Origin: an uncultured virus (IMG/VR IMGVR_UViG_3300045391_004154)
Taxonomy: Duplodnaviria; Heunggongvirae; Uroviricota; Caudoviricetes
Length of the DNA: 64,000 nucleotides
Virus record (IMG/VR): IMGVR_UViG_3300045391_004154
Direction: 5' to 3' (one strand)
Shown: positions 1-64,000 of the stretch, one piece after another
Position numbering within the stretch: position 1 is the stretch's first letter
Layout of the letters: the number at the start of each line of letters is the position of its first letter
Program-made: the position numbers and the translations under genes
Notes under the pieces: generated by a model
Databases searched by the model: none
The model's input: only the letters and a program-made list of their open reading frames with translations
What the model was told of the DNA's origin: nothing

Positions 1-2
1 TT

Positions 3-770
3 TCCTCGTACGATGACTTCGCGGAGAACGGGCGCAGTGGCCTGAACGTCAACTGGCCGCAGCGTCAGTCGTATCTTTTCCAGATCATGAAGGAATACGG
101 CGAGCGCGAGCTCGAACGTGCCGGTTTGGCGAAGATCAACTGGGTCTCCAGCCTGGACCAGGCGGCAGCGGGTGTGATGAACCGCTTCCAGAACCTGTCA
201 TACTTCTTCGGCATCGCCGGCCTGCAGAACTACGGCCTGCTCAACGATCCCAACCTGTCCGCCTCCCTCACTCCGGCCACCAAGGCCGCGGGCGGCGTCA
301 AGTGGATCAATGGCACGCAGATCGTGGCGACGGCCAACGAGGTCTATTCCGACATTCAGTCGCTGTTCTTCCAGCTGGTTTCCCAGGCTGGCGGCACCAT
401 CGACCAGAACGCCGAGATGACCCTCGCCATGTCGCCGACCTCGGAAGTTGCCCTGACGGCGACGAACTCGTTCGGCGTCAACGTGACCGACCTGTTGAAG
501 AAGAACTTCCCCAACATGAAGGTCATCACCGCCGTGCAGTATGGCGTTGTCTCCGCGGCCAATCCTAATGGCGTCGCGGCCGGCAACCTGGTGCAGCTCA
601 TCGCGGGACGTGTCGACGGCCAGGAAACTGGCTTCGCGGCGTTCAACGAGAAGATGCGCCAGCACAACCTCATCAAGGCCACCTCGTCCTTCAAGCAGAA
701 GGTCTCGGGCGGCACTTGGGGCGCCGTTATTCGCCAGGCGTTCGCCATCTCCTCGATGGTCGGCGTCTAA
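3..770 (+). CDS. Major capsid protein (DUF2184/encapsulin-like HK97 fold), 5' truncated
   Basis: Frame is open from the window start (SSYDDF..NVNWPQRQSYLFQ..YGERELERAG..YFFGIAGLQNYGLLNDPNL..SSFKQKVSGGTWGA); typical Bcep781-type capsid motifs. Confidence 0.85.
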   Translation, partial: SSYDDFAENGRSGLNVNWPQRQSYLFQIMKEYGERELERAGLAKINWVSSLDQAAAGVMNRFQNLSYFFGIAGLQNYGLLNDPNLSASLTPATKAAGGVKWINGTQIVATANEVYSDIQSLFFQLVSQAGGTIDQNAEMTLAMSPTSEVALTATNSFGVNVTDLLKKNFPNMKVITAVQYGVVSAANPNGVAAGNLVQLIAGRVDGQETGFAAFNEKMRQHNLIKATSSFKQKVSGGTWGAVIRQAFAISSMVGV

Positions 771-791
771 CTCCAACCTGCAGTGACTTGT

Positions 792-814
792 GGGGTCGAT
801 AGGAGTTCGACCCC
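792..814 (+). promoter_or_regulatory. Hairpin immediately after the capsid gene (attenuator or mRNA-stabilising stem)
   Basis: GGGGTCGA-taggagt-TCGACCCC inverted repeat; no clear U tract. Confidence 0.4.
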
Positions 815-833
815 CGTCGCTGGGAGAATTTTC

Positions 834-1361
834 ATGAGCAAAACCCAACAGAAGCTGACGACGGCAAAATATGTCACCGTCGGCCTCAAGCACCCGAGCG
901 GTCTCATCCTGCGCCTCTTCAAGGAGGAGCAGATTACCGAGCAGAGCCCGTCGGGCCCGCGCCAGGTGAAGCAGCATTTCCCCAACCTCGAGGCCGGTAC
1001 CGTCGAGATCAAGGGCTATGGCGGCGCTGCGTTCGGTCAGGTGCAGCCGCACCGCATCATCGGGCAGTACGCGCTGACCCCGAACGTGCCGGCCGACTTC
1101 ATTCAGGAATGGTTGAAGCAGAACAAGGACCACGACCTGGTGAAGAACAACCTCATCTTCATCCACGCCGAGGAGGCCGATGCCGCCGCCCAAGGCAAGG
1201 AACAGCACGCCGTCTGGGATGGCCTCCACCCCCTGCGCATGCACTCCGCCAAAAAGGACCCGCGCGTCCCGAAGAAGGTGAAGCAGCTGGCCAAGAACGA
1301 TGCCGACGACGCCACGGCCGAAACCATGGCGATGACGGCACCAGCCTCGGCGGCCGCCTAA
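834..1361 (+). CDS. Virion-associated hypothetical protein
   Basis: GGAG RBS then ATG at 834; VGLKHPSGLIL and YALTPNVPADF motifs typical of the post-capsid gene in this module. Confidence 0.65.
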   Translation: MSKTQQKLTTAKYVTVGLKHPSGLILRLFKEEQITEQSPSGPRQVKQHFPNLEAGTVEIKGYGGAAFGQVQPHRIIGQYALTPNVPADFIQEWLKQNKDHDLVKNNLIFIHAEEADAAAQGKEQHAVWDGLHPLRMHSAKKDPRVPKKVKQLAKNDADDATAETMAMTAPASAAA

Positions 1362-1362
1362 G

Positions 1363-1830
1363 ATGAGCTGTGGAGGAGGCGCCATTGCCGTGCCGGATTA
1401 TGCGGCATGGCTCTTGCTGTTCCCGAACTTTTCCAACGTTACCGAGCCGCAATACCAGGCGTGCTGGGACATGGCGACGCAGTTTTGCCGCAACGATGGA
1501 ACGGGGCCGGTATCGAAAGAAGCCGTGCAGCAGCGCCTCCTCAATCTTCTCGCCGCGCACTGGGCATTCCTGCTCTATGGGGATGCCCAGAGCGGCGGCG
1601 CGTCGCAGCTCGTCGGCCGCATCAGCAGCGCGGCCGAGGGCTCGGTGAATGTCAGCACCGAAAACAATTATCCGCCGGGCACCGTGCAGTGGTTTCAGCA
1701 AACCAAGTATGGCTCGGCCTTCTGGGCAGCTTCAGCGCCCTATCGCACCTTCCGGTATCGCTCCTTCGTCACCGACGCGGCGATCGCCGGCACCTACAAC
1801 CCGACCTTTCCGGTCATCATCAATCAATAG
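1363..1830 (+). CDS. Head-tail adaptor (DUF4054-like)
   Basis: LLNLLAAH, GRISSAAEGSVNVS, WFQQTKYG..FW motifs; position. Confidence 0.75.
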   Translation: MSCGGGAIAVPDYAAWLLLFPNFSNVTEPQYQACWDMATQFCRNDGTGPVSKEAVQQRLLNLLAAHWAFLLYGDAQSGGASQLVGRISSAAEGSVNVSTENNYPPGTVQWFQQTKYGSAFWAASAPYRTFRYRSFVTDAAIAGTYNPTFPVIINQ

Positions 1831-1839
1831 GAGAACGTC

Positions 1840-2202
1840 ATGGACCTGGACGCACAGTTGAAGTCGCAAGCTTCGCGCATCGCCGTTTTGGAGGGCCAGA
1901 TGGCCCTGCTGCTGGGCGTGCCCGGCCTGCTGGAGGAAGCCGAGCGCGCCGCGGCTGAACGAGCTGCCGAGGAGCAGGGGGCTGCTGGAAAGGCTGCCGA
2001 GGAGAAGGCCGAGGCCGAGCGCCTCGAGGCCGAGCGCCTGGCCAACGAGAAGGCCGAGGCCGAGCGCCTGGCGGCCGAGGAAGCCCAGCGCAACCCGGCG
2101 CCCGAACCGATCGTGGAGGCTGCCGATGCGGTCGGCCAGATGGCCGATGAGCTTAACGCCACGGTGGAGGAGACCTCCGCCGATGAAGCCAAGCCTGAAT
2201 AA
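1840..2202 (+). CDS. Hypothetical acidic coiled-coil protein with EKAEAERL repeats
   Basis: Strong RBS (AGGAG); tandem low-complexity repeats near 2000-2080. Confidence 0.6.
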   Translation: MDLDAQLKSQASRIAVLEGQMALLLGVPGLLEEAERAAAERAAEEQGAAGKAAEEKAEAERLEAERLANEKAEAERLAAEEAQRNPAPEPIVEAADAVGQMADELNATVEETSADEAKPE

Positions 2203-2699
2203 TGAAGGTCAAGGGCGGCGATAAGTTTGAGGCGGCCCTCAAGCAAATCGCCGCCGACCTTTCCCAGCCCGGCAAGGTGCGCGTCGGGTTTCTGGAGGGC
2301 GCCACCTACCCCGACGGACAGACCGTCGCAGAAGTAGCGGCCTACAATGAATATGGCCGCATGGTGCGCGGCAACGTGGAGGAGAGCGCCACCGGCAAGG
2401 GCGATCTCTACTATCAACTGCCGCGGCCGTTCTTTCGCAACATGATCGATGCCAAGAGCGGTGAGTGGCCCGAGGCCGTGCGCTTGAACCTTAAGGCGAC
2501 CAAGTACAACGTGCCCTTGACGCTGGGGCGCGTCGGCGAGGGGATCAAGGGCCAGCTGCAGCAGTCCATCCGCGACCTGGTGTCGCCGCCGCTGGCCGAG
2601 AGCACCATTCAAAAGAAGGGCTTTGACAAGCCCCTCATCGATACGGGGCACATGATCAACAGCGCCGCCTGGCAGGTAGTAGGAGAAAAGATCAAGTGA
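2202..2699 (+). CDS. Neck / tail-completion protein
   Basis: VAAYNEYG, PRPFFR, PLAESTI.KKGFDKPLIDTG motifs. Confidence 0.75.
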   Translation: MKVKGGDKFEAALKQIAADLSQPGKVRVGFLEGATYPDGQTVAEVAAYNEYGRMVRGNVEESATGKGDLYYQLPRPFFRNMIDAKSGEWPEAVRLNLKATKYNVPLTLGRVGEGIKGQLQQSIRDLVSPPLAESTIQKKGFDKPLIDTGHMINSAAWQVVGEKIK

Positions 2700-3088
2700 C
2701 CATCGGCGGCGGCTTGAACCTGCACGGCATTGTGCGCGGCGCGATTACGACCGTCAACGAGGACGTGACGGTGGCCTACGAGCGCAGCAACGGCTTTGCC
2801 ATTGGGCAGAGCGGCAAGCCCACGCCGCAGTATCTTCCAGTGGAGCCGATCAGGGCGCAATTCCAGGCACTGACCTACAAGGACCTGGCCCAGCTGGATG
2901 GGATCAACCAGAACGGGGTGCGTCGCGGCGTGTATCTCTACGGCTCGGCCGATGGGGTTGTGCGCGCGGACGCCAAGGGCGGTGACCTCATCACGGACTC
3001 CGAGAATCATGTGTGGCTCGTGACGCAAAATCTCGAGCAATGGCCTTTCTGGTGCAAGGTGGCGGTAACTCTGCAAAACGGGAGTTAA
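2696..3088 (+). CDS. Head closure protein
   Basis: GTG start overlapping the previous stop; NLHGIVRGAI, GGDL, WLV..LEQWP.WCKV motifs. Confidence 0.65.
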   Translation: MTIGGGLNLHGIVRGAITTVNEDVTVAYERSNGFAIGQSGKPTPQYLPVEPIRAQFQALTYKDLAQLDGINQNGVRRGVYLYGSADGVVRADAKGGDLITDSENHVWLVTQNLEQWPFWCKVAVTLQNGS

Positions 3089-3166
3089 GCATGCGTTCAT
3101 TCTTTGCCGCGTTGGTCACGATTGCATTGGTTTTATCCTTTCCCGATATGACGTAGGAGCCTTCAA

Positions 3167-3529
3167 ATGAAAAGTTTCTTGGGTACGCTGTTTGCCTTGG
3201 TCCTGGTTTGCCTCACGGCAGACTTCATGGAGAACAAGGCTCAGGCCGATGGGTGGATACAGCAGGTACCGCTCGGCTATCAGCAGATTACCTCGCTCAG
3301 CGCCTCTACGGCGCTGACGGTGCCGGCCGGCGCCACGCAGGCGGTGATTTACGTCGAGACCCAGGCCGTGCGCTATCGCGACGATGGCACCGCGCCGACC
3401 GCGGCCGTGGGCGCGCCGCTGGCGGTGACCGGCAGCGGCCAGCCGTTCGTCTACAATGGCACGCTGAGCGCCATTCGCTTTATCGAGCAGACGGCCAGCG
3501 CCAAGATCAACGTCCTCTATTATCGATAG
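3167..3529 (+). CDS. Small beta-rich protein with Sec-type signal peptide
   Basis: AGGAG RBS; MKSFLGTLFALVLVCL...AQA|DG; VRYRDDGTAPT motif. Confidence 0.65.
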   Translation: MKSFLGTLFALVLVCLTADFMENKAQADGWIQQVPLGYQQITSLSASTALTVPAGATQAVIYVETQAVRYRDDGTAPTAAVGAPLAVTGSGQPFVYNGTLSAIRFIEQTASAKINVLYYR

Positions 3530-4306
3530 ATGGCGCTGATTGTTTCACCCACCCAGGAGGAAACCCTAACCGTATTGAAGGGGTACCTGGATCAGATTGT
3601 GGGCCCGCAGGTGAACGTGCTGCAGGCTCAGGGCAATCGCATTCCGGAGGTCATGGCCGATAACTTCGTGCTGATGACCCCACGCAATCGCGAGCGGCTC
3701 TCCACAAACCGAAACCATTTTTTGGATTGTGCCTTCGCCGGCTCTATCTTGAATGATGTGCTGACGGTGACGGCGGTGGCGATCGGTACCATCATTCCAC
3801 CGGCGCAGATTTTCTCACCCTCGTTCACCGCGCCCGTAACCATCTTGAGCCAGCTTACGGGTACACCGGGCGGCATTGGCACCTACCAGCTCACCGACGC
3901 GCCCGACATTGCGGCGAGCTCGCAGGTGGGCGTCTTTGTGATCGGGCAGAGCCCGGTGGAGGGTACCAAGTTTGCCTGCGGCCAGCAGGGCGCGCTCCAG
4001 CCCACGAAGTTTTCGGTGCAGCTGGACGTGCATGGCGAGGACAGCGCCGACCTGGCTCAGATCATATCTACCATGCTCTGGGACGAGCAGGCCTACAGCT
4101 ATTTTCTGAGTGCCAACCCAAACGTGCTGCCGCTTTACGCTACCGACCCGCGGCAGCTGCCGTTCAACAACGACCAGACCCAGGTGGAAAACCGTTGGGT
4201 TTTTGAAGCCCTGCTTCAAGTCAACGCTACGGTGACGGCGCCGCAGCAATTCGCCGACCAGGTAGCGGTCGGTCTCATAAACGTCGATGCCACCTATCCC
4301 CCGTGA
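3530..4306 (+). CDS. Tail terminator / neck protein with inserted beta-rich domain
   Basis: Immediately upstream of sheath; QGNRIP, RLSTN, QLDVHG, PLYA.DPRQ, ENRW motifs. Confidence 0.65.
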   Translation: MALIVSPTQEETLTVLKGYLDQIVGPQVNVLQAQGNRIPEVMADNFVLMTPRNRERLSTNRNHFLDCAFAGSILNDVLTVTAVAIGTIIPPAQIFSPSFTAPVTILSQLTGTPGGIGTYQLTDAPDIAASSQVGVFVIGQSPVEGTKFACGQQGALQPTKFSVQLDVHGEDSADLAQIISTMLWDEQAYSYFLSANPNVLPLYATDPRQLPFNNDQTQVENRWVFEALLQVNATVTAPQQFADQVAVGLINVDATYPP

Positions 4307-4316
4307 GGAGTAAATA

Positions 4317-5825
4317 ATGAGCCTTGCCAACAGCATTCCGGCCAGCGAGCTGGTCCAGGTCAATCCCAACGTCTTGAGCGCCGGCGGTGAATCGCTGGAC
4401 ATCATCGCTCTGGTGCTTACCAATAGCGCGCGCGTGCCCATGGGCACCGTGGAGTCATTCCCCGATGCTGAAAGCGTCCGCAGCTATTTTGGCTCCGGGT
4501 CCAACGAGGACAGCTTTGCCAGCATCTACTTCTCGGGCTTTGTGGGCCGCTCGGTCTCTCCCGAGGCCATTCTGTTCACACAGTTCAACACCGCCAGCGT
4601 TGCCGCCTTCATGCGCGGCGGCTCGGGCCTGACGCTTGCTCAAATCAAGGCCGTTACCTCGGGCACGATCGCCATCACCACGGATGGCACGCTGAAAACT
4701 TCCTCGGCGATCAACCTGGCCGCGGCCACGAGCCCGTCCAATGCGGCGACCTTGATCCAGGCGGCCTTCACCACGCCGAACTTTGTCGTCAGCTGGGACA
4801 GTGTGATTGGCGCCTTTGTCTTCACGAGCTCCACAACGGGTGCAGCTTCCACCATCACCTTTGGCTCGGGCACCGCGGCCACGGCGCTGCTGCTCACCTC
4901 GGCGACCGGTGCGGTGCTGAGCCAGGGCGCGATCGCGGCGGTGCCGGGAACGTTCATGGATAACATCGTGGACAACCTCAGCCAGAACTGGGCGACCTTC
5001 GCGCTGACCTTCGATCCCGACACCGGTGGCGCGAATACCAACAAGCTGGCCTTCGCGCAATGGAACAGCAATCAGAACCAGATGTTCGCCTTCGTTTGCT
5101 GGGACTCTGACGTGGCGCCGGCCAACTCCAGCTCCGCGCCCACGAGCTTGGGCGCGCTGATTGAAGCGGCCGACATCTCCGGTACCACTCTGCTTTGGGG
5201 TCCGGACTTCACCAAGGCCGCCTTCACCTGCGGCACCGCGGCCTCGATTGACTTCACGCGCACCAACGGCCGCATCACCTTCGCTTACCGGCGGCAGGAA
5301 GGCTTGACGCCCGACGTCACCAACCAGCTCGTGGCCAACAACCTGCTGGCGAACGGCTACAACTATTATGGCGCCTACGCGACGCGCTCGGAAAACTTCA
5401 ACCTGCTCTACAACGGCTCGGTGTCTGGGCAGTTTGCCTGGCTGGACAGCTATATCAATCAGATTTGGCTGAACAGCGAGCTGCAGAACAGCATTCTGCT
5501 CGGCATGACCAATGCCAAGTCCATTCCGTACAACTCGTCGGGGTATGCCCTCATCGAGGCCTTCTGCATGGACCCGATCAACGCCGCGCTCAACTTCGGC
5601 GCCATTCGCGCCGGCGTTACGCTCTCGGCCTCGCAGATCGAGCAGATCAACCTGGCCGCCGGCGCCGACATCGCGAACATCGTGCAGACCCGCGGCTGGT
5701 ACCTGCAGGTGAAGGACGCAAGCCCGGTTGTGCGCGCCAACCGCGGCTCTCCCCCCTGCACCCTGTGGTACGCAGACGGCGGCTCGGTCCAGAAGATCGT
5801 GCTTGACTCCATCGAAGTTCAATAG
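4317..5825 (+). CDS. Tail sheath protein (DUF3383-like)
   Basis: 502 aa; SIPASELVQVNP.VL, NWATF, GYNYYGAY, WLDSYINQIWL, GWYLQ, WYADGGSVQ. Confidence 0.85.
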   Translation: MSLANSIPASELVQVNPNVLSAGGESLDIIALVLTNSARVPMGTVESFPDAESVRSYFGSGSNEDSFASIYFSGFVGRSVSPEAILFTQFNTASVAAFMRGGSGLTLAQIKAVTSGTIAITTDGTLKTSSAINLAAATSPSNAATLIQAAFTTPNFVVSWDSVIGAFVFTSSTTGAASTITFGSGTAATALLLTSATGAVLSQGAIAAVPGTFMDNIVDNLSQNWATFALTFDPDTGGANTNKLAFAQWNSNQNQMFAFVCWDSDVAPANSSSAPTSLGALIEAADISGTTLLWGPDFTKAAFTCGTAASIDFTRTNGRITFAYRRQEGLTPDVTNQLVANNLLANGYNYYGAYATRSENFNLLYNGSVSGQFAWLDSYINQIWLNSELQNSILLGMTNAKSIPYNSSGYALIEAFCMDPINAALNFGAIRAGVTLSASQIEQINLAAGADIANIVQTRGWYLQVKDASPVVRANRGSPPCTLWYADGGSVQKIVLDSIEVQ

Positions 5826-5850
5826 TTTCCAACGCGAGAGGATTTAATCC

Positions 5851-6282
5851 ATGTCATCCTTGACCGGCGCAACCGCCGTTATTCAGCTCCAGATTGCTGG
5901 GCTCTACGATCAGCCGCAGCAACTCCAGGGCTTTGCCGCTGACGACATTTTCGAAACCGAGGCCATTCAGAACGTCGAGACCCTTATGGGTACCGATGGC
6001 TACATGTCCGCCGGATTCGTCTATGTGCCCAAGACGATGAATATCTCGCTGCAGGCGGACTCGCCGTCGAATGCCATCTTCGACAACTGGTATTCCATCC
6101 AGGAGTCGCAGGCCGACGTTTATTTCGGCAATGCCGTCGTGGTGCTGCGGGCATTGGGTCAGAAGTGGAATTTGACCAGGGGGGTGCTGCAGAGCTATAC
6201 GCCGATTCCGGCGACCAAGAAGCTCATTCAGCCGCGCAAGTACGGCATCCTCTGGAACCTGATGAGCCCCGCACCCGTGTAG
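5851..6282 (+). CDS. Tail tube protein
   Basis: 143 aa after sheath; LQGFAADD, MGTDG..SAG, LQADSPS. Confidence 0.8.
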   Translation: MSSLTGATAVIQLQIAGLYDQPQQLQGFAADDIFETEAIQNVETLMGTDGYMSAGFVYVPKTMNISLQADSPSNAIFDNWYSIQESQADVYFGNAVVVLRALGQKWNLTRGVLQSYTPIPATKKLIQPRKYGILWNLMSPAPV

Positions 6283-6318
6283 CTTTAGTTTTCACATAGC
6301 CATCGGAGGAGAGAACGC

Positions 6319-6813
6319 ATGGCGCGTAGAATAAAGGACGTCACGATCAGCACGCCTGGTCGTGACCAGGGCAAGATGTTCCGCATTACCGAGATGGAGG
6401 CGGACAAGGGTGAGGAGTGGGGCATGCGTGCCCTGATGGCCCTCACCAAGGCCGGCGTGGAGCTGCCCGAGGGTGCCACTGGCATGGCGGGTATTGCCAG
6501 CGCCGGCCTGGAGGCCCTCGGCAAGCTGCAGTTCGCCGAGGTCAAGCTGCTGATGGACGAGATGTTCCTCTGCATCGAGCGCTTGCCCGATCCGAAAAAC
6601 CTCAGTGTAGTCCGACCGCTGGTCAAAGATGATACTGAGGAAATTCGCACGCGCATGATGCTTCGCGCGGAGGTTTGGACGCTGCACACGGGTTTTTCGT
6701 TTCCCGGGCTCCCCTCGACGGACTCGAGCTCGGGAACACAGGCCGCAGAGGGTCCTTCATTAAAACCGCGAACATCTCGCCGGCACTCGCGGCGGTTGTC
6801 ACCGCGCGGTTAG
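6319..6813 (+). CDS. Tail assembly chaperone (gpG-like)
   Basis: GGAGGAG RBS; GRDQGK.F.ITEM; lies between tube and tape measure. Confidence 0.75.
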   Translation: MARRIKDVTISTPGRDQGKMFRITEMEADKGEEWGMRALMALTKAGVELPEGATGMAGIASAGLEALGKLQFAEVKLLMDEMFLCIERLPDPKNLSVVRPLVKDDTEEIRTRMMLRAEVWTLHTGFSFPGLPSTDSSSGTQAAEGPSLKPRTSRRHSRRLSPRG

Positions 6814-6932
6814 CGACATGGGCCGATCTTTCCACGGTGCTGGGAGTAAAGGATTTGTATGACCTGCTGGAAATTGCCGCGGTGAATGCTCATAACGACC
6901 ACGCCGCGCGTAAGCTGGCGGAGCAGCAATAG
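6690..6932 (+). CDS. Tail assembly chaperone -1 frameshift extension (gpGT-like)
   Basis: In-frame slippery heptamer G GGT TTT at 6690-6696; the -1 frame is open to 6932 and encodes LATWADLSTVLGVKDLYDLLEI. Confidence 0.7.
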   Translation, partial: GFFVSRAPLDGLELGNTGRRGSFIKTANISPALAAVVTARLATWADLSTVLGVKDLYDLLEIAAVNAHNDHAARKLAEQQ

Positions 6933-8791
6933 TGCCGACGATCATCGACGCTCTCGTCGTTGAGCTGGGATTTGACGCGAACGGCCTGGAGGCTGGCCGC
7001 AAGAAGGTCCAGCAGACCTTCAACCAGACCCGCGAGAGCGCTGAAAAAACCGGCAAGGACATCGAGAAGTCGGCCAAGTCGGCCGAACAATATATCACGC
7101 GGTTGAGAAACAACGTGCTGGCCCTCTTTGCCGCCTTTACCGCGGGACGCGGGGTCAAGGACTTTCTCAGTGATATGACCACCAGCGATGCGGCGCTAGG
7201 CCGTTTCGCCAAGACGGTAGGCCAAAGCGCCGAGGAGATTGCCTCGTGGCGCGCCGCCGGCAAGCTGATGGGCGTGGATGCTCGTGATATTGACTCCACC
7301 TTCAGCAACCTCGTCCAACAGTTTCAGCAGTTCTCTCTCACTGGCGATTCCACGCTGGTGCCGTGGTTCCGTGCCTTGGGCTTGAGCATGTCGGACGCTA
7401 CCGGCAAGATGAAGCCGGTCAACGAGCTGCTGCTGGAGCTCGCCGAGCGCGTCCAGGGCCTGCCACCCGAGCGCGCCACCGCCTTCCTCACCAACATGGG
7501 CATCTCGCCGGGAATGATAAACCTGCTGCTGCAGGGACCGCCGGCCATTCGCAAGCTCATCGACAGTCAGCGCGAGCTCGCCAAGGCGCACGCGGCCGAT
7601 ATTGCGGCGGCGCAGGAGCGCCAGCGGGTTTGGAACGCCTTCTTGAACCAGGCGGAGCGCGTCGGGGTTGTTCTTCTTACCACCCTCACGCCCGCGATGA
7701 TAGCCGTGGCCGGCATGCTGGAGGAGGTCGCGCGCTGGGCTGGCGATAACCCCGACGCGGCCGCAGGAGCTTTCGGCGCCCTCACTGGGGTGACGCTGCT
7801 GCTCAGCGGTGCACTGCTGATTAACCTGGCGGGCTCGGCACTTACGGCCGTGGCCGCGGGCTTTGCCGGCTTGGTTAGCCTTTCAACCGGACTGCTGCTC
7901 CGAATGGCGGTGATGACCGCCACGGCGATCCCAGCCCTTTCCAAGGCCTTCTTCGGCCTGGCCCTGGCGATCGAGTCCACCCCCATCGGCTGGATCGTTA
8001 CGGGCATTGCCCTCATCTCCGCGGCTGGCTTTCTGCTTTACCGCAACTGGAACTCCATCTCCTCCTGGTGGAAGCGGCTTTGGAGTGGCATGAGCGATGA
8101 TACGACGGCAGCAACCGACAAGATGGCCAAGAAGCTGCCGGCACCGCCTGCCTCGGGAAAGCCCACGAGCGGGGCCTACGGCAGCAAGGGAGGCCCGACC
8201 CGCGAGGGGGACGTGCAAACCCTCATGGGAAAAGGATGGACGCGGGAGCAGGCCACGGGGATCGTGGCGAGCATCCAAAGCGAGAGCACCGGACGGACGG
8301 ACGCGGTGGGCGACAATGGCCGCGCCTTTGGCCTGGCCCAATGGCACCCGGATCGTCAGGCCAGGTTCAAGAATTGGACCGGCAAGGACATTCGCGAGGC
8401 CTCCCGCGCCGAGCAGCTGGCCTTCATTGACCACGAGCTGCGCAACGAGGAGAGCGGCGCCGGTCAAGCTCTGGCTAACACTCGCGACGCCGGCTCGGCC
8501 GCCAAGGTCGTATCGAGGCTCTACGAGCGGCCGGCCAGCGACCAGGGCGAGCTCCGGGCCGCGATCGCGCAGGCCATGATAAAGGCGCCAAGTACCGCAA
8601 CGGTGCCGGCAACCGCCGTGGCCTCCAGCGTTGCGGGCAATCGCTATCAGACCAATAACAACAAGACTGACGTACGGGTTGGCAGCATGACCGTGAATAC
8701 GCAGGCCACCGACGCACGCGGGATTGCCGGTGATATCACGCCGGCTCTGCAAAACTCTTTCGCCCAGATGGCCAACAGCGGGCCGACATAG
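6932..8791 (+). CDS. Tape measure protein with C-terminal phage tail lysozyme domain
   Basis: IIDALVVELG start; Ala-rich helical body; QATGIVASIQSES...AVGDNGRAFGLAQWHPDRQ. Confidence 0.85.
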   Translation: MPTIIDALVVELGFDANGLEAGRKKVQQTFNQTRESAEKTGKDIEKSAKSAEQYITRLRNNVLALFAAFTAGRGVKDFLSDMTTSDAALGRFAKTVGQSAEEIASWRAAGKLMGVDARDIDSTFSNLVQQFQQFSLTGDSTLVPWFRALGLSMSDATGKMKPVNELLLELAERVQGLPPERATAFLTNMGISPGMINLLLQGPPAIRKLIDSQRELAKAHAADIAAAQERQRVWNAFLNQAERVGVVLLTTLTPAMIAVAGMLEEVARWAGDNPDAAAGAFGALTGVTLLLSGALLINLAGSALTAVAAGFAGLVSLSTGLLLRMAVMTATAIPALSKAFFGLALAIESTPIGWIVTGIALISAAGFLLYRNWNSISSWWKRLWSGMSDDTTAATDKMAKKLPAPPASGKPTSGAYGSKGGPTREGDVQTLMGKGWTREQATGIVASIQSESTGRTDAVGDNGRAFGLAQWHPDRQARFKNWTGKDIREASRAEQLAFIDHELRNEESGAGQALANTRDAGSAAKVVSRLYERPASDQGELRAAIAQAMIKAPSTATVPATAVASSVAGNRYQTNNNKTDVRVGSMTVNTQATDARGIAGDITPALQNSFAQMANSGPT

Positions 8792-8793
8792 CC

Positions 8794-9819
8794 ATGTATT
8801 ATCCCATGGTTCCGGACGTTCCGGGCGTTCCATCATTGCTGCGCATCCCGCCGCACGTCATCTCGCGCACGGGTGACAGCATGGACCAGGCTATTGGAGC
8901 TCTGCTCAGCATCAGCTCCTTCGCCCGCAATTCCCCCCTGTCCCCAATGTCCAACGCGCTTTCGGGTGTGCAGGAGGCTCTTAGCCTAGTGGGAATTGTG
9001 AATGGTAATTTCAGCACCTATCCCTCCAGTCTGTTTGATCCGTTCGTCTATCCGATGACCGATGTTACGGGCAATCTGAATTCGCTGATGGCGACCATTG
9101 GAACAAATCCTACAGGGCCAATCAACCTGATTTCTGGAACGGTGGACAATACCGCCAGCATGCTCAGCAACGTCTCCGACGACTTCTTTGCGGATGCGGG
9201 CATTGATGATGCTACGTTGGAGGATGGTGTGGAGTCCGTTACTTCTACAGCGTTCAGGGGGGAACCGCAGTGGGGAATTTTTGAGTCGGGCCAGTCGGTC
9301 GTTGAGGCTGACAACGTTGTGGGATTTGACTATCGCAAGGATTGGACCATCTCCGACTATCCGGTGGAGGAGGGTGCCTTTCAGAGCTACGACAAGGTGG
9401 AGCTACCCTTTGACGCGCGCGTGAAGTTCTCGTGCGGCGGCTCGCTGGACACGCGCACGGCGTTTCTCAAATCGATTGAGGATATCGCCGGCAATCTGAC
9501 CCTCTACGATGTGGTGACGCCGACCAAGACCTATCAGAGCTGCAACATCACGCACGTGGACTATCGCCAAACGGCGCAGAATGGCGTGGGGCTCATGGTG
9601 GTAGAGGTTTACCTGCAGGAGATACGCGATACGGCCACGGCGACCTTCAGTCAGACGGCCGGCACCGATCCCAACAGTACCCCGACGACGACCAAGACGC
9701 CGGCGCCGAAGTCGCCCAGCGCCCAGCCGGTCAAGAGCGGTGGCACCAAGCAGGCCCAGCCCATCCCGGCGCAGGACAGCACGGCGATCGGAACGGCTCT
9801 ATTGAACACGTTGAACTGA
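8794..9819 (+). CDS. Baseplate hub / Dit-like protein
   Basis: VPDVPGVP N-terminus; ISDYPVEEGAFQSYDKV, YDVVTP, LQEIR. Confidence 0.7.
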   Translation: MYYPMVPDVPGVPSLLRIPPHVISRTGDSMDQAIGALLSISSFARNSPLSPMSNALSGVQEALSLVGIVNGNFSTYPSSLFDPFVYPMTDVTGNLNSLMATIGTNPTGPINLISGTVDNTASMLSNVSDDFFADAGIDDATLEDGVESVTSTAFRGEPQWGIFESGQSVVEADNVVGFDYRKDWTISDYPVEEGAFQSYDKVELPFDARVKFSCGGSLDTRTAFLKSIEDIAGNLTLYDVVTPTKTYQSCNITHVDYRQTAQNGVGLMVVEVYLQEIRDTATATFSQTAGTDPNSTPTTTKTPAPKSPSAQPVKSGGTKQAQPIPAQDSTAIGTALLNTLN

Positions 9820-10133
9820 TGCAGCTGGTTCCTTTGGACGCAGTACCCTCGCAGCGGTTTACGATCAGCCTGTCAAACCAGGCCTGCCAGATCGAGCTGT
9901 ATCAAAAGGTGCAGGGCCTTTTCATGAACGTCTCGGTGAATGATGAACTCATCATCGGTGGCGTAATCTGTTTAAACCAGGTGCGGATCGTGCGCGACCT
10001 TTACCTGGGATTTTTGGGTGACTTCTTCTTCAACGATAGTCAGGGCTCAAGTGATCCCTACTATACCGGCCTGGGCTCGCGCTTTCAGCTGGTATATGTG
10101 CCGCCCGAGGAGCTACCCGAGGGCGTCGGCTAG
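9819..10133 (+). CDS. Baseplate plug-like protein
   Basis: YLGFLGDFFF.DSQG..DP.YTGLGSRF motif; translationally coupled. Confidence 0.65.
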   Translation: MQLVPLDAVPSQRFTISLSNQACQIELYQKVQGLFMNVSVNDELIIGGVICLNQVRIVRDLYLGFLGDFFFNDSQGSSDPYYTGLGSRFQLVYVPPEELPEGVG

Positions 10134-11062
10134 TGGCGTTTAAACAGAAGAAGCTCAACGTGAGCTTCGCTCTGGGTTCGGGTACCTTTGGTGATACCGG
10201 CAAGAACCAGTCCAAGCTGGAAGGTCTTCGGATGATTGCGGACATTCGTCGCGCCGGCGGCGTGGCAATGAGCACCGCGATGCTTGAGATTTATGGCATG
10301 ACATTGGATATGATGAACCAATTGTCAACGCTTGGCCTGGTGGCAACGACCGTGCGGCGCAATACCGTCCAGGTGGAAGCCGGCGATGCGGATGGAATGA
10401 CGGTTGTTTTTACGGGAACGATCATCAACGCCTATCCCGATTTCTCGTCGCTGCCGGACGTGGCCTTTCGCGTAGAAGCACATACGATGCTTATCGACGC
10501 GGTGGCGCCATCGCCGCCGCAGAGCTTTCCGCAGCCGACCAAGGCCAGCGACATTCTGGCCGGGATCGCGGGCCAGCTGGGCGTACCATTTGAAAATAAT
10601 GGGGTTACGACCATCCTGCCGCCATCCTACTTTTCCGGCGCGCTGCGACAGCAGGCGCTAGCCGTGGTAAAGGCCGCGGGCTGTCTTTGGAACGGGGTTG
10701 AGGATGGCACACTGGCCATCTGGAACCCCGGAGAATCTCGAGGAGGACAGGCACCGCTCGTCTCGAAGGATACGGGCATGATACTGTATCCCCAGTTTTC
10801 GTCCAACGGAATTACTCTGCGCACGACCTACAATCCCTCCATTGGGTTTGGCAAGAAGATCGTGGTGGAGAGCGCGCTCGGCGATGTACTTGCCAAGTCA
10901 CTGAATCAAACGGCAAAAGGTCGAGGCGTGAGCAAGGACAAGAAGCAGACCACCTGGGTGGTGTTTGATCTCAACCATCGGCTGGCGGCGCAGATGCCGC
11001 GAGGTCCATGGTTTTCATTTCTCCAGGCCGCTCCCTTGGGCCTGGGCCCGCAGGTGCCATAA
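10133..11062 (+). CDS. Baseplate hub (gp27-like)
   Basis: IYGMTLD.MN.L, FENNGV, TGMI.YP motifs; position. Confidence 0.7.
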   Translation: MAFKQKKLNVSFALGSGTFGDTGKNQSKLEGLRMIADIRRAGGVAMSTAMLEIYGMTLDMMNQLSTLGLVATTVRRNTVQVEAGDADGMTVVFTGTIINAYPDFSSLPDVAFRVEAHTMLIDAVAPSPPQSFPQPTKASDILAGIAGQLGVPFENNGVTTILPPSYFSGALRQQALAVVKAAGCLWNGVEDGTLAIWNPGESRGGQAPLVSKDTGMILYPQFSSNGITLRTTYNPSIGFGKKIVVESALGDVLAKSLNQTAKGRGVSKDKKQTTWVVFDLNHRLAAQMPRGPWFSFLQAAPLGLGPQVP

Positions 11063-11817
11063 TGGCTTCTCCTAAAAAGAGTGGCGCCGGCTATCCGGGT
11101 CAACTCGGCCTCAACGGTGGAACGTCGCAATTCGGTGCGATGAGCTTTCTGATAGAGCAGATGCAGGGAATATTCCGTACCTGCACGATCGTGAAAGTTG
11201 TTAAGTGCACGAACGCTGGCGGCGTTTCGCCGATGGGTACCGTGGACGTGATCCCGATAATCAACATGGTAGACGGCTTGATGCAGGGCACCGAGCACGG
11301 CACCGTTTATGGATTGTCTTATGCCCGGGTCCAGGGCGGTCGCAACGCCGTTATCTGCGATCCGAGGCCAGGTGATTTGGGTGTGGCGGTAATCTCGGAC
11401 CGCGACACCTCCGTGGTGAAGAAGACCAAGAAGGTCGGAAACCCTGGCTCGCGTCGGCGCGGTGATCTGGCAGACGGTATTTATCTGTTCACGATCCTGG
11501 CCGAACAGGCGCCGCAACAGTACGTGCGTTTCGTGCTGGATGATGACGGCAATCCCACGGGCATGGAGCTCGTCGATGTCAATGGTAACAAGATCGAGAT
11601 GACGAGCACTGGAATAAAGTTGACCGATAAGACTGGTCATTTTATCGATATGAACACCTCAAAAATCGCAATCACAGGAGATGTGGAGATAACTGGAAAA
11701 CTGAGCTCTAGCGATATGACGGGCCTGGCTGGCGGCGCCAAGAAGGTAGTTCTTGACGGCGATCCGGTTTCGGGCGGCGTTGTACACGCTACGTCCACCA
11801 AGACCACGGCGACCTGA
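11062..11817 (+). CDS. Baseplate spike (gp138/gpV-like OB fold)
   Basis: ATG at 11062; RVQGG.NAVICDP.PGD.G..V..DRD.S..K; PGSRR..DLADG.Y. Confidence 0.75.
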   Translation: MASPKKSGAGYPGQLGLNGGTSQFGAMSFLIEQMQGIFRTCTIVKVVKCTNAGGVSPMGTVDVIPIINMVDGLMQGTEHGTVYGLSYARVQGGRNAVICDPRPGDLGVAVISDRDTSVVKKTKKVGNPGSRRRGDLADGIYLFTILAEQAPQQYVRFVLDDDGNPTGMELVDVNGNKIEMTSTGIKLTDKTGHFIDMNTSKIAITGDVEITGKLSSSDMTGLAGGAKKVVLDGDPVSGGVVHATSTKTTAT

Positions 11818-12173
11818 TGCCTGATACGCTGCTTCTCGATACCCTCACCTGGGACCTGGTGGTGGATATCAATGGAAACATCGCCAGGGCAGGAGAGCCC
11901 TATGCGCAGGCGCAGGATGCCGCAAGCGCCATCAAGCTCTTTGAGAGTGAGCTCTGGTACAACGTGATCCCGGGAACGCCGTACTGGACGCAAATCCTGG
12001 GAACGTCGCCGCCACCGCTCTCGCTGATGAAAGCCAAATTTGAAGCTGCAGCGCTGACGGTACCCGGCGTTGTAAAAACCAAGTGTTTAATTACCACCTT
12101 CACCGATCGCGTCATTGGAGGCCAGGTTCAGGTTCTCAATGCCGCCGGCCAAACCAGTCAGGCGACCTTCTGA
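11817..12173 (+). CDS. Baseplate wedge subunit (gp25/W-like)
   Basis: TLLLD..TWDL..D..GNIA, AQD.ASA..LF..ELWY, G.PYW. Confidence 0.7.
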   Translation: MPDTLLLDTLTWDLVVDINGNIARAGEPYAQAQDAASAIKLFESELWYNVIPGTPYWTQILGTSPPPLSLMKAKFEAAALTVPGVVKTKCLITTFTDRVIGGQVQVLNAAGQTSQATF

Positions 12174-13399
12174 TGTCACTTCCACTGACGACCAACGTTC
12201 CACCTCCCAGCTTCACCGATCGTGGATTTATTCCGCAGACCGATGATGCCATCCTCACGGGGTTGCAGCAGGATATTCAGGGAGCCTTTGGTGGCAATTT
12301 GAATTTTGATGACGACCAGGCCACCCCGCAGGGACAGCTTGCCAACAGTGAGGCGGCGATCGTCGCCAATATGCAGGCGGAATTTTGCAAGCTCACCCAG
12401 CAGATGGACCCGGCGTTTAACTCCGGGCGTTTCCAGGATGCCATCGCGCGCATTTATTATCTGACGCGCAATCCGGCGTTGCCGACGGTGGTGGTGTGCG
12501 ATTGCGTGGGCGTTGAGAATACCGTTATTCCGGCCGGCTCCAAGGCCGTTGATGAGTCCGGCAATATCTATTTCAGCATGGACAATGCTGTCATCGGTAT
12601 ATCGGGAGCGGTGTCCGTTCAATTCGCCTGTGAGATCGCCGGCCCGATCTCGTGCCCCGCGGGAACACTCAACCGAATTTATACCGCCGTTCCGGGCTGG
12701 GATACGGTGAACAATCCGGCTGACGGCGCGCTGGGACAAAATGTGGAATCTCGCCAGGCCTTTGAGGCTCGGCGCACGGCTTCGGTGGCGCAAAACTCTC
12801 GCGGTACCATTCAAGCCATCGTCGGTGCGGTATGGAGCGTGGATGGCGTCTTGGATGTCTTTGGCTATCAGAATGATACCGACAACACATTCACCTATCG
12901 CGGCGTTACGCTCGCACCTCACAGCATTTACGTTGCGGTGGTGGGCGGTACCAATGAAGATGTTGCGAAAGCCATCTGGTCCAAAAAATCTCCCGGCTGC
13001 TCCTACACGGGCGATACGACGGTGACGGTTGAGGACACGAGTGCCTTCTATACTCCGCCGTATCCGTCCTATGACGTGACCTTTACACGCCCAGATGACG
13101 TCGCGATAAAGTTTGCAGTCTCCATTTCAAATGGTCCCGACGTTCCGGCCGATGCTGTTGAACAAATTCAGACGGCCATCATAAATGCCTTCGCGGGTGA
13201 GGATGGTGGACCTCGAGCCCAGATCGGAACCACCATCTACGCCTCGCGGTATATCTGTCCGGTGCGCGCGCTGGGTGATTGGGTTCGCATCATCACGCTT
13301 CAGATTGGCCGCAGCACCGCCAATCAAAATTCGGTAACGCTGGATATTGATGAAGCTCCGGTAACTTCAGCGGCCGATATCGCGGTGACGATAGTATAA
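12173..13399 (+). CDS. Baseplate J-like protein
   Basis: ATG at 12173; TPQGQLA, GRFQDAI.RIY, PHSIYVAV.GG. Confidence 0.8.
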   Translation: MSLPLTTNVPPPSFTDRGFIPQTDDAILTGLQQDIQGAFGGNLNFDDDQATPQGQLANSEAAIVANMQAEFCKLTQQMDPAFNSGRFQDAIARIYYLTRNPALPTVVVCDCVGVENTVIPAGSKAVDESGNIYFSMDNAVIGISGAVSVQFACEIAGPISCPAGTLNRIYTAVPGWDTVNNPADGALGQNVESRQAFEARRTASVAQNSRGTIQAIVGAVWSVDGVLDVFGYQNDTDNTFTYRGVTLAPHSIYVAVVGGTNEDVAKAIWSKKSPGCSYTGDTTVTVEDTSAFYTPPYPSYDVTFTRPDDVAIKFAVSISNGPDVPADAVEQIQTAIINAFAGEDGGPRAQIGTTIYASRYICPVRALGDWVRIITLQIGRSTANQNSVTLDIDEAPVTSAADIAVTIV

Positions 13400-14211
13400 T
13401 GGCTCCGCTTCCTGGTCCCATCGGCTCTTTTACTATTGAAAGCAGCGCCATTGGCGTTGAGCCGTCATACTTCTTTCCGCCGGCGGAATCCGCCACGCCC
13501 ATCGGTGAGTTCGCAACGGGCGTCAGCCCTATCGGTCCGGTCAAGCCGTTCAACTGGCAGTCCACCGTCATCAGCCAGTACGCCAACAGTCAGCGTCTGC
13601 TGCAGCTAATTGAAAACTTCAACGCGTACATCGATCCAAATGCCAACATAGATGCCTTCTATCGCCAGATGTGGAGCATCGATACCGCGGTGGGCTATGG
13701 CCTCGACGTGTGGGGTCGCATCCTGGGTATCGGAAGAACGCTCCCAGTGGACTCCGGCAGCTATCTTGGCTTCGCCGAGCCGAATGATGTCACCGAGGTC
13801 GGGTTTAATCAGGAGGGCTTCTACTCCGGCCCCCCTGTCACCTCGAACTATCGGCTGAGCGACGACGCTTATAGGCAGCTCCTCCTGGCCAAGGCCGCGT
13901 TCAATATCTGCGATGGGTCTATTCCAGCGATCAACCAGCTGCTCATGACTTTATTTGCGGGTCGCGGAAATGCGTACGTGCTGGAGGGTGACGGAGTAGA
14001 TCGTGACTATTTCGGATTTGCCGAGACTGGTGATCCTTTCAGTCAGGGATTTAACGTTGAGCCGTTTTATTCCGGGCAGGATTTTTCAGATATGAACATG
14101 CGGTATGTCTTCAAGTTCCTGCTCACTCCAGTTGAGCTCTCCATCGTGAACAACTCCGGTGTCTTGCCGACACCATCTGGCGTCAACGCCGTCATCGAAA
14201 TTAGCCCGTAG
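13399..14211 (+). CDS. Baseplate wedge protein (DUF2612-like)
   Basis: ISQYANS, TAVGYGLDVWGRILG, LSDDAYR.L..KA..NI, LP.PSGV. Confidence 0.75.
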   Translation: MAPLPGPIGSFTIESSAIGVEPSYFFPPAESATPIGEFATGVSPIGPVKPFNWQSTVISQYANSQRLLQLIENFNAYIDPNANIDAFYRQMWSIDTAVGYGLDVWGRILGIGRTLPVDSGSYLGFAEPNDVTEVGFNQEGFYSGPPVTSNYRLSDDAYRQLLLAKAAFNICDGSIPAINQLLMTLFAGRGNAYVLEGDGVDRDYFGFAETGDPFSQGFNVEPFYSGQDFSDMNMRYVFKFLLTPVELSIVNNSGVLPTPSGVNAVIEISP

Positions 14212-14224
14212 AGGAAATTGCTCA

Positions 14225-15406
14225 ATGCTACTTACCGATATCCCCAGCAAATTCAATAACCCCTTCGGCTACGCCGCGGGTGTTCCCTACATCTCGAGCC
14301 CGGTGCCGGCGACGACCGGCACACCTGGCCGTGCTGCGTTAGATACGGGCTTTCCGCCATTGAACTTCCAGCCTCGCGGCGCCGGTGGCATTCCGCCATT
14401 TGGTCAGGATATCAATGGCCTGATGTTTCAGACCACTGGCTGGGCACGTTGGCTTGCGGCAGGGGGAGCCATCTTTTATGATGCGGCGTTTGCCACGGCG
14501 ATCGGTGGTTATCCGAAGAACTGCGTTCTGCAGTCGACTTTTTATCCGGGGCTGCTATGGCGCTCTTTGGTGGACAACAACACCTCGGACCCGGACTCCG
14601 CACTGGCCACCGGCTGGGCGCGCGCCAGTAGGGCAACGCTCTCTGCTGATACTATTTTCTACGTTTCGCCGGCGGGCAGCAATACCAACAATGGTTTGAC
14701 GGCGCTCACCCCATTCCAGACCATTCAGTTCGCCATTGATACGCTGACGCGGTTCTATGACCTCAACAATTTCCAGGTCACCATCCAGCTCGCCGATGGT
14801 ACATATCCGGCTGGAGCGACCATTTCGAACTTGGTCGGGCAAGGTTCAAAATACCTCATAATCAACGGCAATATTTCGACGCCAGCGAATGTCGTTGTCC
14901 AAGGTACAATAAATTCCGGAAACACCACTGGGGTAACTATTCAATATTTCCGGTTTAGTACGACCGGAAGCATTGGCCAGGCGCTCGCTGCTAGCGGCGG
15001 TGTTTTGAACAGTGGCCAGGGAATGGATTTTGGTCCGTCGCTCGGCGGTCAAGGATCGCATATTTATGCCAACGGCGGCACCATCCAAGTTGGCTTCAAT
15101 TATACGATTTCCGGCGGCGCGAACGCACACTTTCAAATATTCAATTCCGGAAAAATTCTCCTTACTCCTACGCCGATCACCGTCACCCTCACCGGAACGC
15201 CGGCCTTTACAGGCGCTTTCTGCACTGTGAATCAGTTAGGAAACTTCAATGGTGCCGGCGGCCTGGTCACGGTCGGCAGCGCAACCGGCCCGCGCTACTC
15301 CCTGGACAATTTCAGCTTCATCTTCACCGGCTCTGGTGGCAGCGCGACGTTCTTCCCCGGCAACGTCGCCGGCACCAACTTTGGCCACGGCTCCGTCTAC
15401 AACTAA
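14225..15406 (+). CDS. Tail fibre / tailspike protein
   Basis: GFPP.NF.P..AGGIPP.GQDINGL baseplate-attachment domain, IGGYPK; then YVSPAGSN and a beta-helix-like C-terminus. Confidence 0.75.
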   Translation: MLLTDIPSKFNNPFGYAAGVPYISSPVPATTGTPGRAALDTGFPPLNFQPRGAGGIPPFGQDINGLMFQTTGWARWLAAGGAIFYDAAFATAIGGYPKNCVLQSTFYPGLLWRSLVDNNTSDPDSALATGWARASRATLSADTIFYVSPAGSNTNNGLTALTPFQTIQFAIDTLTRFYDLNNFQVTIQLADGTYPAGATISNLVGQGSKYLIINGNISTPANVVVQGTINSGNTTGVTIQYFRFSTTGSIGQALAASGGVLNSGQGMDFGPSLGGQGSHIYANGGTIQVGFNYTISGGANAHFQIFNSGKILLTPTPITVTLTGTPAFTGAFCTVNQLGNFNGAGGLVTVGSATGPRYSLDNFSFIFTGSGGSATFFPGNVAGTNFGHGSVYN

Positions 15407-15427
15407 TCTCTCGAAGGACTAAACCCT

Positions 15428-18163
15428 ATGAAAAAAATCTCTCTCATCGGTTTGATTTCTCTGGCGGTCGTGGCGTCGACTTCCATAGCGTGCTCTCAGA
15501 CGTCGCCCGGCCTGGTATATGGCCAGGTTCCAACTGCGGCGCAGTGGAACGCGTATTTCGCGGCCAAGCAGGACTGGCCCGTTCCAGTCTTCTCGCTGAC
15601 GACCAACGGCCTGGTGCCGTTCCCCGGAACATCGTCGGGCAATTGCCTCAAGGACGACGCGACCTGGGGAACGTGCGGCAGCGGCGGCGGTGGAACGCCG
15701 GCCAATCCCACGGCCACGATTGGAGCGACTGCCGTCAATGGCGTGGCCACGACCTACATGCGCTCGGATGCGGCGCCGGCTCTCCCGGCTACTCTGCCCG
15801 CACTGAATGGCTCGCTCCTCACCAGCCTGACGGCGGCGAACCTTTCCGGCGCGGTGCCGGTAAACAAGGGCGGCACCAACTGCACGGTGGCGGCAATCGC
15901 CTGTGTCACGGCCATCTCTGGCGCGACTGGGGCGCCGAGCTCCAGCACCTTCTTGCGCGGTGACAATACCTGGGCGACGCCGGCCGGCTCCGGCAACGTT
16001 ACCGGCCCGGGATCGTCCGTCAGCGGCAATGTGACTTCGTTCAGCGGTACCAGTGGTACGCTCATTCAGGATACGGGTATTGCGTCCAGCGCCCTGGCGA
16101 CCCTGACGGGCTCGCAGACCCTCACGAACAAGACGATCAGCGGCGCATCCAATACGCTCTCGGCGATCGGCAATGGTTCGCTGACCAATAGTGCCATGAC
16201 GCTCTGCGGAGTATCTACCTCTCTGGGTGGATCGCTAACCGCCAGCGCGTGCCTGGACTCGCTCAGCAGCACGCGGGGTACGGTCCTGTATCGCGGGGCA
16301 TCCGGCTGGTCCGCTCTGGCACCGGCAACGGCCGGCAACGTCTTGAGCACCAATGGCGCTGGCGCCGATCCCTCGTGGATTTCGGTCGGCGGAACCGGCA
16401 CGGTGACGACGCTTACCGCCGGCAATGGTGTCCTTTTCAGCAGCGGTGCGACCTGCACGACCACCTGCACGATCTCTCTCACGCAGGCATTGAACGCGCA
16501 GACTGGTGCCAGCTATGCGCTACTCTCCGGCGACGGCGGCAAGCTGGTTACGCGCACCAATGCCGGTGCCATCACCGATACCATCGCGCAGGCAACCGGA
16601 TCGTTCGGTGCCGGCTATGGGGTCAACTATGGCGTCATGGCCAGCAGCGCTGGCTCCGCGACGCTGACACCTACGACCTCTAACGTCAGCGGCCTCGCGG
16701 CTCTGACGCTCTCTCCTGGGCAATGGGCCTCCATCTTCTCGGATGGTACCAACTACCAGGCCAGCGTCAGCCTCCCCCTGCTTGCCAATAACCGCTTCTT
16801 CGGCAACAACAGCGGCGGCACCAGCTACGGCAACGCTATGACGGGCACGCAGGCGACTGCGCTTCTGGATACGTTTACCTCCAGCTTGAAGGGTCTTGCT
16901 CCGTCCTCGGGCGGCGGTACCACCAACTTCCTGCGAGCTGATGGTACCTGGGCGGCACCTCCGGGTGGTGGCTCGGGTTGCTCGGTGTCCAGCACGCAAT
17001 ACCGGGTCCTGGTGGTGGACGCCGCCGGCACGGGCTGCAACGCCACGGCGAACGGTACATTGAACAACGGAGCGCTTACTCTGGGTGTGGCCGGTGCCAA
17101 TCAGGGTAGCATTGCCATCAGCGGCGCAACTTCGGGCACGATCACGATTGCGGCGCAGGCTGCGGCCGGAACGTTCAACTGGAATCTTCCGACCACGGCC
17201 GGCACTGCTGGCGACTGCCTGAAGTCAGGGGGTGGCGGTGCCTCGGCGATGACCTGGGGTGCGTGCGGTGGCGGTGGCGGTGGCAGCACCTATACGGCGA
17301 CCTTCACCGGCAACGTCAGCGGAACCCCGTCGGCGGTGGGTCTGGGCCTGGATTTGGCGGCCTTCACGATTACGGATAACGCCACGGCGGGCTCTGGTAC
17401 CCTGGCCCTGGCGGCGGCGCATTCCATTGAAGCGCCGACGTTGGCCGCCACCAACACCAGCGTGACGACCACGCATGCGACGACGCTCTACATCGCGGGC
17501 GTTCCAGTCACGGGCACGAACGAAACCATCACGGCCAAGACTGCAATGACGATTGCGGCCGGCGGTATCGCGCACCTGGACTCGACCACGGACATGACTT
17601 TCTATCAGGCGAGCAGCCCCGGTCAGACCAACACGACGTATGGCTTTATCGGCTGGGATAACACCAACTTTTTCACCATCAAAACCGCACGTACAGGATC
17701 GGGCACGCAGCGCAACATTCGCATCGACTCGGCGAATGGTACGCAGTTCTACATCAATGGGTCGTCCGTCCTCAACATCAATAACAGTGCCACGGTTCTC
17801 GACGGCAACAGCGGCACCGGCTTTGGTCTGACCAACAGCAATCCGAGCGGCACCGTGCCGGTGTTTCTGGTGAACAAGACCAGCACCAACACCGGATGGG
17901 GCGCGCAGGCAGCCGGCAACATTTCCGGTATCGCTGGCGGTACGGAAAAAATCCGCATTGACAGTAACGGCATGTCGATCCAGTCGGGCGTCTTGACCCT
18001 TAAGGGCTTTACCGTTTCGACGCTTCCCGCCTCGCCGGCAACGGGCTCTCTAGCGTACGTGACGGATGCAAATGCCGCCTGCTCATATAACACCGCACCG
18101 ACGGGCGGTGGCTCTACAGTTTGCAAAGTTTGGTACAACGGCACCGCTTGGGTTCAGGGTTAA
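15428..18163 (+). CDS. Long Gly/Thr/Ser-rich fibre protein with N-terminal signal peptide
   Basis: Repeated FLR(G/A)D.TW fibre motifs; MKKISLIGLISLAVVASTSIACSQ leader. Confidence 0.7.
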   Translation: MKKISLIGLISLAVVASTSIACSQTSPGLVYGQVPTAAQWNAYFAAKQDWPVPVFSLTTNGLVPFPGTSSGNCLKDDATWGTCGSGGGGTPANPTATIGATAVNGVATTYMRSDAAPALPATLPALNGSLLTSLTAANLSGAVPVNKGGTNCTVAAIACVTAISGATGAPSSSTFLRGDNTWATPAGSGNVTGPGSSVSGNVTSFSGTSGTLIQDTGIASSALATLTGSQTLTNKTISGASNTLSAIGNGSLTNSAMTLCGVSTSLGGSLTASACLDSLSSTRGTVLYRGASGWSALAPATAGNVLSTNGAGADPSWISVGGTGTVTTLTAGNGVLFSSGATCTTTCTISLTQALNAQTGASYALLSGDGGKLVTRTNAGAITDTIAQATGSFGAGYGVNYGVMASSAGSATLTPTTSNVSGLAALTLSPGQWASIFSDGTNYQASVSLPLLANNRFFGNNSGGTSYGNAMTGTQATALLDTFTSSLKGLAPSSGGGTTNFLRADGTWAAPPGGGSGCSVSSTQYRVLVVDAAGTGCNATANGTLNNGALTLGVAGANQGSIAISGATSGTITIAAQAAAGTFNWNLPTTAGTAGDCLKSGGGGASAMTWGACGGGGGGSTYTATFTGNVSGTPSAVGLGLDLAAFTITDNATAGSGTLALAAAHSIEAPTLAATNTSVTTTHATTLYIAGVPVTGTNETITAKTAMTIAAGGIAHLDSTTDMTFYQASSPGQTNTTYGFIGWDNTNFFTIKTARTGSGTQRNIRIDSANGTQFYINGSSVLNINNSATVLDGNSGTGFGLTNSNPSGTVPVFLVNKTSTNTGWGAQAAGNISGIAGGTEKIRIDSNGMSIQSGVLTLKGFTVSTLPASPATGSLAYVTDANAACSYNTAPTGGGSTVCKVWYNGTAWVQG

Positions 18164-18164
18164 C

Positions 18165-21100
18165 ATGACATACGCACAACGCCTTAAAGAACGTTTTAGC
18201 CGGAAGCGCGGTACGCTCCAGGCCAATCTGACGCGCCGCGCCATTTGCCTTGGAATCGGTATCAGCCTTCTGGTTGCCGGCGTTCCAGACAAGGCCGCGG
18301 CGTTCTTCTTTGCTGGCGGACAATCCAATGCAGCACCACCTCCAGGCGGAATCATCACTCAAATCGGACAGCTCAACACCACGACGATTAATGGACCAGC
18401 CGCAGCACTTACAAATGAAATTTGCCGCTTTGGCCATCCGTTTCCCGACGATGATGTAACGGGCGTTCCGGTTGGTAGGATTCCGCGCATCTATCCGCAG
18501 GGAAGCGGGACGCCGGTAGCCACTCAGGCGGTTGTGCCACTGCAGTATTGGCCTAGCGGTCGGTTGAAGCATGCGATGTTTGCTCATCTCGTGTCCTCGC
18601 TGCCGGGAAATGCCAGTCAGACTTCAACGGGTCTTGACCAGGGCAACAATACTACCTTGGTCTTTGATGTTGCAACCGTGGCTGGAAGTGAGGATCAGAC
18701 TGGAATCGCCGTATCGGTGTTCAATACCTATCTGAGTAACTCGTCCAATAACATGACGGGATCGTTCACCGATCTTGGGGGTACAGTTTGGTCTGCGTCT
18801 GCGTTCACGGCGTTTAGCGGTGCCACCAACGTAGCGAACTATGTTCTGGTTCCGACCTATTGGGGCAAGTTCTGCGGCAGTCCCTATGTGGACTGTTTCA
18901 AAGCCACGATGCCATTTGCCAATGGTGGTACCAACCACCGATCAGCAATCGCCGTCTTTTGGGCCTTCGTCTATCATAATGGCAGCACGATCACCGAGGT
19001 CGAATGGCATTGCCAGATCGAGAATGGCACTCTCGGTACTGCTCACCCGACCATTGGCGTCGGTAATGGCGATATCATTTATCGCTCTGCTGACTGGAGC
19101 ATTGGCGGTGTTGCGCGCTGGTTTCGCACGATGGAAACTCCCAACGCTACCTTAGAGGTGGGCCTGGGAAGCCTGGCGCCCACAATTTCAGGCCTCACTC
19201 CATCAGCCCGTTGGACGTCCTGTTCGCCGGTTGCCTGGATCAGCTCTGGCGCCTTTACGTTCGATCAGACACATCTCAGCCGTCCGATTTGCGTTGGCAC
19301 AACGGGTCAGGTCATGTATACCGTTGGTCGCGCCACGCAGTCACAAATCAACGTCACCGCTGGTGGTACCGGATTTACCACGCCGCCGACGATCAATTCG
19401 GGTGGTTCTGCCGTATTCCGTGCCATCATCGATCTGGCCAGCGGCGCCGTGGTGAAGATTATTTGCACCAAGTTCGGTACCGTGGGCACGCCAACCTTCA
19501 GTGGCGGCGGTGGTACCGGCCTCACGATGTCGGTAGCTGCCAATCAATCGGCCGTACAGTTCAACGCGCCGCAGGATGCCGGTGCCATCTGCACCGGACA
19601 AACCGGCACTGGCGGCTCTCTGTCTCTCAACGGCAAAAATTGCGCCAATGACGGTAGCGGCACCAAGGGCTATCCGCGCGCTTCGGGTGTTCCCCGCGTG
19701 TTCATGTGGTCACCCAATAACAATACCGGCTGCTCCATCACGATAAATGGTACGCGCACGAATGGCAGCACCACGCCTGGAACCTACACTGGTCCGGCTG
19801 CCGGTGCCTTCACCGACTGCGAAGATTGGGACGTCATTACTTCGATCACGCGCACCGGCACCTCCGACACCTTGTGCGTTGGCATCGGCGGTGTCCCCAG
19901 CGGCTCATTTGGCTGGGCGGGTTATGAAAACCAGACCAACAATCCGCCGTCATCTCCTGCGCGTGGTGTCACCTACGGCACCTATACGTCGGGCAACTGG
20001 AACATCATGGGCGGTGTGATTCCACGCGGCGCGGCGCCGGTAGAAATCATCTGGCAGAATCAGACCCCGCGGCATTACACCTCCTACAAGAATCAATATC
20101 TGCTCGATAGCAAGGTGCTGCTCAACTACGACCTGCCACAGTTCGCCGGCTCGGCTGGGTTGACTTCGGCCATTTCCAGCACCACGACTACCATCAACAC
20201 TTATGGAAAGTCGAGCAATGCGACGCTCTATCCCGACAGCGCCGACTACAATAAGCCCGCCTACCTGGGCGAGGGATCGAGTGGTTTAAACGAGTGGAAT
20301 TACGCGCTGCAGGAAAGCAAGTCTGGTGGCAATTCCGGCCTCGGCATGGACTCCGTGTTCGATCTATATTGGCTCGGCGGCGGCGGTTATGCAGCGTGGC
20401 GTGGAGTAATGACGGCCTGCAATCGCATCTTCAACATCCGGACCTACATCCGTGATGACAATACGGGCTTTGCAGCGGCAATGAGTGCCTATCCGAAGCT
20501 TGGCAGCGGTAGCTGGAATACCAACCCCGCAACGACTGGTGCCCCCTGTTTCTGGTTTGATCCGGGCCAGGCCTCTGGTCCCGGGTTCGGCGCCACCTTC
20601 GCCTGGGTCCAGCTGGATACCGCGCATTGCAACACGTCCTCGCGGCTCAGCTACGTTTTGACCTGCAATCCGGAAATTCTGGACGCCATGCAGCTGGAAG
20701 CAACAACGCGCTGGATGATGATAAGCAATGGTGGCGACGGTTACAACCGTAGCGCCGCGGGCTCAACGGGCGGAACCAACGCGCCATATCAGCAGCGCGT
20801 CACCGCCTGGTCGGGTCTAAAGTCGATGGGCATGCCCGTCATGCATCGACCCGACGATTCGGTGACCAGCATCTTCGCCGCGCTGTCAGTACACAAGACG
20901 ATGTTGGATAATTACTTCCACAACGGCTCCGTATCTAACGCTGGTCTAACCGACCTTTATGTCACCGGCCCCGATTATAATGGTGTCATGCCCGCGTCGA
21001 AGGGCAATGCGCACATGTGGGCCAACGCTCTCACTGGAGGCGCTGGATCGGCTACCGGCTACCAGACCGGCTTCAATTTGCTGGCCATGGGCAACTTGTA

Positions 21101-22076
21101 TGAGAACCAGGTCCTCAGCAGTTATGGCCTGCAATTCATGACGTGGGTTGCGGACCTGCCGATGCAATACTTCAACGCATCGTCCGATATCTGCTCGCCG
21201 TACATCGCCACCGTGCAATGGGTCTTAGGCTCGGACGTTTTCCGGTTCGCCAGTGGCAAGCAGCTTACTAGCCTGGCCGATCTCAATGATACGCTCATCT
21301 ACTGCTTCCCGGGAACGAGCATCGCGGGCTCACCCACGGCACTCAACCCCGAGCCGCCCGCAACATTGACTCCGACCGCGACGACCGGCAGCAGCGTTAC
21401 ATTCAACCTCAACGCCAACACGCTCTACACGCACGCCATCGGTGCCTACATTTCCGGGCAGGTGTTCAACGTCAGCTCCAACCAGACGGCAACGCCGTGG
21501 AACATGACGATCACCGGCCACCCGTACAACGACGGCGATCAAATCTACTTTGGCGCCGGCAGCGGCGGCGGCCGGCCCTCACAACCGCTGTCCTATGGCC
21601 GGACGATCTACTACGTCAAGAAGGTGGATGCGAACAACATTCAAGTCTTCACCGATGCCGGCCTCACCAATCAGGTCCAGTTCACGACTTCCGGCAGCAT
21701 GGTAGTAGCCGCGGGCCTGGCGCAGATTACGTCCGTGGGCGCTGGTGTCGCAACGCAGGCGTATAACTCCATCGTCTGCAACATCATCTCGCCGTTCCTC
21801 AACACCACGCCGATCACGTCCGGCAATTGGACAATGTCGATGCCGCCAGCGGGGCCGAACAACTCCGGTCACGCCTTCGCCTTCCCACAGGGCTTCACGT
21901 CGAACGATCAGCAGTTGGAGCTCAAGGCCTCGTTGGCCATCGCTTCGCTGGTGCCTGGAAACTACGCCGCGGCCAAGACGGCCTGGGATGCCTACGCCGC
22001 GCAGTGTGCAAACGACAATTGCGTCACGTCCAACTTCACCTTCTTCGCCAATCACGTGGTTAAGTATCGGTCATGA
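18165..22076 (+). CDS. ~1300-aa putative depolymerase / polysaccharide-lyase-like protein with Tat-like leader
   Basis: ATG two bases after the previous stop; FGHPF...PVATQ...WPSGRLKHA resembles the N-terminal domain of PcRGLX/YetA-type lyases; function inferred. Confidence 0.55.
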   Translation: MTYAQRLKERFSRKRGTLQANLTRRAICLGIGISLLVAGVPDKAAAFFFAGGQSNAAPPPGGIITQIGQLNTTTINGPAAALTNEICRFGHPFPDDDVTGVPVGRIPRIYPQGSGTPVATQAVVPLQYWPSGRLKHAMFAHLVSSLPGNASQTSTGLDQGNNTTLVFDVATVAGSEDQTGIAVSVFNTYLSNSSNNMTGSFTDLGGTVWSASAFTAFSGATNVANYVLVPTYWGKFCGSPYVDCFKATMPFANGGTNHRSAIAVFWAFVYHNGSTITEVEWHCQIENGTLGTAHPTIGVGNGDIIYRSADWSIGGVARWFRTMETPNATLEVGLGSLAPTISGLTPSARWTSCSPVAWISSGAFTFDQTHLSRPICVGTTGQVMYTVGRATQSQINVTAGGTGFTTPPTINSGGSAVFRAIIDLASGAVVKIICTKFGTVGTPTFSGGGGTGLTMSVAANQSAVQFNAPQDAGAICTGQTGTGGSLSLNGKNCANDGSGTKGYPRASGVPRVFMWSPNNNTGCSITINGTRTNGSTTPGTYTGPAAGAFTDCEDWDVITSITRTGTSDTLCVGIGGVPSGSFGWAGYENQTNNPPSSPARGVTYGTYTSGNWNIMGGVIPRGAAPVEIIWQNQTPRHYTSYKNQYLLDSKVLLNYDLPQFAGSAGLTSAISSTTTTINTYGKSSNATLYPDSADYNKPAYLGEGSSGLNEWNYALQESKSGGNSGLGMDSVFDLYWLGGGGYAAWRGVMTACNRIFNIRTYIRDDNTGFAAAMSAYPKLGSGSWNTNPATTGAPCFWFDPGQASGPGFGATFAWVQLDTAHCNTSSRLSYVLTCNPEILDAMQLEATTRWMMISNGGDGYNRSAAGSTGGTNAPYQQRVTAWSGLKSMGMPVMHRPDDSVTSIFAALSVHKTMLDNYFHNGSVSNAGLTDLYVTGPDYNGVMPASKGNAHMWANALTGGAGSATGYQTGFNLLAMGNLYENQVLSSYGLQFMTWVADLPMQYFNASSDICSPYIATVQWVLGSDVFRFASGKQLTSLADLNDTLIYCFPGTSIAGSPTALNPEPPATLTPTATTGSSVTFNLNANTLYTHAIGAYISGQVFNVSSNQTATPWNMTITGHPYNDGDQIYFGAGSGGGRPSQPLSYGRTIYYVKKVDANNIQVFTDAGLTNQVQFTTSGSMVVAAGLAQITSVGAGVATQAYNSIVCNIISPFLNTTPITSGNWTMSMPPAGPNNSGHAFAFPQGFTSNDQQLELKASLAIASLVPGNYAAAKTAWDAYAAQCANDNCVTSNFTFFANHVVKYRS

Positions 22077-22603
22077 TGCTCGCCTGGGGACAGAAGGTCT
22101 CGGACCAGTTCGGCCGTCTCACCATCGCCGCCTGCAAGCGGCTCGGTATCGATGATCCGTCCTGGCTCATGGCCTGCATGGCCTTCGAAACCGGCCGCAC
22201 CTTCTCCCCCTGCATCCGCAATGCGGCCGGCTCGGGTGCGGTGGGTCTCATCCAGTTTATGCCCTCTACGGCCGGCGCCTTGGGCACGTCGGTGGAGGAG
22301 CTCGCCACGCTCAAGGCGGAGGACCAGCTGCTGTATGTGGAGCTGTATTTCAAGCCCTGGTCGCGCCGGCTGCATTCGCTGGGCGACGTATATGGCGCGA
22401 TCCTCTGGCCGGGAATGATCGGCAAGCTGGACACCACCGTGATTTTCGAGCAGGGGGATGAGGCCAGGCCCAAGCTCTACCTGCAGAATAAGGGCCTGGA
22501 CCTGAATCACGACGGCCACATCACCCGCGGCGAGATCATCGCGCGCGTTCAGAAGGAGCTGGCCGCGGGATTGACCGCGCCGAACGTGTTGGAGGTTGTA
22601 TGA
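22073..22603 (+). CDS. Endolysin (lytic transglycosylase / lysozyme-like, EF-hand-like C-terminus)
   Basis: AFETG..FSP...SGAVGLIQFMPSTA; DLNHDGHITRGE. Confidence 0.8.
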   Translation: MMLAWGQKVSDQFGRLTIAACKRLGIDDPSWLMACMAFETGRTFSPCIRNAAGSGAVGLIQFMPSTAGALGTSVEELATLKAEDQLLYVELYFKPWSRRLHSLGDVYGAILWPGMIGKLDTTVIFEQGDEARPKLYLQNKGLDLNHDGHITRGEIIARVQKELAAGLTAPNVLEVV

Positions 22604-22845
22604 ACGACGCAACGAAAAACAAGGTCATATGGCTGTTCGCTTGCTGCGTCTCCTTTGTTTTTGTTTTCATGACGACGGCCATTGTTGGCGGTTTTATCGC
22701 CGCCAGGATGCTCGGGCTTCCAGTTGATACCGATCGATTTTATAATACGATCGGGCCCGCCTTCTTCATGATACTGGGCGCCGTCCTCAATATGTTCCCC
22801 GGTAATTTGAAAAACAAGCAAGCTGATAAAGGACCCGAAGAATGA
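22600..22845 (+). CDS. Holin/antiholin candidate (2 TM)
   Basis: Two hydrophobic segments, charged C-terminus, follows the endolysin. Confidence 0.5.
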   Translation: MNDATKNKVIWLFACCVSFVFVFMTTAIVGGFIAARMLGLPVDTDRFYNTIGPAFFMILGAVLNMFPGNLKNKQADKGPEE

Positions 22846-23219
22846 ACCCTAGCCCAAATATCGTTGCCGTCTTTGCCGCAACTCGCGGAGTGTTGATTGC
22901 CGTTGGCGCAATCATGGTCTATATGAAGCTCGGCGATACGCATGCCTATGCCCTGGTGATGCAGGCCGCCGGCTCCATCATGGTTGCAGGTCCGATGGCC
23001 TGGGCCGTATTCGAGAAGCTCGTGACCCTCAAGAAGACGATTGCCGCGGCCGTGCAGGCCGGCATCAATCTCACCGCGAGTGGTTCAGCCTTGGCCGAGG
23101 ACGGTTCGGTGGTGGACAAGAATGACGGAAGCACACCGCCGAAGGCGGTGACGGTCAAGACGGCGCAGGAAATTGTGAAGGATTTTGCACCTTCACCTAA
23201 ATCAATCGCAAAGGAATAA
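22842..23219 (+). CDS. Holin candidate (2 TM)
   Basis: Two N-terminal hydrophobic helices; within the lysis cassette. Confidence 0.5.
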   Translation: MNPSPNIVAVFAATRGVLIAVGAIMVYMKLGDTHAYALVMQAAGSIMVAGPMAWAVFEKLVTLKKTIAAAVQAGINLTASGSALAEDGSVVDKNDGSTPPKAVTVKTAQEIVKDFAPSPKSIAKE

Positions 23220-23223
23220 CGAT

Positions 23224-23472
23224 TTGTGGTTTATAAGTCTCCTGCTGGGCATCGGGAGCTGGGGTTTGAAGCTCTGGCGCCTGCTGCGACCCAGCACCGA
23301 TCGGCAGCTGGGCCGCGCGGAAGTTGAGCGCGACAACGCGCAAGGAGGGCTTGATGAGGTTAGGAGGACTGCAAAGGCTGGCGATCATCAGCGCACTGCC
23401 GATGATGGTCGGCTGCTCGACCGGGAATCCAGCGCCGCCGATCGCCGGCCGTGGAAGCCCCACGCCGACTGA
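23224..23472 (+). CDS. Inner-membrane spanin candidate (Rz-like)
   Basis: AAGGA RBS then TTG at 23224; N-terminal TM followed by a charged helix. Confidence 0.5.
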   Translation: MWFISLLLGIGSWGLKLWRLLRPSTDRQLGRAEVERDNAQGGLDEVRRTAKAGDHQRTADDGRLLDRESSAADRRPWKPHAD

Positions 23473-23677
23473 GCCACTGGCCTGCAGTGAATTTCCACCC
23501 CTTCGGTTCCAGCCAGGAAAGCCGGAGGTAAGCGTTCAGGACGTGCTGGCGGCCCTGGCCGAGGCCTCGGACCCCCTCGGGTACGCCCGCGGAACTCTGG
23601 GTGATACCAGGAGCACCCGGCTCGCCCTGAGCGATTATACCGCGCGTCGTAAGGCTCTAGGCTGCGTGGACCCGTAG
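23354..23677 (+). CDS. Outer-membrane spanin lipoprotein candidate (Rz1-like)
   Basis: AAGGAGG RBS; lipobox-like MVGC; Pro-rich; overlaps the i-spanin in another frame. Confidence 0.55.
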   Translation: MRLGGLQRLAIISALPMMVGCSTGNPAPPIAGRGSPTPTEPLACSEFPPLRFQPGKPEVSVQDVLAALAEASDPLGYARGTLGDTRSTRLALSDYTARRKALGCVDP

Positions 23678-23851
23678 CAGGTGGGCCTCTACGCGCCGGA
23701 AGCGCCTTTCCAGGAGCTTTAAGCGCAGGAGGTCACGGGCCAGGTGCAGGAGGATAACCCCCAGCTGCCACCCGTCCCGAAGCGATTCGTAACCCGTTTT
23801 TAGAATAGCCATGGGCGGTATAACGCCCCTCCCCGGAAAGGGTTCCTGGAC

Positions 23852-24079
23852 GTGAGCGACAAAATATCCGATGAAGTTCGTATTGCTATTCTGGAGCACG
23901 AGATGCAGCAGCTCAAGGAACAGTACAATTTAGACATGGGCGAGATTAAAACCGACATAAAGACACTGCTCGGAAAATTCAATCAGATGACCGGCGGCCA
24001 GAAGGCCTGGTTTGGTTTGACAATGATTGTGGGCGGTTTCATCGGTGTCATCATTGGCCTGCTTTCCGCACATAGGTAA
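23852..24079 (+). CDS. Small coiled-coil plus C-terminal TM protein (XhlA-like lysis accessory)
   Basis: RIAILE heptads then GLTMIVGGFIGVIIGLL. Confidence 0.55.
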   Translation: MSDKISDEVRIAILEHEMQQLKEQYNLDMGEIKTDIKTLLGKFNQMTGGQKAWFGLTMIVGGFIGVIIGLLSAHR

Positions 24080-24092
24080 CGGCCACAGCGAC

Positions 24093-24204
24093 GGGCCGTC
24101 CGGTTTCATCATACTCCTGCGAACACCTTCTCTCCCCTCCGGGGTGAACAATGGTCGCGATGGAGCCGGACGGTCTTTCCCTGCGGCTGGATATTCCAGC
24201 GCAG
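24093..24204 (+). ncRNA. Candidate structured RNA (18-bp stem with G-U pairs plus second hairpin)
   Basis: 24093-24110 pairs with 24159-24176 using 4 G-U pairs and no mismatch; CTGC-G-GCTGGA-tat-TCCAGC-GCAG follows. Confidence 0.5.
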
Positions 24205-24221
24205 TAACCCGGAGGTAAGTA

Positions 24222-24614
24222 ATGAAGCACGCATTGAAGATGCTCGTGCTCGCCGGCAGCCTGGCCTTGAGCCTGGGTGCCTGCGCCGCACTGCAGAAGG
24301 CCAGTCCCGACGTTGCCAGCGACGCCATCAGAGCGACGCAGGTGGCGATCACCACCTATGCCGACGTCTATCAGCCGGCCGTCATCGCCTATGGCAACTT
24401 GCCGGTTTGCGATGGGTCCACACCCATTTGCCGCGACCAGGCGGTGCACGCCAAGATGAAGGCCCTGGACCTGGCAGCGAGCACCGCGATCGAGGCCGCC
24501 CGAAAGGTCATGGCCACGAACGTCGGTGACAGTGGCGAGCTCACCGCGGCCATCCAGGCCATCATGAACGCCGAAACCACGATCGCGCCGGCAATCGCGA
24601 TCATCAAGCGCTAG
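24222..24614 (+). CDS. Lipoprotein
   Basis: GGAGG RBS; MKHALKMLVLAGSLALSLGA|C lipobox. Confidence 0.7.
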   Translation: MKHALKMLVLAGSLALSLGACAALQKASPDVASDAIRATQVAITTYADVYQPAVIAYGNLPVCDGSTPICRDQAVHAKMKALDLAASTAIEAARKVMATNVGDSGELTAAIQAIMNAETTIAPAIAIIKR

Positions 24615-24623
24615 GAGGCGACC

Positions 24624-24821
24624 TTGAAAGCTCAAGATGTATTAGCCGTTGTTCTGCAGCTGCTGGCGCTATTCCCGACCGTGGAGCCGGCAATTGCCCG
24701 GGCCATCGCCGATTTCCAAAAGCTGTTCGCCGATGGCAACGAGCCGACGCAGGCCGATATTGACGCACTGCTGGATCGGGTGAAGGCGCAGAGCGCCGTG
24801 ATCCAGAGCCAGCCCGACTGA
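24624..24821 (+). CDS. Small hypothetical protein
   Basis: AGGAGG RBS, TTG start; last late gene. Confidence 0.6.
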   Translation: MKAQDVLAVVLQLLALFPTVEPAIARAIADFQKLFADGNEPTQADIDALLDRVKAQSAVIQSQPD

Positions 24822-24846
24822 TTATTGAACTTATCATTGCTGAAAC

Positions 24847-24886
24847 AAAAAGGCCCGCCGGGATTTCCCGAGCGGGCCTTTTCTTT
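24847..24886. terminator. Bidirectional rho-independent terminator between the convergent arms
   Basis: AAAAAGGCCCGC-CGGGA-tt-TCCCG-A-GCGGGCCTTTT with A and T tracts on both sides. Confidence 0.85.
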
Positions 24887-24969
24887 ACGCGCGCCGTCCT
24901 TCAACATTCACATGACACTCTCCCGTCCAGCGTTGGACCAGCTCTGAAAACATCACAGGTAGAGCAAGC

Positions 24970-25158
24970 CTACCACGGGACTCGAGCGCCCGCCATACCC
25001 CCTGGCTCCAGCACCGCCCGCAATTCTACCAGCTCCATCACCAGGCCGGTGAGCACGACCATGCTGGCGAAAAATACAATAACGTAGAGCAGGGGGTAGC
25101 AGAGCGGGCAGCGGGGTTTTTCGGGAGGCGGCTCGTAGCAGGTCATGTAGGTGGCCAT
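24970..25158 (-). CDS. Small membrane protein
   Basis: 62-aa ORF with TM segment, coupled to the upstream gene. Confidence 0.45.
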   Translation of the reverse strand: MATYMTCYEPPPEKPRCPLCYPLLYVIVFFASMVVLTGLVMELVELRAVLEPGGMAGARVPW

Positions 25159-25493
25159 TTATAATTCTCCGGCGCGCCCATGGCGTCAATGGGAAAGGGC
25201 TTTTCAAATTTGCGGTTGGGCATAATGAACTTCTCCACGTATTTTTCCAGGCCGATCTCGGCGATAAGCCTCCGGCAGTCGGGGCATGGGATAAAGCCGG
25301 AGCCGGTCCACGGGCCGGGTTTTGGCTGGCGCTGCGGCGTGCTGAGCATCATGCCGCAGAAGGCGGTACGGCAGCACTCGGGATAGCCGTAAAGAGTGCC
25401 GTGCTCGGTCCACTGCATCGCCAGAGCCAGCAGCCGGATTTCAGCCTCGGACATGTCCTCGACCGTGATGCTCTTTATGTAGTGCGTTTTCAC
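25143..25493 (-). CDS. Hypothetical Cys-rich protein
   Basis: YGYPECC...GFIPCPDC motif. Confidence 0.6.
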   Translation of the reverse strand: MKTHYIKSITVEDMSEAEIRLLALAMQWTEHGTLYGYPECCRTAFCGMMLSTPQRQPKPGPWTGSGFIPCPDCRRLIAEIGLEKYVEKFIMPNRKFEKPFPIDAMGAPENYKWPPT

Positions 25494-25984
25494 ATTATCC
25501 TCATGTGCGGGCTGAAAAAGTTGATGGCATCGCCGTCCAACTCACCTTCCAGAGCCTTGAGCTCTCCCGCCTGGCGCGGCTTGGCGTCGGGAATGTCGGC
25601 GGTGGCGACGTAGGTCTCACCGCTAATGGTGCGCGCGGAGATCACGAGCACGTCGCGCCGGTCCTCCGCATCCTGCGGTTTTACGGTGGGATCGGAGCTC
25701 ATCCACGCCTCGCTCACCATGACGTAACCCCACGCGCCGGTCTCGGCGATCAGCTGGCGGATGGTGGTATAGGCACAGGTCTTCTCGAACTCGTTTGTAA
25801 ATGGTGTAATCACCACGCGGAGCCGGTGCTCGGTCATGATGAAAAAGGTCGGATCAATCTGGCCATATCTGGCCAGCTGGGCCTGCGCCGCTTCCACGGC
25901 CGCCTCCACCAGCTCCATCAGTGCGGATTTGGGCTGCTCCACGATCAGGTCTCCTTCGCTCGCGGTGAATCTATCTGGTCTCAC
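25490..25984 (-). CDS. Hypothetical protein
   Basis: GTG start overlapping the upstream stop; SEAW...P..AEDRRDVL motif. Confidence 0.55.
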   Translation of the reverse strand: MRPDRFTASEGDLIVEQPKSALMELVEAAVEAAQAQLARYGQIDPTFFIMTEHRLRVVITPFTNEFEKTCAYTTIRQLIAETGAWGYVMVSEAWMSSDPTVKPQDAEDRRDVLVISARTISGETYVATADIPDAKPRQAGELKALEGELDGDAINFFSPHMRIM

Positions 25985-26169
25985 ATGGGCCTCCTCAAGT
26001 AGACCCGCCGGCCGAGCTCCTGGAGCTCGGGCCCGATGGGCTCGTTCGTTCGGGTTAGGACGTGGGCGACGCGCTCGGCCTGGGCCACGATTGGGCCGGC
26101 GTTGACGTGATAGCGCCAGCTGGTGAACAGGACCCCGACGCAGAAGCCGACGATGAGGCCGCCGATCAC
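25981..26169 (-). CDS. Small membrane protein
   Basis: N-terminal TM; 4-bp overlaps with neighbours. Confidence 0.45.
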   Translation of the reverse strand: MIGGLIVGFCVGVLFTSWRYHVNAGPIVAQAERVAHVLTRTNEPIGPELQELGRRVYLRRPM

Positions 26170-26624
26170 GACGCGTCCTCCGGAAAGGGATTGCCGGCCG
26201 CCTCATAGCGCAGGCAGGCGCGCGTCACCCAATCCACCTGGGCCTGGTTCAACGAGAGCTGATAGCCGCCCCAGTGGGAATGATCGATGGCGATAGGTCC
26301 AATGGAGCGCGCCGAGCGCCAGAGCTCGGCGCCGGTCTCGGTGAACTTGGGCCTGCGCTTCTCCTCCCTTGCCTGCTTCTTCTCAAAGGCCACGTCCTCG
26401 TGGTCGGCGCGGCACACGTACCAGTCCACCTCCCAGCGCTTCACGATCTTCGGCGTAAGCTCCAGGCGCTGGCGCTGGTTGAGGAAGTCGGCGACGGCCT
26501 CCGCCTCCTCCTGGGTGAAGCGAACTCCCTGCACCGCGGCTGCGGGGTCAACCATCCAGGCCTTACAAACCTCGTGCCCGCATGGGCACTTCATGGCCCG
26601 ATATATTGTGCGATATTCACTCAT
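26166..26624 (-). CDS. Hypothetical protein
   Basis: GGAG-rich RBS; CPCGH..C motif. Confidence 0.55.
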   Translation of the reverse strand: MSEYRTIYRAMKCPCGHEVCKAWMVDPAAAVQGVRFTQEEAEAVADFLNQRQRLELTPKIVKRWEVDWYVCRADHEDVAFEKKQAREEKRRPKFTETGAELWRSARSIGPIAIDHSHWGGYQLSLNQAQVDWVTRACLRYEAAGNPFPEDAS

Positions 26625-27240
26625 CTTCGCCCTCCTCTCCTTCATAATCGCTATTCATCTGGCCGTGCTTGGCGACGGCGCAGCGCGGCGGCCCGAGCTC
26701 GTCCAGCCACTTCCGGGTGGTGCGGACCGTGTAGCCACACTCGGGGCACTCGCACTTGATGAGCCGGGTACCCTGCTTCTTGCCCGGACCCTTGAGCTTG
26801 CTCAGCGAGCCGGCCGGGTAGTCGCCATTCTTCTTGATGAACTCCTTGGCGAAGGCGTTCATGATCTCACCATTGACGGTGGAGGTCATCTTGCCTGTCA
26901 GGCCGATCGCCAGGGCGATGCGTTTAAACGCTCCCTTGTGGCCGTTCTTGTTGCCGTCCACGGCGTGGCAGAGCTCGTGTGCCAGGGTGCCGATGATGTC
27001 GGTCGCATCCTTGCTGGAGGGCGAGACGAAAATCTCGCAGTGCTTGTCGGAGCTTGACTCCGGCGCCCAGCACTGGCCGGCGATCTTCTCGGCGCGGCCG
27101 TAACCGAAGCCAATGGACACCCGCGTGCTGGCCGGCACCTCAAAGCCGTGCTTCTCAAAGTGCTTGCGCATCGCCGCCAGGCAGTTTTCCAGCCAGGTCT
27201 GGCGGAGCATGCTGGGTGATTTTCTGACCAGGTTGTTCAT
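26617..27240 (-). CDS. SprT-like zinc metalloprotease
   Basis: GQCW, LAHELCH (HExxH), GHKGAFK..A..IGL, C-terminal CPECGY. Confidence 0.75.
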   Translation of the reverse strand: MNNLVRKSPSMLRQTWLENCLAAMRKHFEKHGFEVPASTRVSIGFGYGRAEKIAGQCWAPESSSDKHCEIFVSPSSKDATDIIGTLAHELCHAVDGNKNGHKGAFKRIALAIGLTGKMTSTVNGEIMNAFAKEFIKKNGDYPAGSLSKLKGPGKKQGTRLIKCECPECGYTVRTTRKWLDELGPPRCAVAKHGQMNSDYEGEEGEDE

Positions 27241-27473
27241 TTTATCCTCCTATTAATTTCAGCTACGCCACAATCACAGCTGCTAATACCATCGTCCTTA
27301 GCTTCTATCGCGCAAGTTCCTTTATGCGGAACCGTCTTTCCAGCCGCAGCGAAGTGGCGTGCCTGGTGACAGCTTTTACGCAGTCGTCTCCGACCAAAGC
27401 ATTTCCGTCCAGGAAGTGCTCCGCATAATGGGCACTCTACTTTCATGGCTTCATGTCTTTTCATATCAGCCAC
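27237..27473 (-). CDS. Zinc-finger protein (AT-rich codon usage)
   Basis: CPLCGA.PG.KC...H.AR. Confidence 0.55.
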   Translation of the reverse strand: MADMKRHEAMKVECPLCGALPGRKCFGRRRLRKSCHQARHFAAAGKTVPHKGTCAIEAKDDGISSCDCGVAEINRRIK

Positions 27474-29001
27474 TCACCATCATCAGTTCCAGCTTGGCGC
27501 GCGTGTAGCCGACATAAAGGAGGTTGTACTCCTGCTGCAGCTGCCATTCCTGCTTGGCCGACTTGGAGGGGCAGAGCTCCGGCTTGTAGATGGCGCAGCG
27601 CTCAAACTCCGAGCCCTTGAGCTTGTGCATGGTGGAGAGGCTGAGCACGTCGGCCTCGCCGGCCTCGCCGAACAGGCCCTCGATCTTGAGGCAGAGCGCC
27701 GGCACCGTCTTCTGGTTTTCCGGCAGGTGCTCGGCGACAATCTTCACGCAGTCCACGCGATCGCGGATGGCCTCGGCGCGAACCTCATTGCCCTCGGAGA
27801 TGGCCTTGGTCACCTCCCGCTCGCAATAGTTCGCCAGCTTGTCCAGCAGGTTCTGCAGGCCCTTGGCCTTCTGACGCTTGACGAGGTTCACCAGGTTGGC
27901 GCCGATCTCGCGGCCCAGCACCCGGCACCCCCTGCCCTGCGCCACGAGCGCAAAGGCCAGGTCAATCAGCGGCGCGGTATTGCGGCACATGATGGCGTCC
28001 TTGTTGGACAGGCGCGTGAGCGCGTCCTTCAGAGTGGTGTGCGTTACCGCACCCTCAACGGCATTCTCCGCGGCCTCGATCTGCGGGACCAGGGTCTGGG
28101 CGAGCTCCACCACCTTGCGGCAGCAGCGATAGCTGACGGACAGGGGGAACTCGGCGCAGTTGAAGGCCTCCTTGATAAGGTCCATGGCATCGTGGCTCGC
28201 GCCGGTAAAGCCATAGATGGCCTGATGGCGATCGCCAACGGCCATGAGACGGCCACCGGAGCGCAGGGCCTTGGTGGCGATCGCGCGACGAACCGGGTTG
28301 GTATCCTGGGCCTCATCGATAAAGACCCAATCGTTCTGCCAAAGCCGCAGCTTCCAGAGCAGGGGAATATAAAGATGGTCGTCGAAGTCCAGCATGCCGG
28401 TTTGGGCGAGCTCGTTGGAGCGGCGCAGCGCGGCGCGGGCAAACTGCACCGCGAGCTCCTCGCTTGCTTCCTCCGAGTCCAGAAACAGGTCATGATGCGC
28501 AATCAGGTCCAGCCAATCCTGCGTGCCGGCCGGCACGAGCGCGCCGAAGCCCTGACCCTTGGCGAGCCCCACGAGCTTGGCGCAGAAGGCACCATAGATG
28601 TCGTAATCGGCCTCGGAGAGTTGGGCCTGCAGTATCTTCTTGACCTTGCTGGAGTCCGTCTCCACCTGGTCGGGCTTCTTATTGAGCCGCTTGCAGATGG
28701 CGGAGAAGCCGACCGAATGGAAGGTCGTGACCCGCACGCGGGACATATCCCGGCCGGTTTCCTTGCCGAGCTTCTCAATGGCCTCGCGCATCTCCTTGGC
28801 AATGATGACGTTGAAGGCAAAAATATGGATGGATTTGGTCACCGGGATGCGGAGCACGCACTGTTTGATGGTGGTGGACTTGCCGGAGCCGGCCACCGCC
28901 TCCACGATCGCGGACCCGCGGCCCTGCTCCACAAAATGGAAGATGGCGGCCTGGTGGGAGGAGGGCGTGAAGGTAGAAGTATTCTTTAGGACTTGAAGCA
29001 T
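27466..29001 (-). CDS. UvrD/Rep-family SF1 helicase (early region)
   Basis: AVAGSGKS, IDEAQD, VGDRHQAIYGF.GA, SYRC, STMHKLKGSE, YVGYTRAK; ATG at 29001. Confidence 0.85.
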   Translation of the reverse strand: MLQVLKNTSTFTPSSHQAAIFHFVEQGRGSAIVEAVAGSGKSTTIKQCVLRIPVTKSIHIFAFNVIIAKEMREAIEKLGKETGRDMSRVRVTTFHSVGFSAICKRLNKKPDQVETDSSKVKKILQAQLSEADYDIYGAFCAKLVGLAKGQGFGALVPAGTQDWLDLIAHHDLFLDSEEASEELAVQFARAALRRSNELAQTGMLDFDDHLYIPLLWKLRLWQNDWVFIDEAQDTNPVRRAIATKALRSGGRLMAVGDRHQAIYGFTGASHDAMDLIKEAFNCAEFPLSVSYRCCRKVVELAQTLVPQIEAAENAVEGAVTHTTLKDALTRLSNKDAIMCRNTAPLIDLAFALVAQGRGCRVLGREIGANLVNLVKRQKAKGLQNLLDKLANYCEREVTKAISEGNEVRAEAIRDRVDCVKIVAEHLPENQKTVPALCLKIEGLFGEAGEADVLSLSTMHKLKGSEFERCAIYKPELCPSKSAKQEWQLQQEYNLLYVGYTRAKLELMMVSG

Positions 29002-29255
29002 TAGAGCTTCTCCTGCAGCTTGTTGCCGGTAATTTCCACAAGACCCAAACCGCCGGCCTCCCAAACGCGCCCGTTGTAGGAAATATGCGCGATCACCTTG
29101 CCCTCTCTAAGTACCACGCACATGCCAACATCGCGGCTGCCGAGGTCTCTATCTTCAATGAAGGCCAAGGTCTTTTTGGAGGCCTCCGCTAGGGTTTCCA
29201 CCTTGACCTTTTTGGTGGTCATGGCGCTGAAGTCTTCAAGATGAAGCGTAGCCAT
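29001..29255 (-). CDS. Hypothetical protein
   Basis: IAHISYNGRVW motif; ATG at 29255. Confidence 0.6.
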   Translation of the reverse strand: MATLHLEDFSAMTTKKVKVETLAEASKKTLAFIEDRDLGSRDVGMCVVLREGKVIAHISYNGRVWEAGGLGLVEITGNKLQEKL

Positions 29256-29551
29256 TAGATAGCTCCTACCCGCTTGAGGACGCGCAGCTGATACCCGATC
29301 GGGCAGCCGCCGAAGCGGTCCCAATTGAAGCCGCTGTAGTAGAGCTCGTTGACGCGCTCATCCATGATTTCTGCCTCCTCATCCGAGAAGGTCCGGACCC
29401 ATTCGCCGTTCACGGTGTTGCCGATGGAATTGGCGCTGTCCTCAAAATGATAGGCGAGGTTGCTCGCGACAAGCAGCTCAATGAAGCGACACGCGGCCGC
29501 GCGGGAGGTGATAGGCTGTTTAAACGATTCTTGAAAGGTGCTCGTGGTCAT
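29255..29551 (-). CDS. Hypothetical early protein
   Basis: AAGGAGG RBS; YHFED motif. Confidence 0.6.
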   Translation of the reverse strand: MTTSTFQESFKQPITSRAAACRFIELLVASNLAYHFEDSANSIGNTVNGEWVRTFSDEEAEIMDERVNELYYSGFNWDRFGGCPIGYQLRVLKRVGAI

Positions 29552-29562
29552 TGAAGACCTCC

Positions 29563-29859
29563 TTAGCGATTTACGATATGGAATTTACCGGCAGCAACCT
29601 GCGCCCTAACGGCGTCAAGCTTTGCGCGAATGGCGGGAGTGTCAAAGTCTACCGGCGCATTCCACAGGCCCTTGTGCGAGCGCGGGACGCAGAAGACGTG
29701 AATACCCACCATTTCGCGGGTCTGTTGATTGCGGGCCTGCGTGAAGACATAGAATGAACGATCGTCGCGGCCGGGGTAGATGTTGCCGATATAGCCGGTG
29801 GTCACACCGAGGTCGGCATAGTCCGCCTTGAGGGCGGCATCTTTATCAACGTAGGTCAT
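29563..29859 (-). CDS. Hypothetical early protein
   Basis: AAGGAGG RBS; first gene after the promoter. Confidence 0.6.
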   Translation of the reverse strand: MTYVDKDAALKADYADLGVTTGYIGNIYPGRDDRSFYVFTQARNQQTREMVGIHVFCVPRSHKGLWNAPVDFDTPAIRAKLDAVRAQVAAGKFHIVNR

Positions 29860-29882
29860 TGAAGACCTCCTTGGTTCTGTGA

Positions 29883-29920
29883 AGAGACTACACCACGGCT
29901 CTAAACAAAAGTAAACCCCC
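29883..29920 (-). promoter_or_regulatory. Leftward early promoter-like element
   Basis: Minus strand GGGGTTTACTTTTGTTTAGAGCCGTGGTGTAGTC, near-identical to 48217-48250. Confidence 0.65.
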
Positions 29921-29968
29921 TACATGAAGATATTTTAGGTGCTGTTTAAACGCTTTAATTCCAGGAAC

Positions 29969-30322
29969 TTAGCTAAACTGGAAGCCTCGGGCCTCCCAAA
30001 AGGCCCGCAAATCCAGGTGCCCGCAGGCCTCCCGGCGCAAGAGGATTACGTGACTTACCCCGACCTTCGCGGCCGTCTTGCGCAGGGACCAGCCCGTGCG
30101 GCGCCGGGCCAGGGCGCAGAGCTCTCCCACCGTCTGCGGAGGATCGCGCCACCAGCGCGGCAGCTCAAATTCCACCTGGTCGGTTTCGTGCTTCCAATAG
30201 GTGGTGCGGCCCATGCCGAGACGCGCCGCGGCGGTGGTCTGCTTGAATCCTTCGCGCCGGCGCCACAGCCAGAGCTGCTCGCCAAAGGTCTGGTCGGTGA
30301 GGTCTTTGTTAGTGATGTTCAT
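29969..30322 (-). CDS. XRE-family regulator with two HTH units
   Basis: WRRREGFKQ..AAARLG..R.TY.K.E and ARRRTGWS....AAKVGVSH. Confidence 0.7.
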   Translation of the reverse strand: MNITNKDLTDQTFGEQLWLWRRREGFKQTTAAARLGMGRTTYWKHETDQVEFELPRWWRDPPQTVGELCALARRRTGWSLRKTAAKVGVSHVILLRREACGHLDLRAFWEARGFQFS

Positions 30323-30750
30323 GATAAAATGAGACTCTTGATGAGTTGCGTGGTTGGAAAAATCTTGCTGCCGATGATGTACTGCTGCAGCGCACTCTGC
30401 GTCGCGCGCCGCTCGTAGATGAGCCGCAACACCATCGGCGAGACAAACAAATAATCGCGGTCCACCTGGATGAGCGTCGCCACCTTACCCCCTGCCTCGT
30501 GCCATTCCTCCTGCCACTGGACCTGCTCCAGGTAGAGCTTCGGAATGTTCAGGGGGGTTGTGGGCTTTGCTGGCCACTCGCCGTGCTTGAGCTCGAGCCA
30601 GCCGCTGCAACGGCTGGCGGAGCTGGGAATCTTGCCGGCCCAGGCGACGTCGGGCGTTCCCTTCTCGCAGCTGTTCTCCACGCGGTGAAGGCAGAGGAAC
30701 ACTCCCACCTTGTCCCGCATCGTCTTCCAGAGCCCGTCTTCGCTGCTCAC
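30319..30750 (-). CDS. PD-(D/E)xK nuclease / Holliday junction resolvase (VRR-NUC-like)
   Basis: RVEN...GTPDV...WLELK...EQ..W. Confidence 0.75.
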   Translation of the reverse strand: MSSEDGLWKTMRDKVGVFLCLHRVENSCEKGTPDVAWAGKIPSSASRCSGWLELKHGEWPAKPTTPLNIPKLYLEQVQWQEEWHEAGGKVATLIQVDRDYLFVSPMVLRLIYERRATQSALQQYIIGSKIFPTTQLIKSLILS

Positions 30751-31139
30751 TGCTCGGCCGCCTTAAAGAGAATGCCTTGCTGCTTGGCGCTAAGATATCC
30801 CTTCTGCGTAAACTGCTCGTGGAATGATTGAATGAGGTTTTCCAGATATTCTGGAAGCTCCTTGAATTTTACGGCCTCAAAGGCACTCCGGATTGCGGCC
30901 GCGTCCTTGCTAGCTGTTGGATTGTTGTCTCGTGGTAGCGAGTCGCCGCCGTCTTCCACCTCCGGCATGCCGTTATCCACCTTCACCAGGCGGGCGAAGG
31001 CGTCGGCCCAGGTGTAGTTGTAGCGCTTTAAGATGACATTGGCGAGCCGCAGCGCGGCGAGGGCCTCGTGGTCGTTGTCGCTGGTGGTCTGCGTCATCAG
31101 CTTTTCGAGCTGCCGGAAGTCCTTTAGTGACATGGCCAT
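30747..31139 (-). CDS. Hypothetical protein (DUF2786-like N-terminus)
   Basis: KLM..TTSDNDHEALAALR.AN; LSAKQ..L. Confidence 0.55.
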   Translation of the reverse strand: MAMSLKDFRQLEKLMTQTTSDNDHEALAALRLANVILKRYNYTWADAFARLVKVDNGMPEVEDGGDSLPRDNNPTASKDAAAIRSAFEAVKFKELPEYLENLIQSFHEQFTQKGYLSAKQQGILFKAAEQ

Positions 31140-31311
31140 CTAGGCGTGCTCCGTAACGCGCTGCACCTTCACCCACGGATAGGTGGTCTTTTCTCCGGTG
31201 CCGACATTATTTTCCACCACGGTAATTCCCAGCTGATCCTGTCGCAGCAGGTAGGCCTGGTGCCAATCCCGATTGCCGGGAGCAAATGGGCCGGTGAGAT
31301 AGACGGTAACT

Positions 31312-31578
31312 CTAGTCATAAACCTCATCCTCAAAGCTGGGTGGTTCAATCGGAATGTTCTCGAGTATCCAGGCCTCGAAGCGCTCGCGCTCGGCCGGTG
31401 TCAGCTCCACCTCGGCGCCCGTCACCAGGTTATGGGCCGAGATGACATTGATTGTCGGGGCCTCACCACCGCCATCGCAGATGCTGCCGGGGCAGTCGGC
31501 GTAGCCCTCGCCGTAGCTCTCCACCTCCCACTCCACCTCAACCTCGGTGCCGTCATCCTTCTTGAGCCTGACGGTCAT
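31312..31578 (-). CDS. Hypothetical acidic protein
   Basis: ATG at 31578 coupled to the upstream stop. Confidence 0.5.
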   Translation of the reverse strand: MTVRLKKDDGTEVEVEWEVESYGEGYADCPGSICDGGGEAPTINVISAHNLVTGAEVELTPAERERFEAWILENIPIEPPSFEDEVYD

Positions 31579-31991
31579 GGCGTCCAGTGCTCCGGATCGG
31601 GCACGCCGTCCATGCGTCGGCCGGTGTTGAGCTCCACCTGCACGGCGCGATCGTCCCAGAGCTCCACCATCCCGTAGTCCTTGGTGGCGGTGATGGCGAG
31701 CGCCCGGCCGATGTGCTTCTTGCACCAGCGCTCAATGTATTTGGCGCCGGCGTCCATCTCGCCGGGCGATGCCACGCGCGCGGTGAAGATGCGCACCTCC
31801 TTGCCCTCTTTGAGCCACGCTTTGACGCGACTTACCATTGGTATAATGGGTTCGCCAATGTGGTTGAAGCCGCGCCAGTGATCGTAATGGGCCAGGGTGC
31901 CATCCAGGTCCACCCCGATCCAGCCGCGATGCTTCGGTGAGGTAACTCGGGTCTTGGGATGCTTGGTGGTGGCGAAGTTCTTATTAGACAT
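31575..31991 (-). CDS. HAD-family phosphatase (PNK 3'-phosphatase-like)
   Basis: WIGVDLDGTLA, IFTAR, KD, LWDDRA. Confidence 0.8.
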   Translation of the reverse strand: MSNKNFATTKHPKTRVTSPKHRGWIGVDLDGTLAHYDHWRGFNHIGEPIIPMVSRVKAWLKEGKEVRIFTARVASPGEMDAGAKYIERWCKKHIGRALAITATKDYGMVELWDDRAVQVELNTGRRMDGVPDPEHWTP

Positions 31992-32589
31992 TGGTCCTGC
32001 TCTGCTCCATGATTTTAAAATAGACTTCTGCCGTGGCCCGGCAATCCACGACGGCCGAGTGGGCGCCGTCAAAGCCGTCCGGATGCACGAAGTGCTTGTA
32101 GGCCTCCTGCAGGTTGGGTGGCTTGTACTTGTCGAAGCCGGCCGCAACCATTCGCGCCGTGGGCGGCAGCTTCATGATCGGGGTGGCGAGCTCCATGCAA
32201 CAGGTGATCTTGCCGGGACCCGGATGCGAGGGCTGCCGGCCGTAGCGGTGAAAGGCGGTGCGCAGCACGGTCTCATCAAACTTCTGGTTGAATCCCACCA
32301 CCTCGGAGGCCTTGGCGCGCAGCTGCGCGAAGACGCTCAGCGCCGTGGCCATCGGCACGCCGCATTCCTTGGCGATCTCGGTGGTGATGCCGTGGACCTT
32401 GGCGGCGCCGTCCGGAATGGTGTAGCCATTGGGCTGAATGATGAGGTCGGCCGAGCAAATCTCCTTGCCCGTATCGCTCACCAGCAGGCACCCCAGCTGC
32501 ACCAGATGCGGCTGCGTGGGATGGCTGGGTGGCAGCGAGCTCTGCACCAGGCCCGTGGTCTCGGTATCGTAGATGAAGATCAAGCTCAT
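31984..32589 (-). CDS. DEDDh 3'-5' exonuclease
   Basis: YDTETTG, GFN..FD, AHSA..DC. Confidence 0.85.
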   Translation of the reverse strand: MSLIFIYDTETTGLVQSSLPPSHPTQPHLVQLGCLLVSDTGKEICSADLIIQPNGYTIPDGAAKVHGITTEIAKECGVPMATALSVFAQLRAKASEVVGFNQKFDETVLRTAFHRYGRQPSHPGPGKITCCMELATPIMKLPPTARMVAAGFDKYKPPNLQEAYKHFVHPDGFDGAHSAVVDCRATAEVYFKIMEQSRTNV

Positions 32590-34520
32590 TTGGAATTATC
32601 CTTGCTGGTTAGAAGGTCTGCGGCGCGTCGCAGCAGCTCGCGGTCGGGTGAGGAGAGGTTGGAAATGCGCTCCGGCAGCGAGCGAAGCTCGTTAGCAATC
32701 TCCACCTGATTCTTAGAGATATGACCCTGGCCGTTGCAGGTGCGGCAGTCGGTATCGACCGTCTCCCCGCACACCTTGCAGCCTATGCCTTGTAGCAACA
32801 TCAAGCCCTCGCTTTCCTATGGCTTTGAAATGGTGGCGGGGAGATACGGGTGCGACCGGATCAGATCATCCACCGCAGCGAAGCACTCGGCGCTGGTCAT
32901 CCTGTCACAAAGGTGATGGCCGTTGACGTAGCAGACGAAAAATCGGGCGCTTCCGTCTCTGTTGTGGATTGGCTTTATCTCAACCGACATATTTCCCTCC
33001 TAAATTCCGGGTGCAGCGGATGAACGGGGGAAGTCTCCGTTCCACTCGACTGGTCCGATTTCAAATTGGGGTTTTCCAGTGGCGCGGTTCCAGCCACAGC
33101 AAAGGTGTCCGGCCCGGCCTGCGTCAGGGCAGTTGACGCGCTCAAGGTCGTCATGCTGCGGCTCTCGTCCGGTTGCCGCCTTGAACTCCGCTGCGGTAAT
33201 CATCAATCGCTCGCTAAATGTAAGGTTTATTGGTCAGCTTCAGCCATGCCCGGCGAAGCCACTTACGCAAACGTCGGTTAGGCCAGTCCATGCTTGTGAT
33301 GATGACGTGACCGCCAACGACCTCGCCGCCTGCCCAATCCTCGTCCCAAACCATGAACAGGGGGAGTTGCTTTTTACTTTTGAACCCCCAGCGTCTAACC
33401 GTGTGCATATTTCCCTCCTTTAGCCTATCGCCTTCGGCATCGGGTGCCGGGGCAGTTTATGCCAGTGGGTGTAGCCGATGGGTGCGCGGGCGCAGGAATG
33501 ACCCGCACCGGGGCTGCAAGCGAAAAATTCCTGATGCTCAGGACTCCATTCGCATAGGTCGATCCCGAAGCACTCGGTCCCGTCCACGGGCCGGAAATCG
33601 TAGAACAGAAGAATGGGCGTTTCCTCGCCCTTCGGTGCGGTCTCAATCGGTTGCCAGTCGGTCAACATGAGGGCTCCTATTTCCGTTGCGGCAGCGGCTT
33701 GTGCGTGTCACCGCGCGTCAAGGCTTTCATCACCTGTTCCGGTGATGGCGGCTTGGGCGGAAAGCGCGGGCCTTCGTATGGGATTTTCACCATTTCAAAA
33801 CGCTCGCTAATTGTTGGGTTGAATGGCGGCTTCAAGCGCCGCGCGCATCCGGCTGCGATAATCGTTGGGGTCACCAGTGCCGGTGTCAAAACCCTGTAAG
33901 GCGCGGCTCACCATATCAGCGCTAACGATCATTTTATTGAGGGTAAACCGAGCACCATCAACAAAGGCGTCCTGCAAGTCCCCGTACAGTTTCTTCTCAT
34001 CGGGATACTTCGGATCGGCCACGAACCGCTTGGCGGCCTCCGTCATAGCTTCGGCAATTATCTCGTCATTCCTCATTTTCCCCTCCAATTATTTGCCGCC
34101 GTACTGCGGCGTCAGGTTTCCATCTTCGTCGTGTGTCCCAAGCTCGATTAGATAGCGGCGACATGCTTCCGGTCCGGCTGCAACCAGCCTTTCGGAATGT
34201 TCACGGAGCATCTTTTTGATCTGCTCGCATTGCTCTGGTGTGTAGGCCATCGGCAATCGCTCCTTAAAACTTTGGCCCGGCCTTACCGGACAACCAAACA
34301 ACGAGGCTGACGCCAGCCCCAAAACTTGCGAGGCAACCGCCACCAACAATTAGGATAAGTGACCAAGACATATGGGCTCCTTTTAATCCTTATCCTGCCG
34401 CGCCCAGCTCTTGCACTGGCGCTTGAACATCTCGCGCTTTTCGGCTGGTGTCATCCTGGCCAGCCGCTTCTTGGCCTTCGCCAATAGCCTTTCCAGGTCG
34501 GGCCGAATCTTCGCTTTTGA
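32586..34520 (-). other. Cluster of short hypothetical ORFs (e.g. 32586-32804, 33000-33206, 33214-33408, 33420-33668 DUF551-like, 33807-34076, 34089-34250)
   Basis: Tandem leftward ORFs with GGAG RBSs; WQPIETAPK..THW motif in 33420-33668; lower GC. Confidence 0.55.
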
Positions 34521-34525
34521 TTTTA

Positions 34526-36595
34526 TCACGAGCAGGCTCCCCAATCTGCACCCCGGTCGCTCTCCACCAGCACGGGCACCTTGAGCTTGATGGCGTTCTC
34601 CATGATCCGGGTAAGCTCCCGGCCGGCCTCGTCCGCGATCTTCGTTCGGGCGATTGAGCTGCCGAGCTCGTCGTGGACGGTCACCAGGAAGGGCCCAATC
34701 ACGTTAAGAATGCCGGCCTCATCCGCGTCCACCATCGCCTTCTTGGTCAGGTCGGCTGATGAGCCCTGCATCTTTCGGTTCATTCCCATGTAGGTGTTGA
34801 CGCGCTCAATGCCGCGCACGGTATAGCCACGGTACTTCCGAAAGCCGCGCTGCGCCTCCTCGCTCGTGATCCAGTAGTGCACGGCCTCAGCGCGATCGCG
34901 AAATACGGCTGCCGGAATTTTCCGCTGATAGCGCACCGGACCCCAGAAGGGAAAGCGCTGCTTGCGGCCCAGGATCGTGGTGACGTAGCCATTGCGCTGG
35001 GCCCAGTAGGCGCAGGCATCGAAGGTGTCCTTGGTAAAGGGCAGCTTCTCCTCATACTCGCGCACGAACTCCTCCGCCTCCTCCACCGAGCACCCGAAGG
35101 TCAGCGCCAGCTTGGGTGCCTGCGCGCCGTAGCTCTTGGCAAAGTTGGTGTTCTTGACGCGCTTGCGCTTCTTCTTGTCCTCGCGATCCACTCCCAGCAT
35201 GTCGGCGGTGAGCTTGTGGAAGTCGGTCTTGGGATCATTGAGATAGGCCTGGCGCGCCTCCTCCGCGCCGCGGCCCACGGCAAAGTGGGTCGTGAAGCGA
35301 TACTCAATCTGGCTGAAGTCATCGCGCTGCCACTCCTCCCCCTGCTCGGGTTCGAAGACGCCGCGCACCTCCTTGGCCACCTCCTGGTCCTCCTGCCAGT
35401 CGGACTCGCGCGCCGGCATGAATTGCAGGTTGGGATGCGAGCCGGCAAACCGGCTGAGCGAGCCGCCCTCATCATCCTTGCCTTGCTTAAAGGTAGGGTG
35501 AACCCTACCTTTATGCAAATGACCAAGTATTTGCCCATCAATGAAGGTCGTCACCAGGGTGTTGAACTTGCGGCCATTCAAAATAACGCGCACCAGCGGG
35601 TCATTCTGGTACTGCTCCAGAAATGGCTTGGTGATGGAATCCTGGCCATCGGGATAGGCTCGCGAGGGCTTCGTGCGCGGCACCTCAATTCCACGCTCCT
35701 GCAGGGCAGCGGCCAGGGCCGGCACCTCCAGCAGCTCCGCCTTGGGGCCGGCGAGCCGCTTCAATTCCTTGGTCCAGCGCGCTACTTCTTTCACGAAGCG
35801 GATGCGCAGCTTGGCTACCTTATCCTCGTTGATGAGCACGCCGCGCTGGCGCATGCGGACGAGCAGGGGGATGAGGCGGCGCTCCACCTCGTAGACCGTC
35901 ATCTGGTCGTCGGCCTCGAGCAGTGGCAGCTGCTTGTCGAGAATTTGCAACGGCCGCAGCGCGTCGGCCTCGGCATAGGGTCCCACCAGGCCCGCCGGCA
36001 TGCTATGAATGTTGCGCTTGATGGCATCCTCGGACGCGCCGAAGCCCAGCGCCTCGGCGGCCTCGCGCAGCAGGTTTTCATCCTTGCCGATTCCCAGATG
36101 GGTCTGCGACACGGCCTCGAGGGAATAGGAGTCGCGCCACTCGTCCAGGAGCGGTTCCGCCACGAGCACGTCGTGGAATACCTTCACGTGCTTAAAGTCC
36201 ACGCCCCAGCAGGTGGAGAGCCCGTCCAGGTCGTAGCCCAGGTTGGCGCCCACGAGCTCGCCGCGGTACTCGCTGGCCAGCTTGCGCATGAACTTGCTCA
36301 CCAGGCCGCGGTCCAGGTTGCCGCCGCCCAAATGATCGGTGGGCAGGTACCAGGAGCGCCCATCGTCGGTCGCCAACGACACGCCCACGGGCTTGGCGCC
36401 CCAGCGAAAGCCCGGACCCTTGGTCTTGAGCTCCGCGTCGTGGGTCTCGGTATCGATCCCGAGCCGCTTGACGCCGGTCAGGTTGATGGTGTTGAGGTCC
36501 GGCGCGGTCCACTTGATCTCCGGCTGGAACAGGGCCATCTGACCCATCTCCGCGGCCTGGAGGTGACGGCGCGCGCCGGCGCTGACCTTGCTCAT
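34526..36595 (-). CDS. DNA polymerase family A with 3'-5' exonuclease
   Basis: IDTET, NLGYDL, YAEADA exonuclease motifs; PNLQ, DFSQIEYR, K.TNF..SYG, VHDE. Confidence 0.92.
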   Translation of the reverse strand: MSKVSAGARRHLQAAEMGQMALFQPEIKWTAPDLNTINLTGVKRLGIDTETHDAELKTKGPGFRWGAKPVGVSLATDDGRSWYLPTDHLGGGNLDRGLVSKFMRKLASEYRGELVGANLGYDLDGLSTCWGVDFKHVKVFHDVLVAEPLLDEWRDSYSLEAVSQTHLGIGKDENLLREAAEALGFGASEDAIKRNIHSMPAGLVGPYAEADALRPLQILDKQLPLLEADDQMTVYEVERRLIPLLVRMRQRGVLINEDKVAKLRIRFVKEVARWTKELKRLAGPKAELLEVPALAAALQERGIEVPRTKPSRAYPDGQDSITKPFLEQYQNDPLVRVILNGRKFNTLVTTFIDGQILGHLHKGRVHPTFKQGKDDEGGSLSRFAGSHPNLQFMPARESDWQEDQEVAKEVRGVFEPEQGEEWQRDDFSQIEYRFTTHFAVGRGAEEARQAYLNDPKTDFHKLTADMLGVDREDKKKRKRVKNTNFAKSYGAQAPKLALTFGCSVEEAEEFVREYEEKLPFTKDTFDACAYWAQRNGYVTTILGRKQRFPFWGPVRYQRKIPAAVFRDRAEAVHYWITSEEAQRGFRKYRGYTVRGIERVNTYMGMNRKMQGSSADLTKKAMVDADEAGILNVIGPFLVTVHDELGSSIARTKIADEAGRELTRIMENAIKLKVPVLVESDRGADWGACS

Positions 36596-36786
36596 ATAGA
36601 ACGCTCGTGATGATAATCAGGAAGCTGCTCTTTAAGTTTTTGAATTGTCGCGCGCAGCTCCTTCACCAGGTTGAAGGCCTTGCGGTGGAGCTCGCGCGAG
36701 TGCCGGTCGCGCGAGGTCTCATCCACAAACTTGCGCTCGCAGAACTCGCACGGCACGCGACGAATGCACTTGATGGTTTTAGGCAC
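36592..36786 (-). CDS. Small C2H2-type zinc-finger protein
   Basis: GTG start; CEFCERKF.....RDRHSRELH. Confidence 0.5.
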   Translation of the reverse strand: MPKTIKCIRRVPCEFCERKFVDETSRDRHSRELHRKAFNLVKELRATIQKLKEQLPDYHHERSI

Positions 36787-37237
36787 GCAGTATACCCCGT
36801 TCCTCCTCGGTGAGTAGCCCGCTGAGCTGGTCCAAAACTGCCCGAGCTTGCGGAAACATCTTGGCGTCGCCAAGCGCCATTTCAATCAGCTCGCGATAAT
36901 ACCAACGGCCCTTGTTGAGGTCATCGTCGCCGTTCTTGTTCTTGTAGCGGCGGACGTATTTGAGGGCATTGCCAGCGGCGAACTCGGGTCCCCAGCCCAT
37001 CTCTTTGATGTGATCCCACGGTTGAACACCGCTGCCGTAGTGGGCGGCGCGCTGGCCGATCTGCGCCGCGTCACCCTTTTGGATTTCAGCGATGGCCGCC
37101 TCGGCAATAGTCTTGAGATAATGGAGGCGCTCTATCTGTTGCTCAGTATTGTCGGTACCAAGGTCCAGTACGGTGCCTTCACCGTCCTGGTTGTCTGCTC
37201 TAAGCATGGCCAACGCCACGTGTTCCCAGCTTATCAT
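36779..37237 (-). CDS. DUF3310 (SaV-like / putative nucleotide kinase) protein
   Basis: HY...VQPWD.I, F..GNALKYV.RY..KNG.DDL.K..WY. Confidence 0.8.
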   Translation of the reverse strand: MISWEHVALAMLRADNQDGEGTVLDLGTDNTEQQIERLHYLKTIAEAAIAEIQKGDAAQIGQRAAHYGSGVQPWDHIKEMGWGPEFAAGNALKYVRRYKNKNGDDDLNKGRWYYRELIEMALGDAKMFPQARAVLDQLSGLLTEEERGILRA

Positions 37238-37434
37238 TTTTTCAACTCCACCTCAATCAGGTTGATGGGAATGCCGCTCAGGCTCGAGGCGGTACGCAGG
37301 CGATCCTGGGGCGCGCCGTCGCGACCGTCGCGCACGTAGGTCACGGCCGCGGCCAGCAGCCGCTCGCGCTGGCGCTTGAGGCCCTCCTGCATGTCGCCGT
37401 CGGGAAATTGATAGATGGCCTGCTCACCGCTCAT
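37234..37434 (-). CDS. Small hypothetical protein
   Basis: AAGGAG RBS, ATG at 37434. Confidence 0.45.
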   Translation of the reverse strand: MSGEQAIYQFPDGDMQEGLKRQRERLLAAAVTYVRDGRDGAPQDRLRTASSLSGIPINLIEVELKK

Positions 37435-38425
37435 TTTGATACTCCTTCGGTAATGGGGCGCAGTTCTCGCCGGGCAGCATCTTGCGATATTGGCGCCAGC
37501 CGTCGAAGTTGCCGTGCTGCCTGCGGTTGGCCCAGGCGGAGGATATGATTCCACTGGGATCAATCATGTAGTCGGGACGCGCCTGGTGCTCGGCCGGCGA
37601 CGCGTGGATGGGCTCCTCGGGATCGTAGAAGTCGGTGCCGGGAATGTTGAGCCGGGCATAGGTGCGCAGGTCCTCGCCCCAGGTGCTGCGCTTGCCGGTC
37701 TCAAAGCTGGTGGTGCTCACGCGGGCGCAGCGCGCCACCGAGGTCTTGATGATCCGTTCGCGCAGGGCCTCGAAGTTATAGGTGCCCTCCTCCAGCATCT
37801 CCACCTGCAACTTGGTCCAGTCCATTGGTCCGATATAGGGCAGGTGCCACTCCTCGTCGCTCAGGTGCTCCGGCTCGCTGTTCTTGATCGCCGGCCAGAT
37901 GGCATCGGCCAGCGCCTTGAACTCCGGCTGCGCCGCCCGATGCAGCCGCAGGCCAAAGAAGTTGTCCCAGTCCGTGGCGGTGATGATGCCGTGCACCCAT
38001 AGATACGGCTCCAGCACCCGGTTGGCAATCTGCTTGTGCAGGCCCAGCTTGGCCAGGCTCTCGGCCTGGATGGCGGCAAAACCGGCGGCGGCGCGCCACT
38101 GGCGCTTGGCCATCTCGCGATCCGTCACGGTAAAATATTGTCCGTCCGTATCCATCACCGTGTGCTTGCGCGCGGTATCATCCAGCTCCTCGGCCGCCTG
38201 CATGCCGGCCTGGTTCTTGCCCCAGAAGACTGGCATGGCCGGGTTGGTACGAACCTCCTCCAGCATCTTGGCGACGGGCACGGCGCGGCTGCTGCGATAG
38301 TTGCGGCTCAGCGCGCGATGCGTGTTGATCTCCGCCAGGATGAAGCGGTGCGCGGTGACCTCTACCGAGGTAATCCGCTTGCCAGCCGGTGAGATGCTGT
38401 CGCAGACGACGTCGGCGCGAATCAT
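37424..38425 (-). CDS. thyX: Flavin-dependent thymidylate synthase
   Basis: RFILAE..THR..SRN..SSRAVP, HKQIANR.LEP, FF.LR.H..AQPE, SVARCARVS, HASP.EH. Confidence 0.85.
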   Translation of the reverse strand: MIRADVVCDSISPAGKRITSVEVTAHRFILAEINTHRALSRNYRSSRAVPVAKMLEEVRTNPAMPVFWGKNQAGMQAAEELDDTARKHTVMDTDGQYFTVTDREMAKRQWRAAAGFAAIQAESLAKLGLHKQIANRVLEPYLWVHGIITATDWDNFFGLRLHRAAQPEFKALADAIWPAIKNSEPEHLSDEEWHLPYIGPMDWTKLQVEMLEEGTYNFEALRERIIKTSVARCARVSTTSFETGKRSTWGEDLRTYARLNIPGTDFYDPEEPIHASPAEHQARPDYMIDPSGIISSAWANRRQHGNFDGWRQYRKMLPGENCAPLPKEYQNER

Positions 38426-38913
38426 GATTTTTTCTCCGTCGGACCAGCATGCACGGACAGGCTGGCGTTTGCATCGAGTTCCGTAAAACCCTCGCGCATC
38501 TTTCCGGCCAAAATATGAGCCAATGCGGCGCGCACCTGCGGCGTAACATTCTCGGCCATATTGAAGGCCTTCACCAGGGCCAGACGCTTCTGCAGGGCAC
38601 CCTCTTCACCATTGCGCTTGCGCTCCTCCTCTACGATATTCTCGCCCACGGCCATAGCTCCCGCTAGCATCGCGGCGACGAACACCAAATCACCGCAAGG
38701 AAACTTGGATTCATGGGTATGAGCCATCTCCTGGAGATGATCACGCACCTTGGGAGTATACATGACAAATTCCAAGGCGGCAGTACCCACGGCGGTCTTG
38801 AGCGGATCAATCGGCCCGTGCTTGGCGGTGTCGTCGTGCAGCGCGTCCTTGAAGGCCGCGGCGCGCACCTCGGGTGAAACATTCTCCATCAGCTTTTTCA
38901 GTAAATCACTCAT
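38422..38913 (-). CDS. Hypothetical protein
   Basis: AAGGAG RBS; coupled to thyX. Confidence 0.6.
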   Translation of the reverse strand: MSDLLKKLMENVSPEVRAAAFKDALHDDTAKHGPIDPLKTAVGTAALEFVMYTPKVRDHLQEMAHTHESKFPCGDLVFVAAMLAGAMAVGENIVEEERKRNGEEGALQKRLALVKAFNMAENVTPQVRAALAHILAGKMREGFTELDANASLSVHAGPTEKKS

Positions 38914-38928
38914 TGGTTCTCCTTGGCT

Positions 38929-39471
38929 CTATAGTCGGCTCTTGATGAATATATTACCGCCAAACTTCGCTTGGGCTCGGCGCATGCGGGCAGCGTCTTC
39001 TGGGTGCAAACCCAACAGCAAACTTGGAAACCATTTTTGCTCAAATGGCTTGCCGCTTGGTTTGTAGAAGGTAAGCCGGTGATCTGGAAACCAGATGGCA
39101 GCGCTCTTTTCCATGATGAGCTGCGTGGCCGCGGTCTCGGTGGCGCGGCCGTTGAGCAGTGCAATTCCACTATTCTGCTCCACGAACTTCCTGGCCCACT
39201 GCAGCACGCCGCGATAGGGCGGGTTCATGAATACCCGATCGCGCGGACGCCACGGATAGTCCAGCCCATTTAGCACTGCCGGATAATAAAAGCCCTTCGC
39301 CGTCTTTCGCACGCTACCATCGGTCAGCATCAACCGGGCCGTGCGCCACGGCATCTTCGGCGGGCAGCACGGGTCAAGATCAAACGGGCCCAGCAGCTTC
39401 ACCAGCGCTGGGTCGGTGAGGTAGGTATTGGACCAGTTCTTTTGATCGGAATAGGGCGTGGCATCAGCCAT
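38929..39471 (-). CDS. Phage DNA N6-adenine methyltransferase-like protein
   Basis: LGPFDLDPC, NGL...W, VFMNPPY, GIALL..R..ET, RLTFY; ATG at 39471. Confidence 0.75.
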   Translation of the reverse strand: MADATPYSDQKNWSNTYLTDPALVKLLGPFDLDPCCPPKMPWRTARLMLTDGSVRKTAKGFYYPAVLNGLDYPWRPRDRVFMNPPYRGVLQWARKFVEQNSGIALLNGRATETAATQLIMEKSAAIWFPDHRLTFYKPSGKPFEQKWFPSLLLGLHPEDAARMRRAQAKFGGNIFIKSRL

Positions 39472-39928
39472 TTGTAATGTGCTCCCAGGTCCGGCGCGTC
39501 GGGAGAATGTCACCGTGCCGCGGCTTAAGCCACCGCCCCCTGCTCTCGGCATCGTGCGCGTAGGGCTCCGAAAATACGATCCGCAGGCAGCCGGTGTTTA
39601 GGAGCGCCTTGACGCAATCGAGGCAGGGGGAGTGCGTGACATAGCAGGTGTGGATCAACCGCACGTCGGGGCAGCGGAGCAGCGCGTTGATCTCGGCGTG
39701 AATGGCCTCGCAGGCTTGCAGGTTCTTTCCACTCGGGGCGTTGCGGCCGGCGCATGGAAAGATATCACAATGGGCCTGGCCACTCGCCGGCCCGTTGTAG
39801 CCGGAGGAGATGGGATAGCCGTCCGCGTCCATCAGCAGGCAGCCGACCTGGCGCCGGCCGCAGGTGCCGCGGCGCGCCCAGGCCGCGGCGATCGCCAGGC
39901 CCGTTTCGTCTAGGGTTGCGCGGCTCAT
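39464..39928 (-). CDS. dCMP deaminase
   Basis: TC.RRQVG, GYNG, IHAEINAL, THSPCLDC. Confidence 0.88.
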   Translation of the reverse strand: MSRATLDETGLAIAAAWARRGTCGRRQVGCLLMDADGYPISSGYNGPASGQAHCDIFPCAGRNAPSGKNLQACEAIHAEINALLRCPDVRLIHTCYVTHSPCLDCVKALLNTGCLRIVFSEPYAHDAESRGRWLKPRHGDILPTRRTWEHITNG

Positions 39929-40803
39929 CCGAACAACTCCCCGAGGAAGTGCGCCGACTGCAGCGACCATTGGCCGCGGGCGCAGGCCCAGAGGTGCGCG
40001 ATGAGGTCATCGCTGGTCTGGAACTCGGCGAGGTTGAGCGAGCGCATGACCTTTTCACTCGCCTCGTTTAAACACGCTTGTGCGCCGTCGCTGTCCACCT
40101 GATAGAGGTGCTGCGAGCCGGCGGTGAGGGTGAGGTAGCCGAGCTCCAGCTCGCGCAGCGCCGCGAGAGTGGTCTTCTGCTCGCCCAGCAATAGCTCAGC
40201 ATTTTGGGAGCTCAGGATTTTGCTGGCCTGGCCGCGCAGCTCCAGCGCCACGACGGCCGCCGCCATGGAGAAGTTGAAGATGTCGTAGACCCAGCCGGTC
40301 CAGATGTCGGAGCTGCGCATGGTGGCAACGCAGTGCAGCTTGCCGCCCCGGATGAGGAACTGCCAGGAGAGCGTGCAGGGCGTGTCCTTGCTCGGCCGCG
40401 GCTGCTCGCGCCAGATGTTCACGACGGCCTGACGAGAGGCGGGATCGCGCACGAGGGTATCCACCACGAAGGAGAGCTGGTCCACGAACTTGGGCCCGTA
40501 GGCCCCGAAGTAGCGCCGGCCGTCATCGCTCAAATCCTTGATGGCCTTGGCGTAGGGCGCGATGGTTGAGACGCGGTTGTCGCCGGACAAAATCCAGGCG
40601 GCCTCGGCGCACATGAACTTGTAGCCGAGCTTTCGGCCCGGAGAGAGTACCACAGGGTTGCTCATGTCGATTGTGGTCTGATAGGCGACCAGCTCCCGGT
40701 TCGCCCGGCCGCGCCAGGTGGCGCCAGCGGACATGGGAGAAACACTCACGCCACTGTGGAGCAAATCCATGAGGGCGCGTTTCCAAACCAGGGTGGTGCT
40801 CAT
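39925..40803 (-). CDS. Thymidylate synthase-fold enzyme, probably dCMP-specific (methyl- or hydroxymethyltransferase)
   Basis: GAYG, SRQAV, KDTPCT, QF.IR, MRSSD.W.G..YD.F, GSQHLY; ATG at 40803. Confidence 0.8.
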   Translation of the reverse strand: MSTTLVWKRALMDLLHSGVSVSPMSAGATWRGRANRELVAYQTTIDMSNPVVLSPGRKLGYKFMCAEAAWILSGDNRVSTIAPYAKAIKDLSDDGRRYFGAYGPKFVDQLSFVVDTLVRDPASRQAVVNIWREQPRPSKDTPCTLSWQFLIRGGKLHCVATMRSSDIWTGWVYDIFNFSMAAAVVALELRGQASKILSSQNAELLLGEQKTTLAALRELELGYLTLTAGSQHLYQVDSDGAQACLNEASEKVMRSLNLAEFQTSDDLIAHLWACARGQWSLQSAHFLGELFG

Positions 40804-41810
40804 ATTTTCAATGCCTCTTGCAGTAGGGTTCGATATTTTTCGGGATGCTGGGCCTGGAAGCGGCGGGCCCATTGGGGATGCGGAATGCTTGCCGCGTTGG
40901 GAAAGCTCAGCTCCTCCACCCGCCGCGCCGCGATCCCGCCCAGCGCGATCACGCGCGTGGTGGCGGAGAGGTGATCGCGCAGAAAGCGCAGCCAGTCGTG
41001 GCCGATGGCGTTGGTCCACAGTGCCTGGTCCTCGCGGAATTTGAGCTTATGCAATTGCTTGTTGAAATAGGTCGCCGAGCTCATCTCGTCGTTCCACAGG
41101 AACGGCGCGGCCCGGTTGCAGGCCCGTGGGCTCAGCTGCTCGCCCACGAACAGGTAGCGGGGATCGCGCGGGTTGCCGGTGAGGTTGGGCAGGTCGGTGG
41201 CGAAGGTTTCGCCGGCGTGGCGGCGCAGGGCGTAGACCCGGCCCACGATGGTATCCATGGCGATGTCCAGGAGCTTGGCCGATATGCCGGCAATCTCGAA
41301 GTCGTACACCAGCACGTCATCGCGCAGCGGATAGTCCTGAAACTGGGTAAGCTGGTTGTAATACCACTTGCCGTCGGCCGCCAGGTTGCCGCTGGCCAGA
41401 TCGAGATAGCGTTGCGCCACCATCTCCATGCGAGCAAACTTCTCCACCCGGGTGCGCTTCAGCTCCTCGAAGTGCTTCATGTGACCGGCAAAGTCGCGCC
41501 GGACGCACAGCACCGTCACGGCGCCGTAGCGCAGCAGGGCGCGATCCAGGCACCTGGCGCCCAGATCGTAGGCTGGCCCGTCGCGGAAGGTGTCGCCGTA
41601 TATCTGCTCGGAGAGCCAGAGCCGGTCAATGATGACCAGCTGCTTCTGACTGCGCTTGATTGCCAGATCAACCGTCGCCAAATGCCGCTTCCAGATATCC
41701 GGCCACAGGCCATTGTGAATGTAAAAGGCGTCATAGCGCTTCACGAGCGCGCGGGCCAGCGTAGTCTTGCCCGTGCCGTCGGCGCCCTCCAGGATAATAA
41801 TGCCCTTCAA
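40800..41810 (-). CDS. dNMP kinase fused to a uracil-DNA glycosylase-like domain
   Basis: LEGADGTGKTT, IDR..LSE.IYG; then LFVGE, WTNA, VIALG..A, HP. Confidence 0.75.
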   Translation of the reverse strand: MKGIIILEGADGTGKTTLARALVKRYDAFYIHNGLWPDIWKRHLATVDLAIKRSQKQLVIIDRLWLSEQIYGDTFRDGPAYDLGARCLDRALLRYGAVTVLCVRRDFAGHMKHFEELKRTRVEKFARMEMVAQRYLDLASGNLAADGKWYYNQLTQFQDYPLRDDVLVYDFEIAGISAKLLDIAMDTIVGRVYALRRHAGETFATDLPNLTGNPRDPRYLFVGEQLSPRACNRAAPFLWNDEMSSATYFNKQLHKLKFREDQALWTNAIGHDWLRFLRDHLSATTRVIALGGIAARRVEELSFPNAASIPHPQWARRFQAQHPEKYRTLLQEALKI

Positions 41811-41811
41811 T

Positions 41812-41967
41812 TCAATCTCCCTGCGATAGCTTGCGTTTAAACAGCATCGCCTTGCCGCTCGGGTAGAGCGCGCAAAACTCCCAGGTGGGGTCGAGGTGCT
41901 TCCAGAACACGTCGTCGGGCCCGGGAATAACCACGAACTCCGCCACCAGATATTCCCAGCGGTCCAT
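41812..41967 (-). CDS. Small protein (DUF4177-like)
   Basis: 52 codons: MDRWEY...WEF...LFKR; below the ORF-track cutoff. Confidence 0.45.
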   Translation of the reverse strand: MDRWEYLVAEFVVIPGPDDVFWKHLDPTWEFCALYPSGKAMLFKRKLSQGD

Positions 41968-41972
41968 GATTG

Positions 41973-42161
41973 CTATTCCTTCGGCCCAATCAGGTTCAAG
42001 CTCAGCTTGACCCCCTCGGGCGCGCCGTCCACCTTGGCAAAGCCGCTGGTGCTGGCGATCATCCGCGACTTACCGGTGCCGCTCAGCGGCGCGGCCTTCA
42101 CCTGCTCGGCGGTGCACGGAATGCGCACCACCACTTCACCGTTTTCATACGAGATTTTCAT
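41973..42161 (-). CDS. Small hypothetical protein
   Basis: S.TGKS..IAST.G motif; GGAG RBS. Confidence 0.6.
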   Translation of the reverse strand: MKISYENGEVVVRIPCTAEQVKAAPLSGTGKSRMIASTSGFAKVDGAPEGVKLSLNLIGPKE

Positions 42162-42185
42162 TTGGTTCTCCCAGCTCTGTTTCGA

Positions 42186-42230
42186 AACTAAACCCTAGTC
42201 TCTCGGGTAAACAAAAGTAAACACTGTTTA
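42186..42230 (-). promoter_or_regulatory. Leftward promoter-like element
   Basis: Minus strand GTTTACTTTTGTTTA (shared with the 29.9 kb element), 18-nt spacer, TAGGGT. Confidence 0.5.
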
Positions 42231-42713
42231 TTCGCCGATCCGGAAGCGCTTGGCGTGCTGCTCCAGGATGGGCGCGTGGTTCGGCGGCACGAAGTCCTTT
42301 GGTTTCACCACGTCCAGGCTATGCCCGCGAGTCGATCGCGGATCACCCGCGGACACAGCCCGCTCCTTGCTCATGTTGGCGCGCTGCACCTCGGCGAAGA
42401 CCTCGTTGAGTGGAATACCCAGCATGTGCGCGGTGCCATCAGTGACATACTTCAAGTCGGCCAATGCGTCAGCGGCCTTCTCCAGGTCCTTGCCGTCATC
42501 GGGATATTCGTTGAGGTAATCCTGAGCCCGACTGATGGCATCGGCCGCGTTGCTGTAGCCACAGGCAAGCACCAGCTCCGAGAGCTCCTCCATCAGGAAT
42601 TTTATTCTAAAGCAGATGGTGCTCTCGTCGGGAAACCCGGGTGGCGTGCTCTCGGCCACGGGCAGGTCAAACTTGCGGTGGAACTCGCCCACCAGGTTGA
42701 AGGTATCGGTCAT
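42228..42713 (-). CDS. MazG/PRA-PH-like NTP pyrophosphohydrolase
   Basis: V.EFH.KF, R...L.EEL.EL, ADALADL.YV..G, F.EV.RANMSK, KP..F..P. Confidence 0.82.
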   Translation of the reverse strand: MTDTFNLVGEFHRKFDLPVAESTPPGFPDESTICFRIKFLMEELSELVLACGYSNAADAISRAQDYLNEYPDDGKDLEKAADALADLKYVTDGTAHMLGIPLNEVFAEVQRANMSKERAVSAGDPRSTRGHSLDVVKPKDFVPPNHAPILEQHAKRFRIGE

Positions 42714-42716
42714 GCT

Positions 42717-43244
42717 CTATCTCCGTCTAATTATGTTGATAATTTCCGCCTCACTGATGGGGCGATAGTCGGCGTAGTCGCAGTCCACTCCGACGTCCAG
42801 GAAGGTGCAGAGCTCCTGGCGCGGCGGCTTGCCCTTGCCGCCGTGATGATGGCCGTGCAGCACCAGGCCATTAGCCATCGGGTCGTGCAGGTGGAGTCGG
42901 CGCGGGTCGTGGATCAGGTTGACCTTCCAGCCATTTGAGAAGCAAATGACGGAGTAATCCTCCACGCTGGCCCAGCCCCTGGCCTTGTAGGTATCGCGAT
43001 GATCGTGGTTGCCCTTGCGCAGATGCTTGGTGCCATGCAGCTCCACCAGGATGCACTCGAGCTCGGGCCGGCGAAAGTATAGCGCCACGTCTCCCAGCAC
43101 GAACACCTCGTCCTCCGGCCGCACGGTGTCGTTCCAGCGGCAAATCAGCTGCTCGTGCATGTGGGCCAGGTCGCGAAACGGCCGCTCGCAATAGTCAATG
43201 ATCTTGTCGTGGCCGAAGTGGAGATCGGAGGTGAAGTATCTCAT
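42717..43244 (-). CDS. Calcineurin-like metallophosphoesterase
   Basis: TSDLHFGH, LGD, GNHD, LHGHHH, DVGVD. Confidence 0.85.
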   Translation of the reverse strand: MRYFTSDLHFGHDKIIDYCERPFRDLAHMHEQLICRWNDTVRPEDEVFVLGDVALYFRRPELECILVELHGTKHLRKGNHDHRDTYKARGWASVEDYSVICFSNGWKVNLIHDPRRLHLHDPMANGLVLHGHHHGGKGKPPRQELCTFLDVGVDCDYADYRPISEAEIINIIRRR

Positions 43245-43582
43245 TTCTCACCGTGCGTCACGTTCCGCGGGATATCCTCCAGAAGGTATTCACCCTCCAG
43301 CGCCGCCAGATCGCCGACGGCGTAGAAGGCCGCGCCGAGCTCGCGATAGCCCTCCACCGAATAACCAATCAGCATGTAGAACTGGTTCAGCTCGGCCTCG
43401 GTAAACTCGCCTTCGTGATAGCGCTTGACGATCTCGTTGAGGTCCAGCCTCTTGGGGCCGGTGCCTCTAAGGTCCAGCAGCGCGGTGACAATCCGGTTTT
43501 CCTGAAACCGCGGCTTGTTATCCGGGCCCAGGATAACGGGCTGCATCGGCAGCCCATTCATCGGTTCAAGCAGTCTCTTCAT
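43241..43582 (-). CDS. Hypothetical protein
   Basis: PMQP, RFQEN.IV, QF..LIGYSV.GY.EL. Confidence 0.6.
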   Translation of the reverse strand: MKRLLEPMNGLPMQPVILGPDNKPRFQENRIVTALLDLRGTGPKRLDLNEIVKRYHEGEFTEAELNQFYMLIGYSVEGYRELGAAFYAVGDLAALEGEYLLEDIPRNVTHGEK

Positions 43583-45080
43583 CGGCTTCCTCCTCCATCT
43601 GCGCCTCAATGGACTTCGGCACGGCGAACGGCAGGAGCTCGGCCGGGAATTTCCGTATCTCCGGCACGGCATCCTTGCCGCGCAACAGCTTGAGGTTCTT
43701 GCGCTGCGTCGCCACATCGTTCTTGCTCACCAGGCTCTCCGGCCAGTGATGCTTGATGATAGCCACCAGCTGGTCGGCGGTGAAGCGGTCCAGGGATATC
43801 AGCTCCTGGAGGTAGCGCATGCGGCCCTGCTTGCGATCGGGCTCGGGTATCGGCGCGCCCACGAGCAGGTTCGCCACGGGCACCTCCACCCGCCGCTTGC
43901 CACCCACCCCCTGACTCTTGGCCCGCGGCGCGCCCTCAAAGCGGGCGGCCGGAATGTGCTGGACGAGCTCGCGAGCAGGGGGGAGCTCGTGAACGTAGGA
44001 ATGACCCTCCGCGGGAGGCTCGCGCAATTCCACGTGGAAGACGCCAGGCCGCTCGGGCTTGGTCCCGGTGCGAATGGCGTTGGCCACCACGCCGCCCAGC
44101 CAGGAGCCACACGGCGGGCAGACGCCGCGCGCGATGAGAGAGAAGGCCGCGTTGGGAGTGGTGGCGGCGAACTCGTAGTCCGGCGGAAAGCCGCAGAGGG
44201 CTGCGCCCTCATTGACGGTAACAAAGCGCTTTTCCGTCGGATGAATGAGGGCGTAGCCCACGAAGGCATCGGCCGGTCGGTCAACCGGCAGGCGGCGATG
44301 GCCGAAGCTGGGCCGGCCGATAATCTGGCCCTGCTCGCCGCGCTTCCACTGGTCCTGCGGCACGAAGCGCTCCCAATAGTCGCGCACCTTCTCGCCCGGC
44401 TCCATTTCGAAATAGGTATTCTGCAGCCACTTGGCAACGAGCGGTTCGATCTTCACCGTCCAGTCCAGCCTGGTGGGCGTAACCTCCTGGAGGCATTCCA
44501 GCGCGGTCTTGGGTGGCGCCCAGTTGGGCAGCGGCCAGCCGATGTTGACCTTGGAGCAAACCATGAAGAAGCGCTTGCGGCTCTGTGGCACACCGTGCCA
44601 CTTGGTGTCATGGAGCACGTAATAGACGTTGTACCCGAGCTCCAGGGCCTTCTTCTCGAGCTCGCGCAGCACCTCCTGGCCCTTGCCATAGGCCTGCGTC
44701 ACGCTTTCGGTGGCCCAGACGGTCGGGCGCAGCTTCTCCAGCAGGCCGAAGTGCCGCACGGTACACTGCACGCGCGGATCGGTCCGCCACTTGTCGGCGC
44801 CGCGCGTCTTGGTGTAGCCGGCCACCGACCAGGCGGCGCAGGGTGGATTGCCGTAGATGAAATCGAGTTCTTGGAACTCGGGTTCATCTACGGGCCACTC
44901 TGAATTCGGATAATGAATGGGCAGGTCCGGGTAGTTCTTCTGCACGGTTGCCACCCCGTAGTCACTCTCCTCGAAATGGGCGATGACGTCGAAGTGGTCG
45001 CGCACCCCGATGGAGAAGCCACCGGCGAAGACGTTGGCGGCGAGGGCGCGGAGCTTGGGCTGAGTTTTCTTTTTGGTCAC
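43566..45080 (-). CDS. C5-cytosine DNA methyltransferase-fold enzyme with divergent motifs I, VI and X and an extra C-terminal domain
   Basis: FAGGFSIG, GNPPC, ESV, GVPQSRKR, RF.TV.E.A.L.GFP, IARGVCPP. Confidence 0.85.
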   Translation of the reverse strand: MTKKKTQPKLRALAANVFAGGFSIGVRDHFDVIAHFEESDYGVATVQKNYPDLPIHYPNSEWPVDEPEFQELDFIYGNPPCAAWSVAGYTKTRGADKWRTDPRVQCTVRHFGLLEKLRPTVWATESVTQAYGKGQEVLRELEKKALELGYNVYYVLHDTKWHGVPQSRKRFFMVCSKVNIGWPLPNWAPPKTALECLQEVTPTRLDWTVKIEPLVAKWLQNTYFEMEPGEKVRDYWERFVPQDQWKRGEQGQIIGRPSFGHRRLPVDRPADAFVGYALIHPTEKRFVTVNEGAALCGFPPDYEFAATTPNAAFSLIARGVCPPCGSWLGGVVANAIRTGTKPERPGVFHVELREPPAEGHSYVHELPPARELVQHIPAARFEGAPRAKSQGVGGKRRVEVPVANLLVGAPIPEPDRKQGRMRYLQELISLDRFTADQLVAIIKHHWPESLVSKNDVATQRKNLKLLRGKDAVPEIRKFPAELLPFAVPKSIEAQMEEEADEETA

Positions 45081-45104
45081 GGGTATTCCTTGGCTGGTTG
45101 AGAG

Positions 45105-45476
45105 TTAGCGACGACGATAGAGGCCCTTGGCCGGTGAGACAATGAGCTTATAGATATTGTTCATGAGGGACATCTGCGGGCTGCAGTTGCTTTCCTTGAA
45201 GTTGTTCTCCTTCAAGAAGGTCTTGACCTGCTTGAGGTTGAATTCGGTACCGCTGGGCATCTGCTGCACCCAGGCTCGGACGGCCTCGGTGATGGGAGAG
45301 CCCTTTGACTGGGTAATTACCCGCTTCTTGGGCGGCATAACGGCGGTCGTGATGGGACCATTACCGACGGTAGTTACCTGCAGGTTGCTGACCTCCTTGG
45401 TCAGCACCTCCAGGACGGTGGTAAGCCGGTTCTGCGGAATGTCGAATGAGACGTGGAACATGCTTTGAACTTTCAT
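45105..45476 (-). CDS. Hypothetical protein, possible winged helix
   Basis: AAGGAG RBS; C-terminal ...SPAKGLYR. Confidence 0.55.
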   Translation of the reverse strand: MKVQSMFHVSFDIPQNRLTTVLEVLTKEVSNLQVTTVGNGPITTAVMPPKKRVITQSKGSPITEAVRAWVQQMPSGTEFNLKQVKTFLKENNFKESNCSPQMSLMNNIYKLIVSPAKGLYRRR

Positions 45477-45501
45477 GACGGTTCTCCTTTGGCTCTGTTA
45501 A

Positions 45502-45723
45502 TTATCTTTTGGCGCGGCACTTCGGAACTGGGCCATACCAGACAAACATGTTGAGGTCGTTCCAGCTATCATCAGAGCCGAACTCGTAGATTTTATCGCG
45601 GCTCTTATCACCGTTGGTGTAGACCAGGAGCGGGACAATATCCGGGCTATGCGTTTGACGGCCGTAATAAACGCCATCTTCGGTCGGTGCCGGATTGATT
45701 TTGCGTCGCAGGACTCGGCTCAT
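45502..45723 (-). CDS. Small hypothetical protein
   Basis: PTEDG.YY...WYGP.P motif. Confidence 0.5.
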   Translation of the reverse strand: MSRVLRRKINPAPTEDGVYYGRQTHSPDIVPLLVYTNGDKSRDKIYEFGSDDSWNDLNMFVWYGPVPKCRAKR

Positions 45724-46421
45724 TTCTTCTTGCCCTTCTTCTTGGGCTTTTCAGCCGGCGCTGGCTCCGCCTTCACTACGGGCTTGGCGTCCTTCTCGGG
45801 CCAGGGCGGCACGTCGCCGCGGCCGAAGCGCGCCTGGCGGTCCTCCACGCTCATCTCCATGAGGATATTGTAGTTGTACTTGACGTCGGACTTCTTGGTG
45901 GTGCGGCCGGGCCAATTGCTCAGCACGATCTCCACCAGGCGCTCGGGCGTGTAGCTGCCCGTCATCCAGAGGCGCTGCATAAGCTTGCCGGAGCCCTCGT
46001 TCTGACCGGGCTTCTCGCCCTCGCCGGGAACGTAGACCTTCTCCACCTTGGCCGCGTTTAAACGCTCTGCGGCCGCGGCGCGCTGGGCCTTCTGCTCGGG
46101 GCTCAGCTCGGGCTCGGGCACGGGAAAGCCGAGCAGCTTCATGGCGAGCCGGTAGGTCGCCGAGTTGCGATCGTACTCCTCCGCCGTTCGCGCCAGCCGC
46201 ACCGCCACCTCCTGGTAGTTCCAGGCCGGCAGCAGGAGCTCCACGGGCTTGAGCCGATCCCAGATGGCGATGGGGCTCTTATCATAGGAGCAGTCGGCCG
46301 GTGACAAGAGCGTCACCCACTTTTGGCCGCGCTCCACCACGAGCAGCCGGCGCTTGCCGGCGCCGAAGGTTGGGATTTCATCCTCCAGGTGGACTTCCCA
46401 ATAGGTGATGTCGTCGCTCAT
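45720..46421 (-). CDS. Early protein carrying the shared ~50-aa domain
   Basis: GGAGG RBS; ...YTPERLVEIVLSNWPGRTTKKSDV...; basic tail. Confidence 0.65.
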   Translation of the reverse strand: MSDDITYWEVHLEDEIPTFGAGKRRLLVVERGQKWVTLLSPADCSYDKSPIAIWDRLKPVELLLPAWNYQEVAVRLARTAEEYDRNSATYRLAMKLLGFPVPEPELSPEQKAQRAAAAERLNAAKVEKVYVPGEGEKPGQNEGSGKLMQRLWMTGSYTPERLVEIVLSNWPGRTTKKSDVKYNYNILMEMSVEDRQARFGRGDVPPWPEKDAKPVVKAEPAPAEKPKKKGKKK

Positions 46422-46739
46422 TTATCCCCTCCGCAGAAAGATGAAAATCACCGTGGGTATCAGGATGGCCGCGGCCACCAGGCTATAGATGGCCGTCCAG
46501 ACTTGCGCGTCAGTTGGCATGGCTCAGCTCCGCGAGTAGGCCACGCCATAGTAGCGCAGCTTGGCTTCGTAGGCGTTGGCCATTATGGAGGAGCGAAAGT
46601 GAAACTCTCGCCATTCCCCGCTGAACGGCAGCAGGACCTTAAATATGTGCAGCTTCATCGTCACCACTCCTTGGGCTCGGGTGTACTCACAGTCTCCCCT
46701 CCGGGTGACTGTGAGCACACGCCTAGCTCACCGTGGGGC

Positions 46740-47441
46740 TTATTCGGCGGCCGGCAGCTTCTTGCCGTCGTTGCGCAGCTTCTGGCGGTTCCAGCTGACG
46801 TCGCTGGCCTTGGCGGAGCTGTCGGGGTAGTGCTTCTTGACCAGATCAAGAATGGCGGCGGTCGTGGCATTCTTGCCGCCCTTCATGAGCAGCGAGCGAA
46901 TGTAGCAGCCGCAGGTCATGTTGGCCTTCGGCGCCGAGGTGCTCAGCTCCTCAAAGAGCGGGGCCGCGACGCGGGGCTTGCGCTCGCCGGCCTTCTTGGC
47001 CGACTTCTTGACTGCAGGCTTCTTGGACTTCTTGGACTTCGTGGCCATCTGGCCCTCCGTTGGTTGGTCCGTCCCCTCCGAGGGGCCGGCGTTGATGGCG
47101 GCCGGGTTGGTATCCTGCTGATCCGTGGCCGTCGGCTTCGGGTCAAAGGGTTCTTCGGGCTGCTGCCCGTACTTGGCATTCAGCGCGGCGAACACCCGGC
47201 GCTGACCGTCTTGCTTGGTGGCGAACTTTGAGACATGCTTTTTCTCATCATCCGTCAGGCGATTGAACAACACGGCGAGATTGGGTCCCGAATAGCTGTT
47301 CAAATCCTCCGCCTCAATTACCACGACCTGAGTGGGCTGACCAGTGCCTGCCAAATATTGGCGAGCGGCCTCCCCGTGCGGGTGCGTGGTGATCAAAAGG
47401 TCCCTGAACAGGACCCCATGTGCAAGGGCGTATATCGTCAT
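46740..47441 (-). CDS. Early protein carrying the shared ~50-aa domain
   Basis: GGAGGAG RBS, ATG at 47441; Lys-rich linker; ...TTAAILDLVKKHYPDSSAKASDVSW... Confidence 0.65.
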   Translation of the reverse strand: MTIYALAHGVLFRDLLITTHPHGEAARQYLAGTGQPTQVVVIEAEDLNSYSGPNLAVLFNRLTDDEKKHVSKFATKQDGQRRVFAALNAKYGQQPEEPFDPKPTATDQQDTNPAAINAGPSEGTDQPTEGQMATKSKKSKKPAVKKSAKKAGERKPRVAAPLFEELSTSAPKANMTCGCYIRSLLMKGGKNATTAAILDLVKKHYPDSSAKASDVSWNRQKLRNDGKKLPAAE

Positions 47442-47564
47442 TTCTCCTCCGTGGCTCTGTTTACCATCTAAAGCGTTGCGAAGCAACACCTTAGATGGTA
47501 AGCCCAACTGGTCGGACGGAGCGGGGAATGCTTAACCGCCAGCTGGGCTCCCACTCACCGCGCC

Positions 47565-47993
47565 CTACGTGGGCGCAGGAACCTTGTTCTTCAAATCCGT
47601 CGCCGCCTTGATCCGGTCCACGATGCTGGTGGTATAGACCATGGTCTTTCCGGTCACGACGTTCCGCATCTTGATCGGATATTTGGTCCGATTGAGCGCT
47701 AGGCCGGCCACTTCCCACACCTGGTGCTGCAGCGTGACCTGCGTCCCGAAGTCAATGCCGCGCAGCCCATACATGGAAGCGTAGACGCTGAACTCGCGCC
47801 GTGCCGCGCTCTCCATCACCGACTTGTCGGCGATCTTCATTTCCAGCTGGAACTTGGCGGTGGCCTCATCAAAGCGGCCGTTGCCGACGCGGAACTCAAT
47901 TCCGTATTTCTCGCCCAGCTCCTTCAGGGCATCCTCAAGTGGAGAGCGGAGGCCCTTCAGGGCATCCTTGGAAAACTTCATGATCTTGGCCAT
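47565..47993 (-). CDS. First early protein (hypothetical)
   Basis: GGAGGAG RBS, ATG at 47993; RTKYPI motif. Confidence 0.65.
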   Translation of the reverse strand: MAKIMKFSKDALKGLRSPLEDALKELGEKYGIEFRVGNGRFDEATAKFQLEMKIADKSVMESAARREFSVYASMYGLRGIDFGTQVTLQHQVWEVAGLALNRTKYPIKMRNVVTGKTMVYTTSIVDRIKAATDLKNKVPAPT

Positions 47994-48216
47994 TAAAGGC
48001 TCCTCCATTGGTTTCTGCGTTGATCCGGTGCGGGGTCCCATAAGCTTGAGCCTGCTGCATCGCCCGTCCGAAGACGTACTAAAGCCTGCTCGTTGATGGG
48101 ACCCCCACCTTCCGCGACCTCCACTCACCACTCCTGAACCCACCCGTCTGCGCGTGTCCGAGGACACTATGCTTGGGCCGGGGTTCGTTGTTGGTACTCG
48201 GCCGATCACTGAAGCT

Positions 48217-48250
48217 GACTAAACCATGGCTCTGAACATCTGTAAACCCC
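48217..48250 (-). promoter_or_regulatory. Leftward early promoter-like element
   Basis: Minus strand GGGGTTTACAGATGTTCAGAGCCATGGTTTAGTC with AT-rich upstream sequence. Confidence 0.65.
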
Positions 48251-48289
48251 TCCTAGCCACTTTTTTCAAATTATTTTGGACCATTGATT

Positions 48290-49753
48290 TTAAAGGGGAA
48301 ACCCGTAGGCGGTCTTCGGGGCGACCAGATATAAGGTCTCCGAGGCCCGGGTGAGCCCGACGTAGAACACCCGGTGCTCGCTGTCCGGGTCCAGCCGATA
48401 GCCCCGCTGGGTCCGATAGGTGAGGTCCGTGGAGAGCAGGACGTTCTCCGCCTCGGCACCCTTCGCCCCGTGAATGGTCTCGATCCTCACGCGCGGCTCG
48501 CCGTCCAGCTTCTCGCCGCGGCGCCGGCAGGCCAGGTAGTATTCCCGATCCTCGAGGGGCAGCCGAATGAGAGCGTCGTGCCAGATGGGCGTGCAGTCCA
48601 TCTTCAACTCCGCGGCCGTATAGGTGCTCGCCTCCTTCAGCTCGCGCGTCACGCCGCAGAAGCGCAGCACCTCGGATACGTCGCTCGCCTCCACGCGCTT
48701 GCCGGCGCGAAGCGCCTCATAGGATTTGATGGCGATGATGTGCGCCGGCTTGACGCTCGGCTCACCCTTGAGCCGATACACAACCCCCTGCTCGCGCGCC
48801 ATCTGCGCCAGCGGGTTGAGCTGGGCGCGCGTCCGGGCGAGCAGGAGCCACTTGCCAGTGCTCAGGTCCACCTCCTCCGGCCGGTTGATCCACTCCACCC
48901 GGCCGGCGCGATCCTGGCTCCGCCACTCCTTGGCGTAGCGACGCTCAACCCGCGAGGCCACCGATTCCGCTAAGTCAAAAATTGACTTAGGCAGTCGGTG
49001 GGACAGGGGGAGAATGCGGCGCTGGAATGGCAGATTGAGGAAATGCTCCTCGGCGGCGCCGGCCCAGCGGTGAATGGATTGCAGGTCGTCGCCGGCATAA
49101 TAGACGTCATCGGCATCGGCGAAGGCCTTGCGCGCCACGTCGTATTGCGCCAGGGTGAAGTCCTGGGCCTCATCGAGAATGGCGAGCTTGACCGGCGCCG
49201 GCGGGACGTGCGCGTGCGCATAGGCCGTGAGCATGTCGGTGAAGTCCATCAGGTTCCAGTCGCGCTTATACGATCGGTAGGTGTCGGAGAAGCGCTTGAG
49301 CCGGAACCAATCCACGTCGCCGCCATGATCCTGCCACGCGTTTTCCAGGCCGCGCTTGGTGGTGCGCGCCAGGTGATCGATTGTGAGGAGCTCGTCGGCG
49401 TTGCGACGCGTGGCCGGCGAGTCCAGCATCGGGTTGAGGTCGTTGATGAGCTCGCCGGTGGCCGCGGAGAGCTCACCGAGGTGCTCCTCGCTCAGCACGT
49501 CGCGCGAGGTTAGGCCCAGCTCGCGGAACGCCAGGCTGTGGAGCGTGCGGAAGTAGGGCAGGTCGCGCTCGCTGAGGTTGAAGCGCTTGGTGGCGCGGTC
49601 CTTGGCCTCCTGGACGGCCGCACGGGTGAAGGAGACAAACGCGATGGAGGACGGCTGCAGCCCTTCTTCCATGGCCTGCTCCATGATCCCGAGCAGCTCG
49701 GTCGTCTTGCCGGCGCCGGGTCCACCCAGGATGAGGGTCTGGTTCTGGGTCAT
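48290..49753 (-). CDS. UvrD-like SF1 helicase (replication module)
   Basis: GGPGAGKTT, SFTR.A, FRTLHS, DEAQD, AGDD.QSI..WAGA, TIHGAKGAE, YVGLTRA. Confidence 0.88.
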   Translation of the reverse strand: MTQNQTLILGGPGAGKTTELLGIMEQAMEEGLQPSSIAFVSFTRAAVQEAKDRATKRFNLSERDLPYFRTLHSLAFRELGLTSRDVLSEEHLGELSAATGELINDLNPMLDSPATRRNADELLTIDHLARTTKRGLENAWQDHGGDVDWFRLKRFSDTYRSYKRDWNLMDFTDMLTAYAHAHVPPAPVKLAILDEAQDFTLAQYDVARKAFADADDVYYAGDDLQSIHRWAGAAEEHFLNLPFQRRILPLSHRLPKSIFDLAESVASRVERRYAKEWRSQDRAGRVEWINRPEEVDLSTGKWLLLARTRAQLNPLAQMAREQGVVYRLKGEPSVKPAHIIAIKSYEALRAGKRVEASDVSEVLRFCGVTRELKEASTYTAAELKMDCTPIWHDALIRLPLEDREYYLACRRRGEKLDGEPRVRIETIHGAKGAEAENVLLSTDLTYRTQRGYRLDPDSEHRVFYVGLTRASETLYLVAPKTAYGFPL

Positions 49754-49916
49754 TTAATCAGCTTCCCCCAGCGCCAGTATACGTAGAAGAAGGCCCAGGC
49801 AGTAAAATATACGCAATCACCAACCTGTTTCCAGTCGTGGGAGGCGAAGCCGTATAAAATGCTTCCAGTGGATACGGCTACCCACATGCTGAATAATTCG
49901 TGCTTCAAAAGATTTT

Positions 49917-50492
49917 TCATAGCAGTTTGTACGCCGCCTCGCACGCGTTCAGCACCTCGTGCCGCAGCGCGGCGCGGGGCCTGGCGGCCATCCACTTGCC
50001 GTGGTCAATCTGCCAGAAGACCCGCGCGGTATAGGTCTCGATCGGCGGCGTGCGGTCGTTGAGGGTAACGGTGCCGCGATCGGCGTCGGTCTCGTGCACC
50101 TCGTTGAGCAGCTGCGAGTATTTCATGCCGGCTTCATAGTTCTCCAGGGCCTTGCAGGCGAGCTGGCAGGTGTGCTCGCCGCTGGCGTCCGCGCCATCGG
50201 GCCCGGTCTGAATGCGCTTGAAGAAGTGGGTGGGATAGGAACTGTCCTCATCGCAGGCGTAGCGGCGATTGCGCAGCTTGCCGGCCACCAGGTAGCTCGT
50301 GAAGCTCCATGGGTGATCGTGAATGAGGGATACTCCCGGCGTGCGCAACCGGTCATCCCAGATGTTCAAGCGCCAACGCTGCTGCTCGTCCAGATAGGTT
50401 CGGATCATTCCGAAGCCCTGCACGGTCCAGCCGTAGTTCATGGGATTGAGCAGGATGGCGCGGAGGAAGGCCTGCGAGATGGCGAGGTTCAT
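49917..50492 (-). CDS. Cupin-fold protein (HDHPW motif)
   Basis: ATG at 50492; RLNIW, IHDHPWSFTS..VAG, EVHET. Confidence 0.6.
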   Translation of the reverse strand: MNLAISQAFLRAILLNPMNYGWTVQGFGMIRTYLDEQQRWRLNIWDDRLRTPGVSLIHDHPWSFTSYLVAGKLRNRRYACDEDSSYPTHFFKRIQTGPDGADASGEHTCQLACKALENYEAGMKYSQLLNEVHETDADRGTVTLNDRTPPIETYTARVFWQIDHGKWMAARPRAALRHEVLNACEAAYKLL

Positions 50493-50947
50493 AGAGAAAC
50501 TCCCTTCTTTTGAAACAACTTGGCCAGGCCGCGCTCGGTGTTGATCTTCACCGTGACGGGCTCGAGATGGAACGGGTTGGAGCAATCGCGAAACCGGCAG
50601 CCGCGCGCCTTTACGTGATCCAGAATATCGGTATCGCCGAGCGGCGGCAGGCTCAGCGACTCCTCCAGCAGCTTGTAGACGACGCGGTGCACCTGGCGGT
50701 GCCGGCCGCCGACACCCATCTTGGCAAAGCCGTTGTTGCTGTTCCAACCGCTTACCCGCCAGCAGCTGCCATCCAGCCGCATGCGCGCAATGATCCGCGC
50801 CGGCAGCTGCGGATCAAAGGCGCACCTTATTCCCGGTATTCTTGACGCCATATCAAAAATGGAAAGGGTAAAGGAGGAAACATTCTTCTGCGGTTCGGCG
50901 CGCAGCGCGGCAAGCTCGGCGGCGGTGATGGGCTTTATCGTTCGCAT
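50489..50947 (-). CDS. HNH endonuclease
   Basis: CW, VHRVVY, LDH....C..RDC.NP.HLEPVT...N..RG. Confidence 0.8.
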   Translation of the reverse strand: MRTIKPITAAELAALRAEPQKNVSSFTLSIFDMASRIPGIRCAFDPQLPARIIARMRLDGSCWRVSGWNSNNGFAKMGVGGRHRQVHRVVYKLLEESLSLPPLGDTDILDHVKARGCRFRDCSNPFHLEPVTVKINTERGLAKLFQKKGVSL

Positions 50948-51158
50948 CAGTCAGCTCTCGTCAGCAGGCAGGCCAGGACGATTATTATCAGCAGCACGGT
51001 CGTCCAGTGCAGGTGCGCCATTGGTCTCTCCACGATCGTGCTCCGCCAGGGCCTCGCGCGCCTCCTTGAGGAGGGCGCCCGAGACCGAAAAGATGTAGCG
51101 CGCGCCCAGCTGGGTCACGTTCACCTCGGTGGACGTGCCCAGCAGGCGGCGCAGGGCC

Positions 51159-51746
51159 TCAGCGGCCCGGCTCATTTATCACCGCCACGGTGGTGGTCAA
51201 TAGTTTGAAGTCGCTCTGCAGCTTGTCCATGGCTTTGGTAATGGGCTCATGAAGCTCCAGCATCTTAACTTGCAGCTGGGTCAGCCGCTCCTGAATCGCC
51301 TCGGCCTCGGTCTTCTGGTAGCGGATGCGGTCGGTGATCTTCTGCAGGGCCACGTTGAGGTCTTTGACATGGAAGATACCCTCGGCATGCTTCCATTCCT
51401 TGTAGCCCTCGTTCTCGCCGACCAGGTAGATGGGCTTGCCGTGCGCCCAGGCGTCACCGATCTCGAAGATGGAGGTGTTGAGCGCGTCCTCCGGCTCGGC
51501 GTAGCTCAGCATCACGTCCGAGCGGATCATGTCGTCGTGATTATCCCGCATCCAGAAGCGCGCGGGCCTGGCCTGCTCGGCCGCGATGTCGCGCACGATC
51601 GTCCAGCGCGCGGTGAAGTAGAGCCGCTCCCAGTGCTGGCGCAGCTCCAGGAGCTTGGCCGCGTGAATGCGCTTGCTCGTGATGTAGACCGAGACGAACT
51701 TTCCCGGCGGATACTCCAGGCGATTGACGGGTTGGCTATTGCTCAT
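51159..51746 (-). CDS. Nucleoside 2-deoxyribosyltransferase-like protein
   Basis: VYITSK, DMIRSDVML, FEIG.A.A.GKPIYLV. Confidence 0.65.
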   Translation of the reverse strand: MSNSQPVNRLEYPPGKFVSVYITSKRIHAAKLLELRQHWERLYFTARWTIVRDIAAEQARPARFWMRDNHDDMIRSDVMLSYAEPEDALNTSIFEIGDAWAHGKPIYLVGENEGYKEWKHAEGIFHVKDLNVALQKITDRIRYQKTEAEAIQERLTQLQVKMLELHEPITKAMDKLQSDFKLLTTTVAVINEPGR

Positions 51747-52146
51747 GGTACAGGCCCTCTCTAACGGATTGTTGCAGCCGGCGCGCCTCGGCCAGGATGC
51801 GCTCTAAATCGTTCACCAGCGCGTCTATGGGTGAAACGGTTGTTCCATGCTTCTCATTGGCGGGCATCAGCACGTAGCCCAGGTTGCGCTTGGTCTCAAT
51901 GGCCTTCTCGCCCAGCGCCGCGCGCAGCTTTAGAATGAGAATGCGCACGGCGTTGAGCGACGCGCATCCGGTTGCCCGCTGCAGGCGCTCCGGCACGGCA
52001 TAGCGCTTCCAGCTGGTTCCGTGAGCAATGCGCAGCTCCATCAGGGTGCGCAGCACAATCGCCTCCTCGCGCGTCAGCCGGACCTTGCGCGGCGATACCA
52101 CCAATGTGCCCTGCAATTCCCAGCCGCTCCAGATCGTCGTGTTCAT
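51736..52146 (-). CDS. OmpR-type winged-helix protein (no receiver domain)
   Basis: LTREE..VL..L, ILKLRA.LG..AIET.R.LGY.L. Confidence 0.7.
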   Translation of the reverse strand: MNTTIWSGWELQGTLVVSPRKVRLTREEAIVLRTLMELRIAHGTSWKRYAVPERLQRATGCASLNAVRILILKLRAALGEKAIETKRNLGYVLMPANEKHGTTVSPIDALVNDLERILAEARRLQQSVREGLYHEQ

Positions 52147-52550
52147 AGTGAGCTCCGGTTCGGCAGCACGCTCGGCGGATCGTAGGGCAGCGCGTAGTAG
52201 CCCTTGCCCCACAGCGTGGCGATGAAGCGATCGGTGCCGTAAACGCCGCGCAGCTTGGCGCGCAGCTTGGAGATGTAGACGTCAATGCTCTTGACGTCGG
52301 GCCAGTCCGGCTCGGCCTTGCCCTGACAGATGGCCGCGTACAGGCCGCCATCCTTCTTCACCAGGCGGCCCTCCGCGCGCAGGAGTGCGCCGGCCACCGC
52401 ACCCTCGTGTCCCGTCAGGATGACGCTGAGCCCGCCGCCAAGCAGCACGCAGAGCTCCTCATCGTAGACCCAGCCGCCCCAATCCAGCAGCCGCGGAATA
52501 TCCAATGACCCACTGCAGTGCGGGCAAAATCGCATTGCTGGTTGCCCCAT
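52143..52550 (-). CDS. CtrA-like winged-helix protein (no receiver domain)
   Basis: LTGHE, PDVKSIDVYISKLRAKL, IATLWGKGY. Confidence 0.75.
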   Translation of the reverse strand: MGQPAMRFCPHCSGSLDIPRLLDWGGWVYDEELCVLLGGGLSVILTGHEGAVAGALLRAEGRLVKKDGGLYAAICQGKAEPDWPDVKSIDVYISKLRAKLRGVYGTDRFIATLWGKGYYALPYDPPSVLPNRSSL

Positions 52551-54136
52551 TACATTGCCTCCGGCTTATTCACGGTGGGCTGCTTGAACTCCTCGGTCTG
52601 CTTCGAGAAGGCCGGCAGCACCCACAGGTTGACAATCTTACCCTTGATGGTTCGCACCTCGCTGATGGCGCGGCGGCGGTGCAGGAATTTCCAGATGGCC
52701 CGCTCATCGATCCCCGACACGCGGTGCTGCTGGAGATACTGGAGGAAGTCGGACGACTGGAAGTAAACCAAGCCGCCACTCTCATCCGTGTATGGCTTGC
52801 CCATTAATACCTCGTCCAGCTCCTTGGCCGTGACCTTGCCGGTGCAGAAGCGGTGCAGGAAGCTCCACCACTGGCCCTCGCGCGTCGCGTCCTCGGGAAC
52901 GTCCACCTCCTCCGCATTGTCCATCAGCTCCTGGACGAGCTCCATCCATTTCGTCGGCTTCATGGGACGCGGCCAGAAGCTCGTCGCCTCGATCACGGCC
53001 GCCGCGAATTTCAGCTGGTTCATGAAGCTGGGAGTATCAATCTCCAGGCGACGATCATTGACCATGATTATCCAGGTCACGGGATCGGTCTTGAGCTTGA
53101 CGATATCGCCGAAGGTGATGTTGGTGGTATCGGAGAGCGGTACCTTTTCCTTCTTGGCCTTGGTGATCCCGAAGGCGCACTTGGCGCAGGCCTTCTTGTC
53201 GCACAGCTCCTTGATCGGCGACTGCTCGCACAGGTAGAAATAGTCGCGCTTGGCAATCGACTTGCCGACCCCCTGCACCTCGCTGGCCGAGAGTGGATTT
53301 TCCAGCAGCGCGTTGAGCTTGGGCAGATGGTCCCAGAACTTTTCCACGCCCCAGCGCGCCTTGGCGTAGCGCGCCAGATTGAACATCATGTTGTTGTCCC
53401 AGTCGCCGAACTTCTTCTCGGCGAAACCGCGGATAATGCAGGGGGGAGCGCCGAACAGCAGGTCATCGGAATTTTCGGTGACGGCGCCGTTGGTGTGCTT
53501 CACGGGCAGTGGATTGACGATGATCGCCGAGAGCTCGGCCGGCGCGATGGCGGTTTTCTCCGCCAGCTTCAGGAAGTCCTCGGGGGTCAGCGCGTCGCCG
53601 GTCTCGGGGTCCAGCGCGTAGCGGTTGGAAAACTCGCCGCCGGCGTACGGCATGTTGATCCAGTTGCCGGTGCCCTCCTCATCGAGGGTATCCTGCTTGG
53701 GGAATATCTCAACGCCGGCATGGCCGAGCACCTCGGCCCAGCGCGTCAGCTTGGCGCGCACCAGCTTGGCCGGCGCCGGCTCGCTCAGGAACAGATAGAG
53801 ATGGGCGCCGCCCGACTTGGTGCGGCAGACAATGAGCGGAAGGTTGAGAGCCTGGACGAGGGCGTTGAGTGCCTTCAGGTCCAGATTATATTCGTCGATG
53901 TCGATCGCGCCGAAGTAGCAGAGGCTCTGCTCGTTGATCGGCACAACGCCGATGGCGTAGGTGCCGGCCAGGTGGGTTTCCCACAGCGCGGCCGTATAGG
54001 GCTTGTGAACGGTCTTGCGCTTGCCGGTGAACTTGCCCTTGTCGTCGATCGTGAGGCCCGTACCCACGGCATAGGTGCCGTGGCTCTTGAGGAGCCCCGC
54101 GAAACGTTCATAAAACTGTGCGGCAAGCGATGTCAT
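52550..54136 (-). CDS. AEP-superfamily primase (PrimPol-like)
   Basis: GAIDIDEY, CRTKSGGAHLYLF, EIFPKQ, GNWINMPY, APPC. Confidence 0.8.
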   Translation of the reverse strand: MTSLAAQFYERFAGLLKSHGTYAVGTGLTIDDKGKFTGKRKTVHKPYTAALWETHLAGTYAIGVVPINEQSLCYFGAIDIDEYNLDLKALNALVQALNLPLIVCRTKSGGAHLYLFLSEPAPAKLVRAKLTRWAEVLGHAGVEIFPKQDTLDEEGTGNWINMPYAGGEFSNRYALDPETGDALTPEDFLKLAEKTAIAPAELSAIIVNPLPVKHTNGAVTENSDDLLFGAPPCIIRGFAEKKFGDWDNNMMFNLARYAKARWGVEKFWDHLPKLNALLENPLSASEVQGVGKSIAKRDYFYLCEQSPIKELCDKKACAKCAFGITKAKKEKVPLSDTTNITFGDIVKLKTDPVTWIIMVNDRRLEIDTPSFMNQLKFAAAVIEATSFWPRPMKPTKWMELVQELMDNAEEVDVPEDATREGQWWSFLHRFCTGKVTAKELDEVLMGKPYTDESGGLVYFQSSDFLQYLQQHRVSGIDERAIWKFLHRRRAISEVRTIKGKIVNLWVLPAFSKQTEEFKQPTVNKPEAM

Positions 54137-54167
54137 ACCCAACCTATGTTATTCTTGTGAAAGCAGA

Positions 54168-54200
54168 CGGGGTGATGATCTCTCGTAACTCATCACCCCG
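54168..54200 (-). terminator. Hairpin/terminator after the SSB-like gene
   Basis: CGGGGTGATGA...TCATCACCCCG 11-bp inverted repeat; weak T tail on the minus strand. Confidence 0.55.
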
Positions 54201-54241
54201 CCCCTCATATCCGCGGCGCCGCAAGCACCACGGTTATTCAC

Positions 54242-55189
54242 TTACATGGGAGGAGTATCGGAACCCTTGACCGCGATGTCGCCCGTGCCGGTCTGGTCGG
54301 TGCTGGTATCGGCCTTGGCCTTGCCCTCCTTGAGCATGACGTGGAAGGCCTTCGCCTCCTGGTACAGATTGTCACTCAGGGGCAGCAGGCTTTTCTGATA
54401 GGCGTCCTCGCTGCCGTCCTCGCGCTTGACGGCCAGCGTGAGGGTCAGGCCATAGAAGTCGCCCTGCTTGTTGCTCTCGAACACCGTCTTGAGGGTCCAG
54501 CGATGGGCCCACATCGGCGGCGTCACGTCCGGCAGCTTGTTGTTTTCCGTGGACCGGGGATTGGGATACTTGAAGCTGGTCACACGGCCCATGAAGCCCT
54601 GGTACTTCTTGATCTGCGTGGACTTGAAGCTCACCACGGCCCGGAACCACTGGCCGCTGCTCGGGTCCTTGAAGATACCGAACAGCGAGAAGACCTCGGT
54701 GATTTCCGTGCCGTCCAGCGCTTCGCCCTTGTCGTTGCGCTTCGTAACGCCGCGAGGCAGGCGACCGAACTTGCCGTGCTGCTGCTGGAGCTGGAGCACG
54801 ATGGGATCGGTGGGCTCGTAGACGGCAACCAGGCCGCCGCCGAGAGCGCGAGGAGTGAACTCCAGGAACTTGTGATCGCGATAGACCGGGATGAACTCCA
54901 TCGGGGCCTCATCGATCTTGTAGAGCTCACCAGTAGCACCATTGAGCAGCATGCCGGCAACGGCGCCGGGCATTCCACCATTGGCCACGGGCTTGACCTG
55001 CGGCGAGAGCGGCTGCAGCAGGTTCAGGAAGGGAATCTTGAGCTCGGCGCTGGAGACGTCCTCCAGGCCCGCGCCGGCGTCGTCGCCAAAGTCGTAGGTC
55101 TGGACGGCGGTGCCGGTGCCGGCCGCGGCCGGAAGGTTCTTGTCTTCGGTCTTGGGCTCTTCAACTTTGGATGCTTGTGCTTTCGACAT
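54242..55189 (-). CDS. Single-stranded DNA-binding / annealing protein (putative)
   Basis: GLED...LKIPFL.LLQ.LSPQV, KSTQIK; acidic tail; position in the replication module. Confidence 0.6.
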   Translation of the reverse strand: MSKAQASKVEEPKTEDKNLPAAAGTGTAVQTYDFGDDAGAGLEDVSSAELKIPFLNLLQPLSPQVKPVANGGMPGAVAGMLLNGATGELYKIDEAPMEFIPVYRDHKFLEFTPRALGGGLVAVYEPTDPIVLQLQQQHGKFGRLPRGVTKRNDKGEALDGTEITEVFSLFGIFKDPSSGQWFRAVVSFKSTQIKKYQGFMGRVTSFKYPNPRSTENNKLPDVTPPMWAHRWTLKTVFESNKQGDFYGLTLTLAVKREDGSEDAYQKSLLPLSDNLYQEAKAFHVMLKEGKAKADTSTDQTGTGDIAVKGSDTPPM

Positions 55190-55549
55190 GTCTAACTTAC
55201 CTCTTCAATATGCCCGAACTTTCTAGCGGCAACGGGCTAACCGCGGCTTCTGTTCGTACGCATCAATTAGATGTGTACGAACAAAATCAATTGGGTGGCG
55301 CGTGCTGGCTGGCGACGTAGAGCATATAACCCACGATCATGAGCACGGTAACGGTGACGCAGATAAAGTCAGTCTTTGTCACTGGCGTATCTCCAATGGG
55401 TTATGTCGTTGTCGGGGTCGCGGTGATCGTGGTACCAGGAGAGGCTGGCCGCGCGAATGCGCAGCCGCTCGCTTCCATCGCGATGCCGCACGGCCACGAA
55501 GGCCTGCGCGTTGCAGGGGCGCCCGTCTCCCTCGTGGGGCTTGTATCCA

Positions 55550-56440
55550 TTAGCCATCGAACGCCGCCACTCCCTTCTTGCGCTCCTTCTTGCTGAACAC
55601 GGCGAAGCGCAGCTTGAACTGGTCCACCTGCTTGGGCAGGGCCTCATCGGGGTTGCGGCCGGCCTTGATGAGCTTCTCGCGCTCCTCGCGGCAGTAGCTC
55701 TGCAGGGTCTGGTAGTGGATTTCCTCCTTTACCTCCGGCTCAAGATCAACCTTGCGCTTGGCCAGGTCGGCGAGGAATTTCTTGGCGGCCTTCACCTGGT
55801 CGCGGCCGAACTTGATCACGATGGTGCGCTTGACGATCGCGTCGTCCTTCTTCTTTTCCAGCCAGCCAATGAAGCCGGGAAGGTTTTCCTTCTTGACGGA
55901 GAACTTGACGTCCTCCACCAGGTCCGTTTCCCACTCGCCGTCGTTGCGATCCTTGTAGACCCAGCCGCTGACGCGCGCGTCGGTCATGACGTTGGGCAGC
56001 GTGATTTCCGTTAGCTCCTTCAGCTCCTTCTGGAGCTTGGCGAGCTCGGCCTCGGCCTCGGGAATGAGTATCTCCTGCAGCTTCAGCCCCCTGCTCACCA
56101 GCGCGGCGAGGTTCTTGACCTGCGCTTCACTCGGGCCGGTCTCCTCATCGGCCTCCACCTCGAGCGGCATCGGGTTCTTGAAGCTCGCCAGCACCTGGTC
56201 AGCGGTGATGATTTGCACCTCCTCACCCTGCTGGACGTATCGCGCGCCGCGGTTGCTGACGTTGTGATCGGCGCACAGCCCGCACATCGGCAGGCAAACC
56301 TTATCGGTGCCCATCACCACGAAGGTTGCGGGCTGCCGGCATGGCGTGTAGGTGGCTGCGCCCATGACGCACTCGGCGCAATCCACGCCGGGGCCGGGAT
56401 GCATGTGCTTGACGGATTTCTTTTCAGGCTTCTTGGGCAT
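55550..56440 (-). CDS. Conserved replication-module hypothetical protein
   Basis: AAGGAG RBS, ATG at 56440; LP..M, IHYQTL..Y.RE. Confidence 0.6.
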   Translation of the reverse strand: MPKKPEKKSVKHMHPGPGVDCAECVMGAATYTPCRQPATFVVMGTDKVCLPMCGLCADHNVSNRGARYVQQGEEVQIITADQVLASFKNPMPLEVEADEETGPSEAQVKNLAALVSRGLKLQEILIPEAEAELAKLQKELKELTEITLPNVMTDARVSGWVYKDRNDGEWETDLVEDVKFSVKKENLPGFIGWLEKKKDDAIVKRTIVIKFGRDQVKAAKKFLADLAKRKVDLEPEVKEEIHYQTLQSYCREEREKLIKAGRNPDEALPKQVDQFKLRFAVFSKKERKKGVAAFDG

Positions 56441-56819
56441 GGGATTCTCCTTGGGGCTCTGGGTTGGGAAGCAGGGGGATTTGGCAGGCGACGTAGCCGA
56501 GCTCGCGACCACGCCACACCAGGATATTGATGCAGTATTTTTGCGTGGTGCCGCAATAGGCGCCGATGATGGAAGCGGCCGCGGTGATGAGCGCGGGATG
56601 GCCGACGGGAAGCAGGAAGTCCTCGGCCGGATTGAAGTCCAGCAGCTTCTTGGCCATCTCCGGCCACCAGCCGAACGGGTCCAATGGCGGCTCGCCGGCG
56701 GGCGCGAGATAGACGAGCTCGCCGAACACCTCGGCCGGCCGCAGGTCAATGGCGCGACCATAGGCGCTCGAGCCGGGAATGCGCTTGAGAGGTTCGTTGA
56801 CGACAAAGACCTTGGGCAT
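56424..56819 (-). CDS. Hypothetical protein
   Basis: VFVVNEP, A..FGEL..L, DFLL.VG.P, W. Confidence 0.6.
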   Translation of the reverse strand: MPKVFVVNEPLKRIPGSSAYGRAIDLRPAEVFGELVYLAPAGEPPLDPFGWWPEMAKKLLDFNPAEDFLLPVGHPALITAAASIIGAYCGTTQKYCINILVWRGRELGYVACQIPLLPNPEPQGESHAQEA

Positions 56820-57142
56820 TATGACTCCGGGCTCAGGATGGCCGCAATCACCTTCTCGGCAATTTCAGCGGGGGTGAGGGTGGTATAATCGATGTTATCC
56901 AGTACGGCGGTGATGCGGCCGATGGCGCTGTGTACGCCGGTCATCTGGGCGGCGTGCATGTTCATCTCGGCAACCAGCCGCCCCGCATTCTCCGGGGTGA
57001 ACAGGAAGTCCAGGAAGCCGTGGATGGGATGACCGAGCCGCAGCAGTGGCGCCTGGGTTTCCCCAAAGGGCACCGTGCTCACCAGGAAGTGCGGGTTGAG
57101 CGCGATCATGGCCACTTCGCCGTTTTCCATCTGCACGATCAT
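56819..57142 (-). CDS. Hypothetical protein
   Basis: AAGGA RBS; coupled to the next gene. Confidence 0.5.
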   Translation of the reverse strand: MIVQMENGEVAMIALNPHFLVSTVPFGETQAPLLRLGHPIHGFLDFLFTPENAGRLVAEMNMHAAQMTGVHSAIGRITAVLDNIDYTTLTPAEIAEKVIAAILSPES

Positions 57143-57574
57143 ATGGGCGTTCCTTCCGGGTCCTGGAGCTCAAAGGGCTTGAAGTAGACGCCACCGATCA
57201 GCAGAATGGAGCGGTATTGCTGGGTGGCGCGCAGGAGCAGGCCCGGATCAACCCACACCACCGCGCCGGGTGGCACCCCGCGAGCCCGCTGGCGCAGATA
57301 GACCTGGGCCTTGTTGTTGGGATCGGGGTTCACTTGCGACACTCCGATGGAATATTCACGGGGTCCTGCAGGATGGTATTGGGAGAGCGCGCCTCCACCA
57401 GGCGGCCGTGCCAATAGCCATTGAGATAGCAGGCCTGGCTCGCGGCGCGATAGGCAGCGTTGAGCTTCTCCCGGCTATCGCTTCGCAGCGTGGGGGAAGC
57501 CTCGGTAAAGGCTATCACGACCATGATAATCGCGGCGTTGCTTATAAAAACGCTGGTGATAATTATAGCCGCTC

Positions 57575-59203
57575 TCATATCCACTTCCCCGAATGCTCGT
57601 TCAAGATCAGGTCGCTCAGCTTGCGGCGCGCCCGGTGCGAGCGCACGATGTCCTCGTCCTTGGTCTCCGCGGCGATGAGGTCGATGATGCCGGTGGCGAT
57701 TGTCCTCAATCCCGTTTGCGCTCTGACTTCGGATTGAAGCCTCTGGTTCAATCCGAATTCAGAGGAGTAGTACATCATCCACTCGGCCGCTGATACATTC
57801 ACAGCTCTGCCGGCAGAACGAGTCTTCGCCACGAATGTATCAGCGTCCCCGGCCTGGAACGCGGCCTTGTTGCGGTGCTTGGTCTCGTCGTCCACCTGGC
57901 CGTCGTAGCGGACGGGCCGGCGGCCTAGTTGGCGACTGAGTTCAAGAACGTCGTCGATATCCTGGTTGAAGCGGCACCAGATGATTGCCGGTTGGGGAGC
58001 GGCCTTGAACTCGGCGGCAAGGCCAAGAAGCTTTGGGTTTCGATCCACCGGAACAATGCGCTGAAGGGGGATTTGGGTTTCAATAACTCCAAGACCGTCA
58101 CAAGCGGCGCAGCCGTCGCCCTCGCCGGAGCATAGCTCGCACACCTCGGCAGCCTTCGCGTTGGGCCAAAATCCGCTGGTAAGCTGCTGAAGGCGCAGGT
58201 AGCGAGTGAGAACGTTGGCGACCGTAACCTTGCCGAGGTGCTGGAGCTCCAGCTCGTACTCGGTGGACAGCTTCTCGTATGCGGCTCGCTGCTCATCGGT
58301 CAACTCCACGTAGCGCTTCTGATAGATGGGATCGGGGACATTGGCAAAGACCTCCTTGAAGCGCACTCTATAAGTGTGCGGCGCAATGAGGCGCTGCAGC
58401 TTGTCGAGGTTGCGATAGATGGGCTGGCCCTGGTCGTCCTTCTTGATCTGTTTAAACGCCTTGGCATTCTTGCCGTACTGCATCACCTGCTGCTCGGAAT
58501 ATTCGGCGCGGAAGGCGGTGGCGTTGGAGCCGAGAATGTGCTCGCTGAGGAAGCGATACTGGGCGAACAGGTCAAAGGGACCTTCACCCGTGGGCGTGCC
58601 GTCCAGCACGCGCCGCATCTCCGCCTTCTTGCTCATCCAGTGCAGCGACTTGGTGCGCGCCGCGTCGGGAGACTTCATGAGCAGCGTGCCCTCGTCGCCG
58701 ACCAGCAGGGTCTTGCGCTTCACCAGGAAGTGGTTGAGCATGTAATCGCAGAAGGCGGGCGTGTTGGTGCTTTCGCCGTTGATGCAGATGATGGCCAGGC
58801 CCTCGTAGGTGAGCAGGTCCTTGAGGAGCTCGGTATGGGTGAGGTTCTTGACCTTGAAGCGGCCGGGACGGTTCGGATCGCGCTTCTTGGTCTTGCCCGA
58901 TTTGGTCGGGTCCCACAGCAGGGTGCGCCGCTCGATGAAGGCCGGCAGCATGAGGGCGTTGATCTCGTCCAGCCAGTTGCGCGGCGCGCCGCTCGGCATG
59001 GCCGCGATCACCAGGCCATTGATGCGGCGGTTGAGGAAGTTGAGGCCCGCGGTATCCAGCACCACCTGGGTCTTGCCGGTGCGCTGCTCCATGGAGAGGT
59101 AGAAGCCCGTGCGATCGTGCGATCGGGCGAAGCCCTCCACCTGGTGGTCCCAGCGGGTGCGATCGGGCAATGGCGCTGACGCCAGATATTCGTCCACGTT
59201 CAC
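57575..59203 (-). CDS. SNF2-family SF2 helicase
   Basis: MEQRTGKT, GDEG, LDGTP, DLFAQY.FL, LRLQQ, IIWCRF, QSE.R. Confidence 0.85.
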   Translation of the reverse strand: MNVDEYLASAPLPDRTRWDHQVEGFARSHDRTGFYLSMEQRTGKTQVVLDTAGLNFLNRRINGLVIAAMPSGAPRNWLDEINALMLPAFIERRTLLWDPTKSGKTKKRDPNRPGRFKVKNLTHTELLKDLLTYEGLAIICINGESTNTPAFCDYMLNHFLVKRKTLLVGDEGTLLMKSPDAARTKSLHWMSKKAEMRRVLDGTPTGEGPFDLFAQYRFLSEHILGSNATAFRAEYSEQQVMQYGKNAKAFKQIKKDDQGQPIYRNLDKLQRLIAPHTYRVRFKEVFANVPDPIYQKRYVELTDEQRAAYEKLSTEYELELQHLGKVTVANVLTRYLRLQQLTSGFWPNAKAAEVCELCSGEGDGCAACDGLGVIETQIPLQRIVPVDRNPKLLGLAAEFKAAPQPAIIWCRFNQDIDDVLELSRQLGRRPVRYDGQVDDETKHRNKAAFQAGDADTFVAKTRSAGRAVNVSAAEWMMYYSSEFGLNQRLQSEVRAQTGLRTIATGIIDLIAAETKDEDIVRSHRARRKLSDLILNEHSGKWI

Positions 59204-59380
59204 CGAATAGTCTCCAAGGCTCTGTGTAATCGGTTCAAGTAATAGTCACGCGGGCGAGAAGCGCGGGTCGCGCTACTCGTTTAGATCATTGGTTCACGGT
59301 GATAGGCCCCGGCTCCTCGCCCAGAGGCAGGACGCTAAGAGAAGGAGTAAAATGGTGTCCATAGGTGAGCGAAAATTATT

Positions 59381-59893
59381 TTAGACGTCGTAGGCGTCGG
59401 TGGAGGTGAGCTGGTAGGCAATCCTACCCTCCGGGGTAAAGGCCTTCTTTACGAGGCCCTCCTCCTTGAGCTTCCACAGCGCAACAAGGGCCTTGGTGCG
59501 GGCGTGCTTCTGGTTGAATTTGGTGTCGGGCATATCCTTCATGAAGAGGGCGGCGACATTGTCCACGGAGATGGGCCGATCAACGTGCAGCGTACGGATT
59601 ATCTCCATCTTGCTGACGCGCACCCATGTGTGCCGCTGATTCTTTAGGATGCCACCTTCCTCCACTGGTCGCTCGTTCAGGGCGATGCCCAATCGGCGCA
59701 GGGCCACCTGGGCGCGGCGCAAATCCTCGCGCTGCTCGGGTCGCCATTCTGTGATAAATTGCCGCACCGGAGAAAAGAACAACTCGCTGTCGGGCCAGGT
59801 CGGGCCGAGGGCCTCGTCCTCGTCGGAGCGAAGGACCGAGGTGGAGAAGGCATCTAGGTTGTTGTAGGTGCGTCCGGAGCCTGGACCGCCCAT
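59381..59893 (-). CDS. Hypothetical protein with C-terminal winged helix
   Basis: MGGPGSGR start; AL.KL.EEGLV.K....GR..YQLT. Confidence 0.55.
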   Translation of the reverse strand: MGGPGSGRTYNNLDAFSTSVLRSDEDEALGPTWPDSELFFSPVRQFITEWRPEQREDLRRAQVALRRLGIALNERPVEEGGILKNQRHTWVRVSKMEIIRTLHVDRPISVDNVAALFMKDMPDTKFNQKHARTKALVALWKLKEEGLVKKAFTPEGRIAYQLTSTDAYDV

Positions 59894-59997
59894 ATTGTGT
59901 TTCCTTTCAGGGAGTTAGAGAGAAAAACAGGGGGTTTTGCCTGGAATTTGGTTCAGCGTCTCCTCCTGGTCTAATAAGTATCGGTGGGGATTTTAAG

Positions 59998-60026
59998 TTG
60001 ACCTCTATACTAAGAAATACTAACTT
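59998..60026 (+). promoter_or_regulatory. Sigma70-like rightward promoter in the AT-rich divergence region
   Basis: TTGACC-17 nt-TAACTT upstream of the NusG-like gene. Confidence 0.5.
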
Positions 60027-60174
60027 GTATTTTTTAGGTTTGTCTTCAGTTTAAAATCTCCGTGCGCGTATACGCGGGCGCGCGGGAGGACGCGGTGGCC
60101 TGGGGAGAAGATCAGCAGAGACGAAGTTTTAAGGATTTGTGGAGAAGGATGCGGGGACATCTGGGAGGCGATGC

Positions 60175-60681
60175 ATGAAGCGATGGTACGTGGCGAGAAC
60201 CCAACCGGGTCTCGGGATCATCGCGGAGCGTGAGCTGCAAAAGAGCTACGGCGATAGGCCGGCATTTCAAACGCTGCTGATAATGGATGGAAAGGGGCGA
60301 TCGGTATTCGGGCCATATATCTTCATTGAGATTGATCTTGACGAGGATTATTGGGAGCCAATCAATTCAGTGCGAGGAGTGAGCCGGCTTCTGCCCATCG
60401 GCACTGCCACCCCCCTGCCACTTCCAGAAACGTTCATGCGGGAATTGCGAAAGCGGCTGGGTAGCGGGGATTTTGATGAGCGGGCCGCGGCGGAATTGGT
60501 CTATGCCTACTCGCCGCAGGAGCCGGCGCTGGTGACTTCGGGACCGTGGGAGGGTCATGTTGGCAATTTTGTTCGACGAAAGAAAGGATTTATAAACCTT
60601 TCTCTGGTACTGTTCAACCGTCCATTCGAAATTCCAGTTCCGGCCCACCAGGTCCGACCCGCGTCGCCCAAAGCAGCTTGA
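60175..60681 (+). CDS. NusG/RfaH-family transcription antiterminator
   Basis: GGAGG RBS; WYVART.PG, F..YIFI, W..INS.RGV.RL, KOW motif VTSGPWEG. Confidence 0.8.
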   Translation: MKRWYVARTQPGLGIIAERELQKSYGDRPAFQTLLIMDGKGRSVFGPYIFIEIDLDEDYWEPINSVRGVSRLLPIGTATPLPLPETFMRELRKRLGSGDFDERAAAELVYAYSPQEPALVTSGPWEGHVGNFVRRKKGFINLSLVLFNRPFEIPVPAHQVRPASPKAA

Positions 60682-60734
60682 GGCTGAGTGCGGCAGCTAT
60701 GACCTCTTGATTTAAACCAAGAACAATTCAAACG

Positions 60735-61223
60735 ATGGCCGGCAAAGCAGTAGCAAAAACAAATGGTCACGGCGGCGCCCGCCCGAATGCGGGCCGAAAG
60801 CCGGGTGGCCTGGGTGAGAAGGCTCGGGCCTATGCGGCGGAAGCGGCTGAGGAGGGCGTTCGCCCCATCGATGTGATGCTCGGCAATATGCGCTATTACC
60901 ATGAGCGTGCCGTTGACTTCGACAAGAAGTTGGAAGCTATCGCCGAGACCATGACGGCGGAGCAGATCGTCAAGGGCGGTGAAGAGGTCATGAACGTTTT
61001 GAAGCTCGTCGCCAAGATCGGCGAGTTTCGCATGAAGGCGCAACAGTGCGCCGTGGATGCGGCACCCTATGTTCATCCGCGCTTGACCGCGATCGCGGTG
61101 AAGGTGGACAATGGCGATTCCCAGAAGCCGCTGTTGACCTTGACCGAGCAGAAGACGGCGCAGCAGGCGGCGGACGCCTACGCGAGCATGCTAGCCGGCA
61201 CCTATCGTGAAACTGCAGTATAA
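60735..61223 (+). CDS. terS: Terminase small subunit
   Basis: GGARPNAGRK, P.DVML..MR, A.DAAPYVHPRL; directly upstream of TerL. Confidence 0.75.
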   Translation: MAGKAVAKTNGHGGARPNAGRKPGGLGEKARAYAAEAAEEGVRPIDVMLGNMRYYHERAVDFDKKLEAIAETMTAEQIVKGGEEVMNVLKLVAKIGEFRMKAQQCAVDAAPYVHPRLTAIAVKVDNGDSQKPLLTLTEQKTAQQAADAYASMLAGTYRETAV

Positions 61224-62961
61224 GCCGCCCGTAGTTCTGGGCAAGAGCAGTTGGCCGCCCGATTACATGGCGGTGCACAAATGGCGCCAGCAACAGCTGA
61301 TGATCTTTCGAAAAGATCAGAAGATGCTTGAGGCAGCGTTGGCCTACTATGCGATGCCCGAGCACGCAGCCGAGTTCATCTGCCACTGGGTTGACACCTA
61401 CGACCCGCGCAATGCCGGCTCCAACCTGCCGACGCGCCTGCCACTGATTCTGTTTGAGAAGCAGGCCGAGCTCGTCGATTTTCTCAATAGTCTGGTCAAG
61501 AACCAGCAGAATGGGCTCATCGACAAGAGCCGCGACATGGGTGCAACCTGGCTCTGCTGTGCCTACAGCGTGTGGGCCTGGTTGTTCATTCCCGGCGTTT
61601 CGATCGGCTGGGGCTCGCGCAAGCAGGAGCTGGTCGACAAGCTCGGCGACATGGACAGCATCTTTGAGAAGCTGCGCCAACTCATTCGCGGCTTGCCGCG
61701 CGAGTTCTTGCCGCATGGCTTTGCCTACGCGCGCCATCTGAGCTTTGAGCGGATATTGAATCCCGAGACCAACGCCAGCATCACAGGCGAGGTCGGCGAT
61801 AACATCGGTCGTGGCGGCCGCAAATCGTTTTACTTCAAGGATGAGAGCGCCCACTATGAGCACCCCGAGCTCATCGAGGCGGCACTGGGCGACAACACCC
61901 GCGTCCAGGTAGACATCTCAACGCCGAATGGCATTGGCACCGTCTACGATCGCAAGAAGGAAAGCGCGATCGAGTGGAAGCCGGGTGACAAGATGAAGCC
62001 CGGTTTCACGCAGATGCTCGTGATGGACTGGTCACATCATCCGGCCAAGACGCAGGCCTGGTATGATGAGCGGCAGGCCAAGATGAAGCGCGAAGGCCTC
62101 ATCCACATCTTTCGCCAGGAAGTGGACCGCAACCCGGCGGCCTCGCTCGTCGGCGTCATCATCCCGCCCGAGTGGGTCAACGCCGCGGTGGACGCCCATG
62201 TAAAGCTGGGCTTCGGCGCGACTGGCAACCTGGTGGGAGCACTGGACGTGGCCGATGAGGGTGGTGATCTGAACGCACTGACTCTGCGCAAGGGCGTGAT
62301 ATTGCAGATGGCGGAGGACTTCGCCGGTGATGAGGAGGGCGTGGGCAAGAGCGCGCGCTATGCCATCGGCGAGCTGCACCAGCGTGGCTGCTTCAACCTG
62401 CAATATGATTGCTGCGGCATTGGCGCCGGCGTGAAGACCGAGGCCGCCAGGCTGCGCAAGGAGAAGAAGCTGCCGCATGGTTTCCAGGTCATCGCCTGGG
62501 ATGCGGGCCAGAGCGTGCTGCGGCCCAAGGAGCGCGTGGTGCCGGGTGACAAGACCTCACCACTGAATGAGGACTTCTACAAGAATTTGAAGGCGCAGGG
62601 CTGGTGGGAGTTGCGCCGGCGGTTCGAGAAGACCTTCCAGATGGTCACCGAGCCGTATATCTACCAGTACAAATTCAACGAGCTCATTTCACTGCCGAGC
62701 ACGTTGCCGCGGCTGCCGCAGCTCAAGCGTGAGCTCTCGCAGCCCACGATCAAATATGATGGCGCCATGAGAATCATGGTGGACAAGAAACCAGACGGCG
62801 CGAAGTCGCCCAACCTTGGAGATAGCGTAATGATGGATTACTTCCCGCTCCAGGGCGCGATGGTCGTCACCGACCAGCACCTGCGCAGCATGGGCCAGCC
62901 GACTCCGATGAAGATCAGAGGCGGCCAGTCCCAGCAAGATCAGGTATCGCAGTTCCGGTGA
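61207..62961 (+). CDS. terL: Terminase large subunit
   Basis: KSRDMGATW, GRGGR, FKDESA, ISTPNG, LDVADEG.D, SPNL.DS. Confidence 0.9.
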   Translation: MKLQYKPPVVLGKSSWPPDYMAVHKWRQQQLMIFRKDQKMLEAALAYYAMPEHAAEFICHWVDTYDPRNAGSNLPTRLPLILFEKQAELVDFLNSLVKNQQNGLIDKSRDMGATWLCCAYSVWAWLFIPGVSIGWGSRKQELVDKLGDMDSIFEKLRQLIRGLPREFLPHGFAYARHLSFERILNPETNASITGEVGDNIGRGGRKSFYFKDESAHYEHPELIEAALGDNTRVQVDISTPNGIGTVYDRKKESAIEWKPGDKMKPGFTQMLVMDWSHHPAKTQAWYDERQAKMKREGLIHIFRQEVDRNPAASLVGVIIPPEWVNAAVDAHVKLGFGATGNLVGALDVADEGGDLNALTLRKGVILQMAEDFAGDEEGVGKSARYAIGELHQRGCFNLQYDCCGIGAGVKTEAARLRKEKKLPHGFQVIAWDAGQSVLRPKERVVPGDKTSPLNEDFYKNLKAQGWWELRRRFEKTFQMVTEPYIYQYKFNELISLPSTLPRLPQLKRELSQPTIKYDGAMRIMVDKKPDGAKSPNLGDSVMMDYFPLQGAMVVTDQHLRSMGQPTPMKIRGGQSQQDQVSQFR

Positions 62962-64000
62962 AGCCCCACAAGCCCGGCGAATATACCCGGCGCAAGCGCC
63001 GGCAACCCGCGCCCGCGAAGAAGCGGCCGGCGATCGCCAAGCATCCAGTGAAGGCCAAGGCCAAGCCGGGACCGCGCCTGCGCGAGACCGGCCTGGGAGC
63101 CGACCAGCTTTCGCAGTTCACCGGCATTCAGCGCGAGCTGAAGAAGCAGGGCCGCAAGGAGCTGAAGGGCAAGCGCCTATTCCGCATCACCGATCAGATG
63201 CTGATGAACGCCAAGGGCAGCACGGCCGGCAGCGTGGAGCTGGCGCGGCGCATCTTTGCGGCCGCGAAGCCATTGCCGACGGTGATCCCAAAGGACAACA
63301 CCAAGGCCCTGCTGGCCATGGACGAGAACATTTCGCTGTTCACCGCCTGGGCCGCGCAGAGCATCTACAACGGTGCGTTCCAGCAGGGCGTGACCTTCCT
63401 GGGCTATCCATATCTCGCCGAGCTCGCGCAGCGCGGCGAGTATCGGCGTGTGAGCGAAGTTATCGCCACCGAGATGACGCGCAAGTGGATCGAGGTCAAG
63501 GCCCACAGCGCGCAGAAGCTCCAGGTAACGCTGGCCGAGACGGAGGGCCAGGACACCGAGGAGGAGGACCTCAACGCCGGCGGGCCCGAGGAGGCGGACG
63601 AGCTCGAGGGCAATGATCCCAGCTTCCAGTACGATGACGAGACGGCCAACGACAAGGCGCCAGTGGCCTGGGCCGACACCGAGCAGCAGGCCGAGCAGAT
63701 GGCCGCGAGCCTGCAGGCTGAGCCGGCGCAGCAGCAGAACGGCGAGGCGCCCACCGATCCCAACGCCAACATCGAGGCGGACGGCGAGGCGGACATTGAC
63801 GTGGACGGCGCGGTGGCGGAGAGCCAGCCATCAGCACCGGACAAGACGGCCAAGATCAAGGAGCTGAACGAGGAGCTGGAACGTTTAAACGTCCAGGCCA
63901 TCTTCAAGAGCATCGCCGAGCAGGATGGCTTCTTTGGCCGCGCCCATCTCTACATCGACACGGGCCACACCGACAACCTGCCCGAGCTCAAGATGCCCAT
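62958..64000 (+). CDS. Portal protein (DUF1073-type), 3' truncated
   Basis: GTG overlapping the TerL stop, open to the window end; FLGYPYLAELAQR.EYR, EMTRKWI, DGFFGR. Confidence 0.8.
   Translation, partial: MKPHKPGEYTRRKRRQPAPAKKRPAIAKHPVKAKAKPGPRLRETGLGADQLSQFTGIQRELKKQGRKELKGKRLFRITDQMLMNAKGSTAGSVELARRIFAAAKPLPTVIPKDNTKALLAMDENISLFTAWAAQSIYNGAFQQGVTFLGYPYLAELAQRGEYRRVSEVIATEMTRKWIEVKAHSAQKLQVTLAETEGQDTEEEDLNAGGPEEADELEGNDPSFQYDDETANDKAPVAWADTEQQAEQMAASLQAEPAQQQNGEAPTDPNANIEADGEADIDVDGAVAESQPSAPDKTAKIKELNEELERLNVQAIFKSIAEQDGFFGRAHLYIDTGHTDNLPELKMP

Follow-up and report, generated by a model that had tools for sequence, protein, structure and literature searches.

An exact eight-base palindrome in phage genomes that tracks a SprT-like zincin gene with a C-terminal ribbon

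Introduction

Short exact words can be over-represented by selection on the DNA itself, as is known for Chi (RecBCD), uptake sequences, KOPS (FtsK), and HIP1. In phages, the stoperators of Cluster A mycobacteriophages, read by the L5 and Bxb1 repressors, are described in PMC6550527 as a short word in many copies, mostly outside promoters, whose consensus changes along with its reader protein from one related phage to another. On the protein side, SPRTN is presented in PMC7534798 as having two DNA-binding interfaces, by means of which only certain DNA contexts switch it on, while ArdC of plasmid R388 is characterized in PMC7213743 as an antirestriction protein combining a single-stranded DNA-binding domain and a metalloprotease domain.

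The locus presented here belongs to an uncultured member of the Caudoviricetes (IMG/VR record IMGVR_UViG_3300045391_004154), of which a stretch of 64 kb, referred to as the window, was analyzed (GC content 60.6%). The window holds 11 exact copies of GTTTAAAC, an 8-nt palindrome identical to the PmeI restriction site. The only gene found to track this word encodes a SprT-like zincin with a C-terminal ribbon.

Enrichment of the exact word

An earlier note on this DNA had reported the 11 sites by eye, and all of them were found again, nine with the longer form YGTTTAAACR, as it had also stated. Its estimate was about 0.3 copies per 64 kb at roughly 61% GC; dinucleotide-preserving shuffles (n = 100) gave a mean of 0.29 and a maximum of 2, none reaching 11. 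Markov models of orders 0 to 4 predict 0.16 to 1.17 copies in the window, and in the Markov 8-mer analysis that the note had suggested as a check, GTTTAAAC ranks first among all window 8-mers under the order-3 model. The hexamer TTTAAA is, as had been remarked, rare outside the word, since only 4 of its 15 occurrences lie elsewhere and 11 fall within GTTTAAAC. One-mismatch variants number 3, against about 7.6 implied by the shuffles (a value derived from the shuffle mean of 7.91 for zero to one mismatches), so the enrichment is limited to the exact word; the one-letter variant GTTTACAC has no copy in the window. Palindrome depletion (restriction-site avoidance) was not seen for GTTTAAAC, which is enriched 29-fold in the window. 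Genuine avoidance was recorded in the window for GGATCC (0 vs. 14 expected) and AGATCT (0 vs. 10.7 expected).

Placement of the sites and comparison with a relative

The relative G002 is collinear with the window, about 80% identical, and complete with terminal repeats. It carries 3 copies of GTTTAAAC in 74.5 kb, vs. 11 in the 64 kb of the window; two of them are private to G002 and the remaining one is common to both. By the gene model, nine window sites lie in genes and two (29944 and 41835) are intergenic. Nine of the ten in-ORF sites previously counted are thus genuinely coding, while the tenth, at 41835, is intergenic and had been included because it falls in an open stop-to-stop frame.

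Among plus-strand genes, the site at 9970..9977 lies in a virion gene (9819-10133) as TGT-TTA-AAC (Cys-Leu-Asn), where G002 has GCCGCAAC at the homologous place. The next one (10138..10145) occupies codons 2-5 of the baseplate hub gene (10133-11062) as GCG-TTT-AAA-CAG; G002 has GCC-TTT-AAG-CAG, encoding the same Ala-Phe-Lys-Gln, so the differences there are purely synonymous. The site at 20284..20291 (GGT-TTA-AAC), in a large tail-fibre-like gene (18165-22076), is outside the G002 alignments, and that at 63883..63890, in the portal gene (62958-63998), is the sole window site kept in G002. Among minus-strand genes, 26922..26929 falls within the SprT-like gene itself (GCG-TTT-AAA-CGC), at the Phe-Lys codons of the conserved GHKGAFK, and 29518..29525 is close to the 5' end of a small gene (29255-29551) that is missing from G002. 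A thymidylate-synthase-like gene (39925-41019) contains the site at 40066..40073 (TGT-TTA-AAC; GTTAAGGC in G002), and the gene at 45720-46421 that at 46056..46063 (CGT-TTA-AAC; CTTCAAGC in G002). In the SNF2 helicase gene (57575-59203), the site at 58450..58457 (GCG-TTT-AAA-CAG) differs from G002 in 4 of 8 bases, with a change in protein sequence. Of the intergenic copies, 29944..29951 separates an HTH gene (29969-30322) from the gene at 29563-29859, both on the minus strand, and 41835..41842 precedes the TTG start (41810) of a P-loop kinase-like gene (minus strand) by 25 nt. Two further sites are found no more than 30 nt from a start codon.

The coding sites are spread over both gene orientations and both possible frames, with NGT-TTA-AAC at five sites and NNG-TTT-AAA-CNN at four, which bears out the previous observation that they force rare TTA-AAC or TTT-AAA codons. 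Only 29 TTA codons occur across all listed window genes, 5 of them within GTTTAAAC, and AAA makes up 124 of the 926 lysine codons in window genes. Among the amino-acid contexts able to encode the word, 9 of 28 do so. The codon-preserving shuffling proposed in the earlier note was performed in two designs, synonymous within-gene (n = 400; mean 2.26, maximum 5) and codon-order (n = 400; mean 2.13, maximum 4), and the 11 sites were never approached (0 of 400 in either). Both designs keep the two intergenic sites fixed, so the coding expectation is about 0.1-0.3, vs. 9 observed. Window sites differ from their G002 counterparts by 2-4 bases each, amino-acid changes included. The exact word is under selection that overrides codon usage and, in places, the protein sequence.

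The SprT-like gene and its product

Ten window ORFs have no match in G002, and the sole one that is also found in G048, an unrelated phage with 25 GTTTAAAC sites, is the SprT-like gene. G002 lacks any homologue of it, through a clean indel with conserved flanking neighbors. The other nine window-specific ORFs have no homologue in any of 79 IMG/VR stretches carrying a SprT-like homologue. The HNH gene and the terminase were also considered as trackers of the word, and both are conserved in the three-site G002.

The gene (P0001; 26617..27240, minus strand) encodes 207 amino acids and matches Pfam PF10263 over residues 23-115 (E 5.5e-8, 33.1 bits vs. a cut-off of 25.6). The HExxH motif occupies residues 88-92 (26965-26979), with a third histidine at residue 101, and a C-terminal zinc ribbon, KCECPECGY...C, spans residues ~162-190 (26671-26757). 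Across 35 aligned homologues, H88, E89, H92, H101, C165, and C187 are invariant, C168 is kept in at least 90%, and the ribbon pattern CxxC...C..[H/C] is present. The structural model (pLDDT 90.8) has a confidently modeled ribbon. Its top structural match is the SprT domain of human SPRTN (6mdw; Z 8.7, rmsd 3.9, 103 aligned), together with 6mdx (Z 8.6) and Wss1 (5xbv; Z 8.2), in alignments spanning residues 8-140; as the minimal zincins abylysin (Z 8.7) and selecase (Z 8.0) score alike, this is a match at the level of the zincin core. From sequence and model, P0001 is thus predicted to have the SprT protease-core fold, with HExxH and a third histidine, as a member of PF10263. Its ribbon did not match the Pfam SprT zinc-ribbon family PF17283, and the ESM Atlas indicates PF17283 clusters for the protein at a score of 0.78 only, which is a lead.

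The word recurs at the GHKGAFK codons in 40 of the 74 homologous genes having this motif. Among 164 cultured-phage records, annotations of homologues include 'SprT-like protease', 'transcription elongation protein', and 'antirestriction protein', the last one for instance for the ribbon-less homologue of Bordetella phage CN1.

Distribution of the word in phages and hosts

The 79 SprT-positive stretches contain 402 copies of GTTTAAAC, vs. 13.2 expected and 16 for the control word CAAATTTG, with at least three copies in 57 of them; when the SprT-like gene itself is excluded, 288 remain in 932 kb. Stretches with no GTTTAAAC are, in 13 of 14 cases, enriched for GTTTACAC (e.g., 18 vs. 0.10 expected), which is also found in the phages Percival (14) and MaGuCo (15). 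On a quick tree of the SprT-like protein (126 of 128 rows), GTTTACAC requires 6 changes, vs. a mean of 19.7 after shuffling, and none of 500 shuffles was as low. The one-letter switch to GTTTACAC marks a separate branch of this tree. The exclusive use of this hybrid word in its class fits poorly with a symmetric homodimer on identical half-sites.

The ribbon is closely associated with the word. All 54 stretches with the motif KCxCxxCG[YF] have at least two copies of GTTTAAAC, and 51 have at least three. The ribbon-less G025, FP1, and Epa5 (2, 0, and 0 copies, respectively) show no enrichment for the three words tested. Among cultured carriers of the gene, R5C and Pan1 have 10 copies each (vs. 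0.02 and 0.01 expected), and the E. coli phage ep3 is weakly enriched (4 vs. 0.9 expected); PaMx11 and Pam3, both cultured phages without the gene, have none. One stretch (L057) lacks both words despite an intact ribbon, and the copies of GTTTACAC in another (L030) share one strand and lie in promoter-like contexts that recur. Carriers range from 36 to 72% in GC content and have hosts as diverse as E. coli, cyanobacteria, and actinobacteria. The SprT-positive sample holds many near-duplicates (one cluster accounts for 34 of 128 proteins); when these proteins are clustered at 60% identity, 20 of the 48 clusters lack enrichment by the threshold applied.

A gene-independent sample was obtained from 78 IMG/VR phage records found by their DNA polymerase. 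In the 74 records without a SprT-like gene, 14 copies of GTTTAAAC occur in 3.06 Mb, with at most 3 per record. Only two records are enriched (25 copies in 83.7 kb and 6 in 70 kb), and both have a ribboned SprT-like gene, that of the six-site record having been predicted from the count and then found. Two ribbon-less or truncated homologues in this sample go with 2 copies in 94 kb and 0 in 6.7 kb. In the 79 polymerase-based records counted for GTTTACAC, this word reaches at most 4 copies, as does its control.

In 38 bacterial genomes carrying the gene, GTTTAAAC occurs at 0.87 per 10 kb within 10 kb of it and at 0.03 per 10 kb elsewhere, and 16 of the 21 copies in one actinobacterial genome are located in the 40 kb adjoining the gene. 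A host-wide repeat, which the earlier note had named as an observation that would speak against its proposal, was not found in these 38 carrier genomes (655 copies in total vs. 1393 for the control word). The word is absent from 13 of the 38 prophage-type loci, among them Ralstonia loci with intact ribbons.

What reads the word

The codon shuffles, the unenriched hosts, and the single phage gene that tracks the word support the earlier proposal that it serves a phage factor as a selected address. The link to the gene is a correlation, from which binding is inferred: GTTTAAAC is probably the cognate word for the SprT-like protein that the phage itself encodes, in which a Spartan/Wss1-type domain is followed by a four-ligand ribbon. 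The literature searched holds nothing in print on such a link. The zinc ribbon would read GTTTAAAC, either as a duplex bound by a dimer or as a single strand bound by a monomer, and the sites would serve as landing or activating pads confining a DNA-dependent protease to phage DNA, following the example of SPRTN. The substrate may be a protein that sits on the phage DNA or attacks it, with host defence proteins, nucleoid proteins, roadblocks, and crosslinks as examples, and the copy in the SprT-like gene's own Phe-Lys codons may feed back on its expression.

Among the other explanations, it is hardly credible that the count arises from base composition, codon usage, or the protein sequence, or from a heptamer of the -1 frameshift type. 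Five coding sites in the frame T_TTA_AAC do match the general slippery pattern X_XXY_YYZ, but the other four are in the other frame and two sites are intergenic; slippage needs no flanking G/C, yet 11 of 15 TTTAAA have them, and composition and codons are refuted by shuffles that never exceeded 5. The word could also be read by another factor, such as a phage protein that went unrecognised or conserved machinery of the host, while the SprT-like gene travels along or acts downstream, for instance on a word-binding protein. We consider this unlikely, while giving it some weight: the geneless G002 has private sites, one of them with rare codons (GGT-TTA-AAC vs. GGC-CTC-AAC in the window), so that in this genome the word can be kept, or selected, in the gene's absence, and the unenriched SprT-like clusters point the same way. 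Host chromosomes, however, do not carry the word, and given the GC and host range of the carriers, a host reader would need to be universal. The lack of homologues of the nine remaining window-specific ORFs in the 79 SprT-positive stretches, the word variant following the SprT-like tree, and the joint loss of ribbon and word also argue against another reader.

An operator or stoperator-like array for an HTH or winged-helix regulator of phage expression is improbable. In its favor are the two intergenic sites, the two close to start codons, and the one-strand, promoter-like contexts of GTTTACAC in L030, and dispersed in-gene repressor sites are described for Cluster A mycobacteriophages in PMC6550527. 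Nevertheless, G002, poor in sites, retains the HTH gene at 29969-30322 as well as the two winged-helix genes, and the HTH proteins suggested earlier as readers are thus not supported. Most of the sites are in genes, in both frames and orientations, only the exact word is enriched, unlike typical graded operators, and the window, which covers all but ~10 kb of the genome, revealed neither an integrase nor a repressor. More improbable still is a phage methyltransferase target used as a self-marker, or a methylase-linked repair bias, which is reportedly the proposed driver of the cyanobacterial palindrome HIP1. The window does encode a C5-methyltransferase (43566-45080) and a Dam-like protein (38929-39552), and exact-word-only enrichment resembles enzyme-type recognition. 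Both genes are, however, 81-88% conserved in the three-site G002 and without homologue in the 25-site G048, so that the N6-methyltransferase put forward earlier is not supported; hosts are unenriched, and single-base repair bias would not produce sites differing from G002 by 2-4 bases, amino-acid changes included. The packaging or recombination signal also suggested earlier found no support.

If the SprT-like protein does read the word, sequence specificity would be described for the first time in the Spartan/Wss1 protease family, and there would be a new type of viral self-marking, by a written address that recruits an enzyme and not by chemical modification. The gene, annotated in 164 cultured-phage records, would thereby gain a function. 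The one-letter switch between protein branches offers a natural specificity experiment, and GTTTAAAC is in practice a simple sequence signature for spotting such phages and prophages. A broader reading, which we regard as speculative and rather doubtful, is that of a widespread, undescribed class of sequence-addressed DNA-dependent proteases, in which an exact 8-base word seeded in their own genomes by phages of many families (GTTTAAAC, GTTTACAC in the sister branch, possibly GTGTACAC in a third) would dock the SprT-like zincin and switch it on only on phage DNA, where it would destroy host proteins that bind this DNA, track along it, or attack it. Word and ribbon would then co-evolve as a private address code that can disappear, as in the ribbon-less forms, or change by a single letter.

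Comparison with known systems

The phage protein resembles SPRTN/Spartan and Wss1, DNA-dependent metalloproteases which remove DNA-protein crosslinks, in its zincin core with HExxH and a third histidine and in a predicted zinc-binding module that follows the protease core. SPRTN reads DNA structure and not sequence, whereas the phage protein is a putative sequence reader and a putative protease; we know of no sequence word, genome-wide site array, or phage role described for SPRTN. ArdC, by its published description, is similarly a mobile-element protein with a DNA-binding module (putative in the phage protein) and a metalloprotease domain. This domain is C-terminal in ArdC and N-terminal in the phage protein, and to our knowledge, no sequence word is known for ArdC.

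Like stoperators, GTTTAAAC forms many dispersed sites in genes (here, 9 of 11). Stoperators are asymmetric and oriented with transcription, while GTTTAAAC is an exact palindrome found in both gene orientations and frames. They are read by the immunity repressor of temperate phages, whereas GTTTAAAC is associated with a protease-type zincin, in a system which, unlike theirs, crosses phage families and host phyla. Chi, KOPS, and the like are words of host chromosomes, mostly asymmetric and strand-biased. The host-wide over-representation of HIP1 was not seen for GTTTAAAC in the 38 carrier genomes, nor was methyltransferase dependence in the comparison with G002 and G048. GTTTAAAC, unlike Chi, uptake sequences, KOPS, and HIP1, is rare in hosts and confined to phage and prophage DNA.

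Over-Representation of the Palindrome

The eight-base palindrome GTTTAAAC is the top 8-mer of the window. It lies at 9970, 10138, 20284, 26922, 29518, 29944, 40066, 41835, 46056, 58450 and 63883, the eleven positions that an earlier note had reported from the sequence, all of which are confirmed. The expectation of about 0.3 copies proposed there agrees with dinucleotide shuffles, which give 0.29 (maximum 2 in 100), and Markov models of orders 0–4 give 0.16–1.17. The extension to YGTTTAAACR holds at nine of the 11 sites, and TTTAAA is rare elsewhere, as had been claimed, since 11 of its 15 occurrences in the window fall within GTTTAAAC. The note placed ten sites in open reading frames (ORFs); by the gene model used here, nine are genic (five NGT-TTA-AAC and four NNG-TTT-AAA-CNN) and two intergenic.

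The enrichment withstands codon-preserving shuffling. Synonymous shuffles give a mean of 2.26 and codon-order shuffles one of 2.13, both means counting the two intergenic sites, which were kept fixed, and neither procedure exceeds 5 in 400 shuffles each. Among the 28 amino-acid contexts of the window able to spell GTTTAAAC, nine do so. It is the exact word that is selected. Graded sites were also considered and rejected, one-mismatch variants (3 in the window) showing no enrichment. There is no clear bias in position along the window, with four sites in structural modules and seven in the replication and nucleotide module, and the proximity of 3 of the 11 sites to start codons (within 35 nt) was not judged significant.

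The window phage avoids other palindromes, such as GGATCC (0 vs. 14.1 expected) and AGATCT (0 vs. 10.7), so the enrichment of GTTTAAAC stands out against ordinary avoidance. Further depleted hexamers are TGATCA (4 vs. 20.0 expected), ACCGGT (4 vs. 19.2) and CACGTG (5 vs. 17.2); the depletion of the GATC-centred hexamers, ACCGGT and CACGTG looks like host restriction-site avoidance. The excess of CGAGCTCG, with 18 copies in the window vs. 2.6–5.4 expected and 11 vs. 3.2 in G002, a collinear relative, is taken as an ordinary high-GC codon-pair effect.

Gene Content and Relatives of the Phage

The phage genome is about 74 kb long, of which the window covers 64 kb; the largest contigs with its polymerase cluster reach 73,738 bp. 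A contractile tail is indicated by genes for sheath, baseplate, tape measure, portal and terminase. A leftward gene block is devoted to replication (family-A DNA polymerase, AEP-type primase, two UvrD-type helicases and a SNF2 helicase) and nucleotide metabolism, and also encodes a C5-methyltransferase, a Dam-like protein and a NusG-like protein. The nucleotide-metabolism genes cluster at 36779–43244 on the minus strand (DUF3310/nucleotide-kinase-like, ThyX-like, dCMP deaminase, thymidylate-synthase-like, P-loop kinase-like, MazG and phosphoesterase), a set that we take to resemble those of phages swapping thymidine for hypermodified bases. If the window phage makes such bases, the T's of the word may be other than plain thymine in the virion. 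The NusG-like gene (PF02357, E 1.4e-9), at 60139–60681 on the plus strand and directly upstream of the terminase genes, is possibly a phage-encoded antiterminator for late transcription. PADLOC returned no match.

No close relative was found among named phages by megablast with 20 kb of the window, and polymerase identity stays below 40%. One IMG/VR record (G001) is the same phage, 100% identical to window positions 8001–54272, and does not count as independent support. The genome of G002 (74.5 kb, complete, with terminal repeats) shows about 76–87% DNA identity to the window.

Another motif, CCCCCTG, occurs along the window genome as facing pairs (CCCCCTG, 60–750 bp, CAGGGGG), every 2–5 kb and mostly within genes. 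Plus-strand copies lie at 1229, 5752, 8934, 13831, 16774, 20542, 22206, 24998, 27928, 30488, 35338, 39536, 43907, 48784, 53269, 56087 and 60411, and minus-strand copies at 1975, 6177, 9255, 14460, 17226, 22451, 25090, 28141, 30550, 33358, 35864, 39624, 43976, 49004, 53439, 56472 and 59928. For 15 of the 17 plus-strand copies, a minus-strand copy follows at most 800 bp downstream, a number reached in 0 of 5000 random placements. The same pairing is seen in G002 (15/21; 0 of 5000 random placements as high) and is, therefore, independent of the SprT-like gene discussed below, which G002 lacks.

Candidate Factors for the Word

G002 carries three GTTTAAAC sites, of which only the portal site (63883) is common to both phages. 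At the remaining alignable window sites, two to four of the eight bases are changed in G002, sometimes purely synonymously (GCG-TTT-AAA-CAG vs. GCC-TTT-AAG-CAG) and sometimes altering the protein. The other two G002 sites are private, without counterpart in the window, and one of them uses rare codons (GGT-TTA-AAC vs. GGC-CTC-AAC in the window).

The earlier note had named the phage N6-methyltransferase and helix-turn-helix (HTH) proteins among the factors that might act on the word. Neither proposal fits the distribution of sites. Both methyltransferases are kept in G002 with its three sites, and neither has a homologue in G048, an unrelated phage with 25 sites; the HTH and winged-helix proteins are likewise kept in the site-poor G002. 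G002 also retains the HNH protein and the terminase. It lacks a counterpart for ten of the window ORFs. Nine of these are small, with function unassigned (two being doubtful calls), and the tenth encodes the 207-aa SprT-like protein, a putative zincin with a C-terminal zinc ribbon. Its gene, at 26617–27240 on the minus strand, is a clean indel flanked by conserved neighbours. Of these ten ORFs, the SprT-like one is the only one shared with G048, and the other nine have no homologue in any of 79 IMG/VR stretches carrying the gene.

More distant relatives (G003, G004, G005, G014 and G015; 47–49% polymerase identity) have neither sites nor a SprT-like gene, which favours a gain in the window's lineage, only one close relative being available for comparison. 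Closer relatives, at 82%, 78% and 70% polymerase identity, are represented by proteins only. The private sites of G002 suggest that the common ancestor of both phages may already have had the system.

Co-Occurrence of the Word and the SprT-like Gene

The 79 carrier stretches, examined out of more than 516 carriers found, contain 402 GTTTAAAC sites vs. 13.2 expected, and 16 copies of the control palindrome CAAATTTG. At least three sites are present in 57 of them and none in 14, over a GC range of 36%–72%. The SprT-like gene itself is a hot spot, with 114 of the 402 sites inside it or in its short flanks; when the gene is excluded, 288 sites are still found in 932 kb.

A frame independent of the gene was obtained by sampling 78 IMG/VR records through their DNA polymerase. 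The 74 gene-less records hold 14 sites in 3.06 Mb, with at most three per record. A ribboned SprT-like gene is present in two records, G048 (25 sites in 83.7 kb) and G094 (6 sites in 70 kb), the latter having been predicted from the site count and then found by gene search. Another record (G025) encodes a homologue without the cysteine ribbon and has 2 sites in 94 kb, and a 6.7-kb fragment (G111), where the C-terminus of the homologue is unaligned, has none.

Cultured phages follow a similar pattern. Dinoroseobacter phage R5C and Pseudanabaena phage Pan1 encode ribboned proteins and carry 10 sites each, vs. 0.02 expected (50 of 78 kb) and 0.01 expected (50 of 72 kb), respectively. Enrichment is weak in E. 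coli phage ep3 (4 vs. 0.9 expected). Bordetella FP1 and Pseudomonas Epa5, with ribbon-less homologues, have no site, nor do PaMx11 and Pam3, which have no homologue. The sites of R5C and Pan1 are rather evenly spaced (gaps of about 3–10 kb and 1.9–7.1 kb, mostly near 5 kb), more regularly than in the window or G048; as these two phages are related, this counts as one observation.

In 38 gene-bearing bacterial genomes, 56 sites fall in the 644 kb around the gene (10 kb each side) vs. 599 in the other 202 Mb, an approximately 29-fold difference. Total GTTTAAAC in these genomes is below the control word (655 vs. 1393). Individually, 11 of the 38 loci are significant and 13 have no site.

One-Letter Variants

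Most stretches that lack GTTTAAAC do not break the pattern: 13 of the 14 viral ones are strongly enriched for the one-letter variant GTTTACAC, with 18 copies vs. 0.10 expected in L086 and 15 in L030. The variant is also enriched in the actinophages Percival (14 vs. 0.09 expected) and MaGuCo (15 vs. 0.34), and in 79 polymerase-frame records it reaches at most four copies each, similar to its control. Cultured carriers of the GTTTACAC class include Arthrobacter and Microbacterium phages. Two related Burkholderia loci show a weak signal for GTGTACAC (3 copies each vs. 0.07–0.09 expected). Together, these words can be written as the series GT[T/G]T-A[A/C]AC. Over 128 carrier stretches, 70 are enriched for GTTTAAAC, 21 for GTTTACAC, 2 for GTGTACAC, 1 for both and 34 for none; in 48 clusters at 60% protein identity, the counts are 20 for GTTTAAAC, 7 for GTTTACAC (one including the GTGTACAC pair), 1 mixed and 20 unenriched.

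A quick maximum-likelihood tree was built from 126 of the 128 proteins, leaving out one of fewer than 150 aa and another whose C-terminus was garbled. Nineteen of the 21 GTTTACAC carriers fall within one of its two main branches, and the word label requires six changes vs. a shuffled mean of 19.7 (0 of 500 shuffles as low), a clustering that near-copies inflate. The two classes are not told apart by any one position of the ribbon; the conserved Lys is usually followed by Cys in GTTTAAAC carriers and by Val in GTTTACAC carriers, and each class has exceptions. The hybrid word, exclusive to its class, does not suit a symmetric dimer.

The asymmetric GTTTACAC occupies both strands in Percival (8 and 6) and L086 (10 and 8), and is one-sided in L030 (15 and 0). 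Many L030 copies are preceded by GTCGMC and followed by CTAG or GCTAAG; this recurring arrangement looks like a repeated regulatory element, and GTTTACAC may double as a promoter or operator part in its class.

The SprT-like Protein

The HExxH motif and a third His show no variation among 35 aligned homologues, and the C-terminus bears CxxC...C..[H/C]. The protein matches the Pfam SprT-like family above threshold, with no match to the Pfam SprT zinc-ribbon family. Its AlphaFold model is confident (pLDDT 90.8), and the best structural match is the SprT domain of human SPRTN (Foldseek E 3.8e-3 over 210 columns). VIA gives Z 8.7 for this domain (rmsd 3.9, 103 aligned) and Z 8.2 for Wss1, over residues 8–140; these scores tie with those of minimal zincins. 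A family-profile sequence search of solved structures gave chance-level matches only (E > 0.6).

GTTTAAAC lies inside 53 of 82 homologous genes. In 40 of the 74 genes with a GHxxxF motif, including the window gene at 26922, it falls exactly at the conserved Phe-Lys codons.

Proposed Function and Comparison with Known Systems

The best-supported reading of these sequence comparisons is that the SprT-like protein would recognise GTTTAAAC as its cognate address through its putative ribbon. PMC7534798 describes SPRTN as a protease that depends on DNA and becomes active only when two DNA-binding interfaces engage the right DNA context. By analogy with its family, the phage protein may be a protease switched on by DNA, with proteins bound to the phage genome as its targets. 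Against a simple picture stand the 20 unenriched clusters out of 48, the weak signal of ep3, the G002 sites without the gene and the class-exclusivity of the hybrid word.

In the full-text literature, no paper was found that links GTTTAAAC to SprT or reports its over-representation in phage, and searches on SprT-like proteins and phage returned annotation mentions only. Among described systems, the one closest in logic is the array of stoperators found in Cluster A mycobacteriophages. As described in PMC6550527, stoperators differ from the palindrome studied here in being asymmetric, oriented with transcription and read by a repressor.

Follow-up and report, generated by a model that had tools for sequence, protein, structure and literature searches.

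In phage T4, 5-hydroxymethylcytosine (5hmC) is provided before replication by a pathway composed of the dCTPase gp56, the dCMP hydroxymethylase gp42, the dNMP kinase gp1 and the dCMP deaminase cd (summarised in PMC13326640 and PMC8670742). Natural derivatisation of 5hmC by an enzyme of the C5-methyltransferase fold is not known, such chemistry being familiar for that fold only as in vitro side reactions. In the modules recovered by MetaGPA, a 5hmC-decorating carbamoyltransferase, acting on the hydroxyl group, adjoins thymidylate synthase (TS), PRA-PH and deaminase domains, and cytosine-modified contigs combine the PRA-PH domain with those of TS and dCMP deaminase (Yang et al., eLife 2021, PMC8670742). 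Among TS homologs, the combination of Asp/Glu143, Asp169 and Asp177 has been reported as the signature of dCMP hydroxymethylases and fits neither TS (N177, L143) nor the 5-hydroxy-dCMP synthases (D169N) (Lee et al. 2026, PMC13326640).

A carboxy-SAM-dependent DNA cytosine C5-carboxymethyltransferase, CmoX of Synechococcus phage S-B43 (PDB 8YF3), was published in December 2025 (Yang et al., Nat Commun 2025, PMC12783734). An arginine in motif X is the published mark of these natural enzymes; SpCmoX, which bears it, makes 5cxmC in E. coli without other phage proteins, supported by host CmoA and carboxy-SAM, and does not use SAM as donor, while the accompanying survey counted 4257 CmoA sequences for 5615 CmoX contigs (PMC12783734). 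A basic residue where motif X would have its Asn also gives carboxymethyl transfer from carboxy-SAM in the engineered M.MpeI N374K and M.MedI N377K, laboratory mutants of CpG methylases that act on plain cytosine (PMC12015181), and in natural and engineered enzymes alike this residue binds the carboxylate of carboxy-SAM (PMC12783734, PMC12015181).

The window analysed here is a stretch of 64,000 nucleotides from an uncultured virus (IMG/VR IMGVR_UViG_3300045391_004154). Its minus strand encodes, between 39.4 and 45.1 kb, homologs of C5-cytosine DNA methyltransferases and of TS, a protein resembling dNMP kinases, an NTP pyrophosphatase of the MazG type and a dCMP deaminase; a second TS, ThyX, is encoded beyond this span. 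A preliminary description of this DNA had seen a paradox in the coexistence of two C5-cytosine enzymes, and rightly so; both the TS homolog and the transferase were confirmed on the minus strand at the places it gave. The features are as follows.

43566..45080, minus strand: Arg-type C5-cytosine transferase, 504 aa (PF00145, E 1.1e-23)
43241..43582, minus strand: small ORF, ~113 aa from MKRLLEP, variable among relatives (no Pfam or PHROG match)
42717..43244, minus strand: metallophosphoesterase-like protein, 175 aa (phrog_547 phosphoesterase, E 8e-35)
42228..42713, minus strand: MazG/PRA-PH-type nucleoside triphosphate pyrophosphohydrolase (PF01503, E 3.9e-14; phrog_671, E 9e-26)
42188..42212, minus strand: intergenic motif GTTTAC-N12-GGTTTAG, possible phage promoter element (second copy at 48219-48247)
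41973..42161, minus strand: small ORF, 62 aa, kept in the close relative L004 (no Pfam or PHROG family match)
40800..41810, minus strand: P-loop dNMP-kinase-like domain fused to a UDG family 4/UdgX-like domain (Pfam, weak; AF2/Foldseek)
39925..40806, minus strand: TS homolog with dCMP hydroxymethylase signature, 293 aa from MSTTLVW (PF00303, E 3e-18)
39464..39970, minus strand: dCMP deaminase (PF00383, E 3.3e-15; phrog_174, E 4e-35)
37424..38425, minus strand: ThyX, flavin-dependent thymidylate synthase (PF02511, E 9.7e-7; phrog_85, E 4.6e-78)

The ORF of the TS homolog as listed extends to 41019, MSTTLVW being its likely start. Among the fetched loci, the small ORF at 43241..43582 was seen in L003 alone, whose source record is 100% identical to the window over 39000-46000, and is absent from the closest distinct relative, L004. 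The metallophosphoesterase-like gene is outside the conserved core, since it was found in only these two of 65 transferase loci and in none of 79 loci selected by the TS homolog.

All four slots of the T4 pathway are filled in this locus. The closest solved relative of the TS homolog is the CMP hydroxymethylase MilA (E 8.5e-20), and the "Asp-type" label given in the preliminary description holds, the protein reading VYDIFNF, with Asp, where TS reads FNIAS. In ThyA numbering, KDTPC supplies the catalytic Cys146 together with Leu143 replaced by Asp, an acidic residue as in the hydroxymethylase slot of the T4 pathway, MRSSD keeps Asp169, and VYD corresponds to Asn177 replaced by Asp. The same triad (Asp/Glu143, Asp169, Asp177) is present in 54 of 55 transferase-adjacent TS homologs of related loci, the 55th ending before these columns, so that all alignable TS partners of the transferase are Asp-type. 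The kinase-UDG protein, with weak Pfam matches to Thymidylate_kin and UDG, comprises a kinase domain (residues 1 to ~195) and a UDG-like domain (~205-336); in its AF2 model (pLDDT 85.8; Foldseek E ~1e-3, prob 1.00) the N-terminal domain resembles thymidylate and other nucleotide kinases and the C-terminal one UdgX and family 4 UDG. The kinase half was found in 72 of the 79 TS loci, and many transferase-only marine loci carry it alone, as a ~190 aa protein lacking the UDG domain. A dCMP deaminase is co-located in 56 of the 79 TS loci, and a MazG/PRA-PH gene, whose product is a candidate dCTPase from its place in the pathway, in most related loci. Unlike T4, the window has a pyrophosphatase of the MazG/PRA-PH type and a UDG-fold domain on its kinase; no glycosyltransferase was found in it, and the slot of the decorating enzyme, held by a carbamoyltransferase in the MetaGPA modules, is occupied by the C5-methyltransferase homolog. 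ThyX is the phage's own route to dTMP. Judged from its genes, the cluster should replace cytosine with 5hmC in the phage DNA.

The transferase consists of a catalytic domain (~1-345), a disordered linker and a C-terminal three-helix domain (~415-470). Its AF2 model (pLDDT 89.8) has the fold of C5 DNA methyltransferases, the best PDB matches being MET1, M.HaeIII and DNMT1. The sequence is GNPPCAAWS in motif IV and IARGVCPP in motif X, where IARGV faces IGNAV of DNMT1; the Arg that replaces Asn aligns with R350 of SpCmoX, at the position of Asn304 in M.HhaI. This Arg is found in 127 of 129 transferase homologs, and the catalytic Cys, the Glu of the ENV motif and the R-x-R pair are kept in all 129; a natural relative in locus L114 has Lys instead of the Arg. 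Conservation across the family extends to the motif VIII-IX interval, the target-recognition region. Neither cultured phages (50,697 records; best identity 26.6%) nor 185,579 prokaryote genomes yielded a close homolog, the latter giving no tie to a host restriction-modification system. The enzyme shares with CmoX its fold, its phage origin, the motif X Arg and the replacement by a small residue of the Gln that follows the catalytic Pro-Cys (PCQ). It differs in reading NPPC, whereas CmoX has SPPC, which its authors required (PMC12783734), and ESV, in all 129 homologs, where CmoX has ENV; moreover, S-B43 lacks an Asp-type TS, whereas the window transferase lies beside a 5hmC-type TS module. By sequence profile (E 3.7e-20 to 8yf3 versus 1.2e-22 to HaeIII) or by fold (8yf3 at rank 16), the family shows no greater similarity to CmoX than to HaeIII or DNMT1. 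CmoA was absent from all 42 transferase records searched, 15 near-complete ones included, and in none of 40 did a CmoY-type ligase score over the cut-off of its family, S-B43 being positive in both controls (E 2.5e-34 for CmoA). As host CmoA sufficed for SpCmoX in E. coli, carboxy-SAM may be the donor even though a phage CmoA is missing.

Two phages, Stenotrophomonas phage AXL3 and Pseudoxanthomonas phage PW916, have a homologous operon with the order MazG, kinase with UDG-like domain, Asp-type TS (42-44% identical to that of the window) and dCMP deaminase, and AXL3, like the window phage, has ThyX. The operon is headed in these phages by MT2, a different class I methyltransferase, and in the window by the C5-transferase; in AXL3 and PW916 a neighbouring protein shares the small C-terminal domain of the latter, and neither genome yielded a C5-methyltransferase domain. 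AXL3 DNA resists 35 of 37 restriction enzymes, all 35 having G/C in their sites, and is cut only by two enzymes with the A/T-only sites AATT and TTAA (PMC7504290); these data concern a phage without the transferase, the transferase-bearing phages being known here from their genes. This bears on a further alternative of the preliminary description, in which the TS homolog and the deaminase feed dTMP (or 5hmU) alone and cytosine stays in the phage DNA for the transferase to modify, and on a related reading of our own in which the transferase is a plain SAM-dependent 5mC methylase acting at a short site. The tight linkage of the deaminase to the TS homolog and the C5 methyltransferase fold and motifs of the transferase would agree with such schemes, yet ThyX already serves dTMP, the TS partners bear the hydroxymethylase signature, and the DNA of the module-bearing AXL3 is resistant, for which reasons the dTMP-only version is disfavoured. 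The methylase version has against it the nearly invariant motif X Arg, with which SpCmoX does not use SAM (PMC12783734), the missing link to host restriction-modification and the CG and GC dinucleotides, which are not depleted in the window; we hold either version to be highly improbable.

The preliminary description had staked its proposal on the two genes not assorting independently among relatives, and independent assortment was not seen. Of 41 viral records with the Arg-type transferase, 39 also encode the TS homolog; among these are all 15 of completeness 90% or more, and the two records without it are fragments (15% and 48% complete). Likewise, when the transferases are clustered at 50% identity, a TS lies in the locus for 17 of 19 clusters; these TS belong to 9 clusters of their own, and the gene order varies. 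The transferase loci were fetched through family-specific peptide patterns and are not an independent sample, many coming from related marine phages and one transferase cluster accounting for 38 of the 65 loci. The converse link fails, the transferase being found in only 8 of the 79 TS-selected loci; the dependence is thus one-directional, the transferase relying on the TS module but not the reverse. Domain fusions and adjacency also tie the transferase to the 5hmC-type module. MT2 is fused to the transferase or immediately upstream of it in 9 of 65 loci, and in other homologs the fusion partner is a PRA-PH domain (P0064), a family 4 UDG (P0075) or the helical domain that 5-hmdU DNA kinases carry (P0096). 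Since MT2, present in 47 of the 79 TS-selected loci, accompanies the 5hmC module without the transferase also in AXL3 and PW916, it probably serves the modified nucleotide or DNA of the phage itself.

We read the transferase as a member of a phage-only, CmoX-like subfamily that would depend on a T4-style 5hmC pathway, and tentatively propose, with a probability of roughly 0.38, that it modifies the phage's own 5hmC DNA as a second step; together with the cluster it hints at a hitherto undescribed step of phage DNA modification. The two C5-cytosine enzymes would then be two layers of one system, and the transferase not an ordinary site-specific methylase. As the protein families and residue signatures suggest, the first layer would follow the logic of T4 before replication: the MazG-type pyrophosphatase would convert dCTP to dCMP, the Asp-type TS homolog would produce 5-hydroxymethyl-dCMP, the P-loop kinase would begin its conversion to the triphosphate, and the phage polymerase would incorporate 5hmC instead of C, with dTMP supplied by the dCMP deaminase and ThyX. 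From the observed gene content, residue signatures and co-occurrence we infer substrate, donor and product of the second layer. After replication, the transferase, which keeps the residues of covalent catalysis (Cys, Glu, Arg-x-Arg), would flip the modified base out and, at position 5, transfer or exchange a group that bears a carboxylate; the donor would be host carboxy-SAM or another anionic compound bound by the motif X Arg, and the product a hypermodified cytosine. We take 5hmC phage DNA to be the probable substrate because the subfamily was seen only where a 5hmC-type TS module is encoded and in no case alongside a phage CmoA; the lack of CmoA and of a CmoY-type ligase, and of an Asp-type TS in S-B43, tells against bulk modification of plain cytosine by way of carboxy-SAM. 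Against a 5hmC substrate, the retained Cys, Glu and Arg-x-Arg are what chemistry at an unsubstituted C5-H needs, the standard mechanism does not allow a 5-substituted base to accept a group at that carbon, natural precedent for such a reaction by this fold is not known, and the Arg and the lost PCQ Gln are common to CmoX, which acts on plain cytosine.

These same features would suit a CmoX-type carboxymethyltransferase that uses host carboxy-SAM to patch residual cytosines, either the few left unsubstituted by incomplete replacement, early replication or repair, or those of a short sequence context, as a second protective layer beside 5hmC. The alignment with R350 and the carboxymethyl transfer obtained with a basic motif X residue in M.MpeI and M.MedI (PMC12015181), or by SpCmoX in E. 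coli (PMC12783734), agree with such a role; a small substrate load would explain a dispensable phage CmoA, and the UDG fusion of P0075, a genuine family 4 enzyme, would suit repair of C-to-U side reactions. Patching leaves unexplained, however, the restriction of the subfamily to 5hmC-type TS (15/15 near-complete records, 17/19 clusters) and the choice by 127 of 129 members of a carboxylate donor over plain SAM for a mopping-up task. No CmoY-type ligase that could exploit the carboxyl handle was found, and the NPPC and ESV motifs and the lack of special closeness to CmoX weigh further against it; we regard this explanation as somewhat unlikely.

The transferase could instead modify, deaminate or trap the unmodified cytosine of host or competitor DNA, for host shut-off or nucleotide scavenging, a 5hmC phage genome being immune. 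Reliance on a cytosine-replacing module suits an enzyme to which the phage genome would otherwise be exposed, the conserved target-recognition region suggests one shared or a low specificity, and the UDG-fold domains that accompany the system could convert C-to-U events to strand breaks. A host target is nevertheless hard to square with the fusion and adjacency of MT2; modification of an entire host genome would consume donor in quantity, yet CmoA is not encoded. Nor was a partner nuclease identified, and the short kinase of the marine transferase-only loci lacks the UDG domain. We find this role quite improbable. The preliminary description, which had listed it first, is partly supported: the data lean to its second alternative, hypermodification of 5hmC, or to CmoX-type carboxymethyl transfer, which its list did not hold, and the host-directed one survives.

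The preliminary description also placed promoter-like sites at 42.2 and 48.2 kb. A scan with the sigma-70 consensus made no call at either, but both intergenic gaps (42188-42212 and 48219-48247, minus strand) carry the composite motif GTTTAC-N(12-16)-GGTTTAG, with 2 matches against 0.02 expected, and this common element makes the division into two transcription units plausible.

The window holds a myovirus-type structural module together with PolA, a primase and helicases. Its 39-46 kb portion is identical to the IMG/VR record G001 over the stretch compared, and megablast found no DNA-level match to that portion among 50,697 phage records. The genes considered here are the following, those on the minus strand being given in transcription order.

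Features of the window
43566-45080, minus strand, C5-cytosine methyltransferase homolog (the transferase), first in transcription order
between transferase and metallophosphoesterase, minus strand, small ORF
42717-43244, minus strand, metallophosphoesterase
42228-42713, minus strand, MazG/PRA-PH pyrophosphatase (PF01503)
between MazG and kinase, minus strand, 62-aa ORF
40800-41810, minus strand, P-loop kinase (kinase fold and C-terminal UDG-fold domain)
39925-40806, minus strand, thymidylate synthase (TS) homolog
39464-39970, minus strand, dCMP deaminase
38929-39552, minus strand, Dam-like N6-adenine methylase
between Dam-like methylase and ThyX, minus strand, further ORF
37424-38425, minus strand, ThyX, last in this order
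51159-51746, nucleoside 2-deoxyribosyltransferase-like protein (weak match)
26617-27240, SprT-like protein
52550-54142, primase (match to the TOTE conflict-system AEP domain)
27466-29064 and 48290-49753, two UvrD-like helicases

Two intergenic gaps of the window had been described as promoter-like. A sigma-70 scan calls neither, but both carry a common minus-strand motif, GTTTAC-N(12-16)-GGTTTAG(T), at 42188-42212 and 48219-48247 (two matches against 0.02 expected), which is a possible phage promoter element; GGTTTAGT occurs additionally at 14952 and 15418.

The closest solved relative of the TS homolog is the CMP hydroxymethylase MilA (E 8.5e-20). According to residue rules given in E. coli ThyA numbering, replacement of Asn177 by Asp denotes a cytosine substrate, replacement of Leu143 by Asp or Glu a product that is hydroxymethylated, not methylated, and replacement of Asp169 by Asn the 5-hydroxy-dCMP synthases (Lee et al. 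2026, PMC13326640). The window protein combines the catalytic Cys146 with Asp at positions 143, 169 and 177 (KDTPC, MRSSD, VYD), and these four residues predict that it is of the dCMP hydroxymethylase type (T4 gp42 / MilA type). The hydroxymethylase signature is found in 55 of 56 sequences, that is, the window protein and 55 neighbours, the remaining one being incomplete. A 5-hydroxy-dCMP synthase of the RB69 gp48 type was considered and is ruled out, since the window protein keeps Asp169, as does each of the 54 neighbours that could be aligned.

The other members of the module recall the T4 pathway, in which cytosine is replaced at the nucleotide level through a dCTPase, a hydroxymethylase, a kinase and a dCMP deaminase; the MazG-type pyrophosphatase, the kinase and the dCMP deaminase occupy the same functional slots. 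The N domain of the kinase matches thymidylate and nucleotide kinases (model pLDDT 85.8), and in a sequence search of PDB no hit to the kinase scored better than E 0.35. Family and fold matches (PF01503, kinase fold) point to a putative T4-style replacement of cytosine, which has indirect support from the restriction resistance of phage AXL3, whose operon is homologous (TS 42% identical) and whose DNA was cut by two of 37 restriction enzymes, both with A/T-only sites (PMC7504290). TS, PRA-PH and dCMP deaminase domains have also been reported by MetaGPA to co-occur in cytosine-modified viral contigs (PMC8670742). Thymidine-type hypermodification uses a 5-HMUDK and an aGPT-Pplase; its 5-hydroxymethylpyrimidine DNA kinase helical domain (PF18723) had no match among the scanned window proteins and was found only fused to a distant transferase homolog, P0096.

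The C-terminal domain of the kinase (40803-41198) is predicted to adopt a UdgX / family 4 uracil-DNA glycosylase fold, in which His311-Pro312 is invariant across an alignment of 19 homologs. This domain was detected mostly in loci holding MT2, a class I methyltransferase found with related TS modules, and is missing from the ~190-aa kinases of many transferase-only loci. It had suggested a DNA-base kinase, an assignment left unsupported because the podovirus HTVC200P and many transferase loci have the kinase half on its own (~190 aa).

The association between the two genes was assessed from both sides. With a profile of 50 homologs and family-specific peptide patterns, 65 viral transferase loci were fetched, many contigs being interrelated and one cluster making up 38 of the 65. 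A TS homolog lies within the fetched stretch in 55 loci, 54 of them Asp-type with the hydroxymethylase signature and one incomplete. Most of the 10 TS-less loci end within ~2 kb of the transferase, and one of the 10, L011, has its TS elsewhere in the same record. Across whole records the TS homolog is present in 39 of 41, and in 15 of 15 at ≥90% completeness, the two TS-less records being 15% and 48% complete. The transferases form 19 clusters at 50% identity, 17 of which carry a TS at the locus, these TS homologs representing nine TS clusters; in four loci (L006-L008 and L067) the TS is upstream, not downstream, of the transferase. From the TS side, a profile scan confirmed at least 551 stretches, and 79 new loci were fetched (an 80th, L032, had been fetched before). 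All 79 are Asp-type, and they hold the transferase in eight cases, MT2 in 47, the kinase in 72, MazG in 56 and the deaminase in 56. Since nearly all transferase records have a TS whereas only eight of the 79 TS loci have a transferase, the dependence is one-way, in that the transferase needs the module and not the reverse. The preliminary description had pointed to a paradox in the presence of two C5-cytosine enzymes; the paradox is real, the two genes not being independent (39/41 records, 15/15 near-complete), and they are functionally tied.

The fold of the transferase is that of a genuine C5 DNA methyltransferase, as judged from the PF00145 match (E 1.1e-23), the family motifs and a model with pLDDT 89.8 whose top folds are MET1, HaeIII and DNMT1 (Foldseek E ~1e-17 to MET1 and HaeIII). 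When 129 homologs were aligned to the family profile, the catalytic Cys of motif IV, the Glu of ENV in motif VI and the R-x-R pair of motif VIII were found in all 129, and NPPC in 122. Other positions depart from the canon: motif I reads FAGGF in the transferase, Phe replacing the last Gly of the FxGxG loop; the Gln following Pro-Cys is Ala in 126/129; the Asn of ENV is Ser in 129/129; and the Asn of motif X is Arg in 127/129, so that neither the Asn of motif VI nor the Gly-Asn of motif X is as in SAM-dependent methylases. A plain methylase, or a TS that with the deaminase makes only dTMP while the transferase acts on phage DNA, would fit the fold, but is a weak alternative of very low probability. 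A relative at locus L114 (IMG/VR 3300012929_000019) has Lys instead of Arg at motif X (IGKAVMPA), which is also the residue introduced in the engineered M.MpeI N374K. Inteins with LAGLIDADG endonucleases occur in homologs P0079, P0123, P0124, P0126, P0127 and P0129; in P0079 the residues past Pro-Cys depart from the family motif, which suggests that its intein may be inserted at the catalytic Cys. A Pfam search of the extra domains in homologs of 900-990 aa gave no match. The subfamily was seen in viral contigs only and is widespread among them, its largest clade being marine, a family scan of 185,579 prokaryote genomes having returned no relative. A tblastn against 50,697 phage records found distant methylases only (≤26.6% identity), leaving no cultured relative for comparison.

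The motif X Arg aligns (MAFFT) with R350 of SpCmoX, corresponding to N304 of M.HhaI (ERVGRMVPP in phage S-B43, LIARGVCPP in the window). CmoX carboxymethylation, first described in December 2025, is stand-alone and post-replicative and acts on plain cytosine; the SpCmoX donor is carboxy-SAM, not SAM, and in the crystal structure R350 binds its carboxylate (PMC12783734). A Lys at the motif X position likewise makes M.MpeI and M.MedI carboxymethyltransferases (PMC12015181). The R350-equivalent Arg is present in 127 of 129 homologs. Nevertheless, the subfamily is not plain CmoX, since its motif is NPPC where the CmoX authors filtered for SPPC (PMC12783734), it is no nearer to SpCmoX (PDB 8yf3) than to HaeIII or DNMT1, and it lacks the usual companions, while the prototype phage S-B43 is without an Asp-type TS. 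Members of the CmoX family typically share their phage genome with a gene for CmoA, the carboxy-SAM synthase, and frequently have a CmoY (AMP-forming, Asn-synthetase-like ligase) nearby, neither being obligatory. CmoA (TIGR00740) was found in 0/42 transferase records and 0/15 near-complete ones (S-B43 control positive, E 2.5e-34), and a CmoY-type ligase (PF00733) in 0/40 family records above the cut-off, with one weak match below it (E 9.4e-4; S-B43 control positive, E 4.4e-15). None of the scanned window ORFs was recognised as a class I methyltransferase.

The reading that we favour, at a probability of roughly 0.38, is that the transferase is a second-step modifier of the phage's own 5hmC DNA, because the subfamily occurs only with 5hmC-type TS modules, goes without CmoA and CmoY, and is fused to module partners. 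On the other side, the retained residues suit chemistry at an unsubstituted C5, and host carboxy-SAM can be enough for carboxymethylation (PMC12783734). These same two points make a serious rival of the reading in which the transferase would carboxymethylate leftover cytosine, a reading of somewhat lower probability. If the second-step reading holds, 5hmC would be flipped out of the DNA by the transferase, a donor with a carboxylate, either carboxy-SAM or the amino-carboxypropyl end of SAM, would be bound by the invariant Arg, and the donor group would be attached at, or swapped for, the 5-hydroxymethyl group. Substrate, donor and product, including any carboxymethyl transfer from carboxy-SAM, are predictions from sequence. 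That a phage C5-methyltransferase fold has been retooled for 5hmC, not cytosine, giving an undescribed hypermodified cytosine, is a tentative proposal, and the chance that the reaction is a new one is fair, though below even. Mechanisms outside the readings discussed here have a small share of the probability.

To our knowledge, methyltransferases attach groups at 5hmC only in vitro, as a side reaction; a fold retooled for 5hmC would put this chemistry to natural use and would parallel, on cytosine, the pathways that hypermodify thymidine. Whether a phage evades a given restriction, CRISPR or type IV defence is determined by its DNA hypermodifications, which have also been a source of epigenome-sequencing tools. 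The transferases form a distinct CmoX-like subfamily locked to a predicted pre-replicative 5hmC pathway, as opposed to the stand-alone, post-replicative CmoX, and would either make a new cytosine derivative from 5hmC or show that phages add a carboxy-SAM-dependent patch to cytosine replacement at the nucleotide level; each would be a novelty. Literature searches returned the papers on CmoX, MetaGPA and 5-hydroxycytosine and none that links a C5-methyltransferase homolog to 5hmC made before replication, and searches on 5-methoxymethylcytosine, or on carboxy-SAM with phage and cytosine, gave nothing past the CmoX paper, whose main text does not mention thymidylate or its synthase (PMC12783734).

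MT2, a UbiG/Hen1-like class I SAM methyltransferase with an invariant N-terminal motif (HRDY..HF.RW), forms a fusion with the transferase or is its immediate upstream neighbour in nine of 65 loci. Asp-type TS modules have it as a partner more often than any other (47/79 loci), the cultured phages AXL3 and PW916 included; in both it stands at the operon head, in the place of the transferase, and no C5 domain was found in either genome. Loci with MT2 include L012, L017-L019, L021, L027 and L062, AXL3 (L076, 3650-4474) and PW916 (L069, 934-1758). AXL3 DNA is resistant at every tested G/C-containing site (PMC7504290). The MT2 profile is nearest to UbiG, Hen1 and juvenile-hormone acid O-methyltransferases (CmoA/YecO E 0.003); a role as CmoA analogue was rejected on this UbiG/Hen1-like profile and on the negative TIGR00740 result in the MT2-holding AXL3 and PW916. 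Other fusions of transferase homologs are with PRA-PH, with family 4 UDG and, in P0096, with the helical domain of 5-hmdU DNA kinases. An action of the transferase on host DNA, as had also been proposed, is consistent with its dependence on the module but at odds with the MT2 fusions, and is quite improbable. Under the second-step reading, a fused MT2 domain could add a methyl group to the product in relatives.

No depletion of CG, GC, GCGC, GGCC or CCGG, which would be a sign of a site-specific C5 enzyme, was found in the window. Over the whole window there is strong avoidance of six-base palindromes built around GATC (AGATCT 0 against 5.6 expected, GGATCC 0 against 9.0, TGATCA 4 against 20.1), GATC itself is not (0.88), and CTAG is likewise low (0.36). 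The phage that avoids these palindromes also encodes the Dam-like N6-adenine methylase (38929-39552). Finally, a small domain of ~50 aa recurs in three window proteins, at the C-terminus of the transferase (43671-43838) and in the C-terminal parts of the products of 45720-46421 and 46740-47507. Pfam gave no match to it except a weak DUF6465 on the 46740-47507 protein. It is modelled as three helices (transferase residues 420-467), with a consensus like GSGxxIxRLxxxG...V....F/W.....SDV.WN/Y..KL, and is also present in AXL3 gp32 and in the PW916 ORF upstream of MT2, and so accompanies the module even in distantly related phages; its role may be to bind DNA or a partner protein.

What the first reader, a model, noticed from the sequence alone, without database searches (positions are those of the whole stretch)
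43566..45080. C5-methyltransferase-fold enzyme with Arg replacing the motif X Asn: candidate natural DNA carboxymethyl/alkyl-transferase
Seen: the catalytic PC (GNPPC) and motif VIII (PQSRKR) are intact. Motif X reads IARGVCPP where canonical enzymes have IGNAVPP (Arg codon at 44127-44129). Motif I (NVFAGG vs FxGxGG) and motif VI (ESV vs ENV) are also altered. Established: putting a basic residue at this Asn (M.MpeI N374K, E. coli Dcm N436K) turns C5-MTases into carboxy-SAM-dependent carboxymethyltransferases. I recall natural phage examples being reported but cannot verify similarity here. Inference: this enzyme transfers something other than methyl. No CmoA-like Cx-SAM synthase is recognisable in the window, so the cofactor source is open.
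Basis: partly seen in the sequence, partly recalled or inferred. Interest (0 to 1): 0.88.

Follow-up and report, generated by a model that had tools for sequence, protein, structure and literature searches.

The report
Arginine-pocket cytosine-C5 enzyme in hydroxymethylcytosine phage
This phage gene encodes an intact DNA cytosine-methylase-type enzyme whose cofactor pocket carries an arginine like the carboxymethylating enzyme CmoX published in 2025, but it belongs to a separate, unstudied phage lineage that never has CmoX's helper genes and always travels with the genes for making hydroxymethylcytosine, so what it puts on DNA is still unknown.

Summary
ORF 43566-45080 (-) encodes a 504-aa C5-cytosine-methyltransferase-fold protein with intact catalytic residues (PC Cys81, Glu125, Arg168/Arg170). 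Arg318 (codon 44127-44129) sits where canonical enzymes have the motif X Asn. That position is Arg350 in SpCmoX, which contacts the carboxyl of carboxy-SAM.

The idea itself is already published (CmoX, Nat Commun Dec 2025). This protein, however, is not a CmoX-family member:
- It has NPPC where CmoX has SPPC, and ESV where CmoX has ENV.
- Motif I is two residues shorter.
- It forms a separate clade on a long branch.
- No CmoA was found in 0 of 77 related phage records, including 0 of 17 near-complete ones.

The lineage is phage-only, with 668 clusters at 50% identity. It always accompanies a ThyA homologue carrying the dCMP-hydroxymethylase signature (17 of 17 near-complete genomes). In relatives it is adjacent or fused to a T4 beta-glucosyltransferase-like protein, a UbiG-like methyltransferase, a MazG-like pyrophosphatase or a 5-hmdU-DNA-kinase helical domain.

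Best reading (about 0.4): it is the DNA-level enzyme of a hydroxymethylcytosine modification pathway and does non-methyl C5 chemistry. Host-fed carboxymethylation remains a rival (about 0.2). The product is unknown.

The parts
43566..45080 (-). Gene for the 504-aa Arg-pocket C5-cytosine-transferase-fold enzyme (P0001); GTG start, stop at 43566-43568
44061..45068 (-). Catalytic C5-MTase-fold domain, residues about 5-340
   Evidence: AF2 model pLDDT 90.2. VIA-align Z 26-28 to M.HaeIII, SpCmoX and M.HhaI over model residues 5-340.
45015..45035 (-). Motif I, NVFAGGF (residues 16-22). It is two residues shorter than the canonical FxGxGG loop.
   Evidence: HMMER alignment 'yiFA..GGF' against 'diFAgcGGL'. 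Phe18 is 112 F + 4 Y of 120.
44838..44852 (-). Motif IV, GNPPC (residues 77-81), followed by Ala82. Contains the catalytic Cys81.
   Evidence: Of 120 sequences: Cys81 120, Asn78 119, Ala82 117.
44700..44708 (-). Motif VI, ESV (residues 125-127), in place of ENV
   Evidence: Glu125, Ser126 and Val127 are each 120 of 120.
44571..44588 (-). Motif VIII, PQSRKR (residues 165-170)
   Evidence: Arg168 and Arg170 are each 120 of 120.
44112..44135 (-). Motif X, IARGVCPP (residues 316-323). Arg318 codon CGC at 44127-44129.
43677..43856 (-). About 60-aa helical C-terminal domain of unknown function (residues about 409-468)
   Evidence: Domain HMM built from 38 of 83 rows of A1 hits this ORF at 5.6e-25. 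125 of 247 family proteins carry the domain.
42228..42713 (-). MazG/HisE-like NTP pyrophosphohydrolase (PRA-PH), same operon; candidate dCTPase
   Evidence: PF01503 3.9e-14; phrog_671. A homologue lies next to the enzyme in 55 of 79 loci and is fused in P0064.
40800..41810 (-). P-loop (d)NMP-kinase-like protein with a weak UDG-like C-terminal half
   Evidence: Present in 52 of 79 loci.
39928..40803 (-). ThyA homologue with the dCMP-hydroxymethylase signature: Cys146, Asp169, Asn177->Asp, Leu143->Asp (E. coli ThyA numbering)
   Evidence: PF00303 3e-18. Best PDB match is MilA CMP hydroxymethylase at 1.3e-19. Signature present in 58 of 58 homologues. Criteria taken from PMC13326640.
39464..39970 (-). 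dCMP deaminase
   Evidence: PF00383 3.3e-15; phrog_174
37424..38425 (-). ThyX-type thymidylate synthase
   Evidence: phrog_85 4.6e-78
45855..46025 (-). Second copy of the 60-aa domain, inside ORF 45723-46421 (233 aa, unknown function)
   Evidence: hmmsearch 2.6e-13
46761..46937 (-). Third copy of the 60-aa domain, inside ORF 46743-47507 (255 aa, unknown function)
   Evidence: hmmsearch 1.7e-17

Best explanation
The gene encodes a catalytically competent DNA cytosine-C5 enzyme of a distinct, phage-only lineage (signature NPPC-A / ESV / A-R-G-V). I read it as the DNA-level member of the phage's 5-hydroxymethylcytosine (hmC) pathway, not as part of a CmoA/CmoX/CmoY system.

Shown:
- The fold is that of a C5-methyltransferase.
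- Cys81, Glu125, Arg168 and Arg170 are invariant.
- Arg318 occupies the HhaI Asn304 / SpCmoX Arg350 site, and Ala82 occupies the HhaI Gln82 site.
- The enzyme is linked to a dCMP-hydroxymethylase module.
- Relatives are fused or adjacent to hmC-type capping enzymes.

Inferred:
- The neighbouring genes (MazG-like pyrophosphatase, ThyA-type dCMP hydroxymethylase, kinase) make hm-dCTP, so phage DNA carries hmC.
- The enzyme flips a cytosine base out of DNA. Cys81 attacks C6.
- The enlarged, cationic pocket next to C5 (Arg318, Ala82, Asn78, Ser126, shortened motif I) handles a polar substituent in place of a methyl group.
- Either it installs an hmC-type handle on cytosines that escaped replacement, or it exchanges or derivatises the CH2OH of hmC through the covalent intermediate. 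In relatives the handle would then be capped by the fused or adjacent glucosyltransferase-like or O-methyltransferase-like enzyme.

The donor and the product are unknown.
For: (1) Catalytic apparatus. It is intact and under selection: Cys81, Glu125, Arg168 and Arg170 are 120 of 120, and Arg318 is 118 of 120. In 9 of 10 long relatives inspected, inteins sit exactly at GNPP|C.

(2) CmoA. There is no CmoA in the window. None was found in 0 of 77 related viral records, including 0 of 17 that are at least 90% complete. The positive control found SpCmoA at 2.5e-34.

(3) ThyA homologue. It is present in 66 of 77 of those records and in 17 of 17 near-complete ones. All 58 homologues lying within 10 kb of the enzyme have Asn177->Asp, an acidic residue at Leu143 (57 D, 1 E) and a retained Asp169. 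That is the 5hm-dCMP-synthase signature given in PMC13326640 (passages and section 28).

(4) Published association. ThyA(N177D), PRA-PH and dCMP-deaminase domains co-occur on contigs with experimentally modified cytosines (PMC8670742 passages).

(5) Fusions. Among 247 family proteins held, 45 are fused to a UbiG-like class-I methyltransferase, 15 to protein X, and none to both. Single cases are fused to PRA-PH (5.3e-14), UDG4 (2.4e-24) and the 5-hmdU-DNA-kinase helical domain PF18723 (5.5e-26).

(6) Protein X. It follows the enzyme in 44 of 78 loci and is fused in 2. Its AF2 model (pLDDT 83) matches T4 hmC beta-glucosyltransferase best: 5 top hits at E 1.7e-6 to 5.5e-6, TMq 0.52-0.58.

(7) The UbiG-like methyltransferase also occurs alone, in the same slot of an hm module, in the complete phage genome MW202510, which has no PF00145 gene.

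(8) The CmoX prototype phage S-B43 has no ThyA homologue.

(9) Chemical precedent. M.MpeI forms covalent complexes with hmC DNA and swaps the hydroxymethyl group, lost as formaldehyde, for methyl (PMC11347137 passages).
Against: - No chemistry was measured. The base composition of this phage's DNA is unknown, and the hydroxymethylase call rests on signature residues.
- The ribose-binding Glu (Glu37, 119 of 120) and the stacking Phe18 are conserved. This fits a SAM-type cofactor and therefore the CmoX-like rival.
- An Arg at exactly this site is what a Cx-SAM user is predicted to have.
- This window itself lacks the glucosyltransferase-like protein X (hmmsearch, no hit at E<=10) and the UbiG-like domain. 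The fusion argument therefore comes from relatives only.
- Co-occurrence is partly shared ancestry. Only 8 of 79 loci lack all the common replication-module genes; 6 of those 8 still have the ThyA homologue.
- One related record (G001/G002) carries the identical protein and is probably the same phage.
- No donor for a hydroxymethyl-type transfer by this fold is known in nature.
Confidence: 0.4

Rival explanations
1. CmoX-like carboxymethyltransferase fed by the host. The enzyme binds Cx-SAM made by the host's own CmoA, Arg318 pairs with the carboxylate, and 5-carboxymethylcytosine is made on cytosines in DNA. In relatives the UbiG-like methyltransferase would methyl-esterify it.
For: - Arg318 aligns with SpCmoX Arg350, which contacts the Cx-SAM carboxymethyl group. 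R350N is inactive, and the wild type accepts only Cx-SAM (PMC12783734 Results).
- Ala82 parallels SpCmoX Ser99 at the PC-Gln site.
- Glu37 and Phe18 correspond to SpCmoX Glu47 and Phe25, which hold the ribose and adenine.
- E. coli's own CmoA was enough for SpCmoX to modify plasmid DNA in vivo.
- The tail sheath is most similar (52%) to those of Burkholderia phages. This is a weak hint of a proteobacterial host.
Against: - CmoA was found in 0 of 77 related records. The paper reports 4257 CmoA genes on the contigs of 5615 CmoX candidates.
- Related loci span 27-71% G+C, so all these hosts would need CmoA. In the tool's 14 control genomes only E. coli passes the CmoA cut-off.
- NPPC is not SPPC, ESV is not ENV, motif I is 2 residues shorter, and the SpCmoX Asp69 segment is absent.
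- The enzyme forms a separate clade.
- The obligate link to an hmC module would leave few C5-H cytosines in phage DNA.
- The fused partners (a BGT-like glycosyltransferase, a UbiG-like O-methyltransferase) also occur without the enzyme in hydroxy(methyl)cytosine-type phages.
Confidence: 0.2
2. Weapon against cytosine-containing host DNA. The enzyme modifies or traps ordinary cytosines in host DNA, while the phage's own hmC DNA is immune because C5 is blocked. This would explain why it is kept only in hmC phages.
For: - Complete canonical C5-H catalytic apparatus.
- Strict co-occurrence with the hydroxymethylase module.
- From recalled knowledge, not tested here: T4 carries several functions that act only on C-containing DNA.
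Against: - Fusion to a BGT-like glycosyltransferase or an O-methyltransferase-like domain makes little sense if the two halves act on different DNAs.
- There is no nuclease or toxin partner.
- No precedent is known to me.
Confidence: 0.1
3. Ordinary SAM-dependent 5-methylcytosine methyltransferase with a tolerated Asn-to-Arg change.
For: - PF00145 membership.
- M.MedI N377K still fully methylates with SAM, with more than 99% protection (PMC12015181 passages). A basic residue at this site therefore does not by itself exclude SAM.
Against: - Arg is fixed across a whole clade together with Ala82, Ser126, Asn78 and a shortened motif I.
- SpCmoX with Arg does not accept SAM.
- M.MpeI N374K methylates poorly, 28%.
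- A 5mC methylase has no evident role in a phage that makes hm-dCMP.
Confidence: 0.05

Closest known systems
SpCmoX, DNA cytosine C5-carboxymethyltransferase of Synechococcus phage S-B43 (PDB 8YF3; Yang et al., Nat Commun 2025, PMC12783734)
   Same: - C5-MTase fold: Z 26.6, rmsd 3.0, 289 aa.
- PPC catalytic Cys.
- Arg at the HhaI Asn304 site.
- A small residue after PC.
- A Glu for the ribose and a Phe for the adenine.
- Phage-encoded.
   Different: - 23% identity over 200 aa.
- The family profile scores 8YF3 (2.2e-19) no better than M.HaeIII (9e-23).
- NPPC against SPPC, ESV against ENV, motif I two residues shorter, and the Asp69 segment missing.
- Separate clade: the CmoX rows group with SPPC enzymes that have Leu or Met at this site.
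- No CmoA or CmoY.
- S-B43 has no ThyA homologue, whereas this lineage always has one.
Canonical bacterial and phage C5-cytosine methyltransferases (M.HaeIII 1DCT, M.HhaI, PF00145)
   Same: - Fold: Z 28.5 and 26.3.
- Motifs IV, VI (Glu) and VIII.
- A target-recognition region between motifs VIII and IX.
   Different: - Motif X Asn->Arg.
- PCQ->PCA.
- ENV->ESV.
- GxPC->NPPC.
- Motif I loop shortened.
- An extra 60-aa C-terminal domain.
- Never found in bacterial genomes: 2 weak MAG fragments among one genome for each of 185,579 species.
Engineered carboxymethyltransferases M.MpeI N374K and M.MedI N377K (PMC12015181)
   Same: A basic residue at the same motif X position creates affinity for Cx-SAM.
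   Different: They are single laboratory substitutions (Lys) in otherwise canonical enzymes, and they retain SAM activity to varying degree. Here several pocket positions changed together in a natural clade.
T4-type hmC system (dCTPase gp56, dCMP hydroxymethylase gp42, dNMP kinase gp1, alpha/beta-glucosyltransferases) and the hmC carbamoyltransferase system (PMC8670742)
   Same: Same module logic in the window and its relatives: MazG-like pyrophosphatase, ThyA(N177D) hydroxymethylase, kinase, dCMP deaminase. In 46 of 78 related loci there is also a BGT-like glycosyltransferase.
   Different: None of the described hmC systems contains a C5-methyltransferase-fold enzyme. In this window it is the only candidate DNA-level modifier.

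Membership tests
C5-cytosine DNA methyltransferase superfamily (PF00145) | Two-domain C5-MTase fold | tested here: met
   PF00145 at E 1.1e-23. AF2 pLDDT 90.2. Z 26-28 to M.HaeIII, M.HhaI and DNMT1.
C5-cytosine DNA methyltransferase superfamily (PF00145) | Catalytic Pro-Cys (motif IV), the Glu of motif VI, and Arg-x-Arg of motif VIII | tested here: met
   Cys81, Glu125, Arg168 and Arg170 are each 120 of 120.
C5-cytosine DNA methyltransferase superfamily (PF00145) | SAM-pocket motifs I (FxGxGG) and X (GN) | tested here: not met
   Motif I is FA--GGF, with two residues missing. Motif X is ARG.
CmoX (Cx-SAM-dependent DNA C5-carboxymethyltransferase) | Arg at the SpCmoX R350 / HhaI N304 position | tested here: met
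   MAFFT and HMMER alignments. 118 of 120 homologues have Arg.
CmoX (Cx-SAM-dependent DNA C5-carboxymethyltransferase) | 'SPPC' motif, used by Yang et al. to define candidates | tested here: not met
   The motif here is GNPPC. Asn78 is 119 of 120. All 7 CmoX-clade rows have GSPPC.
CmoX (Cx-SAM-dependent DNA C5-carboxymethyltransferase) | Phage-encoded CmoA (Cx-SAM synthase) in the genome | tested here: not met
   No hit in the window. 0 of 77 related records, and 0 of 17 near-complete ones. The control found SpCmoA at 2.5e-34.
CmoX (Cx-SAM-dependent DNA C5-carboxymethyltransferase) | Groups with SpCmoX in a tree | tested here: not met
   Tree of 38 rows. The 25 family rows form one clade (SH-aLRT 100) on a long branch. 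The 7 CmoX rows group with Leu/Met SPPC enzymes (97). The outgroup sample is small (6 rows).
CmoX (Cx-SAM-dependent DNA C5-carboxymethyltransferase) | Uses Cx-SAM and makes 5-carboxymethylcytosine | not testable with these tools
   Needs an enzyme assay or nucleoside LC-MS.
hmC-type DNA modification module (T4-like logic) | ThyA homologue with Asn177->Asp, an acidic residue at Leu143, and Asp169 retained | tested here: met
   Window ORF 39928-40803 and 58 of 58 homologues in related loci. Criteria from PMC13326640.
hmC-type DNA modification module (T4-like logic) | NTP pyrophosphatase and nucleotide kinase beside the hydroxymethylase | tested here: met
   PRA-PH at 42228-42713 and the P-loop kinase-like ORF at 40800-41810. 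Seen in 55 and 52 of 79 loci respectively.
hmC-type DNA modification module (T4-like logic) | hmC actually present in virion DNA | not testable with these tools
   No cultured relative. The best tblastn hit in 50,697 phage records has 26.6% identity.

The most novel reading that the evidence does not exclude
A natural C5-methyltransferase-fold enzyme that has left SAM methyl transfer and works on DNA inside an hmC pathway. It would be one of two things. (a) A post-replicative DNA cytosine hydroxymethylase that converts leftover C to hmC, which fused glucosyltransferase-like or O-methyltransferase-like domains then cap. (b) An enzyme that uses the Cys-C6 adduct to expel the hydroxyl of hmC and attach another group through an exocyclic-methylene intermediate. 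Either would be a new enzymatic route to hypermodified cytosine in DNA.
Probability: 0.3. Interest if true: 0.85.

Novelty: new variant of a known kind. Interest (0 to 1): 0.62.

Why it matters
CmoX showed that a single pocket change lets phages put a carboxyl handle on DNA. This lineage shows a second, independent rebuilding of the same pocket. It is large: 668 clusters at 50% identity score E<=1e-30 against the family profile. It is phage-only and uncultured, and it is wired into hydroxymethylcytosine systems, not carboxy-SAM systems.

No described hmC system contains such an enzyme. Its product may therefore be an unknown DNA base, or it may be a 'proof-reading' step that makes modification complete. 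Either way, it is a defined, expressible target for finding new DNA chemistry. It could also yield tools for labelling C or hmC in sequencing methods.

Tried and rejected
- **CmoA and CmoY in the window.** The Pfam scan of 76 ORFs found no class-I methyltransferase or PP-loop ligase. SpCmoA and SpCmoY tblastn found nothing below E 0.77 in the window, and nothing at 1e-3 in the ORFs of the 78 loci.
- **Fused UbiG-like domain.** It is not in the window (tblastn best E 0.41). It is not CmoA-like: the best PDB match is UbiG at 3.8e-7 with no CmoA hit, and NCBIfam gives UbiG with weak CmoB hits.
- **Protein X in the window.** No hmmsearch hit at E<=10.
- **Protein X by sequence alone.** No Pfam family, 0 PDB sequence hits, phrog_14998 'unknown'. 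hhalign to T4 beta-GT gave probability 7%. Only the fold search supports the glycosyltransferase assignment.
- **Window kinase-like ORF against the 5-hmdU-DNA-kinase fusion P0096.** No similarity. The PDB search was uninformative.
- **ORF 51162-51746 against PDB.** Nothing.
- **C-terminal 60-aa domain.** No Pfam family and no Atlas hit.
- **Host.**
  - No tRNA genes.
  - The genome-contig scan gave only 2 MAG fragments.
  - The window's own assembly is not held.
  - The tail sheath is 52% identical to those of Burkholderia phages, which is only a hint.
- **Sequencing runs.** No RNA holder is listed.
- **Promoter and terminator scan of 37000-50000.** Not above the shuffled controls.
- **Earlier-findings look-ups by place and by sequence.** Nothing.
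- **Iyer et al. 2013 (NAR 41:7635).** It could not be read because it is not held. Whether it mentions this lineage is unknown to me.
- **Literature searches.** None returned a paper on a C5-methyltransferase-like enzyme in hmC phages.
- **Supplements of PMC12783734.** The list of 5615 CmoX candidates was not read, so I cannot exclude that some NPPC sequences are in it.
Full report
**The observation**

The minus-strand ORF 43566-45080 encodes 504 residues. It starts at GTG 45080, six bases after AAGGA.

It matches Pfam PF00145 at E 1.1e-23 over residues 19-324.
- NVFAGG, residues 16-21
- GNPPC, residues 77-81
- ESV, residues 125-127
- PQSRKR, residues 165-170
- IARGVCPP, residues 316-323

Arg318 is encoded by CGC at 44129-44127. 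HMMER aligns 'sliaRgvcpp' with 'rqigNavppp' of MET1.

An AlphaFold2 model built on an 83-sequence alignment has mean pLDDT 90.2. Residues 5-340 superpose on the following:
- M.HaeIII: Z 28.5, rmsd 2.5, 277 aa
- SpCmoX 8YF3: Z 26.6, rmsd 3.0, 289 aa
- M.HhaI: Z 26.3

Foldseek ranks the same families. A residue-level structural superposition could not be made. The placement of Arg318 on the motif X Asn therefore rests on sequence and profile alignments, plus alignments that span the whole domain.

**What is already known**

A literature search found Yang et al., Nat Commun 2025 (PMC12783734). I read its outline, the whole Results, selected passages and the Discussion.
- Synechococcus phage S-B43 encodes CmoA (a Cx-SAM synthase), CmoX (a C5-MTase homologue that makes 5-carboxymethylcytosine) and CmoY (a glycine ligase).
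- In the 8YF3 structure, Arg350 replaces HhaI Asn304 and contacts the carboxymethyl group.
- R350N is inactive, and the wild type accepts only Cx-SAM.
- The authors collected 5615 candidates defined by 'SPPC' plus Arg350. Their contigs carry 4257 CmoA genes.
- E. coli's own CmoA supported SpCmoX in vivo.

Passages of PMC12015181 confirm M.MpeI N374K and M.MedI N377K as engineered carboxymethyltransferases. They also show that M.MedI N377K still methylates fully with SAM.

**Is this protein a CmoX?**

I fetched SpCmoX from MN018232. MAFFT places its Arg350 on Arg318. Otherwise the two proteins are distant:
- 23% identity over 200 residues.
- The family profile scores 8YF3 at 2.2e-19, no better than M.HaeIII at 9e-23.
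- The window protein has NPPC where SpCmoX has SPPC, and ESV where it has ENV.
- Its motif I is two residues shorter.
- It lacks the segment holding SpCmoX Asp69.

These features are fixed in its relatives. One search found 152 homologues, of which 120 were listed. Aligned, they give these counts out of 120:

| Position | Count |
|---|---|
| Arg318 | 118 (2 Gln) |
| Asn78 | 119 |
| Cys81 | 120 |
| Ala82 | 117 |
| Glu125-Ser126-Val127 | 120 each |
| Arg168 and Arg170 | 120 each |
| Glu37 | 119 |

I built a quick IQ-TREE tree of 38 rows. The rows were 25 of the 247 family proteins held, 7 of the 121 CmoX-type proteins held, and 6 other phage C5-MTases taken from the hits.
- The family forms one clade (SH-aLRT 100) on a long branch.
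- The CmoX rows group (97) with SPPC enzymes that carry Leu or Met at this site.

With so few outgroups this is only consistent with two independent origins of the Arg. It does not prove them.

**Size and range of the lineage**
- A profile search of 1.84 billion representatives finds 668 clusters at E<=1e-30.
- Among 50,697 phage records the best match has 26.6% identity.
- One genome for each of 185,579 prokaryote species yielded only two weak MAG fragments.

The lineage is therefore uncultured and phage-only.

**Cofactor source**

TIGR00740 detects SpCmoA in S-B43 at 2.5e-34. The same search finds nothing in any of these:
- the 46-kb record that carries the identical protein
- 49 related viral records
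- 28 further related viral records

That makes 0 of 77 records, with one locus (L033) not held. Among records at least 90% complete it is 0 of 17. One of those is a 74.5-kb genome with terminal repeats whose enzyme is 88% identical.

SpCmoA and SpCmoY tblastn against the window gives nothing below E 0.77.

**Context**

The window is a tailed-phage genome, with tail, baseplate and replication genes. The enzyme lies in a tight co-directional block. Listed here by rising window coordinate (the genes are read from the enzyme towards ThyX):
- ThyX (37424-38425)
- dCMP deaminase (39464-39970)
- a ThyA homologue (39928-40803)
- a P-loop kinase-like protein (40800-41810)
- a MazG/HisE-like pyrophosphatase (42228-42713)
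- a phosphoesterase
- the enzyme itself

The ThyA homologue matches MilA CMP hydroxymethylase best (1.3e-19).

In the ORFs of the 78 related loci plus the window, a ThyA homologue lies within 10 kb in 58 of 79. All 58 have Cys146, Asp169, Asn177->Asp and Asp or Glu at Leu143. According to PMC13326640 (abstract, passages, section 28), these residues mean the following:
- Asn177->Asp gives dCMP specificity.
- An acidic residue at position 143 goes with hydroxymethyl products.
- Asp169->Asn would mark 5-hydroxy-dCMP synthases.

Whole-record searches find the ThyA homologue in 66 of 77 records and in 17 of 17 near-complete ones.

PMC8670742 (passages) reports that ThyA(N177D), PRA-PH and dCMP-deaminase domains co-occur on contigs whose cytosines were experimentally shown to be modified. 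S-B43 has no ThyA homologue.

Most loci share one replication backbone, so these counts are not independent. Of the 8 loci without any backbone gene, 6 still have the ThyA homologue. The loci span 27-71% G+C.

**Fusions and neighbours in relatives**

Among 247 family proteins held:
- 45 are fused to a UbiG-like class-I methyltransferase
- 15 are fused to a roughly 345-aa protein, X
- none is fused to both

Single proteins are fused to PRA-PH, to a family-4 UDG, and to the helical domain of 5-hmdU DNA kinase (PF18723, 5.5e-26).

X follows the enzyme and the MazG gene in 44 of 78 loci and is fused in 2. By sequence it is unassigned. Its AlphaFold2 model (pLDDT 83, pTM 0.84) matches T4 hmC beta-glucosyltransferase best, then other GT-B enzymes: the top five hits have E 1.7e-6 to 5.5e-6. 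Its homologues sit in T4-like phages, in one case next to a UDP-galactopyranose mutase.

The UbiG-like methyltransferase also occurs alone, in the same slot of an hm module, in the complete genome MW202510. That genome has no PF00145 gene.

This window has neither X nor the UbiG-like domain.

**Reading**

The catalytic apparatus for covalent C6 attack on a cytosine is intact and strongly conserved. Inteins target exactly GNPP|C in 9 of 10 long relatives inspected.

The pocket next to C5 is enlarged and cationic. This fits a group larger than methyl, as in CmoX. But the total absence of CmoA, the obligate hmC module and the hmC-type partners argue that this lineage works inside an hmC pathway.

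C5-methyltransferases are known to engage hmC covalently and to exchange its hydroxymethyl group (PMC11347137 passages). That such enzymes also add aldehydes to cytosine and couple thiols to hmC is recalled from the Klimasauskas laboratory's work, which I did not read here.

My odds:

| Reading | Probability |
|---|---|
| hmC-pathway DNA enzyme with non-methyl C5 chemistry | about 0.4 |
| Host-fed Cx-SAM carboxymethylation | about 0.2 |
| Action against host C-DNA | about 0.1 |
| Plain 5mC methylation | about 0.05 |
| Other | the remainder |

Conserved Glu37 and Phe18, which hold the adenosine in SpCmoX, keep a SAM-type cofactor in play. This is the main point against my reading.

**Earlier notes of this scan**

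One search returned earlier notes describing the same kind of lineage beside hmC genes (e1-6037563, e1-6034312). I tested that claim here and it holds for this window's family. Those notes are AI notes, not independent evidence.

**Verdict**
- The concept is known, but this is a distinct variant with an open, testable function.

Noticed in passing
window 43677-43856, 45855-46025, 46761-46937 (all on the minus strand): A roughly 60-aa helical domain of unknown function occurs on three proteins of one operon: the enzyme and ORFs 45723-46421 and 46743-47507. The domain HMM hits exactly these 3 of 722 six-frame ORFs (E 5.6e-25, 2.6e-13, 1.7e-17). In fused relatives it sits between the C5-like domain and the second enzyme.
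   Followed up: partly
L062:11878-12933:+ and 45 other related loci; absent from the window: Protein X (about 345 aa, phrog_14998 'unknown') is predicted to have a GT-B fold closest to T4 hmC beta-glucosyltransferase (Foldseek E 1.7e-6). It is adjacent or fused to the C5-like enzyme. It also occurs in T4-like Aeromonas, Stenotrophomonas and Erwinia phages, where it is annotated as hypothetical.
   Followed up: partly
window 39928-40803 (-) and 37424-38425 (-): The phage carries both a ThyX thymidylate synthase and a ThyA homologue with the dCMP-hydroxymethylase signature. The ORF listing start at 41019 overcalls the ThyA gene. The likely start is the ATG at 40803, which overlaps the stop of the kinase-like gene (ATGA).
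   Followed up: partly
window 40800-41810 (-): The P-loop kinase-like protein (336 aa) has a weak uracil-DNA-glycosylase-superfamily match in its C-terminal half (PF03167, E 0.0099, residues 212-331). A family-4 UDG is fused to the C5-like enzyme in relative P0075.
   Followed up: partly
L086 (Flavobacterium phage FPSV-S2) and L087 (Methylophilales phage Melnitz-3): These annotated phage C5-methyltransferases have the SPPC motif but Met (IGMSVPP) or Leu (IGLMVAP) at the motif X Asn site. They group with the CmoX clade in the tree. They are further pocket variants of unknown cofactor use.
   Followed up: no
proteins P0079, P0243, P0244, P0246, P0247, P0249, P0251, P0254, P0315: LAGLIDADG inteins are inserted exactly at the catalytic GNPP|C of the C5-like enzyme in 9 of 10 long relatives inspected.
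   Followed up: partly
L092 (MW202510, complete 41.7-kb phage genome) 6981-10223: Gene order: [UbiG-like class-I methyltransferase]-[NTP-PPase]-[kinase]-[pyrimidine hydroxymethylase]-[dCMP deaminase]-[PolA]. There is no C5-MTase gene. The methyltransferase is homologous (E 1e-28) to the domain fused to the C5-like enzyme elsewhere, which hints at an O-methylated hmC.
   Followed up: partly
window 51162-51746 (-): A 195-aa ORF has a weak nucleoside 2-deoxyribosyltransferase-family match (PF05014, E 7.6e-6, below cut-off). The PDB sequence search found nothing.
   Followed up: partly
window 52553-54142 (-): The replication primase matches the AEP domain of the TOTE conflict system (PF22548, 9.5e-19). 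Two UvrD-like helicases (27469-29064, 48293-49753) and an SNF2 helicase (57578-59203) are also present.
   Followed up: no
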